Shown piece after piece: positions 1-64,000 of a stretch of 64,000 nt of DNA. Below the pieces are notes generated by a model that had not been told where the DNA came from, ran no database searches, and worked only from the letters and a program-made list of their open reading frames with translations. Made by a program: the position numbers and the translations under genes. Position 1 is the stretch's first letter, and the number at the start of each line of letters is the position of its first letter. Source of the stretch: a virus (taxonomy: Duplodnaviria > Caudoviricetes); IMG/VR virus record IMGVR_UViG_3300014204_005796, positions 32,001 to 96,000 of that record. The stretch is one strand, 5' to 3'.

Positions 1-60
1 ACAGAAAGTTAGAGAAGTTTTAATTACATTCTCATATGTTAGTGCGCTTTAAGGTGACAT

Positions 61-837
61 ATGAATAGAATTGCTATTAAGCAGTACCTAAAGAACGTTA
101 GAGCAGAAGCGGGGTCTACGCAAGTAGACCCTGCCCAGCTCGCTAAGGGTATTGAAGTAGAGAAGGAACATACGAGTACATATAATGCACTTCGTAAGAA
201 CCCATCTATGCCAAATTCTGCTGCGCAGGCCCTTACAACCATAGATCATTTACAGGAATTTCCGGGAAAGCCTTACTACACAGAGCTTGAAAAGCTTGAG
301 GAAAAGCTCCGTGGTAAGAAGTCGTCGGTATTCTTTCACAACAAATTAATTCTTACTGCAATAGCCAGAGAGTCCGACTTTAAGAAGGAGATACCGCAGA
401 GCGTTAGGCAGATTGTGGAAAAGGACCCTCAAAAAGTTCACGAACTTTCAAAGCAAATGCGCCCATTTTTTGAGTCCGTAACTCCTAGGCAGTCTCAACC
501 ACAAGGCAATGCGTACCAGCGGTTTATTCAAGAACAGATGGCTAAACAGCAACAAGCGCGTGAGCCTATTAAAGAGACACTGCGGAAGAATCTTTTGTCT
601 ATGCAAAATGAGGTAAATGCATCTAACTTAGACAACATAACACGCTTGGAAAATGCAAATGCGCGTTTAGAGGCTAATCCCCAGGACTGGACGGCACTTA
701 CAGACTTTATTGGGCAGCAGCTTATTTCAGCATTACAGAAACATACATTGTATGATCCAAAAAGCCTTCTACAAGCGTTAGTGCATAACAATGGGAGTCT
801 TAAGGCATTGTTAGCAACCGACGACTACCTTAAGTAA
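61..837 (+). CDS. DUF5661-like phage protein (probably virion-associated)
   Basis: KGIEVEKEHT...IDHLQE...YYTELEKLE signature; lies in the structural operon. Confidence 0.6.
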   Translation: MNRIAIKQYLKNVRAEAGSTQVDPAQLAKGIEVEKEHTSTYNALRKNPSMPNSAAQALTTIDHLQEFPGKPYYTELEKLEEKLRGKKSSVFFHNKLILTAIARESDFKKEIPQSVRQIVEKDPQKVHELSKQMRPFFESVTPRQSQPQGNAYQRFIQEQMAKQQQAREPIKETLRKNLLSMQNEVNASNLDNITRLENANARLEANPQDWTALTDFIGQQLISALQKHTLYDPKSLLQALVHNNGSLKALLATDDYLK

Positions 838-844
838 GGACAAT

Positions 845-1420
845 ATGAGCACATATTACGAGGAGCACAAAGAGTCTATAACGAAGCGCGTGGAGGCTTA
901 CCGCAAGTCTTTGAATGGTCGCGCTAAGATAAAGGCGCGACAGCAATCGGCACACGGTAAAGCTGTTAGAAAGGCGTATGACCAAAAACCGAAGGCGCAA
1001 GCATATCTCAAAAAGTACAGGCGTTCTCCAGAACGTATGATGGCTGCCGAGCTATACAGAAATACAGCGCGTAGTAAGGCGTCTAGGGCGGCATATTGGG
1101 CTAAGCCGGAGAATCGTCGGCGTTTGTATGAAGCAAAGCTAGCACGGAAAAAGCATTGTGAGATCATTGAACCTGTGAACAAAGAATTATTGATCTTTAG
1201 CCACCAGGGGCGATGTGTGTACTGCGGAAAAGACATAAAGAATGATCGGCATACGCATATTGATCACATGATCCCAGTGTCCAGATATGGGAAGAGAGGA
1301 AAGAAGTTTCCTTATAAGTATAGCACGGTTGTTCCTTCGTGTGCGCCGTGTAATATACGAAAGAAAGATAGAACGCCACTAGAATTTATGTGGCAAGAAA
1401 ATTTACAGGAGGTAATTTAA
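845..1420 (+). CDS. HNH endonuclease (free-standing homing type)
   Basis: CVYCG...HIDHMIP...SCAPCNIRK; basic helical N-terminus. Confidence 0.9.
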   Translation: MSTYYEEHKESITKRVEAYRKSLNGRAKIKARQQSAHGKAVRKAYDQKPKAQAYLKKYRRSPERMMAAELYRNTARSKASRAAYWAKPENRRRLYEAKLARKKHCEIIEPVNKELLIFSHQGRCVYCGKDIKNDRHTHIDHMIPVSRYGKRGKKFPYKYSTVVPSCAPCNIRKKDRTPLEFMWQENLQEVI

Positions 1421-1421
1421 C

Positions 1422-1952
1422 ATGGCAATAGGCCAAATTCTTGGACCGAGCGCACCAGGCGTAAGCACGCAAACAGTTTTCAGTCTTCAGATCGCGATTG
1501 GGCAGTGGGATAACGACCAGCCGGACGTACAGATTGGTACCGCTACGGAAGTCACACCGAATCAGGAGCGCACAAATACCTTAATAGGTGGAGTTGGCAT
1601 TGGCGATCGCATTATGGAGATCGTCCCTGGTAGAACAAAATACTCTGTAACACTTAGGAAATTTTCTTTGTGGACAAAGAGACTTGCAGAAATCTTTGGG
1701 TACAACAAAGATTTTAGAATGCTGGCTGAGATGCAGAAACCTTTTGATATCAAGGTTTATCACGTTAATCCTAACCCGGATAACCAGGGTGGAGAAATTG
1801 AAGTAACAATCTATAGAGATTGCGTAATTAAGTCTTGGAGACGCAGGCAGGAGTGGGCAGACGAAGTTGTTATTGCCGATGAAGTTGAAGTCGACGTAAC
1901 TTCCATACATGCTAACAAGGAACTTTGGCCCAAGCTTAACGACTTGTTTTAA
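1422..1952 (+). CDS. tail tube protein
   Basis: 176 aa, beta-rich, EIVPG and YRDCVIKSW motifs; directly upstream of chaperone and tape measure; GGAGG SD. Confidence 0.7.
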   Translation: MAIGQILGPSAPGVSTQTVFSLQIAIGQWDNDQPDVQIGTATEVTPNQERTNTLIGGVGIGDRIMEIVPGRTKYSVTLRKFSLWTKRLAEIFGYNKDFRMLAEMQKPFDIKVYHVNPNPDNQGGEIEVTIYRDCVIKSWRRRQEWADEVVIADEVEVDVTSIHANKELWPKLNDLF

Positions 1953-1973
1953 ACTTTAGAAGGGAGCGCACAA

Positions 1974-2339
1974 ATGAGCGCACTAACTGATTTAAAGAAA
2001 TTGGTCATGGAAGGTCTGTTGGAAAAAGAAGTGGATATTGCCATTAAGGATAAGACGTTCAAAATCACGTTAAGCACCGTTACGCTTATAGAGGACCTTA
2101 AAGTGATGAGCGACGCCGGTTTAACCGCGGCGCCGCAGAACGACATAGAGTCCTTAAATTACATTATGGCTCTTCTCCCCTATGCGATTAAAAAGATAAA
2201 TGGGGAAGCTGTTGTACCCGAACAAGTCAGAGATATTGTTGGCTTGATGGATGGTACTAGTATTGGAGACATATATGGGGCTTACGTGGCTTTACATACG
2301 AAAGAACTACAGGCCGGTGCAGAACTAAAAAACTCGTAA
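1974..2339 (+). CDS. tail assembly chaperone (gpG-like)
   Basis: between tube and TMP; ends ELKNS* on slippery A AAA AAC. Confidence 0.75.
   Translation: MSALTDLKKLVMEGLLEKEVDIAIKDKTFKITLSTVTLIEDLKVMSDAGLTAAPQNDIESLNYIMALLPYAIKKINGEAVVPEQVRDIVGLMDGTSIGDIYGAYVALHTKELQAGAELKNS
2327..2333 (+). other. -1 programmed ribosomal frameshift site (A AAA AAC)
   Basis: X XXY YYZ heptamer in frame; the -1 frame is open from here into ORF 2417-2734. Confidence 0.8.
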
Positions 2340-2734
2340 ACGATCCTGAATCCCGAGTACTTTGGAAGTATATTCAAACCGCAGTCGGGGTCGTTAATGA
2401 AGAAAGATTCAGCGGTTTGCAGCGTACACCTAATAAATGGCAGATAGAGTGGACGTTTTTTAATTTGTTAGTTGATGAAGGCAAGAAGCCGGACGAAATT
2501 GAGGCCATGGTGAACAACAAAATTGATAATTTTCCGGATTATTTCTTTTTTGAGCTTACCAAAATTGGCATGTCTGTTCTCGACATAGCTAAAAAAATGA
2601 ATACAACACCGGCCGAAGTCGAGAAACGCTTAACGAGGTACACCGAATTAGCAACGATGTTCAATCCGCTAAAGACCAAACTTGACGCAAAGATTAAGGC
2701 TGCCGCTAAACGCGACGTAGCAAACATAGGATAA
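2330..2734 (+). CDS. frameshift extension of tail chaperone (gpT-like)
   Basis: -1 frame reads KLVNDPESRVLWKYIQ... continuously into the ORF called at 2417. Confidence 0.7.
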   Translation, partial: KLVNDPESRVLWKYIQTAVGVVNEERFSGLQRTPNKWQIEWTFFNLLVDEGKKPDEIEAMVNNKIDNFPDYFFFELTKIGMSVLDIAKKMNTTPAEVEKRLTRYTELATMFNPLKTKLDAKIKAAAKRDVANIG

Positions 2735-2737
2735 CCC

Positions 2738-4393
2738 ATGGCAGATATAGCCGCTTTACAGAAACTAGTAGAGGAATTAAACTCGGCCCTAAAGAACCTG
2801 CAGGGTGCATTTGACACAGGTGACTCAGCTAAGCAAATGGAAGCTATGCTGAACAACACTAAGGATATGGCCACGATTTATCGCGTGCTTAATACCTTGT
2901 CAGAGCAACAGAATGAAACTTTAGTGAAGGGCAATAAAGCGTTAACCAGTGCTTACCAAGGTGCACGTAAGATAGTTGAGACTAATAAAGCTAACGTGTC
3001 CGCCCAGCTGCACCAATTAGGCTTGGCCGTGGGCATCTCAAGTGAAAAGCAACAGCAACTTGCTGCTGCCAAGGATATTTGGCGTTGGACGGACAAGAGC
3101 AACGACCCTGAGTTAAAAGCTCTTACGAGATCACAACGCGTGGCACATTATACTCAATTTACAAGCAAAAATCTCGGTGAAGCTGTTTCACGCGTAGGTA
3201 AAATGGCTGCAAGTTTAGGGTCTGCTGAAAGTGCCGCTGCAGGTTTATCTGGAGGCGCTGCACAGCTTGCCACCATGGGAGTTTCTCGTGCGGTTGGCGC
3301 TATGGCCGGCGGGGGAGCTGCCGCAGTAGGCGGAGTGGCTTTTGGTATGGCCACAGTAGCCGTAGCTGCCGGGGCCACCATTTTAGCCGCACAGCTCAAG
3401 ATGTTATCGGTAAAGCTGGAGGGCGCTCGTGTAGCTTTTGGTAATACAGCAGATATTGCGGCTGCTTCTTCACAAATGAAGGAGTTTGGCGCTACTATAG
3501 GCAAGGCTGCCGCCTTACATAAAGTTTCTGCAGAGGAAGTAGGAGGAGCATTTAGGACAGTTATGTCTAAAATGCCTACTGATTGGGATAAGTTTTCAAA
3601 GTCTACCGGCATAGCTTCAGATTCTTTAGCAGGTATAAGAGGTTTTGCCGCAGCATTTGGTGTTGGCATGGAGGACACCGCAGGTGTGCTCACCACTTTG
3701 CGCAGCACATACAGACGTAACCAAACGTCCATGCGTAAAGAAGACCAAGCAACTTCGGATTTATATAAAGTGTATGCACAATCAACGAGGTTTGTCAAAG
3801 CCGAGATAGCCTCACGGTCGGCATCTTTGTCTGCTATTAAAGGAGCCTTTGAAGCAACAAGTCACTATAACCAGACGATGGAAGACGTAGGACGCGGTAT
3901 TGAGATGTTTTATAACAATACATACGCCGTAAAGCCGGCAACCGTTGCAGCGGCAGCACAACGATACCAGAACTTAACAGAAGCAACTGCGAATGTAAGC
4001 ATGGGCGCTAAAATGCTGTCTATGCCATCCGCCGGTATTGGCGCTATGTACAGATGGACCCAGATGAAGCCTAATGAACGTCAAGAAGCATTGCAAAGCG
4101 TTATGGGGAGCGCTTTTATGTTTAATGCGCAGGATAATGATATAACAAAATCTATTAAGATGCAGAATGCGGGTGCAATGTCAGGTATATCCGACCCCAC
4201 GGCACTTGTGGACTTATTAGGGCAAAAATCTGGTGACACTGCAAAAATTAGTGCCCAGGAAACTGCCCAAGCAACTTCAGACGTGGCAGAAAGCAGTGAA
4301 AAGCAGAAAGAGGCATATAAGCTAGCGGGTTCTGCTGTACTAGAGATAAGAAGTACATTAGCACAGATGTGGACGTGGATGTCTAACTTATAG
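2738..4393 (+). CDS. tape measure protein
   Basis: Ala/Gly-rich helical 551 aa with hydrophobic stretch, after the chaperone. Confidence 0.75.
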   Translation: MADIAALQKLVEELNSALKNLQGAFDTGDSAKQMEAMLNNTKDMATIYRVLNTLSEQQNETLVKGNKALTSAYQGARKIVETNKANVSAQLHQLGLAVGISSEKQQQLAAAKDIWRWTDKSNDPELKALTRSQRVAHYTQFTSKNLGEAVSRVGKMAASLGSAESAAAGLSGGAAQLATMGVSRAVGAMAGGGAAAVGGVAFGMATVAVAAGATILAAQLKMLSVKLEGARVAFGNTADIAAASSQMKEFGATIGKAAALHKVSAEEVGGAFRTVMSKMPTDWDKFSKSTGIASDSLAGIRGFAAAFGVGMEDTAGVLTTLRSTYRRNQTSMRKEDQATSDLYKVYAQSTRFVKAEIASRSASLSAIKGAFEATSHYNQTMEDVGRGIEMFYNNTYAVKPATVAAAAQRYQNLTEATANVSMGAKMLSMPSAGIGAMYRWTQMKPNERQEALQSVMGSAFMFNAQDNDITKSIKMQNAGAMSGISDPTALVDLLGQKSGDTAKISAQETAQATSDVAESSEKQKEAYKLAGSAVLEIRSTLAQMWTWMSNL

Positions 4394-4405
4394 GCAGGAG
4401 CAGCT

Positions 4406-5182
4406 ATGACAATAAATTTTAACTCCATACAAAACACTGCAGTATCAGGACTTAAAGGTAAACTTGACTTCTTTAATAGGGCCATGGAAACATTTGCTGC
4501 AGGACGTACGGACTTACTCGGCAATCCTGATCTTCCAGTAGGAGCGCGCTTAATAAGGTTTTCTGCGGTTACAACAGGTGGTTTAGCTTTATTCCCTTTT
4601 GTGCTGCTGCCGGTTAACCCCAAGCAGCTGAAAGTGCAACATAAAAAGAAAAGCAACTATCAGTATACCCTTGGAGGATTTGTACTTAACCACTGGCACG
4701 ATGACCTCACTACTATTACAGCTACCGGATATATACCCTCTATGATGAGTCGTTCTAAGCCATTTGCGGCGAGTTATTGGGCATTTTTATTTCTTCTGAA
4801 TCTATATAAGAGTAATGGACAGATAGTCACAAGTACGTCACAACCTATTAATATAAACATAGGAATCCAGGAGTCTCTAAAACCTACTATGCCTCAAGTA
4901 GCTGGAGGCGCCATGGCAGAGTCTGTAGGTACTGCAGATGCTCTGGCAATAAAATCAGATTCTATAACGGTAGACAGCCAATCTCTTCGTAACTCGGAAG
5001 TGCAATTAGCTTACCAAAATGACATCTACACAGGTATCTTTCTGGATTTTACTATAGAAGAAGACGAAGAACAGCCAAACACTCTACTATACTCCTTTAC
5101 GTTTATATCTCGTTTACACACAGACGTAATAGGTGGCATGCTGGGTTCAGCCACGCAGTCAATTTCCAGTATATTTGGATAG
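4406..5182 (+). CDS. baseplate/tube-initiator protein
   Basis: LPVNP...HWHDDLTTITATG and YTGIFLDFTIEEDEEQP..YSFTF motifs; follows TMP. Confidence 0.55.
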   Translation: MTINFNSIQNTAVSGLKGKLDFFNRAMETFAAGRTDLLGNPDLPVGARLIRFSAVTTGGLALFPFVLLPVNPKQLKVQHKKKSNYQYTLGGFVLNHWHDDLTTITATGYIPSMMSRSKPFAASYWAFLFLLNLYKSNGQIVTSTSQPININIGIQESLKPTMPQVAGGAMAESVGTADALAIKSDSITVDSQSLRNSEVQLAYQNDIYTGIFLDFTIEEDEEQPNTLLYSFTFISRLHTDVIGGMLGSATQSISSIFG

Positions 5183-5185
5183 CCA

Positions 5186-8100
5186 ATGAGTACAAAACCT
5201 AACTTCAATCAAACTACAGCAACTAGCACACCGGCAGACACGGGCATAATTGTTCAAGCGCCACAAATTTTTATATTAAAAAATAGTATAAATGTTTATT
5301 CAGGCGGTGTAACGGATAAGTCTATTTTGTCACAAAAAACCGCCGCGTCTCTTGAGCGTGCTAAGCTGGACAAGCAAACATATGACCTGACCAACATACA
5401 GATCGCTGGTGGAACAAATACAGCGCCTAACCAAGCTGTTCTTAAGTTTGCTGTTCCTACGACAGAACAGGACACCGAGAAGGTCACATTTATTTCCGAG
5501 TTAAACTTTAAGACCGCAGCACTTCGTTGGTCTCTTATGGATCATATAGAAATTTGGATTACACAAAACGTAGGCAGCCTTCCCTATATACGCTCATTTG
5601 TAGGTATGGTGGTAGCCATATCATTTGAGATAAAAGACAATATCTATACCTTTACGCTCGAATGCCAGGACATGTTTTATTGGCTTGACCGCGCGCGCAT
5701 TCGTACCCAGTGGTCAGAATTCGACGTTGCATTACAGCAACCGGGCTTATACTATGATAAGACAGAGGCTCAAAAGATTTTAGCCTATAAAAACCGTTTT
5801 AGCGGGCTAACGTTTAGACACATAATTGAGAAGGTATTATTTAATGTGCCCGCGAAAGATACAGTTACTAAGGACTCAAAATTTGATGATACGGCGCAGT
5901 TTGGCGCCGGGGGCAAAAACTTTGATGAGATAGAAAATGATGATATTATGTCTATTCCTACGTTATTTGCTGGAGACTACATGAGTATCTTATCTACGTT
6001 GCCCGGCAGTGTGCCAACGCAAAAGATAAACTATGATGATAACTATAGGTTGCACATAACTACCCTAGTGGCCGACAACGTGGAAAACTCCGGCTCTTCT
6101 GTAACCGACGGACAGAGTAAGTCGCCAAAAGACATAATTCGGCTGGCTTCTCGAGACCTTATGACACAGGACTTGAACGCAAACGCTATTAGCGGCGGCC
6201 AGTTCCCATCCCCGTTTGACTACATTGACTTACGTGCAGCACAGCGAAAGAACGCTACGGTTTTAAATATGTTTTGGGAACTTCAGTATAAGAAATTTTT
6301 GAAACAAAACTACATAGCTATGTATAGAAAGGAAGACATGGCGCTTCAGCCGTTTCCTTATGATACGACCGGTCAAATACCACTTATTTGGGAAGGAAAT
6401 TACACAACACGTTTGGAAGTACTTAACCAGCTGTCACAGTTAAGTATGTACGAAGTTTACCAGTCACCCCAGGGATTTATTTTTGTAAAACCCCCTATGT
6501 ACAATGCACCTCCGATTAATAGAATATATGCTGCAGAGATAGGTGACATAACACGTAAAGAAGACTTACGTAATGTTCTTACCGCAGCAACGACCCAGGG
6601 AGTTTGGGCGGCTAAAGGTTCAAAAGACGCCGGCATTCCTGAGCAGCTAATCCCACAGCAAGACTTCCCATTTTGTGCGGGTACTTACCAGATTTTGTTC
6701 CCTAAGGGGTATCAGGAAATACAGAGTAAAGGCACAGAAGATTTTACCGGCAAGAATTCCTTTAAAATATCAGTTCTTAACTATGCAGACTATACGAATA
6801 TCCTTGCGGAGTTAAATAAGGTGCGTGACCGCTTTGAAGCGTCTAAGTACACGCTTTCTCTAGAAGAAAATATTGGAGATAAGGCGCAGTCTTTCGACGT
6901 AACCACGTCGGGAGACTTTGTTACTAAAATTATGCTTTATAAGTTTTACCAAAAGGCTATTGACCCTAGTACCTTATCAGTAAAGCTCCTTCACGCCGGC
7001 AGCTATACCGCAGATGGTGACGCGAGTTCAGCGGAGCGCTATACACTAAAGGAATACTTTGAACAAATAAAAAATTTCTTATATGGACATGCCGCAGATT
7101 TTGGTACCACGCAGGGCGCCCTGGCAACTATAAATACGACTATATATACGTCTATACGACAAATTCTCTCAAGCAGGCCCCTTCCGACGTCTTCTGCAGG
7201 GGGTGACCAGCTCAGCGTGGAAGTGGCACGCCGTCAGGCAATAACGGCCTACTTATTTGATGGCCTTTGGTCAGACATAGCCGGCGCGTCTACCCCTACA
7301 GCTGCTACAAACGTTGGAATAGTCGGAGGAATTTCTATAAGCACAACAAACGTCGTTGTTGATGCAAGCGGAGCTGCCAGCACGCTTAATGCACATTCAG
7401 CAGTTGCAGGTTCTTTCGACGCTTGGGGAATCCAGCAACGGGTACGGGCCAGTAAGGATCCCATATGTGAATTACCTACGTTAATACTAAGTCTATCCGG
7501 TAAATACGTGCTTAAGTCACTGGGCAAGAGCAGTATAAGTACAGGCGAATACAATATGATGCAACATGGGTACAAAGACGCCAAACTTAATAATACACTG
7601 ATAAGGTCTAATCGTCAGGCTGCTGTATTTTCAAAGTACTATCTGTATAAAAATAACGCCATGGCAGAAGTTTTTAACATAAACTTGCGTACGTTACGTC
7701 CAGATATAGTACCCGGATTTCCTATTCTCAACACTATGGATTTTTGTGTATACTACGTAATGGCCGTTACACTGCAGGCAACCCCAGGTGGGGCTACTGC
7801 AACTAATCTACAGTGCATAGCCAGGCGTAGACCTGTATTTTGTAATACAAACAAAGTTAACCGTAACTTTAGTAATCCAGATATAACGCTGGCCACGCTT
7901 TCTACAGTGTCTCTTGATACGCCTTTGAGTGAGCTGCCCGATTATACAGCGGATTTGCAAGCGCTTAATAATTCAGCTTACGAATTTATAGGCTGGGAAA
8001 TGTATGGGCCTTCTGATAATGACTTAGGTGAAACCTTTTCTGCCCCATCTGGGGCATTTCTTCCACCATTTGGTGGTTACGTGTCAGGCCATAATGTTAA

Positions 8101-8767
8101 TACCACACCTTCAGGTGACAAAAAGTCTAATACTAAATCAGTGAGAAACATAACGTTTTACAAAATTCAGGATGCAAAGTCACCGGCAGCTACTTTAGAG
8201 AAAACGGCTACACAAATTGGGTCGGCGCTTTCATATAAACTTGAGGTTTTTCAAAACTCAAGCAACGCGTCGTCAACTACAGGAAACGGCGAGCAATTGA
8301 TAGGCCCGGCAGGTGTGGCTGCCCCTGGTATTGCAGATAACAGATCTAAAGGCTTTGCTACATTTGGATGGTGGGCAGTACGCGCGTCAAATATAGGCGG
8401 GATGTTATTTACGCCACTTAGCTCTATAACGGCACGTTATGGTAGTGACTTAGTTATAGTAAAGGACATGCAGGTTGACACAGCCGTTACTTTAAACGCC
8501 GGGTCAGCTTACTACACAGGAGTTTTACCTGCGAAAGGTTCAAAAGCTATACAGGCCTATAGTCAAGCCAGCCTGGAAAACATATTACAAAGTATGTTTT
8601 TTGGTCAAGCAATCATAAAGGATGGCCAAATAATACGCACGGACTTACGTGCAACCCAGGGAGGAGCTTACGACAGTCGTGTTCAGGCAGTACTGTCTAT
8701 ACTAGCTAAACAATCCCGGGGTATTGCAGCATTACGTTTAGCCGGCATAGATGTTGAGGAGGTATAA
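5186..8767 (+). CDS. baseplate hub protein with large insertions
   Basis: FVGMV...LECQD, YEVYQSPQGFIFVKPPMY and LRPDIVPGFP...YYV hub-type motifs; position. Confidence 0.6.
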   Translation: MSTKPNFNQTTATSTPADTGIIVQAPQIFILKNSINVYSGGVTDKSILSQKTAASLERAKLDKQTYDLTNIQIAGGTNTAPNQAVLKFAVPTTEQDTEKVTFISELNFKTAALRWSLMDHIEIWITQNVGSLPYIRSFVGMVVAISFEIKDNIYTFTLECQDMFYWLDRARIRTQWSEFDVALQQPGLYYDKTEAQKILAYKNRFSGLTFRHIIEKVLFNVPAKDTVTKDSKFDDTAQFGAGGKNFDEIENDDIMSIPTLFAGDYMSILSTLPGSVPTQKINYDDNYRLHITTLVADNVENSGSSVTDGQSKSPKDIIRLASRDLMTQDLNANAISGGQFPSPFDYIDLRAAQRKNATVLNMFWELQYKKFLKQNYIAMYRKEDMALQPFPYDTTGQIPLIWEGNYTTRLEVLNQLSQLSMYEVYQSPQGFIFVKPPMYNAPPINRIYAAEIGDITRKEDLRNVLTAATTQGVWAAKGSKDAGIPEQLIPQQDFPFCAGTYQILFPKGYQEIQSKGTEDFTGKNSFKISVLNYADYTNILAELNKVRDRFEASKYTLSLEENIGDKAQSFDVTTSGDFVTKIMLYKFYQKAIDPSTLSVKLLHAGSYTADGDASSAERYTLKEYFEQIKNFLYGHAADFGTTQGALATINTTIYTSIRQILSSRPLPTSSAGGDQLSVEVARRQAITAYLFDGLWSDIAGASTPTAATNVGIVGGISISTTNVVVDASGAASTLNAHSAVAGSFDAWGIQQRVRASKDPICELPTLILSLSGKYVLKSLGKSSISTGEYNMMQHGYKDAKLNNTLIRSNRQAAVFSKYYLYKNNAMAEVFNINLRTLRPDIVPGFPILNTMDFCVYYVMAVTLQATPGGATATNLQCIARRRPVFCNTNKVNRNFSNPDITLATLSTVSLDTPLSELPDYTADLQALNNSAYEFIGWEMYGPSDNDLGETFSAPSGAFLPPFGGYVSGHNVNTTPSGDKKSNTKSVRNITFYKIQDAKSPAATLEKTATQIGSALSYKLEVFQNSSNASSTTGNGEQLIGPAGVAAPGIADNRSKGFATFGWWAVRASNIGGMLFTPLSSITARYGSDLVIVKDMQVDTAVTLNAGSAYYTGVLPAKGSKAIQAYSQASLENILQSMFFGQAIIKDGQIIRTDLRATQGGAYDSRVQAVLSILAKQSRGIAALRLAGIDVEEV

Positions 8768-9477
8768 TGGATAACTTAAGACGTATGGTCGGAAAAGCTC
8801 TAAATACACCTAATAATAACTATGCAGGTATGTCGGAGTTGTTTCCAACGGAAGGACTTATAAAAGCAGTAGATAAGGATGCCTACACGGTAGACGTACA
8901 GACATCAGACGCGATATTTCATAATGTGGCGCTTCCTATATATGGCTATACCCGGGGTGCCGGGCTTTTTACCATGCCGTCTGTAAACGATTGGTGTCTT
9001 ATAATGCGAAACTCTCGCGGAGAAGCGTTTTTAATTAATACGTACTCTTTTGACGGGAAGACGGATTTAGGAGCACAGCACAGAGAGAATCCCGCGGAGG
9101 CCGCCTACATATTAAAGAGCCCAAAAGATATTACGTTGAAGGTTGAAACTTCTACAGAATCTGGTATACTTAACATTACGACAGACGATTCCGGGCGAGT
9201 TACTATGTCTTTATCTATAAATGCGCTGTCTAAGGACGCAGAGGGTAAGTTAGTAGTTGATGACCTACAGCAGCTGCCTAAGATAGTAATAAATGCAGAA
9301 GGTATACAATTAGATACAGGCGGCGCCCTTTCTACGATAGTAACTTTAGATATGCTAGAAGATGTTATTGGCTCAGGTGCACCGCTCCCTTATGATGGCG
9401 GTGCCCAAATAAGGACAGCCCAAGCACTAACTATTGAAACTATGAAGGGTTCTCCACCAAACAAAACGCAGGCTTAG
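8767..9477 (+). CDS. baseplate central spike (gpV/gp5 OB-fold)
   Basis: GLIKAVD..YTVDV...MPSVNDWCLI OB-fold pattern. Confidence 0.65.
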   Translation: MDNLRRMVGKALNTPNNNYAGMSELFPTEGLIKAVDKDAYTVDVQTSDAIFHNVALPIYGYTRGAGLFTMPSVNDWCLIMRNSRGEAFLINTYSFDGKTDLGAQHRENPAEAAYILKSPKDITLKVETSTESGILNITTDDSGRVTMSLSINALSKDAEGKLVVDDLQQLPKIVINAEGIQLDTGGALSTIVTLDMLEDVIGSGAPLPYDGGAQIRTAQALTIETMKGSPPNKTQA

Positions 9478-9496
9478 CTAAGGGAGGTAACGTGTC

Positions 9497-10471
9497 ATCG
9501 CCTTTGATATAGAGTACATACTAACAGCATGTGACCATAGAGTTAAAGATGAAGTTATAGCGGAAGCCTCTGCGCAGTCCGTCAATATGATTTCTGAATC
9601 TTCACGCTTTGGCGTATCCAACTTTGGAACAGCCAGGTTTGGTAGAAATATATATGCATACTTGGACCGTTATGGGCCTACAGGTACGTTTATAGAAAAT
9701 ACAAATGGAACTATCACGGCTATATTCAGTATACCAGGCACGGTTGCGGGTGCGCCAAAACTTTATGCCAACTTACCTGGGGAATATAAACGTACAGAAG
9801 TTCCTGCGTACTCAAAGACCGAAAATTCATCATCCTTGTACTTCGGGGATGAGCTATACTACGGTGAAGGTGAGCTTGATTATGGTGGGTCCGGTGTTGT
9901 GCCATCAAGCAGCATAAATGCAATTTGGTATGTTACGCATGAAGCAACTGTTATTGGAACCACGGCTGTTCCGGCCAATTCACTAGTTGTAAACAGGTAT
10001 GACAGTCGCTACAATTTAAGTTTAGATTTTAATATAGTACTCGAGCAGTGTCCTTTTTGTCAGGGTACTTCTGTTAAGAATGATCTTATATTAACACCAT
10101 TAGGCCGTTTGAGCAATGTATTCGATACAAATAAGCTAAGCCAGCAGGTCATGAAGGCTATTATGACACTCAAGGGTAAAAATATATTCTATCCATCATA
10201 TGGTACGATCATACCTGAAATAATTGGTGAAAATACATTGAATGGTTTTGTGCTGCGTGAGCAGATTGTATTGCAGCTAAGTGAAATAAAGCGTATGCAG
10301 CAACAGATTACAAGTCAGAATCCTGCGTTCTTTACTGCACGTGAACTATTGGAAGACGTCATAGGCGTTAAACTCACACCCCAGACCGACCCACGCATTT
10401 TCGGTCTAACTATTACTATAATGAATAAAGCCTTGGAACAGGTAAGTTCAAAAACTATGAAGATAGGCTAG
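9497..10471 (+). CDS. gp25-like baseplate wedge / sheath initiator
   Basis: KLSQQVMKAIMTLKGKNIFYPSYGT motif; CPFC; start probably upstream of the ATG at 9587 (see findings). Confidence 0.65.
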   Translation: MAFDIEYILTACDHRVKDEVIAEASAQSVNMISESSRFGVSNFGTARFGRNIYAYLDRYGPTGTFIENTNGTITAIFSIPGTVAGAPKLYANLPGEYKRTEVPAYSKTENSSSLYFGDELYYGEGELDYGGSGVVPSSSINAIWYVTHEATVIGTTAVPANSLVVNRYDSRYNLSLDFNIVLEQCPFCQGTSVKNDLILTPLGRLSNVFDTNKLSQQVMKAIMTLKGKNIFYPSYGTIIPEIIGENTLNGFVLREQIVLQLSEIKRMQQQITSQNPAFFTARELLEDVIGVKLTPQTDPRIFGLTITIMNKALEQVSSKTMKIG

Positions 10472-10481
10472 GAGGCACGTA

Positions 10482-12329
10482 ATGGCAGATTTAATCACAA
10501 TAAAAACTCGTGGTGAATTGGTACGCGAGATCATAGACTACATAAGCAGTCGCTACCCGACAGCGGATTTAAGTCCCGGTTTGGTGATGCGCGACCTGCT
10601 GGTTGAAGGACCTATGGACTATCTAGCCAATACGTCCGTAATAGCAAGCTTAATTGGCCAGGTTTTGGACCTTAATTCTTTAGCTGAACTGGTAGGAAAT
10701 GTTTCCACGCGCCTAACTTTTGCCAGAGCTTTCAATGTAGACCCTATTGAGTTTGACAACACACTTAAGAATATTATAGAACTTTATGCATCAAATTATA
10801 ATATTTCACGCAAATTAGGCACAAAGTCGCGGGGCATTATCACGTTTTATAGCGTGACAGAACCTTCAAGTAGTTTAGTTGTCCCTGCAGGTACAGAAGT
10901 TAAGATACCCAATACCCAGATAGTGTTTAAAACACTAAAAACTGTCACCATGCCGACGCTTGCTCTCCAAACAACAACAAATCCTTTATTATATGATACT
11001 TTAAATAATCGTTACTACGTTAATGTTGTTGCAGACTGTCTCAGTACAGGTGGAATTGGAAATGTTCCAGCTAATTCTATTATAGAATACTCAGGGTCCC
11101 CAGTTGTAGGCCTACAACCGGTTAACTCCCTCGCTTTTGTTGGCGGCACAGATCCTGAAACTGACGCCGAGTTAGTAGTACGACTTAAAAATGCCTATAC
11201 GGGAAACTTTAAAGGTACAGCGCCTTCTATAGTATCTACCGTACTATCTTTTGATTTTATTAAAGACGTGGCCATAGCCTATCTGTACAATGATATAAAT
11301 AAAGTGCGCAGTGGGATGAACACAGTGGATTTATTTATACAGGGTGGAAAACTCATATCTAATACCAGCACGGTGACAATTACGGAAAACCCCTATTTCT
11401 TTGCGCTAGCTAATGCATATACGACGCAGCTTAATGTACTACAAGGAACAACAGACACGCCTACAGCATATACATATCCGTCGTTTACTCACCAGCTGTC
11501 ATATGGTGACAATGGAGAAAGTTTTATTTCATTTTTAACTGTAGGTAGTCCACATTTTGTAGTTACAGAGCTGCTGGTCGACTATGCACCCACAGGTATA
11601 AAGACTGCTACACTTTACTTGCAAACGTTCTACAAGGCCGACGGGACTGTAGATACTACCAGAAGTACCATAGGAACGTTCCCTGACTTCGTGGCCGGCA
11701 GCGTTTTAAGCGCGACCGGACGTGTAAAAGTGTTTAGGATACTTGGTGACGTGTCTATAGATGATACACTTAACTGGTCTTACACGGCGCCCTCAACAGG
11801 AGTACAAGGATTAACACGCATAGCAGACGTATACGCGGCAGACTTTCCTACACTGCGCTATGAAGTACAAATCCTGCCTAAAGTTAATGATGTAATGACG
11901 ATTGACTCACTGTATAACTCAGCAATTTCAGAAGTACAGAGTTATGTAGCCAATCCGGCTAATCTGTTCGTGGGCCAGGATATTATGTGCTATCCTGCAA
12001 CGGCAGTTCAGATTGTAGCAGACATTAAAATACAAGTTGATACGTCCTACCAGTCCATACCAGACCTGGAAGCTGCGGCGTATAGCAAAATAGTCGAACT
12101 TCTAGGCAACACGGGACTAGGTCAAGAGTTGAATCAAACATTTTATATATCAGAGTTACTGAAAATTCCAGGAATTGTTGACGTGGAACGTCCTTTTTCA
12201 GTTTTTACACGTAACTATGACACACGCATGGGCTCCACAGATATTGTGCTTTCTCCGAAAGAGTACCCGATTGTGGCTGACATAGCCGACGTCGTAGTAC
12301 ATGGCCAGTATGAACCCTTAGGAAGGTAA
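10482..12329 (+). CDS. baseplate J-like wedge protein
   Basis: VPAGT, GGIGNVPANSI, GGTDPETDAELVVRL, GT motifs. Confidence 0.85.
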   Translation: MADLITIKTRGELVREIIDYISSRYPTADLSPGLVMRDLLVEGPMDYLANTSVIASLIGQVLDLNSLAELVGNVSTRLTFARAFNVDPIEFDNTLKNIIELYASNYNISRKLGTKSRGIITFYSVTEPSSSLVVPAGTEVKIPNTQIVFKTLKTVTMPTLALQTTTNPLLYDTLNNRYYVNVVADCLSTGGIGNVPANSIIEYSGSPVVGLQPVNSLAFVGGTDPETDAELVVRLKNAYTGNFKGTAPSIVSTVLSFDFIKDVAIAYLYNDINKVRSGMNTVDLFIQGGKLISNTSTVTITENPYFFALANAYTTQLNVLQGTTDTPTAYTYPSFTHQLSYGDNGESFISFLTVGSPHFVVTELLVDYAPTGIKTATLYLQTFYKADGTVDTTRSTIGTFPDFVAGSVLSATGRVKVFRILGDVSIDDTLNWSYTAPSTGVQGLTRIADVYAADFPTLRYEVQILPKVNDVMTIDSLYNSAISEVQSYVANPANLFVGQDIMCYPATAVQIVADIKIQVDTSYQSIPDLEAAAYSKIVELLGNTGLGQELNQTFYISELLKIPGIVDVERPFSVFTRNYDTRMGSTDIVLSPKEYPIVADIADVVVHGQYEPLGR

Positions 12330-12331
12330 AA

Positions 12332-14266
12332 ATGGAAGCTATTAAACTCACAAATAACAGAACAATAGCAGATAATTTGGTAGAGCGTAAGACAGGTACT
12401 CTATATGATACTTACTATAAGGCGCTTGAAAACCTGGCAAAAGTATACGTAGATGGCATCGTTGAAAATGTACTAAATAATAGTTTTATTTTTACGTCAG
12501 ATTCGGCAGGATTAAAACGCTGGCAGGCGTACTACGAGCAAAAACCTTTTGACATGACATGGACACAGTTTCGTAGTTTGTTATTCTTACTTAATGAGGC
12601 AACCAGGGAAGGCCCCACAGTTACGAACATACAAAACATCCTAAAGTTTTTTGATGCAACAGCTACATTTTCACAGGTAACTACCCGGCATATATTTTAT
12701 GGAACACCGGGGTACGTAATCGCTACACTCACGAAAGGGGACGATCTTATAACAACAGACTTTGACTGGCTGGCAGTCCCAAACTATAATCTACTAAGCA
12801 ACTCACACATATGGTATACTTCCGGTGGTGTAAACACACGCTTCAATGAAGGAACCGACTACAGTCTGGTATTGCAAGAAGACGGCGGAAAGGTACAAGC
12901 GGTTGTCACGTGGATCACAGGTACCCCTCCGACAGACGGAGAGTCCTATGATCTTTTATTCAAGGACGACAGTATCGACCACGACGACCCACAGTCTTTA
13001 TTTTACAATCATAACTCAGGAACGTTTCCCGAAGAGGAAGCCTACATATATACAGAAGACTCATCTTTGCCAAAAGTAAATGAGTTTTTTGTGACAACAG
13101 ACTCCACAGTTATTTATGAGTCTTCCGCATTAGTAATTCCTAAAGTCTCATTTAGGTATATGCTACAGGCGCTTTTAAATAAGATACTACCGGCCAATAT
13201 AGTCTTTTTGCTGCGTTTTATGGATGCGGCATCTATTCTATACAGAAAGGACCAGGGGCCCGACCCGGTAACGCAGCCACGCCAGCTCATAATTTATGAA
13301 CCTGCGTATGGACAAATCCGCAGCTATAATCTTATGGTCGCCGGATATGAGACAGCACAGCTTAGGGACGCCATGCGCGTAGATGAGAATGATTTTTTAC
13401 TGATTCTCCAGCCGCCACCGCCCTCGCGAAAACAGCATATTGTTCGTTACGACACAGCTACAAAAATTACCACTGAAGCGGTTACCAATGTGTTTTCTGT
13501 AGACCAGGCAGGTACAGCCTTTACCAGGGTAGACCTTAATACACTTATATTTCCGTCCATAGGATCGTTTGACCCTTACTTTAGCGTTTACGACGTAAAA
13601 ACCGGGGGCAGCACCACCTATTACAACGCCTATGGCGCAACCGCCCTCTCTAACCCGGCGGTAGCAACATCTCCGGTATTTACGACAGGTTTTGATTTTC
13701 TCTGGGATATGAAGGCAGACAACAATGGACATGCTTACTTTATTGTGCGTAATATACAGACTAATGACTGGTATATTCGGGTTTTACACGTAATAACTAA
13801 TACATTAGTTTACGAAGTAAATTTAGGACCCTTAGCAGGTCAGCCAAATTCATTTTCTCCACTTAGTACTAGTAAGTACGTATTCTTTCATAACAAAACA
13901 ATTAATGGGTCTGGCGACGTAGTATTTGTAGACGCAACTATACCCTCGGTGGTTAGCACAACATTTGACATTATAAATGCTTCTGTAATTGCTATAAACG
14001 ATGAATTAGTTGTGTCCACAAAGAACGACGGTCCTGACGTAGAAATCTACACGTCAGCGTTCGGAGAGGTGCCAACACTCCTTATGATCGTACCTAATAT
14101 GCCGGCTTCGTCTGTATACCTGCATGAGAACGACTTGGTTTTAGTCAATAATTATAAAAGCGTGGCTATAGTGTTAAACTTTGTTACACTATTAGGGGCT
14201 GCCCCAGTTCTTAGCTACCACGTGGATTCAAACAGTCAATTTTTATACCCAGTTGACGTATACTAA
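12332..14266 (+). CDS. baseplate wedge (gpI-like) fused to beta-rich C-terminal domain
   Basis: follows baseplate J; EGPTVTNI and LNKILPANI motifs; beta-repeat-like C-terminus. Confidence 0.5.
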   Translation: MEAIKLTNNRTIADNLVERKTGTLYDTYYKALENLAKVYVDGIVENVLNNSFIFTSDSAGLKRWQAYYEQKPFDMTWTQFRSLLFLLNEATREGPTVTNIQNILKFFDATATFSQVTTRHIFYGTPGYVIATLTKGDDLITTDFDWLAVPNYNLLSNSHIWYTSGGVNTRFNEGTDYSLVLQEDGGKVQAVVTWITGTPPTDGESYDLLFKDDSIDHDDPQSLFYNHNSGTFPEEEAYIYTEDSSLPKVNEFFVTTDSTVIYESSALVIPKVSFRYMLQALLNKILPANIVFLLRFMDAASILYRKDQGPDPVTQPRQLIIYEPAYGQIRSYNLMVAGYETAQLRDAMRVDENDFLLILQPPPPSRKQHIVRYDTATKITTEAVTNVFSVDQAGTAFTRVDLNTLIFPSIGSFDPYFSVYDVKTGGSTTYYNAYGATALSNPAVATSPVFTTGFDFLWDMKADNNGHAYFIVRNIQTNDWYIRVLHVITNTLVYEVNLGPLAGQPNSFSPLSTSKYVFFHNKTINGSGDVVFVDATIPSVVSTTFDIINASVIAINDELVVSTKNDGPDVEIYTSAFGEVPTLLMIVPNMPASSVYLHENDLVLVNNYKSVAIVLNFVTLLGAAPVLSYHVDSNSQFLYPVDVY

Positions 14267-14278
14267 AAGGAGGATGGA

Positions 14279-17200
14279 ATGAACCTTAATCCATTCAATT
14301 TGTTTAAAAAGAAGTCAGTTGACGCGCCGGCGCTTACTCCGGAAGAAATAAGAGCTGGCATTACACAGCAACTGCAGCGCCTAATGGCAGATCCTAATTT
14401 GCTGGAACGCCTTGATGTTAATACTTCCATGCCCCCGGAAGTCCAGTCAGAACATCTGGTAAACGCTGAGTGGATAAATACATACCTAAATACTGAAGGT
14501 ATGGCCATAGTAAGTGAATTACAAAAAAACTTTGAGACCTTGGACCCATCAAGGGCTCAAACAAGTTTATCCAAATTTTTAGACCCATCAAACCAGGTTA
14601 TTATAGATGCCATACACAAGATATACCCAACATATAAGAACTTTGTTATTGAAATGGCACAACGCCGGGACAAGGCCCCAAAAGCCGCACCAGAAGCAGA
14701 AGTAGGACGCATATTTGAGCCCCTTATAAAAGCAACTTTTGAGCGCATTGTCGAAGCTGCCAGTGATTACTTACGTGATACTGAAAAGAGCAAAATGTTT
14801 GAAGGGCTTAACGACTTAGAAATTAAAGGTATCATAGAGTCATTTAAGTTTTCCATTGAATCAGATAAGTCTACAGTGCTTCCGGAAGCGTTAAGAAGTT
14901 TTTTAAAAAGCAATCCAGGGCTGCCAAAGGATAATGAAACTTTGTCTCGCGCGGCCGGTCCAGTCATATTTATGGGCACTTATGAAACGAAGCTTATTGA
15001 TACGGCTATTAGCTTAGTTGATAGTCAGGGCAAAGATATGAATACGCTCAAGGAAGAGTTTAAAACTAAGCTTGGTACGCTAAAGGATGAGCTCCAGAAG
15101 AAAGCTGGCGTGGATGAAGATAACATTTACTATATAAAAGATGGCGCAAATGTACTATTCACACCTATAGGAAAACAGACGTTCCTTAAGTCATGGGCCA
15201 GTCAGTCCGACGGGTCACCACAGGCGGTGCTTAACTTATTTGTTGGTGCTGTAGCAAAAGCAAGCCCGGAGTCCGAACAGGCACATGATAACCAGATGGA
15301 CGAAGCCAACTTCCGAGGATTACTCGGTGATATGGTTACGCTGTCAAAAGCACAGAAAGAAGGGCATCAAGCTTCCTTTGGGACGGCTGCAGAGCCCTTA
15401 CTCACATTTCTTATTAACGTCGCTATAGGCGCGCACCCGGACGTCCAAACATTTGATGTAACACGGCCTGGCGCGTCAGGGCGTGACACGTCTATCCAGC
15501 TCGCTATAGACCATATGACTGCGCGTGGTCTATTTCCTGTAATTAAACCGGATTTAAAATCAGAGCGTTGGACCCTGACAATTAATCCGGGTCCGGTTAT
15601 TACAGCCACGAAACTATTTGTTGGGTCACTTAGCACAGACCTTAAGGATTTTTTAATGGTACTTGCAGCGAGACCAAATCCTGACAGCGCTTTTCAGGTA
15701 GCTCTGGGTGGGATTCTTAAAAATATCATAACCTCATTTGATGCATATGCACTTAAGCATCTTGAGACCCTGGACATACAGAGCCTGGCTAATGGCTATA
15801 TGGGTAAGATTGTTGATCAGGTTTCAAAAGCTTTAGACGGTGTTGGAGGAGCTCCTGCAGGATCAGCCCCGGCGCGGGCGCAAGAACCCACAGCGCCTGT
15901 AACTAAAGTTCCACCCCCGCCTCCCGCTACTGCCGTGGCCTACTCACTTAGAAGTATACTAAAGACGGCAAAGGAAGCGGAAGCACAAGGTCTTGTAAGC
16001 GAAATTATGCGTCGTTACCATGGGATACCTGTTAAGGAACCCGTTGAAGCTTATATTACGGAGCGCAACATTCCGCCTTTTGGCGTAACGGTATATGAAA
16101 TAGAAATAGAAGGGGCATATTTAAGGAACTTGCCGCAGGTCCAGCTCCAAGATATGAACAAAGTACTGACAGGTGAAGCTCTTGGCCAGTACCCGGAGAT
16201 AAAAAAGGGAGTTCGTGTGGTACATTCGAGTTTTACTTATGTGTCAGGCAGGCCTGCCTATATAGTTGTCATAGCTGTAGGTGAGCCAACACCCGACGCT
16301 GATGCGTCCCAAGTTAAAGACCCTATAGTACAAAAACTTCTGTCCAGTAAGAATGTAGAAGAGTCATTAGAAGATCCTAATAAGGTCAGGGAGCTTGCCC
16401 AGCAGGTAGCGGCTCAAGGTGGATTACGTCATCTGGATAAAGACGCTCTGCGCTCCAAGCTGGAAGCTTTGGAAAACTCCAGCATGCAGGACGGCGCTGA
16501 CAAAGAAGCTATAGGTAAGCAAATTCAACGGCTGCAAAAACAGATAGCACAGCCGGACTTACAACAGGACCTAGGCATATCTACAGAGGAAATTTATGAC
16601 AAAACTCCTGAGGAGCTGCGCGAAGTTGTTCAAAAATACGTAAGCAACTTTTCAAAAACAAACTCCTATACAGTAGACTACGCAGGACCTCGTACAGTTA
16701 ACAGAACCCCCTTGCAAGACAAAATATCGGCTGATTTAGCAAGTACTATACATGCGCTTAAGGACCGCACAGGTTTGACACGTGGAGAAGCTTCCCTGCC
16801 ACCGGAATTACAGCTGGCCGTGCTTAATACCCTGTCAGGCGTGCAGAAGGAGCTATCTGCTGCAGGTGTTCCCGCTTTGGGAGCACAGGACGCCAACCAG
16901 ACTATGAGTAATCTGACGCAGGCGGCACTCAGCGGTGACATAAAGAGCATGTCCTATGTACATGATCAGTTAAAAACATACCTCTCTCAGCTGGATAACT
17001 TTCTAAAGGAACGCGGAGGAAAGACAGAGTCCCCTCTGATTAAAAAGATTATGGACCAGTATGTCATACCCTTGGCTGAAAAATTCACGGAGCAGCTTGG
17101 TGGACCTAAAGATATCAATAGAACTATGCTTTTAATAGGTAAACTAGAGAATTATTTGGACGACCTTAACGCCGGTACGTACAAAGACCAAGCAGTGGCC

Positions 17201-18082
17201 CCTATTGCGCAGCAGCTTGAACAGATAAAACAAGATTATAACATACGTCCTTCCGCAGATGTTAGTACTATGGATTTGGACCAAACCGCAAAGGAAATAT
17301 TTTACAGCCTTTTCCCAGACTATGAAAGTGGCGACCCCGAGATGGCAGGAGAACTCGAAAGAACTACTCCTGTAGAGGATAAATCACGCGTAATAGAGCA
17401 AAAGATAAATGAAGGTAAACCTAATAAGAAGCGCTTTAACATACAGACTTTGGGTAAGAACTTCGAGAAGCTGCGTCCTTTATTTGAAGCCCGCGCCAAA
17501 GAAGTGCAGTTTGACGTGGCAGATAATGATGAAACCTTGGGGTTGCTGGCTGAACAGCTTCCTGAAGCTGTTAAAAGAGGCAATGCTATTACTATATCTG
17601 AGGGTACTATTGCACCGCCAAAAGAAAAGCTAGATAAAACCGGGCCAAAACCTCTTTCTCCTGAGGACCAAGCTAAACTGCAAGAAATGATGAAGGCACG
17701 TGAAGATCGTGGCGCTAAGGATATGGCAGCTAAAGAAGAAGCCATGAAAGGTAAACAATTGGATCTGAAAACTATATATGACAAAGTTATTGCCGAGGAT
17801 AAGGCTATAACTACAATCCTACAACAAGCTTTTCAGGACATATCAGCAAAGTATACTGACGTGGCCGAGCGTAACCAGGCTGTTAGCACGTACAGAGCTA
17901 TGTCTTCTAAAGTGGAACAGGAGCGTACAGCTATAATGGAGCATGTTGGTGCATCTATAGCGCGTGCACCTGGTACTGAAGACCAGACTGCTGACGCTGC
18001 TCTAAGTAAGGACTTGCAGCAGCTTAGCAGGTTAAAACAGTGGCTTTTAGCACAACTTGGTAAACCATCAGCAATCCTTTAG
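14279..18082 (+). CDS. large helical hypothetical protein (possible internal virion protein)
   Basis: 1267-aa ORF, strong SD, last gene of the structural operon. Confidence 0.4.
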   Translation: MNLNPFNLFKKKSVDAPALTPEEIRAGITQQLQRLMADPNLLERLDVNTSMPPEVQSEHLVNAEWINTYLNTEGMAIVSELQKNFETLDPSRAQTSLSKFLDPSNQVIIDAIHKIYPTYKNFVIEMAQRRDKAPKAAPEAEVGRIFEPLIKATFERIVEAASDYLRDTEKSKMFEGLNDLEIKGIIESFKFSIESDKSTVLPEALRSFLKSNPGLPKDNETLSRAAGPVIFMGTYETKLIDTAISLVDSQGKDMNTLKEEFKTKLGTLKDELQKKAGVDEDNIYYIKDGANVLFTPIGKQTFLKSWASQSDGSPQAVLNLFVGAVAKASPESEQAHDNQMDEANFRGLLGDMVTLSKAQKEGHQASFGTAAEPLLTFLINVAIGAHPDVQTFDVTRPGASGRDTSIQLAIDHMTARGLFPVIKPDLKSERWTLTINPGPVITATKLFVGSLSTDLKDFLMVLAARPNPDSAFQVALGGILKNIITSFDAYALKHLETLDIQSLANGYMGKIVDQVSKALDGVGGAPAGSAPARAQEPTAPVTKVPPPPPATAVAYSLRSILKTAKEAEAQGLVSEIMRRYHGIPVKEPVEAYITERNIPPFGVTVYEIEIEGAYLRNLPQVQLQDMNKVLTGEALGQYPEIKKGVRVVHSSFTYVSGRPAYIVVIAVGEPTPDADASQVKDPIVQKLLSSKNVEESLEDPNKVRELAQQVAAQGGLRHLDKDALRSKLEALENSSMQDGADKEAIGKQIQRLQKQIAQPDLQQDLGISTEEIYDKTPEELREVVQKYVSNFSKTNSYTVDYAGPRTVNRTPLQDKISADLASTIHALKDRTGLTRGEASLPPELQLAVLNTLSGVQKELSAAGVPALGAQDANQTMSNLTQAALSGDIKSMSYVHDQLKTYLSQLDNFLKERGGKTESPLIKKIMDQYVIPLAEKFTEQLGGPKDINRTMLLIGKLENYLDDLNAGTYKDQAVAPIAQQLEQIKQDYNIRPSADVSTMDLDQTAKEIFYSLFPDYESGDPEMAGELERTTPVEDKSRVIEQKINEGKPNKKRFNIQTLGKNFEKLRPLFEARAKEVQFDVADNDETLGLLAEQLPEAVKRGNAITISEGTIAPPKEKLDKTGPKPLSPEDQAKLQEMMKAREDRGAKDMAAKEEAMKGKQLDLKTIYDKVIAEDKAITTILQQAFQDISAKYTDVAERNQAVSTYRAMSSKVEQERTAIMEHVGASIARAPGTEDQTADAALSKDLQQLSRLKQWLLAQLGKPSAIL

Positions 18083-18652
18083 TAAATTGGCAAGAACATA
18101 ATCCGATAAGGCCAGCAAAAATGCCATATGCGGGTCAATACAGGCCAGCCCTACATGTTTGGCACCATCAAAATGTACGTCATCGCTGTTCCACTCCTTG
18201 GCCCCATCCATGATAGAATGCTCTGGTTCAAGGGGCTGTGGTGACGCTATGCTCTTTGCACTCTCAGCTAACCAGGCCTTATCTGTGCCTTCATACTTCT
18301 TTATCTGCCGTGAGTGCTGGTAGACTCTTTCCAGATCCGAAAGGTGGTTTAAGCAGTTACGCCAAAAGAACGTGTTAAACGAGGTTTTTTCTGGGTCGTA
18401 TTTAACCACGCTATGCGCTAGTTTTACACTTAACTCTTGTACAATGTCTTCAACAGAGAATTCCGGTATATATACCTTGTAAGGTCCAAATGTTCGAGTG
18501 GCTAAGGTTTCTATTTTTTTGCGGTAGAACTTATGCAGCCTTTCATATTCAGATTGGTTTATAATATTCATTTTGTTCTGATTTATGTCAAACTCAAATA
18601 CTTCGTTTTGCACAGTAATTCGCTTATGTACCTTTAAGGGTTTATCCTGCAT
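18068..18652 (-). CDS. phage RNA polymerase sigma factor (sigma70 region 2-like)
   Basis: EDIVQEL...KYDPEKTSFNTFFW...NHLSD. Confidence 0.75.
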   Translation of the reverse strand: MQDKPLKVHKRITVQNEVFEFDINQNKMNIINQSEYERLHKFYRKKIETLATRTFGPYKVYIPEFSVEDIVQELSVKLAHSVVKYDPEKTSFNTFFWRNCLNHLSDLERVYQHSRQIKKYEGTDKAWLAESAKSIASPQPLEPEHSIMDGAKEWNSDDVHFDGAKHVGLACIDPHMAFLLALSDYVLANLLKDC

Positions 18653-18711
18653 ATAGTACTCCAGTTAAGATTTGCCGTAATGAAAGTCCCAGGACTCTCA
18701 TAGTGTGCCTG

Positions 18712-19233
18712 CTAGTCCTCCTTTATGCGCGTAAATAAGAAAAATTCGTTCGCGCCAAGTTTTTGAAAAAATTTGGTAAACTCATAAAAGTCGGTACTAA
18801 AGAATACTTTAGTACTATCATACACGCGGGAACGCATCTGTGCAATCGATACGTCGGCGTCCCAGCGCAGTTTGTCTAAGCACCGCAAAGACGGAAAGAC
18901 TACACAATGTATATCTGCTTCATTATGTTCAGGTATCAAGTCGTACTTCTGTAGTAGCGCCACGTATTGTTCCAGTACAAATTTAATCGTGGACATACCG
19001 ACGCCCACGTCCCACTCAAAGTGTATGCCAATAGTATGATCTGTGTGGTATTTGTACATAAGGTAATTTCCAGTCTGTACCAAGGTAATTCGCAAAGGTG
19101 TACCTCGTGTTGACGCGTAGAGTTCCATAAACATACGGAAGTATTGCTCCATACATGGGCCATTTGAGGCCATAAGTATGTTCCCGTCAGCGTCATTTAG
19201 TGTAGTAGTGTCATGTATTGTTTTAGAGCTCAT
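18712..19233 (-). CDS. hypothetical protein carrying the shared S[ST]xxFxxE motif
   Basis: GMSTIKFVLEQY; start moved to MSSKT after GGAG SD. Confidence 0.55.
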   Translation of the reverse strand: MSSKTIHDTTTLNDADGNILMASNGPCMEQYFRMFMELYASTRGTPLRITLVQTGNYLMYKYHTDHTIGIHFEWDVGVGMSTIKFVLEQYVALLQKYDLIPEHNEADIHCVVFPSLRCLDKLRWDADVSIAQMRSRVYDSTKVFFSTDFYEFTKFFQKLGANEFFLFTRIKED

Positions 19234-19612
19234 CTTTCTCTCCGTCGCCAAATTTGGCTTTAAGCTTGCGGTATAAGGCGCGTTGTCGGTCTTCATCTGC
19301 AGCTTCATCCCATAGCTTCTCCCGCTCCTTTAACCATATTACAAACTCCTCATGCTTGCGCTGCTCCTCAAAGTACTTAAGGACTGCAGGTTCATTCATC
19401 ATATCTTCTCCACGAGTTTCAAAGTTAGTGGGAATGAGCCTCACGTTTTTATACGTAGGTTGCTCTTGGGATAACTTACACTTGTGTATATCCCACAGCA
19501 TACGCAACATCGCATGCATAGCCTCTTCATGGGTGTTATATTCATCGCAGCGGTTTTCACACCAACGGTAATCATCTTCATCCCAAAAATCATGTACTAA
19601 AATGAACCGCAT
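19223..19612 (-). CDS. hypothetical protein, paralog of 19612-19989
   Basis: shared EEA, YKN..I.PTNF and LKAK motifs. Confidence 0.65.
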   Translation of the reverse strand: MRFILVHDFWDEDDYRWCENRCDEYNTHEEAMHAMLRMLWDIHKCKLSQEQPTYKNVRLIPTNFETRGEDMMNEPAVLKYFEEQRKHEEFVIWLKEREKLWDEAADEDRQRALYRKLKAKFGDGEKDEL

Positions 19613-19989
19613 CAGATATCAACCTGGTACTTGGCTTTAAGTTCTTTAAGTTGCGTACGTTCCCGATCCTCTTTTTCCGCCTCTTCCTGCAATTTCAAGA
19701 GCTTGGTCCGTTCTGCTTCCTTGTCGTACTTAATCTTGCGTTCTATGCAGTATTGTGCATACTGCGGGCACTTGACGAGCTCGGTGACGTCCAGGGAAAA
19801 ATTAGTAGGAGTGATAAGTAGATTTTTGTAGCAGCTGTCATCTCCTTTGGTGGATATTTCATGTAAAATATACAAGGTGTCGACCAATTTTGTATCCAAT
19901 AAAGCCTCCTCAAAAGAATTAAAGGTTTCGGCATGAGAACACCAGTCATCCTCAGAATCAAGATATTCCCACGTAACTAAGAATTTCAT
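19612..19989 (-). CDS. hypothetical protein, paralog of 19223-19612
   Basis: same shared motifs as 19223-19612. Confidence 0.65.
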   Translation of the reverse strand: MKFLVTWEYLDSEDDWCSHAETFNSFEEALLDTKLVDTLYILHEISTKGDDSCYKNLLITPTNFSLDVTELVKCPQYAQYCIERKIKYDKEAERTKLLKLQEEAEKEDRERTQLKELKAKYQVDI

Positions 19990-19992
19990 AGG

Positions 19993-21228
19993 TCACCCCT
20001 TTATGACCGCCACGGTCTTGAGTTTAGTCACAGGTTCAACAAGCTCTTCCTGATCCTTCATGACTACGTCGATGTCTTTATATGCACCTTTACATTCCTC
20101 AGCCACGTCTTCCATCTTACTTTTACCAATGGTTACATTGAGCGTCTTAAGTTCCTCAATCACAGACTGCACGGTGAAGGACTGTTTCGCCTTGGTCCTG
20201 GACATAGCCCGGCCAGCCCCGTGGGAGCATGACATAAAGCTTTCCGGATTTCCTTTGCCGCGTACTATATAGGAGAAGGAACCCATAGCGCCGGGTATGA
20301 TCCCGAGCTCACCTTCGCGCACACGTATGGCCCCTTTACGGTGAACCCACACGTTCTCCCCAAAGTGATTCTCTAACGCAGCATAGTTGTGATGGGCGTT
20401 AATCTCCGTATCAAACTTAACACCCGGAAATTCCCCTCCGACAAGGAGTTTGGCCATCTTCATCATTTCTGCCCTGTTCTGCATGGCAAACTTCTGCGCA
20501 AACATCATCCAGCGTATGTACGCTGCACCTTCAATGGCATCGGTAGGAAGGAACGCCAGCTGTGATCCTTTTGGAACTTCAGAATGCCACCGTGTATTGA
20601 GACGTTCGGCTTCCTTATTATAAAAATCGCATATTACCTTACCCACATTCCTGGAGCCTGAGTGTATCATTATGGCAAGCAGGCCCTGTTCATCTTCCTG
20701 GAGTTCAATGAAATGGTTGCCACCACCCAGAGTACCCAGCTGCTTGTGCGCCTCAGGAAACACCCTGTCCCACAGAGCTGAATCCATGATGCTGTTTGCC
20801 AAAAGAAACGTCTCAAGGCTCTTATACTCTGCGAGTACGTCAGGATCAAACGCGATAGGCATAGCGCGGTGCTGAAAACCAGTAGGTATGTTACGCATGA
20901 GCTGGCCTACAAGCTTCTGCGTCATAGTGCCATTAGGCGTCTCCGCCTTAAGTTCCTTGACTGGAATATCCGTGTGTACATAAACCATTCCGCATCCAAT
21001 ATCTACGCCAACCATATTTGGACTTATGGCACCCTTGAGTGCCGCGACTCCACCCACAGGCATACCATGTCCCATGTGACAGTCCGGCATAAGCGCCACG
21101 TGCTTGAACAGATATGGAAGGTTAGATACGGCCTCGGCCTGCAGTAAGCATGACGGTTCAATAGAGTCCGGGTTGATCCAGGCCTTAATAGGTTTCTTCT
21201 GTACTGTCCCATTAAATATTACATTCAT
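19993..21228 (-). CDS. rtcB: RNA ligase RtcB
   Basis: MPDCH, VGVDIGCGM, LGGGNHFIE, HSGSR, HHNY, HRKGA, PGAMG, SHGAGR, YKDI, terminal KG. Confidence 0.97.
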   Translation of the reverse strand: MNVIFNGTVQKKPIKAWINPDSIEPSCLLQAEAVSNLPYLFKHVALMPDCHMGHGMPVGGVAALKGAISPNMVGVDIGCGMVYVHTDIPVKELKAETPNGTMTQKLVGQLMRNIPTGFQHRAMPIAFDPDVLAEYKSLETFLLANSIMDSALWDRVFPEAHKQLGTLGGGNHFIELQEDEQGLLAIMIHSGSRNVGKVICDFYNKEAERLNTRWHSEVPKGSQLAFLPTDAIEGAAYIRWMMFAQKFAMQNRAEMMKMAKLLVGGEFPGVKFDTEINAHHNYAALENHFGENVWVHRKGAIRVREGELGIIPGAMGSFSYIVRGKGNPESFMSCSHGAGRAMSRTKAKQSFTVQSVIEELKTLNVTIGKSKMEDVAEECKGAYKDIDVVMKDQEELVEPVTKLKTVAVIKG

Positions 21229-21229
21229 G

Positions 21230-21460
21230 TTAGTTGCCTCCTATTTTAGGTTCATTAAAATGCCGCCAAGTCGCGTACGCCCAGAGCACTATAGCCATAC
21301 CAATCAAGGTAGCGACAGTATAGTGGTAGAGAAGCCATCCCCACGCAAGTGCCAGCGCAAATCCAATTACTATAGTTAGTATGCTAAACAGCATATTTCC
21401 TAGTGCCATAAGCGCCGACCTGCCAAGTCTCTTCCAGAAATTTGGTGTCATATAGCCCAC
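21230..21460 (-). CDS. small membrane protein
   Basis: two hydrophobic helices. Confidence 0.5.
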   Translation of the reverse strand: MGYMTPNFWKRLGRSALMALGNMLFSILTIVIGFALALAWGWLLYHYTVATLIGMAIVLWAYATWRHFNEPKIGGN

Positions 21461-22095
21461 CTCGCTTCAAATTTTTTGTACTCTTCAGATAAAGGGTGTT
21501 TTATACTTATGCGTATCTTTGTCATATATCCCAAAATAGAATCTTTGCCAGCGCTCTCTCCGTCCCGGTCCAGCACTTCCTTTATTTGTTTTTTGTATAC
21601 TAATGTGGTTTTGCTCGAGAGTGCTATTAGGGCCATTCCCTATATGGTCTGTTACTTCTACCAAATGCTCTGCTAGAAATACTCGTGTGCATAATGGCAT
21701 GTCCTGTGCGAACATGCCATACACGGCAATGCTTGATGGCGAGCCATAAGCATCTAGGTCCGATATTTCCATGCGCACCTCACCCATACCTTCCATTAAA
21801 AATATTTCTGCATGCTGATTGCACAAACTAAGTGCTGGTAGTTGCATTAATCCGGACATGTGACCCCCATGATGTTCTGGTAATAAGTAAAGAACACCCT
21901 TGTATTTTCATCGTTGAAACTTTCCGCGTCTGGGTTTATAATATGGCAATGTGGGATCTGCCATTAGTACATCCCGCGGATCCTGTACGAATTGGTAGTC
22001 TTCTAGTTTTATATCCATAAGTCCTCCTTTGAACTCGCGGAGCCGGTGCTGCCCGGTGAGGTGATTGCTTGCCACCGGCCCCTTGAGTCCCTTCA

Positions 22096-22560
22096 CTATT
22101 TCATTTTCTTTATAGCCTTAATAGCCACGTCTACCTCATCTATGGCCGCCCGATGTTTCATGAGTTCTTTCATATGGGTGGCCCTGACTTCTACGAGGCT
22201 GGCAAGTACATTGCTGTATTGAGGCACCTTGTTAGCAGGTTTAGTCTTTGTAACATGTGCTTTCTTAATTTTGTAATGCACTATTTCTCCTGCAGCGCGT
22301 TTCTGTGCAAGTACTGCCCGTGCATGTGCTGCGGTCATTCTCAGCCGTTCCTGTTTCTTGGCTTTTTCCTGCAGCTGCTTAGAAGTATAGCGCTGCTGGA
22401 CGTATAAGTCATAAGTTTTTTTACAGCCAGTACATAGGCGCGCATTTGTGAAATCAGCGCTTCCGGCCTTCGCCGCGCATTCCGGGCACAATTTACCTGC
22501 ATCTCTTAACTCTAAAACTAATCCCGGTCTCTTTCCTGTCCTTTTCTTCGTTGCTTCCAT
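22096..22560 (-). CDS. zinc-finger basic protein
   Basis: CPEC...CTGC; start at MEATKK after AGGAGG. Confidence 0.5.
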   Translation of the reverse strand: MEATKKRTGKRPGLVLELRDAGKLCPECAAKAGSADFTNARLCTGCKKTYDLYVQQRYTSKQLQEKAKKQERLRMTAAHARAVLAQKRAAGEIVHYKIKKAHVTKTKPANKVPQYSNVLASLVEVRATHMKELMKHRAAIDEVDVAIKAIKKMK

Positions 22561-22585
22561 GTTCAATCCTCCTTTAGGATCTGGA

Positions 22586-22762
22586 TTAGAGAGCGTCAGC
22601 GCTCTCTTTTGCACACTTTGGACATAACTTAACCCGCACACTCTTATTATATAAGTCAGAATAATACAGGTCGTCCATAGTCTTAACTTTTATGTTCTTT
22701 ACTCCACAGTGCTTACAACGCAATGCTTTCTTTTTTGGGGAGCTCTTCACGCGTGGTGGCAT
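22586..22762 (-). CDS. small zinc-ribbon protein (58 aa, not in ORF track)
   Basis: MPPRVK...CKHC...CPKC; AGGAG SD. Confidence 0.55.
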   Translation of the reverse strand: MPPRVKSSPKKKALRCKHCGVKNIKVKTMDDLYYSDLYNKSVRVKLCPKCAKESADAL

Positions 22763-22765
22763 TTC

Positions 22766-22942
22766 TCATCTCCTTTCTATTTTTCTGTATTCTGTTACTG
22801 TCTCAGTATAGCCAAGGCGCACCAGGAGTTCACACAGAATTTCGTTTGCGTCACGCTTGACCTTAAAGTCTCCAGGATAGCGCTCATGGCGTTTTGCCAG
22901 ATTTTGCAACTTACTTGCTGTCTCTTTATCCGGGTTGCTCAT
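22766..22942 (-). CDS. small hypothetical protein (58 aa, not in ORF track)
   Basis: MSNPDKET...LGYTETVTEYRKIERR; AGGAGGTG SD. Confidence 0.55.
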   Translation of the reverse strand: MSNPDKETASKLQNLAKRHERYPGDFKVKRDANEILCELLVRLGYTETVTEYRKIERR

Positions 22943-22954
22943 AAGGCACCTCCT

Positions 22955-23446
22955 TCAGAGAGAATCAGTCGCTGCTTTTGGGACTAGGAACAGTACAAAC
23001 GGTGAAGTCTCTACCTCATACTCGTAATACTTCTTGAGGTTCGTTTTGGCCAGCTCCTGCTTAAGTATGTCTGTGATGGGTTTATATCCGCGGAATGCCC
23101 CGTGGTACTTACCATTGTACCAAACACACCACTCTATTTCTTTGGGCTCGCCCTCTTCTTCTGTGAGCCAGTCATGCTTACCCCAGAGTGTAAGCATGAA
23201 ATTATGAAAGTTTTCAATAGCAAACAGGACCGTCGATGGGGCAGTTTCGTTCTTCCAGTCGATTTTGAACCCATATTGAAAATCTGGCTCTGCTGCGGCG
23301 GCTTGCTCCTCATTCTTAATATTAGTCATACACACTACATCAAAGTCTAGTCCCTGTAAACCTTTTACTACGGCCGGGTGTTTCTGCGCGTAGCGCATAG
23401 CCCGCAAAATCCTGTGTGTTAAATCATCCGTTATTGACCAATTCAT
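22955..23446 (-). CDS. hypothetical protein with shared motif
   Basis: TAPSTVLFAIENF. Confidence 0.6.
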   Translation of the reverse strand: MNWSITDDLTHRILRAMRYAQKHPAVVKGLQGLDFDVVCMTNIKNEEQAAAAEPDFQYGFKIDWKNETAPSTVLFAIENFHNFMLTLWGKHDWLTEEEGEPKEIEWCVWYNGKYHGAFRGYKPITDILKQELAKTNLKKYYEYEVETSPFVLFLVPKAATDSL

Positions 23447-23670
23447 AATTTGCCTCCTTTTACCTCTTCAATTTTTACGGTATCTTCCTTAAAGCTAAGT
23501 CCTATATCTTTGGCCTCATCGCTAGACCAGTTATCAGGTGCGTCTGCAAATAGGACGGAGCGTACCTCTTGTATTTTTACCCTATCACCAGCTGTTTCCA
23601 CTTCAAAACTAACCTTATACCTTTTTGTCATACCATACCTCCTAAAGTGAGTTTCGCACTAAGCGACTAT

Positions 23671-23694
23671 GGCCGTTTTTTGAGATTCACTGGC
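23671..23694. repeat. 24-bp dispersed element, copy 1
   Basis: GGCCGTTTTTTGAGATTCACTGGC. Confidence 0.75.
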
Positions 23695-23971
23695 ATAGCC
23701 CGGGTCTTCTGTATCCGTGCAGCTTTACTCCTTATAAGTTCAATGGTGCCCGCGTGGGCCTTCAGCTCTATGAGCAGCCCAACCCGAGGTGATGTAACGA
23801 CCGTGGTCAAGCGGCCGCATAGATTCGGACTATATCCAGCTCGGGCACCAATTATTAATTGGCAGTGGTCAGGAGCTAAAGTGTTATGAACTCCCCTGCC
23901 GCAACATTACTAACGAAGCCTCTTATTTCTCCGCATAACTTCGGGTGTTATTCACACGCCACTGTCAAATG

Positions 23972-24733
23972 TTAAATAGCTATTCTCTTCTTTGCGCTTT
24001 CTACCGCCCTAATAAACATCCTGCTCCTCTGGTCGAGAGAAGCGTACTTCAACATGTCAGCCACAGCCATCTCAGTAGGCATATCAAACAGACCGGACTT
24101 GGAAGTCTTCTTGGTGAAGAACTCTGCGCCGACTTCCGACGCTGTAGGAGACAGGTTCAGCTTTTCCCTTTCAGTAGGAGCTTTGTAGCCAAGATTGATT
24201 ATTTTCCATCCCTTGTAGTATGAACCATTTACCATGACCGCTTCTGCGCCGGGGTCTTTTTTGTTCTTTATCTCATTTTTGTACTCGAGATACTCGAGGG
24301 TCATTCTGACACTCCATGATATATCTGTGTCAACTCTGTTGTACTCAATAGCTACCTGCGTCAGAAGATCTTCAAAGGACACCTCGGGTACGCCTTCCAG
24401 TGCATTACGTACAGCCCTCTGAAAGGTTATGGGAGACTCCTTGGTCCCGGATATTAACTGGTCAGCTTCCCACTTTACCTGGTTAAAGCTGAGTATTCCT
24501 GAAGTCCGAGCTTCTGCTTTAGCCGCTTCGTAGTCCTGATAACCTTTAGGAAGTTTGGCCGGCGTGGCCGCAGCAGAGCTTTTTACCAGGCGGGCAGCTT
24601 CTAAGTCTACAGACGCTTTAAACTCCGGATTAGCAAACGTAGCATTGGGCCGGCCATTAAGTTCATAGTCAGCTTTTACGATACTCCACGCTCTAAATCT
24701 GGCGTCAGCTTTACTCAACGGTGTATTGGCCAT
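23972..24733 (-). CDS. hypothetical protein
   Basis: 253-aa ORF with AGGAGG SD. Confidence 0.6.
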   Translation of the reverse strand: MANTPLSKADARFRAWSIVKADYELNGRPNATFANPEFKASVDLEAARLVKSSAAATPAKLPKGYQDYEAAKAEARTSGILSFNQVKWEADQLISGTKESPITFQRAVRNALEGVPEVSFEDLLTQVAIEYNRVDTDISWSVRMTLEYLEYKNEIKNKKDPGAEAVMVNGSYYKGWKIINLGYKAPTEREKLNLSPTASEVGAEFFTKKTSKSGLFDMPTEMAVADMLKYASLDQRSRMFIRAVESAKKRIAI

Positions 24734-24748
24734 GGTAGTCGCCTCCTT

Positions 24749-25357
24749 TTAGAAGTGTATGCCTGCGTCTATAAGTAGCTGTGCTGTTGCAAAAGCAGCA
24801 ATTACAACAATAACTGCCTTACTTATTAGAAGTCCGACGCTCCAAATTATAAGTGAGCGCTCACGTCTTTTAAGTAAAGCGCCTATTTCATACAACTCCG
24901 ACGCGCGGTCGCGCAACTGTAATGTTACAGCGGTCCTAGCGCCCTCTACAAACTGGCTAAGTTCCTCTATGCCGCGTTTCTGCGCCAGCGTGTTAAGCCA
25001 GGACAGATTAACTAGCAGTACAATACAAAGGTCGCTGGTTCCACCAGCGTCAGGGTCAATGCTCCTGGTTATCATAGTCATGGCTAAGTCGTATAGGCCC
25101 ATTGAAGCGAATCCGTACACGCATAAGCCGGTTAACTCTGGTACTTTGGAATAGCGGCCCTCTTCAGACGCTATAGCTACAGCATAGAACGCTGAAAGGA
25201 ACTTTTCTTCTGCGCTTAGTTTCGCTTTAATCATCTTTGACCCGTGGTTTATACCAAACTTTGCCAGTATTGGCGCGTGGAACTTTACTACGTCAGGCCT
25301 TACTTTTTCCAACACTTCAGGCGGAAGTGTGTCAAGATTAAATTTAAATTCTCCCAT
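24749..25357 (-). CDS. membrane-anchored hypothetical protein
   Basis: C-terminal hydrophobic helix; start at MGEFKF after GGAGGTGA. Confidence 0.5.
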   Translation of the reverse strand: MGEFKFNLDTLPPEVLEKVRPDVVKFHAPILAKFGINHGSKMIKAKLSAEEKFLSAFYAVAIASEEGRYSKVPELTGLCVYGFASMGLYDLAMTMITRSIDPDAGGTSDLCIVLLVNLSWLNTLAQKRGIEELSQFVEGARTAVTLQLRDRASELYEIGALLKRRERSLIIWSVGLLISKAVIVVIAAFATAQLLIDAGIHF

Positions 25358-25557
25358 GAGATTCACCTCCGCGTTTTTCTTTAACAATACGCTTCCATTC
25401 AACTTCAGCTTCTTCGCGTGCTTTTTCTGCAATGCTCGCCTGGTCAATCATCATGACAATGATCAGACTCTTCATTGTGGCAACTATCTTAAAGACTTTC
25501 AGAAAAATGTAGAAGGCGACCCAGGTGAACATCAACACTGCAAGAAAAATGTAAGTG

Positions 25558-26163
25558 TTAAGCATGACGGCCACCTCCTGAAAGGATATTGTAAATCTCT
25601 TCTGACAGTTTCGCGTCGTTCTTTTCCTGATAAACTTTCCAGAACGAATACGGAAAGAGACCGCCACCCAGTAACAACACGAAGACGTAATTGAACTGCA
25701 GAAGGAACAGAACCGGCGACAGGATAAGCGCCAGCGGAACCACGGAAAGCACGGTGAGCATTGCTGACTTAACCAAAGCCCATACAGCAAGCTTTATGAT
25801 TCTCGCCATGAACCTCGCCCTCAGTCCAAAAGAATATTTTTCCTTCGCAGTCAGTGAAACATTGGGGTCGGCCAGGTAGGCCGACAGTTCCTTGAACCTC
25901 TTGTTTATCAGGTAGGACCTCAGCATCTGACTCTCAAGTTCCTCAATCATTACATCATAAGGAATGTTGAGCTTCCTTGCCGCCTGAGCTACCCACGTCT
26001 TAGGCACATCCGCGTTGAGCGTTGCCAGCTGGGGGTAAGCCTTGCGTAGTACGGTCTTGAGATGTTCGAAAGCTTCAGGAGTATTTACCGAAGTAAATAT
26101 CCCGTGTACATCATGCCCGAAAACATTCTCTCCACCATTCCGTTTTATTAACATGACCATCAC
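25558..26163 (-). CDS. membrane protein
   Basis: two C-terminal hydrophobic helices. Confidence 0.5.
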   Translation of the reverse strand: MMVMLIKRNGGENVFGHDVHGIFTSVNTPEAFEHLKTVLRKAYPQLATLNADVPKTWVAQAARKLNIPYDVMIEELESQMLRSYLINKRFKELSAYLADPNVSLTAKEKYSFGLRARFMARIIKLAVWALVKSAMLTVLSVVPLALILSPVLFLLQFNYVFVLLLGGGLFPYSFWKVYQEKNDAKLSEEIYNILSGGGRHA

Positions 26164-26166
26164 CTC

Positions 26167-26613
26167 CTATAGATCTATTAAAGCATGTTCTTCAGATAGT
26201 CTCAACCAAGCCTCAATCTTTATTATACCGCAGTTGCAGCCTTGCAGTAAGTGCTTTACAATCTCGTCCTTCCTGATGCCTAACGCGTCGTCTTTCAGTC
26301 CCATGCCATGCTGGCTGTTCTCTTGCCACTTCGAGGTCTTACGCAGTTTCTTTCTTAGGTTGAGCTTCATACTCTTCATATGAAACGCTTCCCAATCCCG
26401 TTCCAAAAGACGCCCAATAAACTTCGTTAAAGCCATCTGCCTTGTGCTGGCTGCGGAATCCTTCGAGAACCAGAACTTAATCTCAATGGTGTCACACCCG
26501 CCGTAGTAAGACTGCACAAACCAGATCGGTGAAATCACTGGATAAAATTCTCTTTGTAGCGCTCGTTCAAGAGCAAGCACTGATTTAGGATTTATGTTTC
26601 CCACAGTCATCAC
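26167..26613 (-). CDS. hypothetical protein with degenerate shared motif
   Basis: FWFSKDSAASTRQMALTKF; first gene after a promoter. Confidence 0.5.
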   Translation of the reverse strand: MMTVGNINPKSVLALERALQREFYPVISPIWFVQSYYGGCDTIEIKFWFSKDSAASTRQMALTKFIGRLLERDWEAFHMKSMKLNLRKKLRKTSKWQENSQHGMGLKDDALGIRKDEIVKHLLQGCNCGIIKIEAWLRLSEEHALIDL

Positions 26614-26632
26614 GTCCCTTCAGTTGAATAGA

Positions 26633-26661
26633 GTATACGACAAAAGTAAGTTAAAGTCAAG
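26633..26661 (-). promoter_or_regulatory. sigma70-type promoter
   Basis: TTGACT-17-TATACT on - strand. Confidence 0.75.
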
Positions 26662-26670
26662 ATAAATCTT

Positions 26671-27348
26671 TTAAGCGTGCCTCACAATTACTTCCCCAAA
26701 CTTTCCAACGTTCCGCGCTATCTCAGCGAAGCGTTCCAGCTGGGCTGCTGGGTAACTGTTTTCTTGCCAAATTCCCGGCCGGAACTGCTGCAAGGCCCAG
26801 CGCTTAGCCGGTGAAATCCATTCTGCTATTTCTCGGATGTCCGCTTCTTCATGCAAGCTCGGTACAATCGTGGTACGAAACTCATAATCTATTCCGCTGT
26901 TTTTTATCATTTCAATCGTCCGGTTTATACCGGCTATTCCCACCATGGCGCCAGCAGCTCTGGCGTACTTAAGCTTTGTGGCCTTGACGTCCATTGCAAT
27001 ATAGTCAACCAATTTCTCATCGATAACTTGCTGCAATATGGTTTGTGAAGTGCCATTGGTATCGAGCTTAATAGGCAAGTTTAATAGTTTAAGCTGCTTC
27101 AAGAAGCTTGGTAAACTGTCATATATGGTTGGCTCACCTCCCGTCACCACAATACCATCTATGAGCTTCCCGCGGCGTTCAATCTCTGTGAACACTTCCG
27201 CATAAGGTACCCCGGTTCCTTCATCACTTTGTAGCGCTTTATTATGACAGTAGAAACACCTAAGGTTGCAGACTTGTGAAAAGATAACGAACGAAACCTT
27301 ACCGGGGTAATCAACCAAACTCGTCGCATTGTAACCATGTATTCTCAT
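26671..27348 (-). CDS. nrdG: anaerobic ribonucleotide reductase activating radical SAM enzyme
   Basis: SLVDYPG, CNLRCFYCHN, TGGEPT, KLDTNG, MDVK, YEFRTT. Confidence 0.9.
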   Translation of the reverse strand: MRIHGYNATSLVDYPGKVSFVIFSQVCNLRCFYCHNKALQSDEGTGVPYAEVFTEIERRGKLIDGIVVTGGEPTIYDSLPSFLKQLKLLNLPIKLDTNGTSQTILQQVIDEKLVDYIAMDVKATKLKYARAAGAMVGIAGINRTIEMIKNSGIDYEFRTTIVPSLHEEADIREIAEWISPAKRWALQQFRPGIWQENSYPAAQLERFAEIARNVGKFGEVIVRHA

Positions 27349-27608
27349 TTGCTCCTCCTTTTCCTAATAACTTGTGGATGCACAAGGCTCGTATCAACTA
27401 TTCCGTGCTTCACAAGGTTCTTTAATATTGCTAAAGCATGTCGCAATTCATGGTCAGTTATTGCGACATTAATATCCGGGGACATACCCAAGTCAGCCCT
27501 ACTAAACCGAGCAATAGGTTTTCCATTGGCGCTTCCTTCAATCACGTAGCTGTTCTTCCACGGAGCTGATATGGTACGCACGCTTAACCGGCCTGAAAAT
27601 AATTTCAT
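27345..27608 (-). CDS. small basic protein ending PQVIRKRRSK
   Basis: ATGA-coupled to neighbours. Confidence 0.5.
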   Translation of the reverse strand: MKLFSGRLSVRTISAPWKNSYVIEGSANGKPIARFSRADLGMSPDINVAITDHELRHALAILKNLVKHGIVDTSLVHPQVIRKRRSK

Positions 27609-27706
27609 TTATGCTTTCTCCGTTTCGGGATACGCTGTGGGTTCTTTTTCTTTGTATTATGGAAAATCTTTTTGATTATGCTCATCATAAACGTGTTGTC
27701 TCCCAT
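27605..27706 (-). CDS. 33-aa basic micro-ORF
   Basis: MGDNTFMMSIIKKIFHNTKKKNPQRIPKRRKHK; GAGGAG SD. Confidence 0.4.
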   Translation of the reverse strand: MGDNTFMMSIIKKIFHNTKKKNPQRIPKRRKHK

Positions 27707-27787
27707 TTACTTTCTCCTCTTCGGTATAACTTGTGGCTGTTTCTTACCATGCTTAATTATTCTAATAAGCCAGGCTGGTGCGGCCAT
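27707..27787 (-). CDS. 26-aa basic micro-ORF
   Basis: MAAPAWLIRIIKHGKKQPQVIPKRRK; AGGAGG SD. Confidence 0.4.
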   Translation of the reverse strand: MAAPAWLIRIIKHGKKQPQVIPKRRK

Positions 27788-27833
27788 TATAAATCCTCCT
27801 TATGAGTTCAAAGCGGCCTTGCGGCCGCCAGGT

Positions 27834-28715
27834 TTACATATCAATCTTATCCCGTAGTCCAAGGAATACTGGAAACCTTGGCGCTTCCTCAGCCGCACCG
27901 CTGGGCTGGTGCTTGAACTTAACCACCTTACCGATGTAGCTCTTCTTGTTCTTCCATAGCTCAGCCCTGGTTGCATCGTCGAACCCCGACCCAATACCGA
28001 ACTGATTCTTGAACTTCTTGCACGTAACAACCAGCTCACCCATTGTTCCCGCGGGCACCATGCCGGCCTTGGCTGTGGAGCGTTTGGTCCTTCCGAAGGC
28101 GTCCTTGTCCGCCGCGTTTTCATTGTGCATCTTCTCATTGATGGCCACAATGGTTGCCTCGTCGTCCTCGAACCTTTTGAGCTTAAGAAGCAAGCCTTCC
28201 TTCGCCGTGGACCGGCCCAGCTTGTAGGGTCCTTCCGGCTTGCGTATCATAACTCCTTCGTACCCTTCGCTGATATACTTCTCTTCAAGTTCCTGAAGTT
28301 CTTCCACGTTCTTTATCTCCACAGGCAGAACCCGTTTGATATGTTCCGCAGGCAGCTTCAAGGCTTCCAAGTCAGCCATGCGCTCTGAGTAAGGCCGGTC
28401 GAGCGCGTCCTTCACATAATCAAATATGAAATACGTGAAGTTCGGCTCTCCTGACTCGCGCATTACGTCGCCCGTGGTTTCCTGGAAGGTCTTGCCCTCC
28501 ATGATGAGCTCGCCGTCAAGCCCGTCCGGCAGGTTCTTCTCAATCCAGGTCCTGATGAAGTGGTTCGGGATCGGCTTGAACGTCCGTGACAGGCACTTGC
28601 CTTCAATCTTCAAGCACCGTATCCCGTCGAGCTTCGTGGTGCAGAGTACCGGGTACTTCAACGTCTTAACATCCTCGCATTTTCCTGCAAGCATTGGCTT
28701 AAGAATTTTTTCCAT
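27834..28715 (-). CDS. ATP-dependent DNA ligase (minimal)
   Basis: KPMLA, KLDGIR, LDGEL, FD, GYEGVMIR, LLKLK, GSGF, PRFPVF. Confidence 0.95.
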   Translation of the reverse strand: MEKILKPMLAGKCEDVKTLKYPVLCTTKLDGIRCLKIEGKCLSRTFKPIPNHFIRTWIEKNLPDGLDGELIMEGKTFQETTGDVMRESGEPNFTYFIFDYVKDALDRPYSERMADLEALKLPAEHIKRVLPVEIKNVEELQELEEKYISEGYEGVMIRKPEGPYKLGRSTAKEGLLLKLKRFEDDEATIVAINEKMHNENAADKDAFGRTKRSTAKAGMVPAGTMGELVVTCKKFKNQFGIGSGFDDATRAELWKNKKSYIGKVVKFKHQPSGAAEEAPRFPVFLGLRDKIDM

Positions 28716-29325
28716 GTGCTTTCTCCTTTTGCCAGCGCAGTTTCTGCGCGTGGCCCATTTTGGTTTTTGTACTAAGGTTATGGTGTCTTCCCAAACGAGC
28801 TCTTCGTATGTTCTCGCAATGCTCTTTTGTAAATGGTTTTCTTTTATGTGTCTGATAGTAATTTTGTAATACTTTTGACATATGCTGCTTGTATTCTTTT
28901 GAGAATGGTTTCATAGGACTTACTGCGTATCTTTGTTTTAATGTTCGTTGTATCTTTCTTTTGGTAGCAACTGACAACTTACGTCCAAGTTGCACAAATA
29001 CGTTTCCTCCAGGTGCTATGTTAAGCAACTTTCCGCCGGACTTTTTATTGTACAAATTTATCCAATAAATCTCAGCACTATTTGCCCGGTCTAATCCAGA
29101 ACATACCTCAAGCAGCACTATACCAGGTTTCTTATTTTCGTGCAGCAGTCCGCGTATCCAGGCTTCTTTGTGATTAAGTTTTCCTAATTTTCCGCGGACC
29201 ACTGACACATGCTGGCTTCTTCGTGCTGCAAGCGACCTATTAGTTTGTCCTACATATCTGACTTGGCGTGTCTTAGGACAAACTAGTCCGTAAATCTTAT
29301 AGCTTTCTTTTCTGCTGTTTCCCAT
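28699..29325 (-). CDS. GIY-YIG homing endonuclease with NUMOD3-like repeats
   Basis: KIYGL...RYVGQT...R..QH, AEIYWI, LLN; start at MGNSRK after GGAG. Confidence 0.85.
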   Translation of the reverse strand: MGNSRKESYKIYGLVCPKTRQVRYVGQTNRSLAARRSQHVSVVRGKLGKLNHKEAWIRGLLHENKKPGIVLLEVCSGLDRANSAEIYWINLYNKKSGGKLLNIAPGGNVFVQLGRKLSVATKRKIQRTLKQRYAVSPMKPFSKEYKQHMSKVLQNYYQTHKRKPFTKEHCENIRRARLGRHHNLSTKTKMGHAQKLRWQKEKAHGKNS

Positions 29326-29446
29326 TACCTTTCTCCTTGTCCCAATAAGGACTCTTGCATTTGGGACATACACGAACCTGAGTTTGTCTGGGCGTCCAAT
29401 GATGCCCGCATCTCTTACAGCCTAACACTTGCACCTTGATATCCAT
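29297..29446 (-). CDS. 49-aa zinc-ribbon protein (not in ORF track)
   Basis: CKRCGHHWTPR...CPKCKSPYW; AGGAGGT SD; first gene after a promoter. Confidence 0.7.
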   Translation of the reverse strand: MDIKVQVLGCKRCGHHWTPRQTQVRVCPKCKSPYWDKEKGNGKQQKRKL

Positions 29447-29467
29447 TGTTACCTCCTTCCTTATAGT

Positions 29468-29496
29468 ATATTACCATAAGTAAGTTCACTTGTCAA
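29468..29496 (-). promoter_or_regulatory. sigma70-type promoter
   Basis: TTGACA-17-TAATAT with TG extension. Confidence 0.6.
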
Positions 29497-30379
29497 GCCC
29501 TGGTTCGCGTAATTCCGCCAACCTTTTTTGTATAAGTGGCGCTATTATATCAGCCACCCTGCCTACGGGCAACTCCGGCTGCTTTGTATTAAATGTATTA
29601 CTAAGAAAATCCGCATACTCCTGTTGGAAAGTTTTGTCATGTAGAGCCCAAAAGTCTGCTACGCGCTCTAGGGACTCTATTACAGGATCATTCACGGCGG
29701 TTATTGTGGTTCCCTCCCAGTATAAAGCAAAATCATCTCCTTCGAGGTCTACCGGCGATAGTATAGTTACGCCAGTGTTCCCTTCCGTATCTATATACAC
29801 AGGTACCGGATACGCTGGGTCGGCTTCGGACAATAATTTGAATATATTCTTCATGATTTGGATACTAATCTGTCTGCTTTGTTCCTCTGCGGCCTTTTTT
29901 GTTTCTGCATCGAAATCTTTTTTGTATTCACGCTTAAGTATCCCCACGATCTTTTTAACAACGTCGTATGTATACCACGTACCTTCTAACCATACTCCGG
30001 TAATCATACCCTTATCCACTAATACGACAGTGTTTGAGTTTTCATATCTGGAAGGATAATCTGTTAATTCAAGGGATGGTATGAGTATTTCATATGTGAA
30101 ATAAAAACCCTCGTGGGAATAAATAGCTTGGCTTTTGTCAAGGTGATCCGGGTACGTTTTTGTCACGGTTACTTGGTCTTCTACCCAGCGCGTCTTTGTA
30201 ATCCATTTAGGCATCCATATACTCTTTCCGGAAGTCGTTACATATTTACCAACGTCTTCTGTATATTTTTCGTTGTCCCCGAACCCAGTGCCGCCAGAAT
30301 ACAATGTGATAGTTTGGCTCATCCCAAAGCAACTGCATGTAGTTAATACCAACGCTATTAATAGAATTATCTTTTTCAT
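29486..30379 (-). CDS. exported or lipoprotein-like protein
   Basis: MKKIILLIALVLTTCSC signal peptide. Confidence 0.55.
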   Translation of the reverse strand: MKKIILLIALVLTTCSCFGMSQTITLYSGGTGFGDNEKYTEDVGKYVTTSGKSIWMPKWITKTRWVEDQVTVTKTYPDHLDKSQAIYSHEGFYFTYEILIPSLELTDYPSRYENSNTVVLVDKGMITGVWLEGTWYTYDVVKKIVGILKREYKKDFDAETKKAAEEQSRQISIQIMKNIFKLLSEADPAYPVPVYIDTEGNTGVTILSPVDLEGDDFALYWEGTTITAVNDPVIESLERVADFWALHDKTFQQEYADFLSNTFNTKQPELPVGRVADIIAPLIQKRLAELREPGLDK

Positions 30380-31036
30380 TTTGATGCCTCCTTAATATTT
30401 GATATTATCATCTCACATATTACTAATAATGACTGCCGTATATCTTCTAGCTCTTTCCTGTCCTTCTCACTTAAATCCATTTCAAAGCCGGCGTAGAACA
30501 GCTCAAGTTCGTCAAGGAAATTTCTGCTACGTATCATCTCCTCTCTGGTGCCTTTCCATATTTCCATGAGCCTCTCTTTACTCAACGGGTAAGCCATTTT
30601 CTTTCACCTTTTTGGGATAAGCCAACATCGGTTTCGTGATGTTCATGATTGAACCTCCTATTAGTTTGTAACTGGTTTCTGAAATAACCTTACAACTATC
30701 TTGCGTGTACTTTCAAACTTTTTCTGCCAGTCTAAGATAAGTCTGGCCTGTGTGTCAACTGCTTGTTCCAAAGCGCAGTAGTTTCTAACGAAAGTTTCCG
30801 GGTCATGCTTTATCAGTGTTCTTAGCTCCACAGAGTCATAACGCTTAAATACCGGAGCCGTTTTGCTTCTCGCCATGTTCATCACCCGCCTTCAGTTGTT
30901 TTAGTACCTGTGAACTTTGGTACTGAATAACTTTTGTCTCATACAGAGATAAATGTATCTTAATTCTGCCGCCTATTTTTAATATAGGCCGGGGAGTTTT
31001 ACATGTCTTACACGTGCATAATTCCAAAGTAATCTA

Positions 31037-31132
31037 TTAGAGACCTCCTTTGTCGCGGTGCAGAGCCTTCCATATAAGTACGCCTGCTCCCACCACATAA
31101 AGCCCCAGCACAAACCAGTGTATTATCGTCAT
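31037..31132 (-). CDS. 31-aa single-TM peptide (not in ORF track)
   Basis: MTIIHWFVLGLYVVGAGVLIWKALHRDKGGL; GAGGAGGTGACTT SD. Confidence 0.5.
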   Translation of the reverse strand: MTIIHWFVLGLYVVGAGVLIWKALHRDKGGL

Positions 31133-31145
31133 AAGTCACCTCCTC

Positions 31146-31598
31146 TTAAAGATTCATGGTAAAGTTCCACGCTTTAAGCTCCCTGCGAAATACCAGAATT
31201 AAACGGGCGTCTTTTTTGAGACGGTACGTTTCTTTAACCAAAGCTTTTTTAAGTGTATTAAACTCTTTAATGGCTTTGGCATCCTTCGCCCAGTACTTGT
31301 CTATCTCGCGAAAGGTTATTGCTGGCAGGGTACTGTCTGCAGATTTTTCGTGGTCAAATATGTTTATGGCGCAGTACGCCGCCAGAGGATTCTTCATATA
31401 GTTTTCCAACAGTAACACCGCCGTGCTGGTTGCTATGTCAACCAGGTTCACCGCAATAATCAGAGTGTTATCGCGTTTATCTATGTAAGTATCATTCTCG
31501 AGTCCGGTGAACTCCGGAAACGCCAATGGAAGTAACTGCGGCGTCATTGTCAATGACGGACGATTAGTCAGCATTTTACAAGCTTCTTCGGCGTTCAT
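31146..31598 (-). CDS. hypothetical protein with shared motif
   Basis: IATSTAVLLLENY. Confidence 0.6.
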   Translation of the reverse strand: MNAEEACKMLTNRPSLTMTPQLLPLAFPEFTGLENDTYIDKRDNTLIIAVNLVDIATSTAVLLLENYMKNPLAAYCAINIFDHEKSADSTLPAITFREIDKYWAKDAKAIKEFNTLKKALVKETYRLKKDARLILVFRRELKAWNFTMNL

Positions 31599-31601
31599 AA
31601 G

Positions 31602-31994
31602 TCACCTCCTCTTTTTCCAGTCTTCTATAATGTTCCACCAGTCATCGCGGGTCATGTCCCTCCAAGTGTCATGCCCCCGCTTGCCCCACAGAACTCTAAA
31701 AGACGTATATCCTTCTTCAGGATTTGGGTCACCATAATAACATATTCTGCATAAATTTGTGCTCTGTCTATACCCTTTTGGATTTTCAAGACAGATAAGA
31801 ACACTGTGTGACCCATCGCCAGTCATGGCTGCAGGTAATTCGTCGACAGCTAACTTCTGTATCGCAAAGATAAGCGTCGTGGTTGACATCTTCCGCGCCG
31901 TCTCATTCATATGCCATACCCTAGCGTACTCCCAAGAAGGGTACTCTGCTTTGTAGTTTCTTGGGTTCAGCTTGTGCGACGCCACATTCTGCAT
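31602..31994 (-). CDS. hypothetical protein with shared motif
   Basis: MSTTTLIFAIQKL. Confidence 0.6.
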   Translation of the reverse strand: MQNVASHKLNPRNYKAEYPSWEYARVWHMNETARKMSTTTLIFAIQKLAVDELPAAMTGDGSHSVLICLENPKGYRQSTNLCRICYYGDPNPEEGYTSFRVLWGKRGHDTWRDMTRDDWWNIIEDWKKRR

Positions 31995-32016
31995 AAGTCA
32001 CCTCGCGTTGTAAAGT

Positions 32017-32045
32017 ATTATACGACAAAATTTGGTTTGAGTCAA
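32017..32045 (-). promoter_or_regulatory. sigma70-type promoter
   Basis: TTGACT-17-TATAAT; shares TTTTGTCGTATA with the 26.6 kb promoter. Confidence 0.8.
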
Positions 32046-32078
32046 CAAGTATTTTCAAGGTTTAACGGAAACGTTCAA

Positions 32079-32102
32079 GGCCGATTTTGCAGAATCGCTG
32101 GC
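32079..32102. repeat. 24-bp dispersed element, copy 2
   Basis: GGCCGATTTTGCAGAATCGCTGGC. Confidence 0.7.
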
Positions 32103-32435
32103 TTAGCGCCTTGCCTTGACCGAAAAGTAAGCCGCCATCAGCAGTTCCTTTGCACCCCGATTTTCTAATTCTATTTGTGCTGGACTCATTGTGGTCCAAT
32201 ATTCCGCTGGCAGTTTAGGATACCAGGAGAACTCCCGGCCTTTAAACTCTTTCTTCACCCACTTGTTAGGCAGAACAACTGTAACGGCCCAGCCGGGTTT
32301 TGTAGGGGAAGTACAGTTAAAGAACTCCATTGCTTTCTCAAACATAAACCATAAGGAGGAGAACCCGCTGACCTCGCGGAATAGCAAAGATTGAATATAG
32401 ATATATCTGCCTCTAATTTTAAAGTATGCCTTCAT
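32103..32435 (-). CDS. hypothetical protein with shared motif
   Basis: SGFSSLWFMFEKA. Confidence 0.6.
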   Translation of the reverse strand: MKAYFKIRGRYIYIQSLLFREVSGFSSLWFMFEKAMEFFNCTSPTKPGWAVTVVLPNKWVKKEFKGREFSWYPKLPAEYWTTMSPAQIELENRGAKELLMAAYFSVKARR

Positions 32436-32446
32436 GTTATTCCTCC

Positions 32447-32887
32447 TTATCGTGATATATTAATTTTAAACTGCACGACTTCGTTCTCCTTACGGTAGTT
32501 TATCACCTCACGTAATTGCGTGTCAGGGCCATGACGGAAAACATCTTTTGTCGCCCATATAATCACGCCTTCTGACTCACCCAACCGTCGGGCGTCATAC
32601 TGTAAGGGATGTTGTGCGCCCGCCGGGTCAAACACAATGTGAAGCCCCACGCCTTTTATTCTGTCAACCCGCATTGCCCGCCACATAATCAGGCAGAACT
32701 TTTCAATGCAGAACATTATGACAGACGATGCAGTCTCCGGTAAGAACTCCAGCACCAGCGCCTTTCTTACCGCGCCTTCCCTGCGTGGTTTATCCCACAA
32801 GTCACTGGACATCAAACCCCGCATAGAATCAACGGCGCGGTTAAGTTCCTGTCTTAACTTCAGGTACTTCCCCAATGGTTTGCTCAT
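32447..32887 (-). CDS. hypothetical protein with shared motif
   Basis: TASSVIMFCIEKF. Confidence 0.6.
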   Translation of the reverse strand: MSKPLGKYLKLRQELNRAVDSMRGLMSSDLWDKPRREGAVRKALVLEFLPETASSVIMFCIEKFCLIMWRAMRVDRIKGVGLHIVFDPAGAQHPLQYDARRLGESEGVIIWATKDVFRHGPDTQLREVINYRKENEVVQFKINISR

Positions 32888-33317
32888 GGCCGTTCACCAT
32901 CCTGTAAGGTTTTAGTACATCCTCAAGCTGTTCAATGCTGAGGACATACTTTCCTTTCTTTACTTCCTCGACACGCCACAGCGTTGTGGAAAAGTTATTC
33001 GCCTTTGGGTCGGCGCTGCGCGGGAGAAGAACCCATTGTCCTTTGCGGTTTAAGGCTAATACTCCGTTGCCCGTGTCAACTCCTAAGCTCACGCCGTCTC
33101 TTACATAGGCTTCCTCATCAATACCGGCGAACACACTTCCTCTTACGCAGAACTCTTTTAGCACAAACAACTTCGCCGCCATGCTCAAGGCTCTCCACGC
33201 AACCACCTTGCGCTGTCTTATACGGGCGACCCAACCTTTCAATTGGAGGAACTCGTTGCGGTAGAGTACGGAAGCGGGATTATCAAAGCGCTTCATCATC
33301 TTCCAGGAATAATACAT
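32841..33317 (-). CDS. hypothetical protein with degenerate shared motif
   Basis: LSMAAKLFVLKEF. Confidence 0.55.
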   Translation of the reverse strand: MYYSWKMMKRFDNPASVLYRNEFLQLKGWVARIRQRKVVAWRALSMAAKLFVLKEFCVRGSVFAGIDEEAYVRDGVSLGVDTGNGVLALNRKGQWVLLPRSADPKANNFSTTLWRVEEVKKGKYVLSIEQLEDVLKPYRMVNGHEQTIGEVPEVKTGT

Positions 33318-33321
33318 TAGG

Positions 33322-33738
33322 TCACCTCCTGTTTAGTGCAAATAGAATTAGCTCTAATGCTTCAGCTGAACTTAGGTACATAGAGGTAGTGGTAATACTC
33401 TGCCTAACGCACTTCCTATTTTCCACAGAGAAGCCTGCGAATTGAAGAAACTTACTGTCACAATACCAACGACCCTCCACGTCCCAACCCATCCAGTCAA
33501 AATATTCCCAATCGGCACTGATAAGGTCTTTCTTAGACTTTGACTTTCCAAAGACGATGTAGCAAAAAGCGCCCTTGGATATTAACGAAGCTTCATTCAA
33601 CACTTTCTCACAAGCAAACAGCAAAGAAGAAGGCGCGAGGTTCTTAGCCCTCCCATGGTCAAGTTCCATAATACGCGTGACCATATCGGGGCCTAAACCT
33701 CTTGGTCTTTTGAACAGCCCATCGTATTTTTCATACAT
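33322..33738 (-). CDS. hypothetical protein with shared motif, paralog of 33743-34159
   Basis: MYEKYDGLF...AKNLAPSSLLFACE...EGRWY...LSSAEA. Confidence 0.65.
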   Translation of the reverse strand: MYEKYDGLFKRPRGLGPDMVTRIMELDHGRAKNLAPSSLLFACEKVLNEASLISKGAFCYIVFGKSKSKKDLISADWEYFDWMGWDVEGRWYCDSKFLQFAGFSVENRKCVRQSITTTSMYLSSAEALELILFALNRR

Positions 33739-33742
33739 GGAG

Positions 33743-34159
33743 TCACCTCCTTATGATATATTGGATTACCTCTGACGCTTCAGCCTGAGACAGGCGCAGA
33801 GTACTGTCTGAATAGTCTTTATCTGCAGGCTTTCTTCCTTCCACGGTAAGTCCCGCTTCTTCTATAATCTGTTTCGCCGCGTACCACACACCCTCGGCAT
33901 TGATGTAACCGACCCACGCGGCATAGGAATACTCTGTACCTTTCGGTGGTAACTTCGCCACCATCCAGGTATATTTTCCTCCGTACGCCAAAGCCTGTTC
34001 CTTTACGGCTTCAATGCAGGCGAACATCAAAGAGGAAGGCGCGAGCAACTTCGCTTTTTCTTTATCAAGCATTAGCTTGTTTCCTGTATAGGAGTGTTCC
34101 CATGAACCACGCTTGCGTCGTGCCTGCGTTATGAACAGCCCTTCATACTTTTCGTGCAT
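33743..34159 (-). CDS. hypothetical protein with shared motif, paralog of 33322-33738
   Basis: MHEKYEGLF...AKLLAPSSLMFAC...EGVWY...LSQAEA. Confidence 0.65.
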   Translation of the reverse strand: MHEKYEGLFITQARRKRGSWEHSYTGNKLMLDKEKAKLLAPSSLMFACIEAVKEQALAYGGKYTWMVAKLPPKGTEYSYAAWVGYINAEGVWYAAKQIIEEAGLTVEGRKPADKDYSDSTLRLSQAEASEVIQYIIRR

Positions 34160-34398
34160 AAGTCACCTCGGCATTGTGGGGTCTACAGGGTTGAACGACT
34201 CTGCCCCAAGCTCCACTATCTCAAAAGATACAAGCTCGCACTCGCCCTTCTTAATTATATGCGAGTAGTTCCTAAAGCAAGGACGGCTCTGGTAAACCTT
34301 CCCCTTCTTGTTAAACTTATTATCCTTTCCATAAGTAGGGGCAAAGAATAACCCGTCAGCCTTTCTTCTTATCTTGTAGAACTTGTTCGCCATAGCGT

Positions 34399-34671
34399 TC
34401 ACCTCTTTTTCTGTGTGTTGTCCGGCACGATTGCAAAGTCCTGTGAAGTCCACGAGCAGTACAGGAAGTTGTGTTCTTTAAGACCCACAGTAGGCTCACC
34501 GCCCATCTCCCTTAACTCGTCCACCGTGCAGACCTCACCTTTCTTTATCCTGTCTCCCTTACCACACGGGTTGCCACACGTGTTATAAGGAATGTTCCTG
34601 ATTGCCTTTACCTTATTGCCCACCTGTATCACCGCCCCGTTGTAGTCGATAGCTTCCGTATGATTATCCAT
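34399..34671 (-). CDS. small SH3-like beta-barrel protein
   Basis: IQVGNKVKAI...KGEVCTV pattern. Confidence 0.4.
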   Translation of the reverse strand: MDNHTEAIDYNGAVIQVGNKVKAIRNIPYNTCGNPCGKGDRIKKGEVCTVDELREMGGEPTVGLKEHNFLYCSWTSQDFAIVPDNTQKKR

Positions 34672-34707
34672 TGTACACCTCCAAAGGTTTTTTGTAAAGC
34701 AAAATCT

Positions 34708-35091
34708 TTACTCCCATTGTATCACCTTAAAGAAACCTTTCTGGCAGTTCTCAACGGCGTAAGCGTGAGCCTTTGACTCCGTGTCAAACGTCATTGTGCC
34801 GTCTCCGCTCCCGAACTCATCCCGCGCCATGACCGCGTTGAAGTACCCGCCTGACCGTTCCACTATAATGAACAGCCCTTTCTTATCCTGTGCGATAGTG
34901 GTTTTCTGTCCGCAGATAAGACACTCGTGCTTAATGCTCGGCACGGTATTTTCACAGCCCGTGCAGTACTCGGTCGTGCCTTTGCCCTTCGTTAACTCCG
35001 CGTATAATTCTACTGCCCTCCCCATACCGTCCTGTTCGTATGCCGTCTGTACCCTTGCCCTAAGTAACGCCGTGCTTATTGGTTTTCTCAT
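34708..35091 (-). CDS. zinc-finger hypothetical protein
   Basis: CTGC...CLIC. Confidence 0.5.
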   Translation of the reverse strand: MRKPISTALLRARVQTAYEQDGMGRAVELYAELTKGKGTTEYCTGCENTVPSIKHECLICGQKTTIAQDKKGLFIIVERSGGYFNAVMARDEFGSGDGTMTFDTESKAHAYAVENCQKGFFKVIQWE

Positions 35092-35534
35092 GACCTACAC
35101 CTCCTATATGGTTTTGTCGAACACATGAAACTGTTCGTTTATCATCTTATCACTTGCCCCCGCGTAGTCATACGCCGTAGGGAACTCAATAAGCCCGCCC
35201 TCACTTACTCCGCAGAAGCAACCGAAGTAAGTTCCGCCCTTACCCTTGACCTCTCCGTCCGTGGTGACGTTCACTTCCTCTTTGAAGCGTTTCTCCAGCC
35301 TGTCCGTAATTTCCTTGAAGGACGACACGTTCTCAACCAGGCAGTTGTCTGAGTCATGCTTTAACTTTTTCATGGTAGAACCTCCCCGCTAATTGTTTTG
35401 TCCGCACGTTCTGTGTCTTACGTGAGCCGTCATTCCAGCGTACCTTCAACCACCCATGTCCCGACTTAACCACGTGCGCCCCCATTGCCCCACAGGGCGT
35501 TTGCACATCCACCCATTGTCCTTTTTTAATCATG

Positions 35535-36074
35535 TTAAGCCACCTCCGCTTCGCCAATAACTACCTCGACCTTGTGCTTAAACATCTTACGTTTCACACC
35601 AAACTCCGGCAGGGTAAACTCTTTGCCAAGTTTGGTGTCAATGATACGCTTGAAGTTGCAATCCACATCACCGAGCCACTCGTCCACCCATTCCTCAGCG
35701 TACTCCATAGCCCGTGCCAAAGCGTCCTTCTTGTCGAAGCCAATAACGTAGTCGGTATCACGGGAGTCATAAGCGGGTTCGTACCCTTCGTCTTTCTTAC
35801 GGAGAACGCCCACGCAGAAGTTGACTTCCCATACAGACAGGAACTTAAAGAGCGACAGCGGGTACTCGCAATCCTCCGCCGTTTCGGTAGTAGTCTTGCC
35901 GTCCTGTTCACCGCAGTTATACAACGTGACTCTCGCCTTTACCATTTCCTTATTATCTGTGAGTCCTATCTTATCCGCCTTCACCGAGTACCCGTTCAAT
36001 CTGTGGTAACCATTGGCATAGTACTCGTAGTCCTCAATGGCTTTCTTAACCTTTGCTCTCTGTTGTTTGGTCAT
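35535..36074 (-). CDS. acidic hypothetical protein
   Basis: 179-aa ORF with GGAGGTG SD. Confidence 0.55.
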   Translation of the reverse strand: MTKQQRAKVKKAIEDYEYYANGYHRLNGYSVKADKIGLTDNKEMVKARVTLYNCGEQDGKTTTETAEDCEYPLSLFKFLSVWEVNFCVGVLRKKDEGYEPAYDSRDTDYVIGFDKKDALARAMEYAEEWVDEWLGDVDCNFKRIIDTKLGKEFTLPEFGVKRKMFKHKVEVVIGEAEVA

Positions 36075-36492
36075 GTCCGCACCTCCACCTTTTTTGATTG
36101 GCTTCCCATATTCCGTACACCCACGCCTTTAACTTCGTGGTGTCACAGTAAAACGTGTCGCTGTCCGTTCCCTTCCCGTCACGTATGTAAATCCTTCTGC
36201 ACTCATAAGGAGACTCCCGCGACCCTACAGTAAAAGGCTGACGAAATACCACCTTATTAAACCACGTACCCCTCATCATAAGGTCGTAGTCATTGAAGGG
36301 TTCAAGGTGAAGGGTAAAGTTATTCTTTGGACTTTCTATCCTGGAAAAGTCCTCCGTCATGCTCTCTATAATGAACCACAGGGTAGAGAACGCCATTGCC
36401 TTACCCTTCTCCGTTACGTACCAGTCCCCACCCCGCCCCATGAGCAGATACGGGTGGTACTTATTCGCCTTCTTCTGCTTCAAGGTCGCCAT
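36046..36492 (-). CDS. hypothetical protein with shared motif
   Basis: MAFSTLWFIIESM. Confidence 0.6.
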   Translation of the reverse strand: MATLKQKKANKYHPYLLMGRGGDWYVTEKGKAMAFSTLWFIIESMTEDFSRIESPKNNFTLHLEPFNDYDLMMRGTWFNKVVFRQPFTVGSRESPYECRRIYIRDGKGTDSDTFYCDTTKLKAWVYGIWEANQKRWRCGHDQTTESKG

Positions 36493-37312
36493 GATTTACA
36501 CCCCCTTATCTGAATTTGCGGATAGCCTTTCTTAACTGCCGTGCCGTCTGTTGATACTCCTTAATGTAAGACTTCAATTGCGCAATACGAGTCATCACCT
36601 CATTAAGGGCAGGCTCAACCTCTGCCCTTGCTTTCGCATACCGCTCTTTCCTGTACCCCAGCACCTCCTCTTTGTTTAACCCTCGCCACTCTTTAGCGTA
36701 AGCGTTCATCGTGGCTTGGTTTCGCTTGCCATAGGCTATTTGCTTTGAGTAGTCCGTATCAGGGCGAAGCTCTATAATAGGCATGAGCTTTGCCGTGGGA
36801 ATATCCACCACTCTTAACTCACTTCTTATCTTCTTAGGTATCAGCATAGTACACCTCCTTCGGCTTGTGTCCAAGCCCTATTATGTTCTATTTTGAACCT
36901 ATCACCAAAAATACTTCCCCATACTCTACCTGATAGTACCATAATGGAACGTATTGATTACCCCTCTATGCCAGTTTTCCGGCACTGTTTCATAATAGAA
37001 CACTATATGCAGACTTATGAAGAATAAGCTAACCCACTCATAGACAGAATACGCCCCATGTTAGCACGTGAGAGTATACGGATAGGGAGTATAAACACAG
37101 GGGTAAAGAGAGAATTAGCCCCAAATAGGCGTTCACGTTCCATAATTCCCACGATTTCGCACAGTTCCAATCAGAGGTTAGCCTCGACTCTCCCAACCTT
37201 CAGGCGACCCGTGTTCATGGGAACCGCCAAATTTTTGGCAGACCAGGGGAATATCGCTCCTTGGAACAGCTGGGAACATGGGCTTCCGGCATGCGCCCGT
37301 GAGCTTAGGCGC

Positions 37313-37822
37313 CTACTTCTCCTCCCGGTACAGGTCCTTCTCGCTGGGTATAGAGTTATAGACAGACTGCTCCCTTGCTTTCCGGCGAGCTTCCGTCCGG
37401 CTCTGTATCCAGGGAGAGCTATACGTAGGCCCCCGGTGGAACGTCGCGGCCTGGGGAGTGCCCACAGCGACAAGCACCTCTCTGACCCGGGAGTATCTCT
37501 TGCGGCCCCCGGGAATCATTACGGGCCGGGGCTCCCAGGCAATCTCCTGGAACATGTCCATGAGCTTCTCGGCTGCCGCGGGGAGCATGGTCATGGCGCA
37601 GGACTGACAAAGGTTCTTCCTTACCTCAACCTGGCGCCTGAATCCCTGGGACTCAACCACCTTAGGCGCCTTCTTTACCGCGGCGCAGAGTGAGCCCTTA
37701 GGTATGCCCTGGCCGCACCCATGACAATGGCGCGTGGTCTTAGCTCGCTCCAGGGTCACGTTTTGCAGGTGCTTGGGATGGAACGCCGGGATGATGCGTC
37801 CTTGTGGAGAGTTAATAGTCAT
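37313..37822 (-). CDS. zinc-finger protein (GC-rich gene)
   Basis: CHGC...CQSC; AAGGAGG SD. Confidence 0.55.
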   Translation of the reverse strand: MTINSPQGRIIPAFHPKHLQNVTLERAKTTRHCHGCGQGIPKGSLCAAVKKAPKVVESQGFRRQVEVRKNLCQSCAMTMLPAAAEKLMDMFQEIAWEPRPVMIPGGRKRYSRVREVLVAVGTPQAATFHRGPTYSSPWIQSRTEARRKAREQSVYNSIPSEKDLYREEK

Positions 37823-37940
37823 GTTGGCCTCCTTCTTGAGTTAGTCACACGTTCACCGCGAACTTACTGTGGGTTTTACTGTACGGAACTACAGGGCAGA
37901 TTGTGGTGAACCTATAACCTCTTTAACCAGAGTTTGAGTT

Positions 37941-38444
37941 TTAGCGACTATGGCCGTTTTTGGAGATTCGCTGGCGTCGTGGCCAATAGAGTTCTATCAC
38001 CAAGTATACGGAGTTGTACTTAAGCATTAACTCTTTGCCCTCTTTCTGGGTAGTCATGCATGTACGCCATGCCATTAGGTCCCCGCCCAGGGATAGTACG
38101 TTTTGATGCTGTGGCGCCGCGACTAAGACAGCCTGGTTAATTCCACCGTTAGACTGTCCCATGGTGTAGGTCACGAGTTTGTCCAACAGCATGACGCCCA
38201 CGGAGGGAGACTCTATGTGTATGGCGGCAACACAATGACGTGTATCCTGAAACGCCCCGCGGCTATTCCAGGTAGCCACCATTTCCTGAATGGGAACTTG
38301 CTGCAAATACTCGATGTGTACCTTTCGCGCCGCCTTCCTCCAGATGTTCTGCGACTTATCTATGTGTCTCTTTACCACGTCCCTATTGTTGGCATAACGA
38401 TGCAGGTATACCTCTATCGCAGTAGTTCCAGGTTTATACTTCAT
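37941..38444 (-). CDS. hypothetical protein with degenerate shared motif
   Basis: ESPSVGVMLLDKL. Confidence 0.55.
   Translation of the reverse strand: MKYKPGTTAIEVYLHRYANNRDVVKRHIDKSQNIWRKAARKVHIEYLQQVPIQEMVATWNSRGAFQDTRHCVAAIHIESPSVGVMLLDKLVTYTMGQSNGGINQAVLVAAPQHQNVLSLGGDLMAWRTCMTTQKEGKELMLKYNSVYLVIELYWPRRQRISKNGHSR
37952..37975. repeat. 24-bp dispersed element, copy 3
   Basis: GGCCGTTTTTGGAGATTCGCTGGC; also shares the flanking AGCGACTAT with copy 1. Confidence 0.75.
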
Positions 38445-38821
38445 GGCTGTACCTCCTTAGCAACTTCACGCTTCTTTTGGACGCCTGTGGTCTGCCAACG
38501 CATTACATACTCTGCCGCGGCAGACATACCCAGGCCATCAGCGCCTTCGGCGAAATAGTGGGTCTTTCGTACAAAAGAAACAGAAACGTCCCATGTATGA
38601 TCATTCGTGTTAAACCATATGCGCACAGGATACGCCGTGCCTGTAAACTGGAAGACTGTAGACCGCGACTGGTACTCCCGGTGTACCTGGTCAGCGTGGT
38701 TCTCCAGGAGGAACATGAGTGTGGATATCGGCAGCTGCTTCGCGGCCCTCCGCACAAAGTAATTGTTAATTACTGTAGCACGCCGGGACGTCTTCATTAC
38801 TAAGTACTTTGTGTCTTGCAT
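38441..38821 (-). CDS. hypothetical protein with shared motif
   Basis: LPISTLMFLLENH. Confidence 0.6.
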   Translation of the reverse strand: MQDTKYLVMKTSRRATVINNYFVRRAAKQLPISTLMFLLENHADQVHREYQSRSTVFQFTGTAYPVRIWFNTNDHTWDVSVSFVRKTHYFAEGADGLGMSAAAEYVMRWQTTGVQKKREVAKEVQP

Positions 38822-38855
38822 GGCTGCCTCCTTGTGGGTAGTACAGCTACCCAGT

Positions 38856-39329
38856 TTACAGTTTGTGTGGGCATACTCCTTTGTGCTTAAAGCTGCCGCA
38901 ATTACAGTTGTAACATAGAACCTGAAAGCCGGCCGGGTACTTGTTCTTCTCCAACCACATATAGGTCTTCTGGCCGGCTGCCCGTTCAGTTGAACCCTTT
39001 GCTATTTCCCTTCTGTGCTTAGCTCCATCCATGCGCATGTGGTCAATGGTAAGAAAGTCAATAATAGACTCCCCGCAACACGCGCACTTAGGCGTGCCAT
39101 TAGAGTAATGTGTAAGCACGCGCACTCTGCGTGCTTGATTCTTTTCACGCACGTAATCCCGGTAATGGTTTACGTTCTCCTGGTAGTACTTGCGCTGCCG
39201 GGCTGCTAAGGCTGCTTTGCGCCCGGGCTTGTTCCTGTACGCTTGGTTCTTGGCTAGCATCTTAGCCCGGTTCTTTCTGTAATACTCCCTGTTCCACGCG
39301 TTCCTTTGCTCCTTGTCCATGTAGCCCAT
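38856..39329 (-). CDS. HNH-type endonuclease
   Basis: CACCGE...LTIDH...FQVLCYNCN; start at MGYMDK after GGAGG. Confidence 0.85.
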   Translation of the reverse strand: MGYMDKEQRNAWNREYYRKNRAKMLAKNQAYRNKPGRKAALAARQRKYYQENVNHYRDYVREKNQARRVRVLTHYSNGTPKCACCGESIIDFLTIDHMRMDGAKHRREIAKGSTERAAGQKTYMWLEKNKYPAGFQVLCYNCNCGSFKHKGVCPHKL

Positions 39330-39337
39330 GTTGCCTC

Positions 39338-39937
39338 CTAATGCTGATCGAAGTAAACATCCTTTACTCCCAACCAGCAAGTAACACATTCCGACCCGCA
39401 GTAGTGTGAGTCGTTCGCGTGCACACACGTAACCGCGCCTTTGGGCGGCTGCTCTCCCTTGAGCACTATAGTCGCCGTGGGTCCTGCCGGTACTGGTACA
39501 TGCGTCGAACTGTCTATGGACCAGTATACCATGAGATTGGCAGGTTTGTCAACCCATGACAAATGGAAACTCTTGGTATACATAAGGAACGTTACCTCAG
39601 GAGACTCCCTGCATACCTCAAATATCTTCTTGAGATATTTCTGGCTGTATGCGTCGCCCGATTCATGCCAGCGTATTTTCGAAAGCCCTTTCTTCTCCAC
39701 ACAGTACTTGAGCTCGGCGAGCATCTCTGTTACGAAGCCGGGAGTCTGTGTAGCATCCAGGTTCCTCTGGCGCATCGCCGCCGCGGCCTTGTACATGCGT
39801 TCAGCTTTGAGCGCGTAGCATATCTTGCTGCAGACTGCCGTCTTGCCCGGGCACGTGATACCCTGGGGCAGGTTGAACACACCAATGGCCTTCGAGAGCT
39901 TGCTGTTGTTACCTACAGATAAGAGTTTGAGTTTCAT
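39338..39937 (-). CDS. Gp88-family (radical-SAM-like) phage protein
   Basis: GNNSKL..FNLP..TCPG...C...CYA, RWHESGD, YTKS, C..C..C. Confidence 0.8.
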   Translation of the reverse strand: MKLKLLSVGNNSKLSKAIGVFNLPQGITCPGKTAVCSKICYALKAERMYKAAAAMRQRNLDATQTPGFVTEMLAELKYCVEKKGLSKIRWHESGDAYSQKYLKKIFEVCRESPEVTFLMYTKSFHLSWVDKPANLMVYWSIDSSTHVPVPAGPTATIVLKGEQPPKGAVTCVHANDSHYCGSECVTCWLGVKDVYFDQH

Positions 39938-39938
39938 A

Positions 39939-40172
39939 TTACTTCACCTCCGTTTCATCGTAGGTTGTTTTGAAGACTTCATCTATGAACTCTTCACCGG
40001 CGTCTCCATAGAGTTCTTCCTCGAAGTCATCCAACGGAAATGTCACCTCGTGCTTGGAACCATCCGAAAGCGTTTTCTCCTCTGTAACCATGTCTGTGTC
40101 CGGGTCGTAGTACAGGTCGACTGTAGCCCCGCCTCCCGCGTCAATGTCTCCCTTAATAAGTTTCTTAGCCAT
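39939..40172 (-). CDS. small highly acidic protein
   Basis: 77 aa, very D/E-rich. Confidence 0.55.
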   Translation of the reverse strand: MAKKLIKGDIDAGGGATVDLYYDPDTDMVTEEKTLSDGSKHEVTFPLDDFEEELYGDAGEEFIDEVFKTTYDETEVK

Positions 40173-40173
40173 G

Positions 40174-41472
40174 TTACTTCACCTCCTGTAATGTGATATT
40201 CTTCGCCGCTTCTTCAGCCGCGTATAGCTCTTTCACTTTCTCCATTACTTCCAGCTTGAACGCATACGCCGGAGTATCTTTCTCCAGATGGTGCTCACCA
40301 TTGCCGGCATACGTGGTGCAGTCCCACATCTTTACTGTCTTGCCCGACCACGCCGTCTTCATGTTGGGCACACACGCAGCCAGGGTGGCGGCAAAGAGTT
40401 CCATGAACTCCTTCTTAAAGGTATAGAGCAAAGAGTTCGCGGCTGTACGTGCAGCCTTGTTCGCAGCTTGGTCGCCGGCTTTCTCCTCAAGGTGCACACT
40501 GCCAGTCCAGGAATTCTTCTCTTTTACCATTCTGCCTACGCCCAGCCTGTAGAATTCCTCCTGACCGCAGTAGTCGCTGTACTCCTTGGGGTCACAGACC
40601 TGATTAAGTATCTTGTTCCCCTTCGGTGAGTACATTATCTCTACAGGAGACAGAGACATCGCGTTGAAGTGTACCTTGCCATGCTTGTTGAAATTCACCC
40701 TTAGGTGCATATTTACTGAAGTCACGTCGTCTGCCACAGCCTTTAAGTTTGCAGGCAACACCTTGTATGCAGGAAGGGACTTGTAATCCAGCCTATCTAT
40801 GTCTACGCGGAACGCCATGGATAAAGGCTCCTGCATGTATCCACCCGGGAAGTCCTTTGTGCCCTCGTTCATCTGCGCAATTATCTCTTTCACGCTGTCC
40901 ACCATAGCCTGATACCGCACCTTAAGGTCTTCCGGCGCAGACGTCTTGGTGATATTGAGCTTCTGCACGGGCGCTACCATGTCCTTCTTGCACTCCAGCT
41001 GGATGTAATCCATGACCTTACCAGGGAAGAAGCTGCCATAGTACCCTTCTCTGTTAGCAATTACCGTGCCAGGATGCTTAGCAAAGGTGACCTTTAACGC
41101 TTCCATGCAGCGGTCTATGAGCCCCTTTAATGTGGGCTCTATCATCTTATCAATGATGTTACGCGGGGAGTTACGCTGTAGTTTCTTTGACTTCTCATGC
41201 GCACCTCCGAGGGAGGCCATGAAGTGATTAATAGTCTCAAAGTCCGCCGCTCCTATCAGGTGCTTGATTGCTACTTCGGGATAGTGAAACAATGCGTACT
41301 TCATCACCTCCGTGTAGATACAGTTGTCAACTTCCTGCAGTCCTGCCAGAAGCAACTCCAAATCTGTGTCCGGGCCGATAAGCATAAGTACGTCCTGTGG
41401 TTCAAAGCTCTCATCATCTGTGTTGTCCTTGAGCATGTTCACGATTGTTGAAGCCGATAATGTATTAGCCAT
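40174..41472 (-). CDS. ASTI/PDTD family paralog 4
   Basis: SASTIVNM...IGPDTDLELLLAGL...YA. Confidence 0.65.
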   Translation of the reverse strand: MANTLSASTIVNMLKDNTDDESFEPQDVLMLIGPDTDLELLLAGLQEVDNCIYTEVMKYALFHYPEVAIKHLIGAADFETINHFMASLGGAHEKSKKLQRNSPRNIIDKMIEPTLKGLIDRCMEALKVTFAKHPGTVIANREGYYGSFFPGKVMDYIQLECKKDMVAPVQKLNITKTSAPEDLKVRYQAMVDSVKEIIAQMNEGTKDFPGGYMQEPLSMAFRVDIDRLDYKSLPAYKVLPANLKAVADDVTSVNMHLRVNFNKHGKVHFNAMSLSPVEIMYSPKGNKILNQVCDPKEYSDYCGQEEFYRLGVGRMVKEKNSWTGSVHLEEKAGDQAANKAARTAANSLLYTFKKEFMELFAATLAACVPNMKTAWSGKTVKMWDCTTYAGNGEHHLEKDTPAYAFKLEVMEKVKELYAAEEAAKNITLQEVK

Positions 41473-41473
41473 G

Positions 41474-41647
41474 TTATATCACCTCCGACCAGGGTGTCAG
41501 TTCTTCGGGCTGTGCAAAGTACATCTCGCCCGCTGCGTCGCCATCAAGGAATACTACATTGATGTAGTTCTTTTCCAAGCCTATCACCTGCGACTTCTGT
41601 CCCATACACTCTACCTCGTCATCTACCTTGAACGAATGCGCTTTCAT
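41474..41647 (-). CDS. 57-aa acidic SH3/KOW-like protein (not in ORF track)
   Basis: MKAHSFKVDDEVE...EELTPWSEVI; GGAGGTGA SD. Confidence 0.55.
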   Translation of the reverse strand: MKAHSFKVDDEVECMGQKSQVIGLEKNYINVVFLDGDAAGEMYFAQPEELTPWSEVI

Positions 41648-41667
41648 ACCATCACCTCCATGTGAGT

Positions 41668-42684
41668 TTACGCCTTAGCGTCTATGGGCGTTTTTGCAGT
41701 ATCGCTGCCTTCGGCCTCTTTATCCAGCTGTTTCTGTCCTTCTTCCAAGATGAACTGCATGAACTTTCCCTTGTCCTTCTTCACGCCGTAGTTGCCTGAA
41801 TCCTCCCCGAACATCACCTTCACCTTCATCATGTCAGGTGTGTGCAGGTCTTTGAACAAGAATGCTACAGCCTCTGCTTCCAGCTGTTCTTTCCAGCCTG
41901 AAGCGTCTATCATCACCTTAGTGGTCTCACGTGTACCTGAAGCGTAACCTACCCCGACGTTGTACTGTAAGCAAAGTTTTTTCTTAACTACCTTTCCGAA
42001 AGCGATTACTTCTATCTCAAGACGGTTTAACCTTTCTTTTAAATCAGCCTTGACTTTGTCATACATATATGACATACTCGACGCGGGGAATACTAACCTG
42101 AAGCTGAACGCGTGATACTCTGGGTCTTTCTCGTACTCTGGCCTGCCCGCCCTGTCTGTCAGGAAGAGCTTCGTATCTAATACAGTAGGCCAGAGCTTCC
42201 TGAATTCCTCCACGGTTATAGCTGTAGTATGCCACGGGTCACGCCATGACTCAAAGAAGCCAAGCGTTAGGAATCTGTCCGCCATGGTGCCAAACATTCC
42301 CTTTGGGTCTGTCACCCCAATAGTGCCATACTTACGTATGCACGCCTGTGCTTTGTGAACGAAAGAGGTTTCGATGGCAGGTGTAAATATCTTCTCCATG
42401 TGTCTCGCCACGACGCTCTCGCCGCCGATTAATTCTGTGAGCTGGTCTATCATACTCAAGTCTGTCAGTTCATGTAGAAACCTCTTGAAGTTCTCAGGCT
42501 GGTGGACTGCGGCGTACGCTGAGACTACATGTACGTAGTCAGCGTTCAACCACTTTAAATCTTCCTTGAACAGTCCCTTTAACATTAAGTAGCAGTCTGT
42601 GTCAGGCGTCATGAACGTAGCAAGTTCATTGGCGTCTGTCAGTTGGTTATCATTCATCATGTTAATGATTGTTGATGCGTCCAT
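41668..42684 (-). CDS. ASTI/PDTD family paralog 3
   Basis: MDASTIINM...MTPDTDCYLMLKGL...YA. Confidence 0.65.
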   Translation of the reverse strand: MDASTIINMMNDNQLTDANELATFMTPDTDCYLMLKGLFKEDLKWLNADYVHVVSAYAAVHQPENFKRFLHELTDLSMIDQLTELIGGESVVARHMEKIFTPAIETSFVHKAQACIRKYGTIGVTDPKGMFGTMADRFLTLGFFESWRDPWHTTAITVEEFRKLWPTVLDTKLFLTDRAGRPEYEKDPEYHAFSFRLVFPASSMSYMYDKVKADLKERLNRLEIEVIAFGKVVKKKLCLQYNVGVGYASGTRETTKVMIDASGWKEQLEAEAVAFLFKDLHTPDMMKVKVMFGEDSGNYGVKKDKGKFMQFILEEGQKQLDKEAEGSDTAKTPIDAKA

Positions 42685-42720
42685 GATTCATCACCTCGTT
42701 TCAGATTGTGATACGTGGAG

Positions 42721-43809
42721 TTACTTCGTACCCTCGGGACTGAGGGTACTGGAACTGACTTCCTGTTTCGGCAGAAGAGACAACAGGGCTTCAAGCGTGC
42801 TATAGCAGTCTATCACATGCTTGGGCTGTATCTTATCTTCCACTATTGCTTCATGCGGGAAGTCCTTGTGCAGAAGCGGTATCACTTCTTCATTAATATA
42901 CAACGTGCCTGTGGGTATAATGGACTTCTTGGTGAAGCGCTTCCATTCCATGTCGATTGCTTTACCTACCCGCACAGTATTGAACGGAGCATTGTAATCC
43001 CCAGCGAGTGTCGCCTCACGTGTCCTGCCCAGATACAGCTTGTATGTTAACTCGTAGTGCTTGACCCGCCGTAACATTGTGTTGGTAGCCTTTGACCTGC
43101 TCTTTCCCTCAGCGTTCAGCAGGTCTATTACGTACTCAGCTGGTATGCACGTGGACTTTTCCACGAGTCCCAAGTTAGTTGCCTTGCCCGTGATGAGCAC
43201 GTCAGTCTTAAACGCATAGAGCTCATCTAAGAACCTGTCCTTGCTTACGAAAACCTTTTCAGGACATGGCGCTTCTTCGGTCTTCGCATTCTTGTATGGT
43301 GTAGGTTTCTCTCTGACCTCAGGAAAGAACTTCTCACGGGAGATGTAGTTAGGGTAAACCTTTCTTATGAATTCCCGCACAGAACTGCCGTCTGTCAGGC
43401 AGTTGGCATAGTGCGCAAGGTTTACTATCGGAAGAGTGAACTGTGCGCACACCTTCTTTATATCTTCCTCCCAGTTATCCTTCCAATAGTTTATGGCTAC
43501 CTCTCCGAATGTACCTGCCAGTACCTTGGGGAATCCCTCCAGCATCTGGTTGATGAACTGGTGTGCTACTGACTGTGAGCGTGGCAGTGTCTTCGTGAAC
43601 TGCCGCAGGACTGCAGGACACTTAACCGCAGCGTACCTGTAGAACTCCAGCTGAATGGCTGTATCCTTCACGTGCTTTTGCACCCCATCCAACAAGAGAG
43701 CCATGTCGGTTGTGTCATCTATCAGGGAGAGTACTGCCGCGGGAGAGAGCCCCGACCTGAACTCCTCATTCCACGTCTGCATTACCATCATGATGCTTGA
43801 TGCGTCCAT
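42721..43809 (-). CDS. ASTI/PDTD family paralog 2
   Basis: MDASSIMM...IDDTTDMALLLDGV...YA. Confidence 0.65.
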   Translation of the reverse strand: MDASSIMMVMQTWNEEFRSGLSPAAVLSLIDDTTDMALLLDGVQKHVKDTAIQLEFYRYAAVKCPAVLRQFTKTLPRSQSVAHQFINQMLEGFPKVLAGTFGEVAINYWKDNWEEDIKKVCAQFTLPIVNLAHYANCLTDGSSVREFIRKVYPNYISREKFFPEVREKPTPYKNAKTEEAPCPEKVFVSKDRFLDELYAFKTDVLITGKATNLGLVEKSTCIPAEYVIDLLNAEGKSRSKATNTMLRRVKHYELTYKLYLGRTREATLAGDYNAPFNTVRVGKAIDMEWKRFTKKSIIPTGTLYINEEVIPLLHKDFPHEAIVEDKIQPKHVIDCYSTLEALLSLLPKQEVSSSTLSPEGTK

Positions 43810-43810
43810 G

Positions 43811-44056
43811 TTACTTCACCTCCTTATATTTAATCTTACCTATCTTTATAACCTTGCCAGCAAGTACTGTGCCGTTGCCTATCACCTCGCCTGTCCACCT
43901 GTCCGTGAGCGAAACCTCTTTCGGATCAAACATATCCAGCTGAACGTTGATGCCATGCGACTCAAGAAGACTCTGATGCACGCATCGCCCGTCAGCAATG
44001 ACTGTACCTGCGCCTCCTGCGACAAACTCAGCAGGTGTAATCTTATACTTTTTCAT
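43811..44056 (-). CDS. small hypothetical protein
   Basis: 81 aa, translationally coupled. Confidence 0.5.
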   Translation of the reverse strand: MKKYKITPAEFVAGGAGTVIADGRCVHQSLLESHGINVQLDMFDPKEVSLTDRWTGEVIGNGTVLAGKVIKIGKIKYKEVK

Positions 44057-45023
44057 GTGCCTCCGCCTCCTTTTGCGCCAACGTATCCCGCATTACTTTC
44101 TCTATCTCTTCGTAGTTTATGCGCCCCCACTGATACTCCAGATTAAACACCCTCTTTGCTTTCAGCTGAATCTTAGAAGGGAACGCCTGTGCCTGCAGCC
44201 ATGCGGCAAGTTCCTTGTGTGCTACTGCGCTCATCTGTACCGTTACTCTGTATTTACCTACGCAGACTGCCGTCCAATTAGCTAGGTTTAACGTAACTGT
44301 ATTCTGCTTAATATGTATGTTATTAGTAAACCGAACAGCTATACTTGTGCCGATTTGTAACTGGTTGTGCTCGGACGTTTCCTTGAGTGTGTCCGATGAA
44401 AATATCTTCTCGGCAAGAGTAGGTGTGATGAATATATCAGTTGTTCTACCTAAGTCAAAAGGAATAATCATATCCCATTCTTTTGCCGTGTATTCCTTTA
44501 CGTCCTTGACGAAGCGGTCAAGTTTGTACTGTACTGAGTTCATGTAGAATGAAGCAAGTCTGAGCTTGCTGTCGTTGGTACGCCCGCCACCTATGGATAG
44601 GACATTCAACTGCTCATAATTCCCCGCTATCTCTTTTATCTTTGCCTTGACCTTTGAAGCCACGTCGGTGTGCATGAACTTGTCAAGAGCCTGCACCCTC
44701 TTTAACGCCTTATCCAAAAGCATGCGCGATGTTTCAAGGTCAAGAAGCTTCTGTGTGTACGTCGGGGAGTTTGTCTCGGCGTAGTACAGAAGAAAGCCGA
44801 GCATCTCGTCAGGGCGTGCGCCGTAGAAGAATGGTGTTACGTTATCTCTCTCGTTCCACTCCAAGTGTTCTACTGCCTTGTACTGTTGTACGAGCCCACC
44901 ATATAGTACATCGAGCTCTGTATCAGGGGACAGGAACAAAGGCCACATCTGTCCGCAGGTCTCACCTACTTTGTACCCGCCCCGCAGACTTTCTACCGCC
45001 ATAAGTATCGACGATGCATTCAT
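44043..45023 (-). CDS. ASTI/PDTD family paralog 1
   Basis: MNASSILMAVE...LSPDTELDVLYGGL...YA. Confidence 0.65.
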   Translation of the reverse strand: MNASSILMAVESLRGGYKVGETCGQMWPLFLSPDTELDVLYGGLVQQYKAVEHLEWNERDNVTPFFYGARPDEMLGFLLYYAETNSPTYTQKLLDLETSRMLLDKALKRVQALDKFMHTDVASKVKAKIKEIAGNYEQLNVLSIGGGRTNDSKLRLASFYMNSVQYKLDRFVKDVKEYTAKEWDMIIPFDLGRTTDIFITPTLAEKIFSSDTLKETSEHNQLQIGTSIAVRFTNNIHIKQNTVTLNLANWTAVCVGKYRVTVQMSAVAHKELAAWLQAQAFPSKIQLKAKRVFNLEYQWGRINYEEIEKVMRDTLAQKEAEAHEKV

Positions 45024-45895
45024 GTTACATCACCTCCTATAGAGTTACTTTAAGTTTGGGATTCTTTACGTCCTGAAGAGTAACCTTGTTTGTCGCTGCG
45101 CTCACGTCATAATCCTTTTCGGGGTCGTAGCACTCTTCGCACACAGAGAAGTACTTGTGTGTGTATACCACAGCGTCCCCTGCTACTCTCTTACCGCACC
45201 CGCCATCGCACTTGCAAGTAGCTTTAGCCTTCACGACAGCAGACTTTACTACTGCGTACAACAGCTCGCCGAACTTCATTAACATAACATCTTCTTGGTA
45301 CTGTGTGACAGTTGACTTCTTTAACTCTTTTCCTTTCATTGTATCACCTCAGTTAAGAACGCAGATGACTGCACTCCGATTAGGGATATTCACGTTGACA
45401 TATCCTTCGTACTTGGTAAACTTCTTTCCCTGTCCGCATACCTCATTGAGCCGCGCCGCCTTGAGAGCGTACTTAATCTCATCATCTATATCCGCAGGAT
45501 TGACGTACACATACGTTGGAAGCTCTTTCTTTCTTTTTGTCTGCCATGTTAGCACCTCGCTAAGGCCATAATGGCCAAGAATGCACAAGCTAGCTTCGTA
45601 TAAAAGAAAGCCCAGCCTATCCAAGGCAACCACGCAGGGAACCTGAACGCATTCTTGCCTTTCTTTTCCTGTTCACGTACGTACCGCTGTAGCAACAGAG
45701 TCTGCCATAGATACTGAAGCAGACTCACCGCAAGTATCAGCAACCCATAGTGGACGTACACGGGCTTGCCTACCAGCGTGCCGAGTATGAACAGAAGCCC
45801 TGCGAACACATGCACCAGATACGACGCCTTGCTTGAGTAGTAATCTACGCTTTCCCATGCCTTTTGAATTTTCATCTCTGTGTTACCTCCTTTCA

Positions 45896-46390
45896 CTATT
45901 CGAATCTCGGCCTAAAGGCCGGTTTTTGAGAATCGCTGCCATCGCTGGTGCTCTGGGCTTCTTCATACGCCCCGCCTTTGGCTGTCAACATACTGAAGCC
46001 TTTAGCAGTCCGCTTCTTCATCATGTTAAGGATAGCGTGTACACGACCCACAGATATGTCCTTGGTCGTGTACTTCTTCCTGTCAACACGTGTCTTTAAC
46101 TTCCACCCTGTCTGCGGGTCTTTCCACAGTTCACGCATGTTAGCGTTCCACGATGTGTAAACAGGAATGATGTAGGGCACGGGGTTCTGATACGGTTGCT
46201 TAATAGCATTGTGGTGGTCATAGAACTGCTCAAGCCCAAGTACCAGAGAGGATACAGCCATGGTCTTTAGGGCACCAAGGTATATCTTGCCCATATAAGT
46301 CTTGCCCTCTCTCTTGATGACTCCTGAGTCAAAGCCAATAGCATGCTGGTCTATTACTGAGTCCTGCTGTTCCTGCTCAAAGATACTCAT
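45896..46390 (-). CDS. hypothetical protein with shared motif
   Basis: MAVSSLVLGLEQF. Confidence 0.6.
   Translation of the reverse strand: MSIFEQEQQDSVIDQHAIGFDSGVIKREGKTYMGKIYLGALKTMAVSSLVLGLEQFYDHHNAIKQPYQNPVPYIIPVYTSWNANMRELWKDPQTGWKLKTRVDRKKYTTKDISVGRVHAILNMMKKRTAKGFSMLTAKGGAYEEAQSTSDGSDSQKPAFRPRFE
45917..45940. repeat. 24-bp dispersed element, copy 4
   Basis: GGCCGGTTTTTGAGAATCGCTGCC. Confidence 0.7.
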
Positions 46391-46560
46391 CTCATCACCT
46401 CCCTGTTATGTGTATGCGCAACAGTATATCAAGTATCCTGCTGCGTGTAGGTATGTTGCGTTCTAACCATAACCAGTGCTTAGGCTTTAATCTAAGCACG
46501 TACAACACAAAGAACCTGTCCACTTTGATAATAAACCATGCTAGTTTGCGTATCATCTCA

Positions 46561-46905
46561 TCACCTCGCGTATGTTACGTCGAACGTCAGGCGTAACGTG
46601 TTAGGTTTCCGTGCATGGCTGTACTTAAGCACAAGTTCCTTTGACTCTGTCCTGTGCATGTCGCTGGTCTTCAGGCATATCCTGTTGATGACTATACCGA
46701 ACTCCAAAAGCTTCACGCAGTGGTCTTCCTTGTCCTTGTCTATCTCTACAGCCTTCTCAATGATGAAGCACATCACCGACGGTGAAACCTTTGCGTTCAT
46801 CATCACGTCGATGTGGTTGCTGTTCGGACGTGATGTCACCGTAACTCCTGCGACTCCTGCCAGACCTGTCTCTCTTAACAACCTCTCGCCAATAGTCTCG
46901 GGCAT
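46561..46905 (-). CDS. hypothetical protein with shared motif
   Basis: VSPSVMCFIIEKA. Confidence 0.6.
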   Translation of the reverse strand: MPETIGERLLRETGLAGVAGVTVTSRPNSNHIDVMMNAKVSPSVMCFIIEKAVEIDKDKEDHCVKLLEFGIVINRICLKTSDMHRTESKELVLKYSHARKPNTLRLTFDVTYAR

Positions 46906-46907
46906 GG

Positions 46908-47288
46908 CTACGCCTCCTTCCAGTTTATATATTCATCTTTCCTGTGTCCACCTATTACCTTAACGATGTAGTCTGCATGGTCGTCCACAAAGAACTCAAT
47001 ACGGCAGTTCCTAAGCTCAGGGCACTTTGTAAGTATCTGTTCGCCTAACATCCTGTACGTTGATGACGCCATGGCAGTCTTAGGGTACACTACCACCCAG
47101 AAGAACTCTTCTGTGTTGCCCACGCCTTGAATGTTTGACGCAATCTGGTATCTATGCGTAAAGTTGTGCTCAAGTTCAACCTGTACATCCTCGTATGAGA
47201 CCAGAGCCAGCTGAGCAATTTGCTCAGCCAGCTTGCCAACGAGGGACAGTTCTCGATTAAGTTCCTCAATGTCCCTGTTAGTTTTCAT
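46908..47288 (-). CDS. hypothetical protein with shared motif
   Basis: MASSTYRMLGEQI. Confidence 0.55.
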   Translation of the reverse strand: MKTNRDIEELNRELSLVGKLAEQIAQLALVSYEDVQVELEHNFTHRYQIASNIQGVGNTEEFFWVVVYPKTAMASSTYRMLGEQILTKCPELRNCRIEFFVDDHADYIVKVIGGHRKDEYINWKEA

Positions 47289-48631
47289 TTTGTTTTCTCC
47301 TCCACTTCCATTGTGTCAGGATTTATCTGCACGTTAATCCACGGCTTACGTGCATTGTCATTGTGCACAAGGTTGTGTGTCGTGAACACAACCATGATTG
47401 AATCCTTTGGCCCAGCAGTCACGTCAGGTATCTCACCGTCAGTGAGTAGGACAAAGTTCGTCTTAACGTTACGCTCTTTCTCTTCTATGTCCTGAAACAT
47501 CTGGAGCATGGGATTCAAGTCAGTGCCCCCGAGACCTGGAACGAACTTGGGAATCTCTTCCCCTTTCTTAACGATGTGCTTAATCTCAGTGTCGCAGTAC
47601 ACGACTGCTTCGAACTGAGGAAGCGCCATGACGTACCCGAGGAAGCCTTCAACATACTGGTCGCAGGAACCTGAGCAGTCAATACCCACATATATCTTGA
47701 ACTCTTCTGTTCTCTTACGGGGAATGTAAGTCTTGATTCCCTGTATGTGGATACGCCTGTTAGGTCTGTCGAACCTGCTCTTCTTCCTGTATATCATCGG
47801 GTCAAGCACTTCTTTAAACGGGAACTGCCTGCGTACGATGTCCATAAGCTTCCTTACGAACGCACCCGTTACTGAACCGTACTGCTCGTTCTTGGCAGCC
47901 TTCTGCATCTGGTCAAGTACCTGCTTGATTTCCCCGTCCATGTTCTTGGGGTCAAGCGAGTTGTCATGCTCGTCTATCCTGTTGCCATTGAGCTTGTCAG
48001 CCAGTTCGTCACCGCCAACGGGCGTTTTTCCAGAACCGCTGCCACCGCTGGCCACCAGCGTGTATTTCTTCCCCGACTTCATTGACTTCTCAAACAACGC
48101 ATATATCTCATCAGCTGTTAAGTCATCAACGTCTTTGCTTGTCTCGATGACCCCGTCTGCTTTCAGGCTCTCGACTGTGATGCCGATAGTCCTGCCGTCC
48201 TGCACCGGCATCTCGACTGCACTTGAGTAGTACTTGTTCAGCAGGGAGTTAATCATTGCGTCAATCGCAATGTTCCACACACGCGGGTCATCAAACCGTG
48301 TTGACTCACCACAGTTGTGTGAGAGCAGGATGTGTCCCGCTTCATGTGCAATGATGTACATCTGCTGACGCACTGAGAACTGATGAAGCTTCGAGAGAGC
48401 CAACGCCATGAACAACTTGCGCGGGTCTTCAGGATGTGCCTCATCCCTCTTCGTGCCAACACACGCAAGGAACTCATCCTTCGGGTCTTTGGGTATGTAC
48501 TCCTGCATTGTAATCAGCAAGAGTATTTCCATGAAGAAGCGAAGCTCTGAGTTGTTAGCGAAGTGTTCCATAGGCAAGGCGTCTCTGACTGCGTCGCCTG
48601 ACTTTGCCTTCAGATGGTCTCTTAGTTCCAT
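47285..48631 (-). CDS. metallopeptidase-vWA protein (DUF2201-like)
   Basis: HEAGH, WNIAIDAMIN, MIDAS DCSGS, GGTD, LTDG. Confidence 0.85.
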   Translation of the reverse strand: MELRDHLKAKSGDAVRDALPMEHFANNSELRFFMEILLLITMQEYIPKDPKDEFLACVGTKRDEAHPEDPRKLFMALALSKLHQFSVRQQMYIIAHEAGHILLSHNCGESTRFDDPRVWNIAIDAMINSLLNKYYSSAVEMPVQDGRTIGITVESLKADGVIETSKDVDDLTADEIYALFEKSMKSGKKYTLVASGGSGSGKTPVGGDELADKLNGNRIDEHDNSLDPKNMDGEIKQVLDQMQKAAKNEQYGSVTGAFVRKLMDIVRRQFPFKEVLDPMIYRKKSRFDRPNRRIHIQGIKTYIPRKRTEEFKIYVGIDCSGSCDQYVEGFLGYVMALPQFEAVVYCDTEIKHIVKKGEEIPKFVPGLGGTDLNPMLQMFQDIEEKERNVKTNFVLLTDGEIPDVTAGPKDSIMVVFTTHNLVHNDNARKPWINVQINPDTMEVEEKTK

Positions 48632-48685
48632 GACTGTGCTCCTTTCGTATGGGGCAGGTTGCCCTGCCCCGCGGATTTGTTTCTC

Positions 48686-49837
48686 TTACTTGGTCTTCGA
48701 AGGCGCCTTGCTTATCTCTTCCTTCATAAGTGTGTCGAAGTACTTGGACAACTTCTGACCCTTGCACGAGCACTTGTCAAACACCATCGGCTGACGTGCA
48801 CCGAACTGACGCATGAAGCTCGTGACAACTTCCACGGTCTTCTCTGTGTCAACCAGCTTGTCAATGAACTTTTCCATTGACTTCTGGAGTTCTGCCCTGT
48901 CCTCTTCCTTGGTCAGTATCATTCCCGCAGGGAGCACGATATCCAGAACGTCATTGAGTGCCTGTTTCTTTTTCAGTGGGTTGTTATTGTTCTTCGTGTA
49001 CTGTGCCCACGCCTTCTGCTTCAAGTCCCACAGGTCTGTAGGATTGATGATGGCATCGCCTACCCACGACTCCAACAAGACGACCGTAGTCGGTGACAGG
49101 ATACCCTTGGCAAGGTTCAGTATCTCTGAAGCGTCATTGACCTCGTCGAACTTCAATGCCTTGACAAGCATGTCAAGCTGTGACCACCCACGCGGGTTAG
49201 TCCACGGTTCGAACGGATGTCCCTTGACAGGCGGAACATAGAACGCCTTCGTGTCATACGCCTTGACGAAGTTCTCAATGAACTTCACAGGCTTCTGGTA
49301 CGCTATCCACTCCGTCACCTCAGGTGTACGCATTCCGTAAATGAATCCCCTGCCTCCTGTCAATGCCGAAGAGAATGCTCTGGCAAACGTGCCGTCCTCC
49401 CCGCCCATATTACCGCTGAACACAAAGAATGTTTTGGCGGGTAAGTGTTCGTCGTCTATTATCTTCTGCCATACAACGTCGAGCACTGCACCTTGCACGT
49501 CTTCAGCCGCGAGTGTCGCCTCGTCAAAGTGCACGAGTGCTCCCGCTTTCTTTCCTGTGTTGCCTGCGTCGATTGCCCTCTTCCAGAACCACGGTAACTT
49601 CCACTTCGTGTACTCACCGCTCACATCAGGAATGCCCTTGATGTCGTACGGCTCTACACGTCCGAGTGATATCGGAATGTATTCCATGCCCATCTCTGTT
49701 GCCGCTTCGCTGATGGCGAACGACTTGCCGATACCAGGGTCTCCGAAAATCATTACTGTGGGCGGGCATGCTGTAGCACCGAACTGTTTCAAAAGCCTCT
49801 TCAATCCTTCCGCGGTTAACATCTTTAACTGTGCCAT
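48686..49837 (-). CDS. MoxR-like AAA+ ATPase
   Basis: GDPGIGKS Walker A, VHFDE Walker B, SGN sensor, NPRGW. Confidence 0.9.
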   Translation of the reverse strand: MAQLKMLTAEGLKRLLKQFGATACPPTVMIFGDPGIGKSFAISEAATEMGMEYIPISLGRVEPYDIKGIPDVSGEYTKWKLPWFWKRAIDAGNTGKKAGALVHFDEATLAAEDVQGAVLDVVWQKIIDDEHLPAKTFFVFSGNMGGEDGTFARAFSSALTGGRGFIYGMRTPEVTEWIAYQKPVKFIENFVKAYDTKAFYVPPVKGHPFEPWTNPRGWSQLDMLVKALKFDEVNDASEILNLAKGILSPTTVVLLESWVGDAIINPTDLWDLKQKAWAQYTKNNNNPLKKKQALNDVLDIVLPAGMILTKEEDRAELQKSMEKFIDKLVDTEKTVEVVTSFMRQFGARQPMVFDKCSCKGQKLSKYFDTLMKEEISKAPSKTK

Positions 49838-50789
49838 GTCTGTGACCTCCTAAATAGATTTGGAAAGAAACAATTCGTAAACTGTTTCTTTCATAAAGTA
49901 CTTGTGTTTCATGTAGCACTTGCCGACCTGTCTTACGTACGCTTCCAAGTCAATCTTATTCTGTATCACAACCTGCTCACCTGCGCAGTCAAAGAACATT
50001 GCCGCCTGTATCTCTGCGGGTGTAACGCGCTGCACAGGAAAGTCAAAGGCTACTGGTATGTCATGACTTGCCTTTTGTATTGCTGCAATCTGATACGGGG
50101 TAAGTCTCATGCCATCACCTCGGTTATACTGTCAAAATGAATCGTAACTGTATCTTTTCTGATGTCCTGTACTGTTGCCTTTGCCTGTGCGAGTAGCCAG
50201 AACTGGTAACGCAGGCATGCTCTGTTACGCGCTATCTCTGACTGTACTTCTGAATTTTTGAAGCTCTGCTTTAAGGCTTGCTGTTCCTTGCTTTTCTTTG
50301 TGATGTACCTCTGAATCAAAAGCACTTTTCTCTGGGCGTGTTCCAAGCGTGTCACGTGTCCTCACCTCCTTTTAGTGTGAATAGATTTAGTAACCTGCTA
50401 TGCAGTATAACAGAATGACCGAGCCATACACGAACGCAAAAGCAAGTACTGATACAATGATGTACGCAATCGCCTTGCAAACTCTGTCCTTAAGACTAGG
50501 CTTTACAAACATAGGATACATATGCACCTCCTTCTTCATTGAATATAAGTAAGTCGTACTTGCCTGCGCCAAGTTCTGTGTTAAGTCTTTCCTTTATTGT
50601 GTCCACCTGCTCATACGTGCCTGACCAACCAAACCAACCGTTTGAATCCTTTTCACCTGTTCCAAACGCGTCCTCTATAATCCTGTAATAGTACTTACGG
50701 TTAAATGGTGCAGGGTCTGTCGTAACGATAGCAATCTTTCTTTTGCCGTTCAAAGGAACATTCTTTATCATCTCATCACCTCATTTGTT

Positions 50790-50840
50790 GCCCCGACTTC
50801 GGACGGGGCTTGTGGTTTACACGGGGCTATTAACCCCGTG
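50790..50840. other. two adjacent GC-rich hairpins in an intergenic leader
   Basis: GCCCCG-N8-CGGGGC and CACGGGG-N7-CCCCGTG; no U-tract on the coding strand. Confidence 0.55.
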
Positions 50841-50985
50841 CCGTCACCTCTTAAGCTGTCTTTACTTAACTGTGTAGGACTGCACGCCAGACTTCAGCGC
50901 TTCGTCACCATAAAGCAATCACTCCTTTCTGCTTAATGCCTGTGCGTGGGTTCTTAGTTGCCCCGCCACAAAGAACAACATAGCC

Positions 50986-51540
50986 TTATTTGTTTGTGTA
51001 GACTACAGTCTGCCCGTTGTAAAGCGCCACGATGTTTGATGTCTTAATGTTCATAACGTCCGTTGCGTGTCCTTTCGGCCCGTACTCCGCATACCACACA
51101 TCAACCTCTGCTTCCGTCATAGCCTTATGGTCTGCGTCTTCCGCGCCCATGAACACAGTAGACATAAAGTCTGTGTTCGCCATTTTATACACGCGCAGGT
51201 AATGCTCTTCCTTTGCTGTGTGTTTGAACAGTAACAAGTTACCTGATACAGGTACAGCGTAAGTCTTACCTGCCCTGTCCGAGTTCGGGTCTGCAGGTCC
51301 GTCCAGCTTGCCTGTCTGTACTAATGTCTGATAGTCAACTTTGGATAAGTTAACCACCATTTTACGCAGTACTGTTACGCTGGTCAGGTTTGCAGGTGTG
51401 GCAATGCCTGTCTGCCTGCTCTTCTTTAACGCTTCCTTCGTGCTCGTGTATATGACCGTATACACGCCCGCCTTCGGTAACCCTCCAATGACCTGTTCCA
51501 CTGTCTCTTTCACGGTACACCTCCTAATAGTTTGTGGCAC
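50986..51540 (-). CDS. hypothetical protein, first gene of the early-like block
   Basis: true start probably the GTG near 51513 after AGGAGGTG. Confidence 0.55.
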   Translation of the reverse strand: MPQTIRRCTVKETVEQVIGGLPKAGVYTVIYTSTKEALKKSRQTGIATPANLTSVTVLRKMVVNLSKVDYQTLVQTGKLDGPADPNSDRAGKTYAVPVSGNLLLFKHTAKEEHYLRVYKMANTDFMSTVFMGAEDADHKAMTEAEVDVWYAEYGPKGHATDVMNIKTSNIVALYNGQTVVYTNK

Positions 51541-51848
51541 GGCTATTGCTTATAGCAGGTCGACCACCACGTGGTGGCACGTTCCTTGCTTACCGCTTCA
51601 GCCGTCGCCTCGTTCAATCCTCACACTTATCATAGTTTTGATTCGTTGAGGTCATGCGCTGAACAACAAGCCGGGAAGGGGCCCCACTATGTACACACCT
51701 GTATTTTTAAGAACAAATTTTAAGAATTTCGGCCGCCTGTATTTATGAATGTGGTTCCAAAAATTTCCTGGAAAAAATTTTTTTAAGAAATCCTGGCGGA
51801 TTCACCATAGAGACGCCAATTATGCCATGCCATACTTCCCACAGAATA

Positions 51849-51876
51849 AGTATACCCCGCTGGCTAAGAATGTCAA
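51849..51876 (-). promoter_or_regulatory. sigma70-type promoter
   Basis: TTGACA-16-TATACT. Confidence 0.6.
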
Positions 51877-52663
51877 GACCTATTTTTATGTGGGTTATAA
51901 ATTTTGAGGTTGTCTCGGACTATGAAACCAAAAGAAAGGACCCGGTGAACATAAACGGCATAATTCGCAATCATACTTAACGACTAGATTGTTACCGTAC
52001 GGGCATACTTATCCCGGGGTTGGGGCGGGACCGTGATCCGTAGGAACGTGATCCGCCAGGTCGTGAAGCGAATAGGCTCCTTAATCGCTTCACGCCGGAG
52101 GTCGCTTCATGTAGCGGTCGGATATGAGCGCGTAGCGGAGCAGACACCCGGGTAGGGCTCCGCCCGCGAGTGCGCGTTTTAGGGCGTGTTTTAAGGGGTG
52201 GTACGGGTAAAGAGCTTAAGTTGGGTTCCGGACTCTTCTACGGGCCGGGGAAGCGGCTTTTTAGGGGGTTGTAGCGCATATTTAGCACTGACGTAGCCAT
52301 AAATACCGGCTACTATGGGTGTTATGTTCGACCCCACGTCATATACAGGCACGGTGATGATGTCTGGCAGCGGCCATAAAGAATGCTCGATACCCGGGCA
52401 TTTCTCCCGCATAGCGTCGTAGAGCCTATAAATTTCCCTGGTAAGATCCTCTTCGGACGTAAATTCCAGCAAGGGAACCATAATCCTGGGGCTATCATCA
52501 CCTGAGTAGTGCTCTACCTCTATCACCTTATGTGCGTTCATCTGATGCGCGTTCATCTGAAATATATCTATGGGACCCTCGCCCATATATAAGTCATAAA
52601 CAGGCACGGACCCGGGAGACATGAGATCTATCCGGCACCACGTGGGCAGCGTCATAGCGCGCA

Positions 52664-53224
52664 TTACCAGGTCACCGTGGTTGGCGGCCAGGTAGGAGCG
52701 CCAGGTTCCGGGTATTCCAGGGGAGCACTCATGGCCTGGCGCTGTCTCTCCGATTTTTCCATCCGACGCTGCTCGTCACGCTCGTGTTGTTCCAGTTCCA
52801 GCTTTCTCACATGCTTGGCCAAGTCTTCCCCGTAAATCTCATTGCTAAAGTACAGCGTAGGAAAAACTGTCACGCTGATCTCCACTTTGGTTACCAGGGG
52901 CCGGGCTATGACCTGGGCTACTGCTTTTAACAGGCCCGGAGACTCCGGATCTTTCTTCCTTAAGTTAAAACGCTGCGGGTGGTCTACCAACGTCTCCACT
53001 GTTACAGTTATATCGTCTTCTGTAGTTAAGACGTTCTCCATCCAAAATAATAAAGTAGACATAGCCGTGCCGGGCAGAAACTCCTTGCTTAAATGTACTA
53101 CGACCTGCCCCTCGCGCCAGTCCATATTGCAGTCCGCAGACCAGGGCTTTACCTCCGCAAGAAACGCCTTAACCTTCTCTGCAGGTGTCCGCGGTACCTT
53201 TTTCTTTTTATTAAATAGTCCCAT
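52664..53224 (-). CDS. hypothetical protein with shared motif
   Basis: PGTAMSTLLFWMENV. Confidence 0.6.
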   Translation of the reverse strand: MGLFNKKKKVPRTPAEKVKAFLAEVKPWSADCNMDWREGQVVVHLSKEFLPGTAMSTLLFWMENVLTTEDDITVTVETLVDHPQRFNLRKKDPESPGLLKAVAQVIARPLVTKVEISVTVFPTLYFSNEIYGEDLAKHVRKLELEQHERDEQRRMEKSERQRQAMSAPLEYPEPGAPTWPPTTVTW

Positions 53225-53235
53225 AACAGCACCTC

Positions 53236-53754
53236 CTACTTTTTGTGCTTGTGCTTTGAAAAAGGATCTATGTCTTTGTCACTTGGCGCGGGCACAGGGG
53301 CATTGATTAGATCTTCCACTTTCTTCTCCATAGCGTCCTGATATTTGCGGCCATGACGTAAAACAGAAATCATATCCGTCGCGTTTGCCAGGTCCAGGTA
53401 GTCCATATCCTCATCATAGAACTTAAAGTATACACGGCTGTGCCAGGAGTCTATGTCCACCACCAGGTAACGTATTGCCTTTCCTGTGGCCCTGTGCATA
53501 AATTGTTTCCCGGCGGTGTCCACCTTTAAAACTATAGCGGCCTCGTCTGATTGAAATTGCTTGCTTGTATCCTCCAGGTCGGTCGTGGTCAAAGTTATAT
53601 CCTGCTTTTGAAACTCCGCCACAACCGCCTTAACGTCCGTCATCGGGTCCATTGAGCGTACTGCCATATAGCCAAAGAACGTTACTACCACAAGTGCCAA
53701 ACCCAGCATAATAAATCCGGCTGGTACCTTAACGTCTTCTTCATTAATTTTCAC
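53236..53754 (-). CDS. membrane-anchored protein
   Basis: N-terminal TM helix. Confidence 0.5.
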   Translation of the reverse strand: MKINEEDVKVPAGFIMLGLALVVVTFFGYMAVRSMDPMTDVKAVVAEFQKQDITLTTTDLEDTSKQFQSDEAAIVLKVDTAGKQFMHRATGKAIRYLVVDIDSWHSRVYFKFYDEDMDYLDLANATDMISVLRHGRKYQDAMEKKVEDLINAPVPAPSDKDIDPFSKHKHKK

Positions 53755-55969
53755 GTCATGCCTCCTAAGAAATCATCATGTAATAATAAAGGTTCGGAAA
53801 ATACACCGGTACTACATACGCGAACAAAACAGAAAGTAGAACAATTGCCAATATGTATACCCAGAACGGAACCTCATCTGTTGCTTTTACGTTTTTCATT
53901 TATCCACCTCTCCTGTAGTTTTATACGTCTTTTACCATGGACACTATTGTCCACGGGAGCGCAATAAGTGCACATGAAACGGCCAGACCTAAAAGTACAT
54001 TAATATTAGAACACACACAGACTAGATAAAACATTAAAAGTACATATGCAAACGCACAAACTAACACAATGGTTGATGCCAAAAATCTGCCAATAAATTT
54101 TACCACGACATTTTCACGCACGTCCTCACCACCTTTGGGCTTTTAGCCAGGATAAAAACTGAGTAAGCGTCGTAGCCTTCTTCATGAAATCCTCTTCCCG
54201 GTAGAGAGGATCTTCTCTTTTACAAAATTCTTTCCATTCCTTATCAGAGTCCTTTATATTTAACTGCTGTCCTATAAAATTCGGCAGTCTCCAGCGGCAT
54301 TCCCTGAGCAGCACACGCTCGTACGCTATCATACGCTCAAGCGTGTTTATCACCGGCCGGGGTTTAGGTCCTAAAAGTTGAAGGTCGTCCGGGTCCACGT
54401 TTGACATAATATTATACTTTAGCAATTCAGTTTCCGTAAGCAGGCCGTCCGTCGGCTGCCTCAGCGACTCTATGTAAACGTCTATGTCATCGTTTCGTAC
54501 CCGGCTCTTTTTGAACACTCTCATTGTCTACCCCCGCGTGCCTATACGGCCAGGATCAGAATCCTGCGGTGTATACGTGTGAATACAGTCCTGACATTTA
54601 CTTACACACTTGTAAACTGTTTTGGTTTTCGATTTCTTATGCTTTAACTTTCTCTTTTTTGTTTTCATGTTGCCTCCTATCGGTCTGGAATATGGTCTCC
54701 GGCCCTAAGACCAAACAAGGGTAAAACAAGCCTGCGTGATGAATATACATCCGTTCCCATGGCTCCATACGTGGGTGCACGCTCCAGTATGACTATTGTA
54801 ACACCGCGTGTAAGAGTGTCCGGGGTGCTTGATGGAATACAGCTGACCTGTACGCGTAAGTCTAAAGAATTTCGTCTAATCCACTCGCCGCAAACTGTCT
54901 CCACTTCCCGTTCATTCTGTGGACCTACGTATTTAAGATTTTTAAACAACATGTCCAGGTATGCTTCCAGGATCTTTCTGCGCTTTTTCTTCTGTGCAGG
55001 GTCACGCTTTGGCACCGCCTGCGGATTGTTAGAAAAGTTCTGCGCAAACGTATACATAGGAGTTCCACCGCCGGGTGCCACATAGCCATGACTAATCATG
55101 GGAGTTCAACCTCCATGCGCACATACTGTACTCCAAATTTGCTCTGCGCCACAACTACCAGTGTATTGGAGCCAACCTGGTTTACCTCAATATTTCTAAG
55201 AGCCCCATCTTTATGTGCTTCTGCTAAAACTAACTGCTTGGCCTGCGTCATAACTTGCGGCGTAACCTTTTTACCTATTATAGAAGTAAGCGACTGCGCC
55301 AACTGCGCTTTCATCAACTTCATTTCTTTCTCGGAGTACACGTCCGCCTTAGTCCAAGCAGTACCGTCTTTATGCATAATCTGAGGATTAACATTTATCA
55401 TTTTGTTTTCTCCGAGCGTCGGGCATACAACATGTCTTTGTGGTACTTACCATATTGTATACGTATATGTATACTGTTCTTAGGAAGGTTCACCTGTTCA
55501 ACCATATAGCTGCACACCGGGTTTAGCTCAAGAGACGCCTTGCATTTGTCTATTAAACTACTTACGGACCCAGCCGTTAGCAGAGTTGGCAGCGTGTCTG
55601 CATAGCGTACCATCATAGTCTGTATTTGGTCTGCACATAGCTGTAGAACCCATGAGGCCCGTTGAAAGTCTATGCCGCTTTTGGGTATTCGCTGTGGATT
55701 AGCACTAGCTTGCATTAAATCTTTTAGTGTCATGCTTTCTCCTTTTAGTGCATTTAAGCAAGCCAAGGTCCTCCACAATATCTTCCTCAGACAGCTGAAA
55801 ATTCTTTGTGCCTATAATTTTCCACTGCTCCAAGCCGATAGGATATCTAACCTTAACATGCTTACCGCTAGGAGAAAGCTCTATTACAAAAAGCTCCACG
55901 GCGGCGTCTGTGATATATGGTGCACAATAAATGATTCTGTGCCCTACAAGGTCTGCGAATTTCATTCGT

Positions 55970-56197
55970 TTATCCATGCTTTCTCTCCTTCTTTGCTGCC
56001 TGCGCGTCGGCCCAGGTGCAGTCCTGCTTTTTCTTTTCTGCAGCCATTTCGTTCTCTAAGGCTGTTATACACATTTCTTCCAGAGTTTTTTCATTCTCTA
56101 TGCACAGACCCAGCAGCAAAAAATATATGCGCCTGGGCAGCGTCACAGTCAGGTAGCTATATTTTTTTGCTTTTCCTGTCTTCTTTTTTGTACTCAT
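55970..56197 (-). CDS. ribbon-helix-helix DNA-binding protein
   Basis: YLTVTLPRRIY..L...C....TLEEMC..AL. Confidence 0.6.
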   Translation of the reverse strand: MSTKKKTGKAKKYSYLTVTLPRRIYFLLLGLCIENEKTLEEMCITALENEMAAEKKKQDCTWADAQAAKKERKHG

Positions 56198-56495
56198 CTT
56201 CCAGTACCTCCTTCGTCAGTTCTATTACTTCAGCGCAGTTTTTCATAAGCTCCTTAATCGTCTTACCGTCGGTTCCACCCCCACAGATATTGAAAAAGGC
56301 CACGTAGGTGTCTCCTTCTTTCTTAACTGTTATCTTAATTGGAGACATTACATAGCGGTCCCGCTTGCCGCCGTCAGGAAGCCTGCTGCACAACTGTGTT
56401 CCGGGTGCATTGCACAGCTGGCTCCCTTCATAGCGTCTGTAGTGCCGGCAGTCTACCGGACACTCTGGCTTAAAACTTGATTTCTTTTGTTTCAT
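56157..56495 (-). CDS. HicB-like antitoxin domain protein
   Basis: ITVKKEGDTYVA...TDGKTIKELMKNCAEVIEL. Confidence 0.55.
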   Translation of the reverse strand: MKQKKSSFKPECPVDCRHYRRYEGSQLCNAPGTQLCSRLPDGGKRDRYVMSPIKITVKKEGDTYVAFFNICGGGTDGKTIKELMKNCAEVIELTKEVLEDEYKKEDRKSKKI

Positions 56496-56973
56496 ATTCA
56501 GGCTGCGCTTCTGCCGGGATCACTATGGTAAGCAGGCCGTCAGCGTAGGTAACTTTAAGATCCGCTGTATGGTATCTCCCGACATTCCAGGACTGCCTGA
56601 AATCTGTAGGTTGTTCCATACTTCCCGCGATAGCTCCAAGAGAAATGACCACAACTGTCAGGAACGGACCCGCGACCGTGACTTTAACGCGTTCTTTCGG
56701 TATGCCGGGGAATGCCGCTTTGATCGTGATACCTTCTTTTGTGGCAACCTCATCAATTGAGTACTTGAACTTCTTTGACACCTCACCGAAAACCGCTTCA
56801 ACTTTTTTCACGTTAGTTTCCAGTGTACCGTCCAGCGCCCTGGCTGCCTTGTCCATCGCGTCACTAGCCACGTCCATAGCCTTGCTCATCGAATCCTTTG
56901 CATCATCAAACAGTTTTTTTAACTCCATGTTTCTTTTCCTCCTTAGGTTTTTTACTGAAGTACAGCGCCACAA
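56470..56973 (-). CDS. small heat shock protein (Hsp20)
   Basis: FPGIPKERVKVTV...F.QSW...YADGLLTIVIP. Confidence 0.8.
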   Translation of the reverse strand: MWRCTSVKNLRRKRNMELKKLFDDAKDSMSKAMDVASDAMDKAARALDGTLETNVKKVEAVFGEVSKKFKYSIDEVATKEGITIKAAFPGIPKERVKVTVAGPFLTVVVISLGAIAGSMEQPTDFRQSWNVGRYHTADLKVTYADGLLTIVIPAEAQPEYETKEIKF

Positions 56974-57169
56974 GCGCTTCTTCCAGCTTAGAATCTTCTG
57001 TGTAATATCCGAAATCCTTCGCGGCGTTCATAAGCATCTGCCCGAGCCGGATATCCGGATACTTCTTCCAAATCTTGTGAATCAACTTCACCATCCTGGA
57101 TATTCTCTTCGTGTCTCTTGCCATGCCACACCTCCTAGTTAATTGACTCCCACACCACCACAAATACAC
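56906..57169 (-). CDS. DUF1040/YihD-like small protein
   Basis: RD.KRI...IWKKYPDIRLGQML. Confidence 0.5.
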   Translation of the reverse strand: MYLWWCGSQLTRRCGMARDTKRISRMVKLIHKIWKKYPDIRLGQMLMNAAKDFGYYTEDSKLEEALVALYFSKKPKEEKKHGVKKTV

Positions 57170-58026
57170 ATAGTACTATAGTAAGGGTGATGACCACAGG
57201 AGCCCATATTTTTATTAAGAATATCCAGAGCAAAAAGATGGAGAGCACTGCTATTGTAACGCCCAGAGTTTTTAAAAATTTTATCATTCGTTCCACCCCA
57301 CGATTACAGACTTAGATAGCGGTCGGTGTCCTACCTTAAGCGCCGCCAGGCGCCCTACCGTATCAGGGCCGTCCTGGTCCCGGCTAACACCCATTAACTG
57401 CTTGTTTACAAACGCGGACGCCTTTACGGTGTAGAACGCCGAATGGTGCGTCGTGGTACATCCCTTGGACGTACAATTCGTATGCGTATGTGCCGGAGTA
57501 AACTCTGAAGCATAAACTTCTCCAGTAATGGCCTTCCAATCCTTAATTGCAGTGTTATCATAGATAAGCAATGCAATTGAAATACTGCCTGCAACACAAA
57601 TGAGTACTGCTGCAGCCATCTTGACAAAATATTCGTCTATATCAATAGACATTAGGCTGTCCCAGGTCTCCCCGGCAAGGCTCTTTATCTTTGTACCGGC
57701 CTTAGCAGCCATCTGCCAAATTGTCATGTTTCCTCCTTTCGGCGGCAGCTCTTAACTTCAAAATTTTGCGCTGCCGATATGTGCTATCATATGCAACCTT
57801 ATCCAGCTTTATTGGCGTAACGTCCCGGTACACTCCGAACATCCTCCAGAAAAAAGGCCTTGGTAACGCTGGTGTGAATGTCGGGCATGTATTAAGAATA
57901 TTTATTTGGTCACACTCCGCGTCGTGTTCTTCCTTGCGTATAGGCGTGTCTTCTATAATGACATAACGTGCACATACGTTGTGCTCACCCCAGTCGCTAT
58001 CGTGATATCGAAAAAACTCGCACTTG

Positions 58027-58791
58027 TTACAGTATACTTTCTTTTTCTTGTGCATTCTGAATCTCCTTTACCATATGCTTCCTTGACATATAGGTGCCTG
58101 ATATAGCACTGGTTGTAGTATTATAGATCTGGGCAATGGTTTTCCATGGCAACTTGGCAGCAGTTCTTAAGTAGTGTATTTTTACCAATTCTTCATCGGG
58201 CAGCTTTTTCATTGTGTAAATTCCACGCTCATTTAAGCATGCCACTACAGTATTACGTTTAAGTCCTGTTGATCTGGCCAATTCGCACGTGTTCGTAACT
58301 CCGCTCTTGTAGAGACGCTCGATTGTATCTGTATGCATGCGACCGCGTACAGAAGAAGACTTTTCCATACGCTTATCATTAAAGGTTTGCCACGCGACGG
58401 TAAATAACGCCACGCTTACATTAAATATTTTGTGCATTTGTCGCAGTGAAACCAGCGGGTGTGCTTTTTTGTAGGCGGCCATGCGCCTATATAGGTCGCG
58501 TGTATCTATGAATTTCTTAGACATGTGCGCTGCCGAAAGCGCATGTAAACCACGTGACCCAAATTTTTTTAGAACTTCCACGTACGTATAAGGTTTGCGG
58601 GCAATCTTTTTTACTATAGATGTCACTGTCTTATGCGACAATTTTATGTGTGGTTTGGCAAAGTAATCCCTGACAAACTCCCTTGAAATACCATAGCGAG
58701 TTTGAATGTTCCTGGCACTTTCAAAGCAGCTTAGGTACTTTACAAGGCGGTTAAGGATTAGTTCAGTCTTAGGTTTGAACTTTGGTATCAT
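58027..58791 (-). CDS. multi-HTH basic DNA-binding protein
   Basis: ELARSTGLKRNTV and WKTIAQIYNTTTSAI HTH-like segments. Confidence 0.55.
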   Translation of the reverse strand: MIPKFKPKTELILNRLVKYLSCFESARNIQTRYGISREFVRDYFAKPHIKLSHKTVTSIVKKIARKPYTYVEVLKKFGSRGLHALSAAHMSKKFIDTRDLYRRMAAYKKAHPLVSLRQMHKIFNVSVALFTVAWQTFNDKRMEKSSSVRGRMHTDTIERLYKSGVTNTCELARSTGLKRNTVVACLNERGIYTMKKLPDEELVKIHYLRTAAKLPWKTIAQIYNTTTSAISGTYMSRKHMVKEIQNAQEKESIL

Positions 58792-58956
58792 TTATAACTG
58801 CCCCACAGTCTGAGGTAATACCTCTTTGTCTTTTCTCGGTAGCGTATCCAGTTCGGATTGATTTTGTGTTTCTTGCAGTACTGATCCAACTCAGCCCGCA
58901 CTTTCGTCCAAACGTATACACATCCGTTAAAACTCTTACGCTTCTCAACCATTATA

Positions 58957-59421
58957 TCAGAAAGACCCAGTACTGTCAAGAGGAATTTTGCGCTGTTTAT
59001 TGAACGCAGTAGTTAGCAGCTCATATATAGGGCCTTGCGGCCAGCGTCCATAGGCAAAGCGCACCCCTCCGTCGTTACCAAGAGGATCTGGGCCACAAAG
59101 GCGAGCTGGCCCTTCAGGATTCGTAATCGTTATGTGGTCCGAGTGAGCCTCTACGGTGTAGCCCGGCATTATCTCCCAGCTGAACAAATTTCCACCATTT
59201 GCCTTTACTATAGTGTACAGATTTTCCATTTCAAAATACACAGTAGACATAGACGTATTAGGGTCCAGCAGCTTGTCTGCTTTTAGTCGAACCACCCGAA
59301 GATCTGTGAATTCCCAATAGGTTAAATTTAAATGCTCAGATACTACTTTGAAAACAAAGTTCTCCCATGCAACTGAGGTTTCCCTTAAACCACGAATACC
59401 CATGCTAAATCTGAATACCAT
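58957..59421 (-). CDS. hypothetical protein with shared motif
   Basis: PNTSMSTVYFEMENL. Confidence 0.6.
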   Translation of the reverse strand: MVFRFSMGIRGLRETSVAWENFVFKVVSEHLNLTYWEFTDLRVVRLKADKLLDPNTSMSTVYFEMENLYTIVKANGGNLFSWEIMPGYTVEAHSDHITITNPEGPARLCGPDPLGNDGGVRFAYGRWPQGPIYELLTTAFNKQRKIPLDSTGSF

Positions 59422-59460
59422 TTACCTGAGGCTCTATCTTGTATGAAGGTTTAACGATTT

Positions 59461-59919
59461 TCATACAGCCACCTCCTTAATTTTAGTGACTAAGTCTTTA
59501 AGCGAATACACCACAGGTATTTTATCATTCGCGAGGAGTACCTGGGTTTCAACGTCTTTCCTTCTCTTATACTCCGGATGTATGCCCACAATAATTTTCT
59601 TCTCCGGACGAGACAGGCCCCACATGCCAAGCTCGAATAGTACGATCGGGCATAGCGTTTCCGGCGCAAACCAGAACGATATGATGTTTGAATCCCTGAG
59701 TCTTTCAAACTCCCAGGTAATCTGTTTCACAGCTTCAGCGGGCTCATGCATTGGAAAGCTGACCCTACGTGGGTTATATATGTCCAAATCCGGAACGTCC
59801 GCCAATGCTTTAATAACGTCAGTCTGCCAAATAAAACATCCCGATATACCACCGGCTAAGAACAACTTATTCTTAGCTTCTGTCTTTACCGTATCCGGAC
59901 ACTGAATATGCTTGGCCAT
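59461..59919 (-). CDS. nucleoside 2-deoxyribosyltransferase-like protein
   Basis: LFLAGGI..WQ, YNPRR, QITWE, FWF...PIVLFELG. Confidence 0.85.
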   Translation of the reverse strand: MAKHIQCPDTVKTEAKNKLFLAGGISGCFIWQTDVIKALADVPDLDIYNPRRVSFPMHEPAEAVKQITWEFERLRDSNIISFWFAPETLCPIVLFELGMWGLSRPEKKIIVGIHPEYKRRKDVETQVLLANDKIPVVYSLKDLVTKIKEVAV

Positions 59920-59920
59920 G

Positions 59921-60544
59921 TTATTTCTCCCTGCGGGTTTTGCCCGTTAAATCTGGAATTTCTCCTATGCGGAAATCCGTGATACCGTGTTTATGCAGCA
60001 GTTCTGCACAGGCATCACATATGTAGGTATGCCCAAGCAAATAGAGTTTTGCTCCGGTGGCAGCAGACCCGGCTTTACTTATAACGTCCGCTTCTGCATG
60101 CCCACGCTGGTGGCATACTTTTTTGCATAAGTCATAACCAGTACCGGACTTCATATGTTGTTCTTCTCTGGGGCAGTCCAGCTGAGGAGACGCCACCCAG
60201 TTAGAACCAACCCAGTAAGCATCATCTTTGACAAGTATGGCAACAACATGCTGCTTACTGCAGCGCTGCTTATAATGCTTATCAATTTCTTCCATGAGCA
60301 TAACCTTAGTGCGTAAGGCTTCTATACGCATCTGAATCTCCTTTTTCTTTTCTCCAGTATATGTAATGGAACGATTGCCATGCCAATATGTGTCGCCGCA
60401 TTTAACACAGGCGTATATAGGTTGTTCCCAAATATCGTCCATCTTTACAAAAATCATGTCTCCAAGGAAGCCACAGCCACAAAGTCCCCGAACGGGTTGC
60501 TTATAATCTGGTGTCGTCTTTGACATAGGCGAGATACTCCTCAA
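59921..60544 (-). CDS. dCMP/cytidine deaminase-family protein
   Basis: HAE...ICDAC zinc motif; extra N-terminal Cys-rich domain. Confidence 0.75.
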   Translation of the reverse strand: MRSISPMSKTTPDYKQPVRGLCGCGFLGDMIFVKMDDIWEQPIYACVKCGDTYWHGNRSITYTGEKKKEIQMRIEALRTKVMLMEEIDKHYKQRCSKQHVVAILVKDDAYWVGSNWVASPQLDCPREEQHMKSGTGYDLCKKVCHQRGHAEADVISKAGSAATGAKLYLLGHTYICDACAELLHKHGITDFRIGEIPDLTGKTRREK

Positions 60545-61013
60545 CTTGTTTTAGATTATTCTGTATAGTAGCCAAACGCTTATTGTCTTTCTGTCTGGCG
60601 TGCATAACTTTTGAATTTTCTAAAGTAAGTGCCATGCGTAAGTAGCTTCGGGCGTCTTCTAAGAGTTTTACATGTTTTTTCATGTCAGCCTTTAAAGCGC
60701 GTTTATACTTATCACGGTGCTTTGGATACACCATAGGCAGCATTTCAATACGCTCATCGTAGTTTATAGCAGCTAACCACTTTAAATAAACATAGTACCC
60801 AAAGTTATTATACCTCCAGGATGCCCAACCGGCTTTACCCAGCTGAAGCGCAAGAGTCCCAGCTTGTATCGTATAAGACCGCGCTGTCTCCATATCATCT
60901 TTTGCAATAGCCGCCTTAGCTAATTTTGATGCGACCTTATAGTCCTCTAAAGTGCCAGCAGCGGCTGTACACGCAAAGAACAGTACTAAAAAACTAATAA
61001 AATACTTTTTCAT
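60501..61013 (-). CDS. exported helical (TPR-like) protein
   Basis: signal peptide MKKYFISFLVLFFACTAAA. Confidence 0.5.
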   Translation of the reverse strand: MKKYFISFLVLFFACTAAAGTLEDYKVASKLAKAAIAKDDMETARSYTIQAGTLALQLGKAGWASWRYNNFGYYVYLKWLAAINYDERIEMLPMVYPKHRDKYKRALKADMKKHVKLLEDARSYLRMALTLENSKVMHARQKDNKRLATIQNNLKQVEEYLAYVKDDTRL

Positions 61014-61015
61014 TA

Positions 61016-61585
61016 TTACCTCCCAAGTCCTTTGTTAAGAACGTCAAAAAATTTTGACTGCTCACCAAATTTTGCGTCTCTAAATTTATTTGAAACTTTA
61101 TCCCACAAAGTCCAGTCTCCTTGTACGTTACATATTATTTTGCTGTTCCCAATGTTAAATACTAAACCATTTCCAGTCAGCATTCCGGCCAGCTGTTCTA
61201 TAGATAAGTACAGTGAGGATACGGCTACGTCCGTCGGACCAGTAAATTCAAAGTGTACGACGGGTTCTGTAAACGGACCACTGTCTGGAACATCGGCTGA
61301 CCAAAAATTTCCTGAGGCTTTTAGTCCGGCATTCACCATCTTATTTACAAAATCATTTAAGTTACCGCCGGCTTTAACATTTGTGCCATACGCGGTGCCA
61401 CTCCCGCCGGATAAACTTACTGTGTTCGTTGGTAAAGCAAAATTTACCAGTCGGTTCGTGGTAGATGTATGATACTCCCTATGGGCGTCCTTAGCTTCCA
61501 GGAACGCGTCTAATTCAGTTAAGTTTATTCCGTGTGGAGGCATCTTTAGTTGTATCCTTTCCTTCATGGGCACGCAAGTGTTCAA
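61016..61585 (-). CDS. hypothetical protein with shared motif
   Basis: TDVAVSSLYLSIEQL. Confidence 0.6.
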   Translation of the reverse strand: MNTCVPMKERIQLKMPPHGINLTELDAFLEAKDAHREYHTSTTNRLVNFALPTNTVSLSGGSGTAYGTNVKAGGNLNDFVNKMVNAGLKASGNFWSADVPDSGPFTEPVVHFEFTGPTDVAVSSLYLSIEQLAGMLTGNGLVFNIGNSKIICNVQGDWTLWDKVSNKFRDAKFGEQSKFFDVLNKGLGR

Positions 61586-61866
61586 GCTTTGTGTCCAGCT
61601 CTTTTGTTACCATTTCAAAGTTAAGCGCATGTACTACCTTGCACTCAGGAAGGTCCCTATCCGGGTATATCTCAATAACAAAGTGACTCTTATCGGGAGC
61701 CTTGTCGCCAAACTCTTTTTTAAATGAAGCTACCTGAAACCTTACTTCGGACCTTGACTCCAGACGTATAAGGAGCTCATTGATTTCTTTTATCTTGTCT
61801 GCAATTATGTGTACCTGCTCCGTGAACTTTTTATTGATTTTTGCCATGTTAGCCTCCACAATGAGT

Positions 61867-61895
61867 ATTATACTATTTTTTATTCCTAAAGTCAA
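61867..61895 (-). promoter_or_regulatory. sigma70-type promoter overlapping the end of the glycosyltransferase gene
   Basis: TTGACT-17-TATAAT. Confidence 0.7.
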
Positions 61896-62997
61896 ATAAA
61901 ACTTTAGCGTAAAAATCCACCCACTGCTGGGCTATCTTACCTTGGTTGAAGTTCTGGCGGATGAACGTGGCAGCAGTTTTTCCTAATTTATCACGTGTTG
62001 GCTTATCATGAATAAGGTCTTCAAGAGTTTTAAACCAGCGCTTATATGTTGCCCCACGAGCCTTAACCAGAATGCCATTAACACCATCGCGCACCGTTGT
62101 ATTATATGCTGTAACATCAGAAGCCACAACAGCGATACCCTGAGAGCCACCTTCCAAGAATTTAAGGTTCGACTTACACGTGTTAAACGGTATGTCTGCA
62201 AGTGGAGTGATAAGTATGTCAACGTCACGTAGGCTCTTATAGTACTCCATCATATCATTAACAAAAGGTAAAACAATCAGCTGGTCCTGCGGCAGGTCCT
62301 TAAGCAGAGGACAAGTCGGCCAGCCACCAAACTTAAACCGTACGTTTTTATACTTTTTGAGAAGGTCGGCAATAACCGGAAATACAACTTCCAGGTCTAC
62401 AAGATGTGTTGCACTTCCAAACCAGCCAATAATGATATCATCATGTGGAGTCTTTGCCGGCAGTTGGTCAATAATTTCAAATTCTATGGCATTTGGTATT
62501 ACTGTGATGTTAGGATTATAAGGAGCATATAACTGTTTAAGCGGTTCGGTACTAACCGTCATAGCGTCCATTTTTGACATATAGCGTAAGGAATTCATAA
62601 TGCGCTCTTTGGTGTAATACAAGGCTGACTGAGACCTGCGATCTACATGAAGAAAGTCATCATCTGCCTCATAGACCATAACAGGATTGACGGACTTACG
62701 CATACGTTCAACCCACCCAAGATTGTTGAAGTCGTTCTGGCGCTGATGTACCACCACGTCCCATGCAGGGTCGTCAGGCCCGGGGTCTGCGTCGGGTCCT
62801 ATCATGAAACCGCTGACAATCTGATTAACTTTGGCAGGAAAGTTCTTATTAATTCTGTTTGCCGGCTGGCGCCCACGATACCACGCGCAGCCTGTAGAGT
62901 CTGCCGCCAAAAACATAACCTTTAAAGCGCTTGGCTGCAGTGAGTCTAAACCATAGAGATATCTCTGTAGCTGCGCAAAATCCCGGTCGGTATACAT
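61873..62997 (-). CDS. GT-B glycosyltransferase (GT4-like)
   Basis: GCAWYR, EADD, VSTEPL, IPNAI, IGWFGS, FNTCKSNLKFLE, VVASD. Confidence 0.85.
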   Translation of the reverse strand: MYTDRDFAQLQRYLYGLDSLQPSALKVMFLAADSTGCAWYRGRQPANRINKNFPAKVNQIVSGFMIGPDADPGPDDPAWDVVVHQRQNDFNNLGWVERMRKSVNPVMVYEADDDFLHVDRRSQSALYYTKERIMNSLRYMSKMDAMTVSTEPLKQLYAPYNPNITVIPNAIEFEIIDQLPAKTPHDDIIIGWFGSATHLVDLEVVFPVIADLLKKYKNVRFKFGGWPTCPLLKDLPQDQLIVLPFVNDMMEYYKSLRDVDILITPLADIPFNTCKSNLKFLEGGSQGIAVVASDVTAYNTTVRDGVNGILVKARGATYKRWFKTLEDLIHDKPTRDKLGKTAATFIRQNFNQGKIAQQWVDFYAKVLFDFRNKK

Positions 62998-63225
62998 TAT
63001 TGTGGCACCGCCGTACGCTTATTATAGTTTGAAAGTATCTCCATAATGGCCTGGTCCATAGTGTCACCCATCTTTGTAGTGCCCTTCATAAAGCCTGCGC
63101 AAAGCTCCGGGCTATTTACAAGTTTTTCATACGGCCCAGTAATCTCGTACTCTATCTCGATGTGCGTATAGTTTCCTGTATTGTACCTGCGCATTACCCG
63201 TATCTTGCCGCCTAATTCTTCCATG

Positions 63226-63864
63226 TTATCTCCCTTCGTTTAGCTGATTTGTGTTTGATGAACGACGTTCACCCTCGTATACCGATTTGAACAAGAAGTA
63301 CATATTCTGGCAGTAATCATACGCCGCGTTTACTATTTCACCTGCTGCCCGTATAGAAGCGAGTTCATCAATCTTCTGCTGGTACGTCGTATCCTGGCGA
63401 GCTTCTGCGTCGCGCTTATCTGCTGATGTTCCCAGGGCCTTGCTCAAAGCAGAACCATACACTTTCTTAACTTCACTTTCAAGTTTTTCTCCGGTGTACC
63501 TAAGCAGTGCTTTGTATCTGGAAATGTACGCCGATATGGCTGCGCCTTGTATTGAAAACATCATAGCTGCTACCGGGTCAACGAAACCTTTAATCTCGTC
63601 GCACTCCTGTTTGAACAACTCAAAGTTTGACAGGTCTATCTCATCTACAGATACAATACGGGATACCAGGTTCTTTACGCCACCGTCAACCACGTCCACA
63701 CTCGCCATGGCCAGAATAGCCTCAGGTTTTGTCGCACTAAGCGGCTGGTCAAATTTTACGTGGTACTTGGTACTGCCAATAAGTCTTACTACTATTCCGG
63801 CGTCTCCTGCGCGGGCCAGAAGCTCTGTTCCATCTACGATATCGTGCTTAAGCTTTACTATCAT
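63226..63864 (-). CDS. hypothetical coiled-coil protein, possibly UvsY-like
   Basis: helical C-terminus KRDAEARQD..Y; weak resemblance only. Confidence 0.3.
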   Translation of the reverse strand: MIVKLKHDIVDGTELLARAGDAGIVVRLIGSTKYHVKFDQPLSATKPEAILAMASVDVVDGGVKNLVSRIVSVDEIDLSNFELFKQECDEIKGFVDPVAAMMFSIQGAAISAYISRYKALLRYTGEKLESEVKKVYGSALSKALGTSADKRDAEARQDTTYQQKIDELASIRAAGEIVNAAYDYCQNMYFLFKSVYEGERRSSNTNQLNEGR

Positions 63865-64000
63865 AATTCCTCCTAAGGTTCTGGAATGGTATTTACGTGT
63901 TCTTTTATCTCATCTGCCGTGACAGCAAGCTCATTAAGTTGTCTTCTAAACTTTTCTGCAAGCGCCGGGGGCAAATTTCCTTTAATCTCCACGCGCCTAT

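Follow-up and report, generated by a model that had tools for sequence, protein, structure and literature searches.

Lineage-specific hypervariable multigene families are known from large phages and large DNA viruses, e.g., the ASFV MGF families and the ankyrin/PRANC arrays of poxviruses. Short peptides with a described role include the T4 prohead-protease sites, which are of the L/I-x-E type and end in Glu, and the beta-clamp-binding motif of the QL[SD]LF type, with its leading Gln and flexible terminus. For the MoxR AAA+/vWA pair NorQ/NorD, the target cNOR is bound via the vWA MIDAS site, and what a MIDAS site binds on its target is an acidic residue at the surface (PMC9976466).

Here, we analyzed a 64-kb stretch (hereafter "the window") of the genome of an undescribed 107-kb myovirus-like phage, for which an earlier note had reported one short motif, [AS]-x-S-[STV]-h-x-[FLM]-x-h-E, in 17 "clear" and six "degenerate" copies. 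Residues are numbered from its Ser (Ser0, Ser/Thr+1, Phe+4, Glu+7), and this strict pattern was used alongside a looser core pattern, S-[STV]-h-x-[FLM]-x-h-E.

Motif-bearing proteins and their distribution

All 17 clear strings were found in minus-strand ORFs at the coordinates originally listed, which identify the correct ORFs (and name the proteins below) but mark gene ends and not motif positions. Sorting yielded 17 robust small members, two probable degenerate members, one doubtful copy, and four proteins of a separate family. Sixteen of the robust members came from the clear copies and one, 50986, is new, while the remaining clear copy, 44043, goes to the separate, larger family. Among the degenerate copies, 26167 and 37941 fit the architecture of the small members, 32841 is doubtful, and 40174, 41668, and 42721 belong to the larger family. 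The small members (110–198 aa) are encoded on the early strand and form a family of ~17–19 proteins, i.e., ~1/7 of that strand's ORFs.

18712-19308, minus: member, 198 aa; GMSTIKFVLE at 18970-18999, 95 residues from the C-terminus
22955-23446, minus: member, 163 aa; APSTVLFAIE at 23213-23242, 95 residues from the C-terminus
26167-26613, minus: probable degenerate member, 148 aa; AASTRQMALT at 26425-26454, after a beta strand, 95 residues from the C-terminus
31146-34159, minus: tandem block holding six members
31146-31598, minus: tandem member; ATSTAVLLLE at 31404-31433
31602-31994, minus: tandem member; STTTLIFAIQ at 31857-31886
32103-32435, minus: tandem member; GFSSLWFMFE at 32337-32366
32447-32887, minus: tandem member; ASSVIMFCIE at 32702-32731
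32841-33317, minus: doubtful copy inside the tandem block
33322-33738, minus: tandem member; APSSLLFACE at 33607-33636
33743-34159, minus: tandem member; APSSLMFACI at 34013-34042
36046-36492, minus: member, 148 aa; AFSTLWFIIE at 36364-36393
37941-38444, minus: probable degenerate member, 167 aa; SPSVGVMLLD at 38181-38210, 89 residues from the C-terminus
38441-38821, minus: member, 126 aa; PISTLMFLLE at 38702-38731, 96 residues from the C-terminus
40174-41472, 41668-42684, 42721-43809, and 44043-45023, minus: larger family, four genes; N-terminal motifs
45896-46390, minus: member downstream of the vWA gene; AVSSLVLGLE at 46229-46258
46561-46905, minus: member downstream of the vWA gene; SPSVMCFIIE at 46756-46785
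46908-47288, minus: member downstream of the vWA gene; ASSTYRMLGE at 47040-47069
47285-48631, minus: DUF2201_N putative metallopeptidase (HEAGH) with a C-terminal vWA-like region (DCSGS...TDG)
48686-49837, minus: MoxR-like AAA ATPase (AAA_5-type), upstream of the vWA gene
50986-51540, minus: member missing from the original list, 184 aa; FMSTVFMGAE at 51139-51168
52664-53224, minus: member, 186 aa; AMSTLLFWME at 53036-53065
58957-59421, minus: member, 154 aa; SMSTVYFEME at 59224-59253
61016-61585, minus: member, 189 aa (175 aa with a later start); AVSSLYLSIE at 61196-61225

The larger proteins (326–432 aa) open with an M-x-A-S-[ST]-I helix followed by a GPDTD-LxLLL stretch, and copies of them occur in four related phages (L002, L005, L006, L009). 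Despite the similar N-terminal helix, 40174, 41668, and 42721 are a family apart from the small motif proteins. 44043 appears to join them, the only features that place it there being the helix at its N-terminus and an SPDTE stretch; jackhmmer did not recover it with this family.

The motif itself is real. Across the 100 minus-strand proteins of the window, the strict pattern matched 10 times, against a mean of 0.03 and a maximum of 1 in 1000 shuffles, and the core pattern matched 15 times against 0.26. Over the whole genome, 10 strict matches fell on the early strand and none on the structural strand. A 50-kb early region of T4, used as a control, held no strict match, and three related-phage loci held 0–1 each, the matches there being their AAA ATPase. 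A 10-mer seed search run without prior bias also picked the motif first at every threshold, with 8 occurrences vs 4–5 in six shuffles at T=25 and 13 vs 9–13 at T=20, i.e., a clear excess only at the higher thresholds. In leave-one-out tests with motif HMMs, 13 of the 17 members scored above all 200 shuffles. Glu+7 is present in 15/17 members, and third positions of the motif codons are free to vary, indicating that selection acts at the protein level.

Outside this phage lineage, little resembles these proteins. For none of the 20 proteins did a Pfam or PHROGs match reach the curated cut-off, the small family had no match among PDB sequences, and when 1.84 billion proteins were searched with a profile, the hits comprised nothing but proteins of the phage itself, two orthologs in close relatives, and two false positives among repeat proteins. 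The ortholog of 22955 (P0002) is 61% identical, and relatives of 46561 were found in P0037 and L006. In related phages, copies with a weaker motif occupy the syntenic position behind the vWA gene, and more distant relatives carry such copies beside the conserved AAA/vWA gene pair.

Context of the motif and divergence around it

The motif is internal, starting 24–125 residues from the N-terminus, and the variable position noted earlier holds when counted from that end. Counted from the C-terminus, a measure independent of start-codon choice, its position is regular: the distance from motif start is 94–96 residues in six proteins, and a 10-residue span covers 9/17 members (p ~3e-4 under two null models). 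The probable degenerate member 26167 adds one more distance of 95, while 46561, 46908, 50986, and 61016 have far shorter C-terminal parts (53–74 residues). Secondary-structure propensities anchored on the Ser showed a beta peak at −14 to −9 (z ~4 vs random anchors) and a helix at +5 to +15 (z 4–5), i.e., an upstream strand, then a short loop, and a helix beginning from the motif.

Predicted structures place the motif at the same point. AF2 modeled the 22955 domain as strand-helix-strand-strand-helix-strand, with a helix beginning at the motif (pLDDT 60.5, pTM 0.50; low confidence), and in its model of 33322 a strand is followed by a long helix that begins with the motif Ser (pLDDT 54.2; low confidence). 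The two models agree only on a strand, a helix starting at the motif, and a strand. Because both are of low confidence and the ESM Atlas models were poor (pLDDT 0.35 and 0.40), we only infer a common fold.

Beyond the motif, hardly any similarity could be detected. Neither ungapped leave-one-out HMMs of the flanks nor gapped leave-one-out HMMs of the downstream part (mean z −0.09) detected any signal, profile-profile alignments (hhalign) were confined to 13–16 columns, and hydropathy downstream of the motif was uncorrelated even in the six proteins with equal C-terminal distance (r −0.016). Alignments extended beyond the motif only between the adjacent 33322 and 33743 (35% identical, E 4e-23), between the upstream part of 52664 and 32447 (blastp E 0.004), and in ortholog pairs. 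In two ortholog pairs and one paralog pair, no other 24-residue window was as well conserved as the motif block. Members also cluster in tandem, with six among eight consecutive ORFs (p 0.014).

Within the motif, the conserved polar residues are Ser, Ser/Thr, Glu, and Asn/Lys/Gln, positions +2 to +6 are all hydrophobic, and the Ser, Glu, Asn/Lys/Gln, and Phe map to one helical face. That these polar residues were kept while all else diverged points to a shared functional site. A beta-clamp-binding motif was considered as a candidate identity and rejected, as no Gln occupies the equivalent position and the motif lies within the protein, behind a strand.

Origin and role of the motif

The earlier note had favored a docking or sorting tag, portable between unrelated folds, whose short helix would bind one common phage or host partner. 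Such a tag would be consistent with tests that align nothing but the motif, with the conserved polar residues and Phe on one helical face, and with the similar S-[ST]-I helix opening the unrelated 326–432 aa proteins. However, the hydrophobic run from +2 to +6 is easier to reconcile with a packed helix than with a free tag, and both low-confidence AF2 models fold the motif into a domain. The constant strand-loop-helix context, the regular C-terminal distance, the partly tandem layout, and the detectably homologous pairs further lean against a tag, which we consider rather unlikely, and together favor a paralog family, i.e., the alternative offered in the same note, in which the motif is all that stays conserved in an expanded family of small beta-alpha domains. 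What persists of the tag proposal is the shared functional site, along with the operon-like position of two members behind the vWA gene. An exclusively structural role, with an N-cap and hydrophobic staple nucleating domain folding in functionally independent copies that share no partner, also seems improbable. The motif does obey the N-cap/hydrophobic-staple rule (Ser at the cap, hydrophobics at −1 and +4), and the helix begins at the motif in both AF2 models, but capping rules leave the near-invariant Glu+7 and the polar +8 unexplained and do not account for why other core positions stay unconserved. Processing by a protease or targeting to the capsid, as in T4, is very unlikely: the h-x-h-E ending resembles the T4 sites and the post-motif length is regular, yet these are early-strand genes located apart from those for the head, and the motif is internal rather than N-terminal and predicted to be folded.

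A further possibility, compatible with a common fold and to which we assign a low probability, is that the members act as clients of, or adaptors for, the phage-encoded MoxR-type AAA ATPase and the metallopeptidase-vWA protein that accompanies it. The motif Glu would then provide the metal of the vWA MIDAS with its sixth, acidic ligand, a role for which an acidic surface residue has precedent (PMC9976466), and the ATPase/peptidase would remodel or cut the member or the host protein it carries. The vWA-like region, encoded with the ATPase, retains an intact DxSxS...T...D pattern (DCSGS...TDG) behind the HEAGH-containing DUF2201_N domain. Directly behind the vWA gene come two members, arranged as in an operon; the start of one (46908) overlaps the vWA stop codon (ATGA). 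The third (45896) lies in the same downstream group, and related phages retain small motif-bearing genes at or near that place. However, gene order is generally conserved across these phages, so adjacency to the vWA gene counts for little; the AAA/vWA pair persists in relatives that have few members or only degenerate ones, and Lys replaces the motif Glu in one distant relative. The fullest version, a whole adaptor library whose Glu plugs into the MIDAS while each body brings a different host protein, is less probable still; if true, it would constitute a phage-encoded, substrate-diversified targeting system with a logic analogous to that of F-box or PRANC adaptors.

Most likely, then, the motif is the only surviving signature of one gene family and not a free docking tag. 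That this family of ~17–19 early proteins is lineage-specific and fast-diverging, with the helix start as its shared functional site, is in our judgment somewhat better than an even proposition. Each member would comprise a variable N-terminal extension and an alpha/beta domain of ~110 residues, with the motif spanning the loop that leaves strand 1 and the two opening turns of helix 1. This helix is probably capped by Ser0 and Ser/Thr+1, the aliphatics at +2, +6, and +9 would face the core, and Phe+4, Glu+7, and Asn/Lys/Gln+8 would lie on the other face. The family may have originated from one or two genes beside the conserved AAA/vWA pair and grown through duplications, some of them in tandem, after which all but the helix start would have drifted past recognition. 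Strong purifying selection on the helix start combined with free divergence elsewhere is the pattern expected of a shared contact with differing targets: through the helix start, the copies probably all contact one partner or ligand, and their variable parts may direct each copy to its own host target (host takeover or counter-defence). Ser0, Phe+4, and Glu+7 provide a defined set of point mutants for locating the shared contact, although practical value is limited until a host and isolate exist.

Comparison with known systems

Like the T4 capsid-targeting and prohead-protease sites, the motif is a short sequence that closes with hydrophobic-x-hydrophobic-Glu and is shared by phage proteins with little else in common; unlike them, it is internal, predicted folded, and carried by early-strand genes with no link to a head module. 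In structure, the 22955 model comes closest to the "little finger" domains (b-a-b-b-a-b) found in Y-family DNA polymerases (PDB 4ir1, 1unn; 91–96 residues, rmsd 3.1), ferredoxin-like domains with the same element order, although identity is 6–9%, the model is of low confidence, and the Z of 6.4–6.6 is below the level separating real relatives from common arrangements. As with NorQ/NorD and cNOR (PMC9976466), an AAA ATPase is co-encoded with a DxSxS...T...D vWA protein, followed here by small proteins with a near-invariant acidic residue, whereas the phage vWA protein carries a putative metallopeptidase domain and the candidate targets are a multigene family rather than one enzyme complex.

With the hypervariable viral multigene families, these proteins share many small, fast-diverging, partly tandem early copies within one virus lineage, a single short conserved helix, and roles that are probably host-directed. 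They differ in that no sequence relation to those families was found, conservation is limited to ~12 residues, and the copies are scattered over 43 kb of a 107-kb genome rather than gathered in one array. About one-seventh of the early-strand ORFs would represent one undescribed family whose mutual resemblance is reduced to about a dozen residues, and a mid-sized phage would join the viruses with hypervariable multigene families, so far mostly jumbo phages and giant viruses.

An enriched peptide motif on the early strand

The window (bases 32001-96000) is part of a single contig of 106,709 bp, for which no close relatives were found among isolated phages or IMG/VR contigs. Samples ERZ27247323 and ERZ1426829 contain close relatives of it. 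Large ORFs lie on the plus strand up to ~50 kb of the genome, a baseplate J-like protein among them, and on the minus strand from there to the genome end. Recognisable minus-strand genes encode GP88, a deaminase-like protein, a glycosyltransferase and the proteins listed here.

Recognisable minus-strand genes (window coordinates)
18068-18652, minus strand: sigma-70 region 2-like protein, at the strand switch
19993-21228, minus strand: RtcB RNA ligase, among orphan genes
26671-27348, minus strand: radical SAM enzyme, among orphan genes
27834-28715, minus strand: ATP-dependent DNA ligase, among orphan genes
28699-29373, minus strand: GIY-YIG protein, among orphan genes
47285-49837, minus strand: MoxR-like AAA ATPase (48686-49837), then DUF2201_N/vWA protein (47285-48631); pair conserved in all relatives found

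An earlier note had proposed that about 23 otherwise unrelated orphan proteins share a ten-residue motif, [AS]-x-S-[STV]-h-x-[FLM]-x-h-E, acting as a docking or sorting tag. All motif strings it quoted were found, each in a minus-strand ORF beginning at the coordinate quoted, by which proteins are named here. The single set of about 23 held in part: 16 of its “clear” copies, together with a new copy in 50986-51540, form a set of 17 small proteins (110–198 aa), and two weaker copies fit the same layout, namely 26167 (a strand followed by AASTRQMALT, which lies exactly 95 residues from the C-terminus) and 37941 (SPSVGVMLLD, 89 residues from the C-terminus), while 32841 is doubtful as a motif copy.

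The motif is real and strongly non-random. The strict pattern matched 10 times in the window’s 100 minus-strand proteins against 0.03 expected from 1000 shuffles, and the eight-residue motif core 15 times against 0.26. Genome-wide, all 10 strict matches fell on the early strand, with none on the structural strand; T4 likewise had none in its 50-kb early region, and three related-phage loci had at most one each, always within the AAA ATPase. A pattern-free search, counting for each 10-residue stretch the other proteins with a similar stretch, returned the motif as its best seed at every threshold, with a clear margin over six shuffles only at higher thresholds. With leave-one-out motif HMMs, 13 of the 17 members outscored all 200 of their own shuffles. 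Controls with shuffled and reversed sequences, T4, the related loci and the structural strand ruled out chance or composition as the source. A DNA-level element was also ruled out: the motif codons are free at their third positions, and even the serine codon family varies (one motif Ser is coded AGC instead of TCN), so selection acts on the peptide.

Layout and predicted fold of the small proteins

Beyond the motif, ungapped flank HMMs detected no similarity, gapped leave-one-out HMMs of the downstream part gave a mean z of -0.09, profile-profile alignments among three sub-families covered only 13–16 columns, and hydropathy profiles of members did not correlate. In these tests the flanks show no similarity, as the earlier note had described, but the motif position is regular when counted from the C-terminus: the distance from motif start to C-terminus, a measure independent of start-codon choice, is 94–96 residues in six proteins and falls within a 10-residue span in 9 of 17 (p ~3e-4 with either of two null models). 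When propensity profiles were aligned at the motif serine at the helix start (Ser0), strand appeared at -14 to -9 and helix at +5 to +15, each ~4 SD above randomly anchored controls. Six members occupy eight consecutive ORFs (p 0.014); one adjacent pair shares 35% identity and another pair is alike in its upstream part. In three pairs compared, two of orthologs and one of paralogs, the best-conserved 24-residue window always included the motif. A Trp follows Ser0 by 33–68 residues in 14 of 17 members, by estimate only weakly above expectation.

AlphaFold2 run on the family alignment predicted the 22955 domain as strand-helix-strand-strand-helix-strand, its first helix starting at the motif, with modest confidence (pLDDT 60.5, pTM 0.50). 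A second member was modeled more poorly (pLDDT 54), again with a strand leading into a long helix that begins at the motif Ser. The closest structural neighbours of the 22955 model were the b-a-b-b-a-b domains of Y-family polymerases (Z 6.4–6.6), a likeness that may be merely a common arrangement; Foldseek against the PDB and viral models gave no match at E 0.001 or better, and ESM Atlas models of the phage’s own proteins were too poor for use. On a helical wheel, aliphatic residues at +2, +6, +9, +13 and +16 form one face, and Ser0, Phe+4, Glu+7 and a polar +8 another; every motif position from +2 to +6 is hydrophobic.

Homologs, related phages and a second orphan family

The small family had no Pfam or PHROG matches, the family profile likewise found no match among PDB sequences, and a literature search turned up no relevant description of a family with this motif. 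Searches of 1.84 billion representative or 5.8 billion proteins with the profile returned, besides the phage’s own proteins, only one ortholog each of 22955 (61% identity) and 46561 (76%), plus two repeat proteins, rejected as chance matches: a junk repeat and the 1557-aa metagenomic protein P0035. The latter contains ~110-residue repeats, some with APSSLFFNIEN or APSSLSFNIEN and others with PNSL variants, and it matched the family profile at E 1e-5; a match to the motif alone is therefore not specific when the database is very large.

Phages related through the AAA ATPase (41–54% identity) share a gene order of AAA, DUF2201_N/vWA, small genes, several 300–370 aa paralogs and GP88. The expanded small family is absent from the ~20 kb around their AAA genes. 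Directly after the vWA gene, locus L006 carries a clear motif copy, LSPSTILYLIEKL, and a weaker one, and locus L005 a degenerate one; in a related gene of locus L009, Lys replaces the motif Glu. The family therefore appears to predate the expansion seen here, its oldest members lying beside the AAA/vWA pair. Separately, the AAA ATPases of loci L002 (10001-11149) and L006 (7035-8198) contain SPSTVSLFAE near residue 248, which fits the strict pattern, probably by coincidence; the window’s own ATPase has SPTTVVLLES, one residue shorter, at that site (49067-49096, minus strand). The relatives’ early region syntenic to the window’s motif-rich part also encodes ankyrin-repeat proteins (L002 9282-9896, 12590-13018, 13682-14728 and 20171-20662; L006 16465-17217); Pfam found no ankyrin match among ~50 of the window’s proteins.

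Four proteins previously counted as motif copies were set apart. Three of them (40174, 41668 and 42721; 338–432 aa) are related to each other; M-x-A-S-[ST]-I marks their N-terminal helix, and they also carry a GPDTD-L-x-LLL stretch. The fourth, 44043, was not recovered by jackhmmer and is tentatively placed with them by the same N-terminal helix and an SPDTE stretch. Their helix agrees with the motif only at S-[ST]-h, and the small-family HMM does not detect them; they are treated as a second family. Across phages, this family comprises proteins of 270–430 aa in three to five copies per phage. Their N-terminal helix reads M-x-[AT]-S-[ST]-I/L, and [GS]-[PT]-D-T-[DE] comes ~20–35 residues later; the family has no Pfam match and is conserved in all relatives examined.

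Positions of the second orphan family
Window 40174-45023, minus strand
Relatives: L002 15313-19644; L005 13437-19358; L006 12251-16451; L009 9628-10572

Expanded family or docking tag

The docking-tag proposal and its alternative, an expanded small beta-alpha family, make different sense of these patterns. That nothing outside the motif aligns agrees with a tag, but the regular C-terminal distance, strand-helix context, tandem block and homologous pairs favour a family, and we consider it somewhat likelier than an even chance that the small proteins arose as one family by paralog expansion. One variant, compatible with a common fold, would have the motif Glu contact the phage’s vWA protein. 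This protein combines a DUF2201_N putative metallopeptidase domain (HEAGH) with a vWA-like C-terminus (about residues 300–448; DCSGS...TDG), and its gene ends in an ATGA overlap with the start of member 46908. MIDAS sites engage an acidic residue on the target protein (PMC9976466). However, adjacency is weak evidence among collinear relatives, and such a contact is therefore improbable.

Under paralog expansion, one small alpha/beta domain would have been multiplied, with the helix start as a putative functional site and the remainder diversifying, as might be expected if these are host-directed early proteins. Taken together, the motif is most likely best explained as the mark of a lineage-specific multigene family, ordinary in kind.
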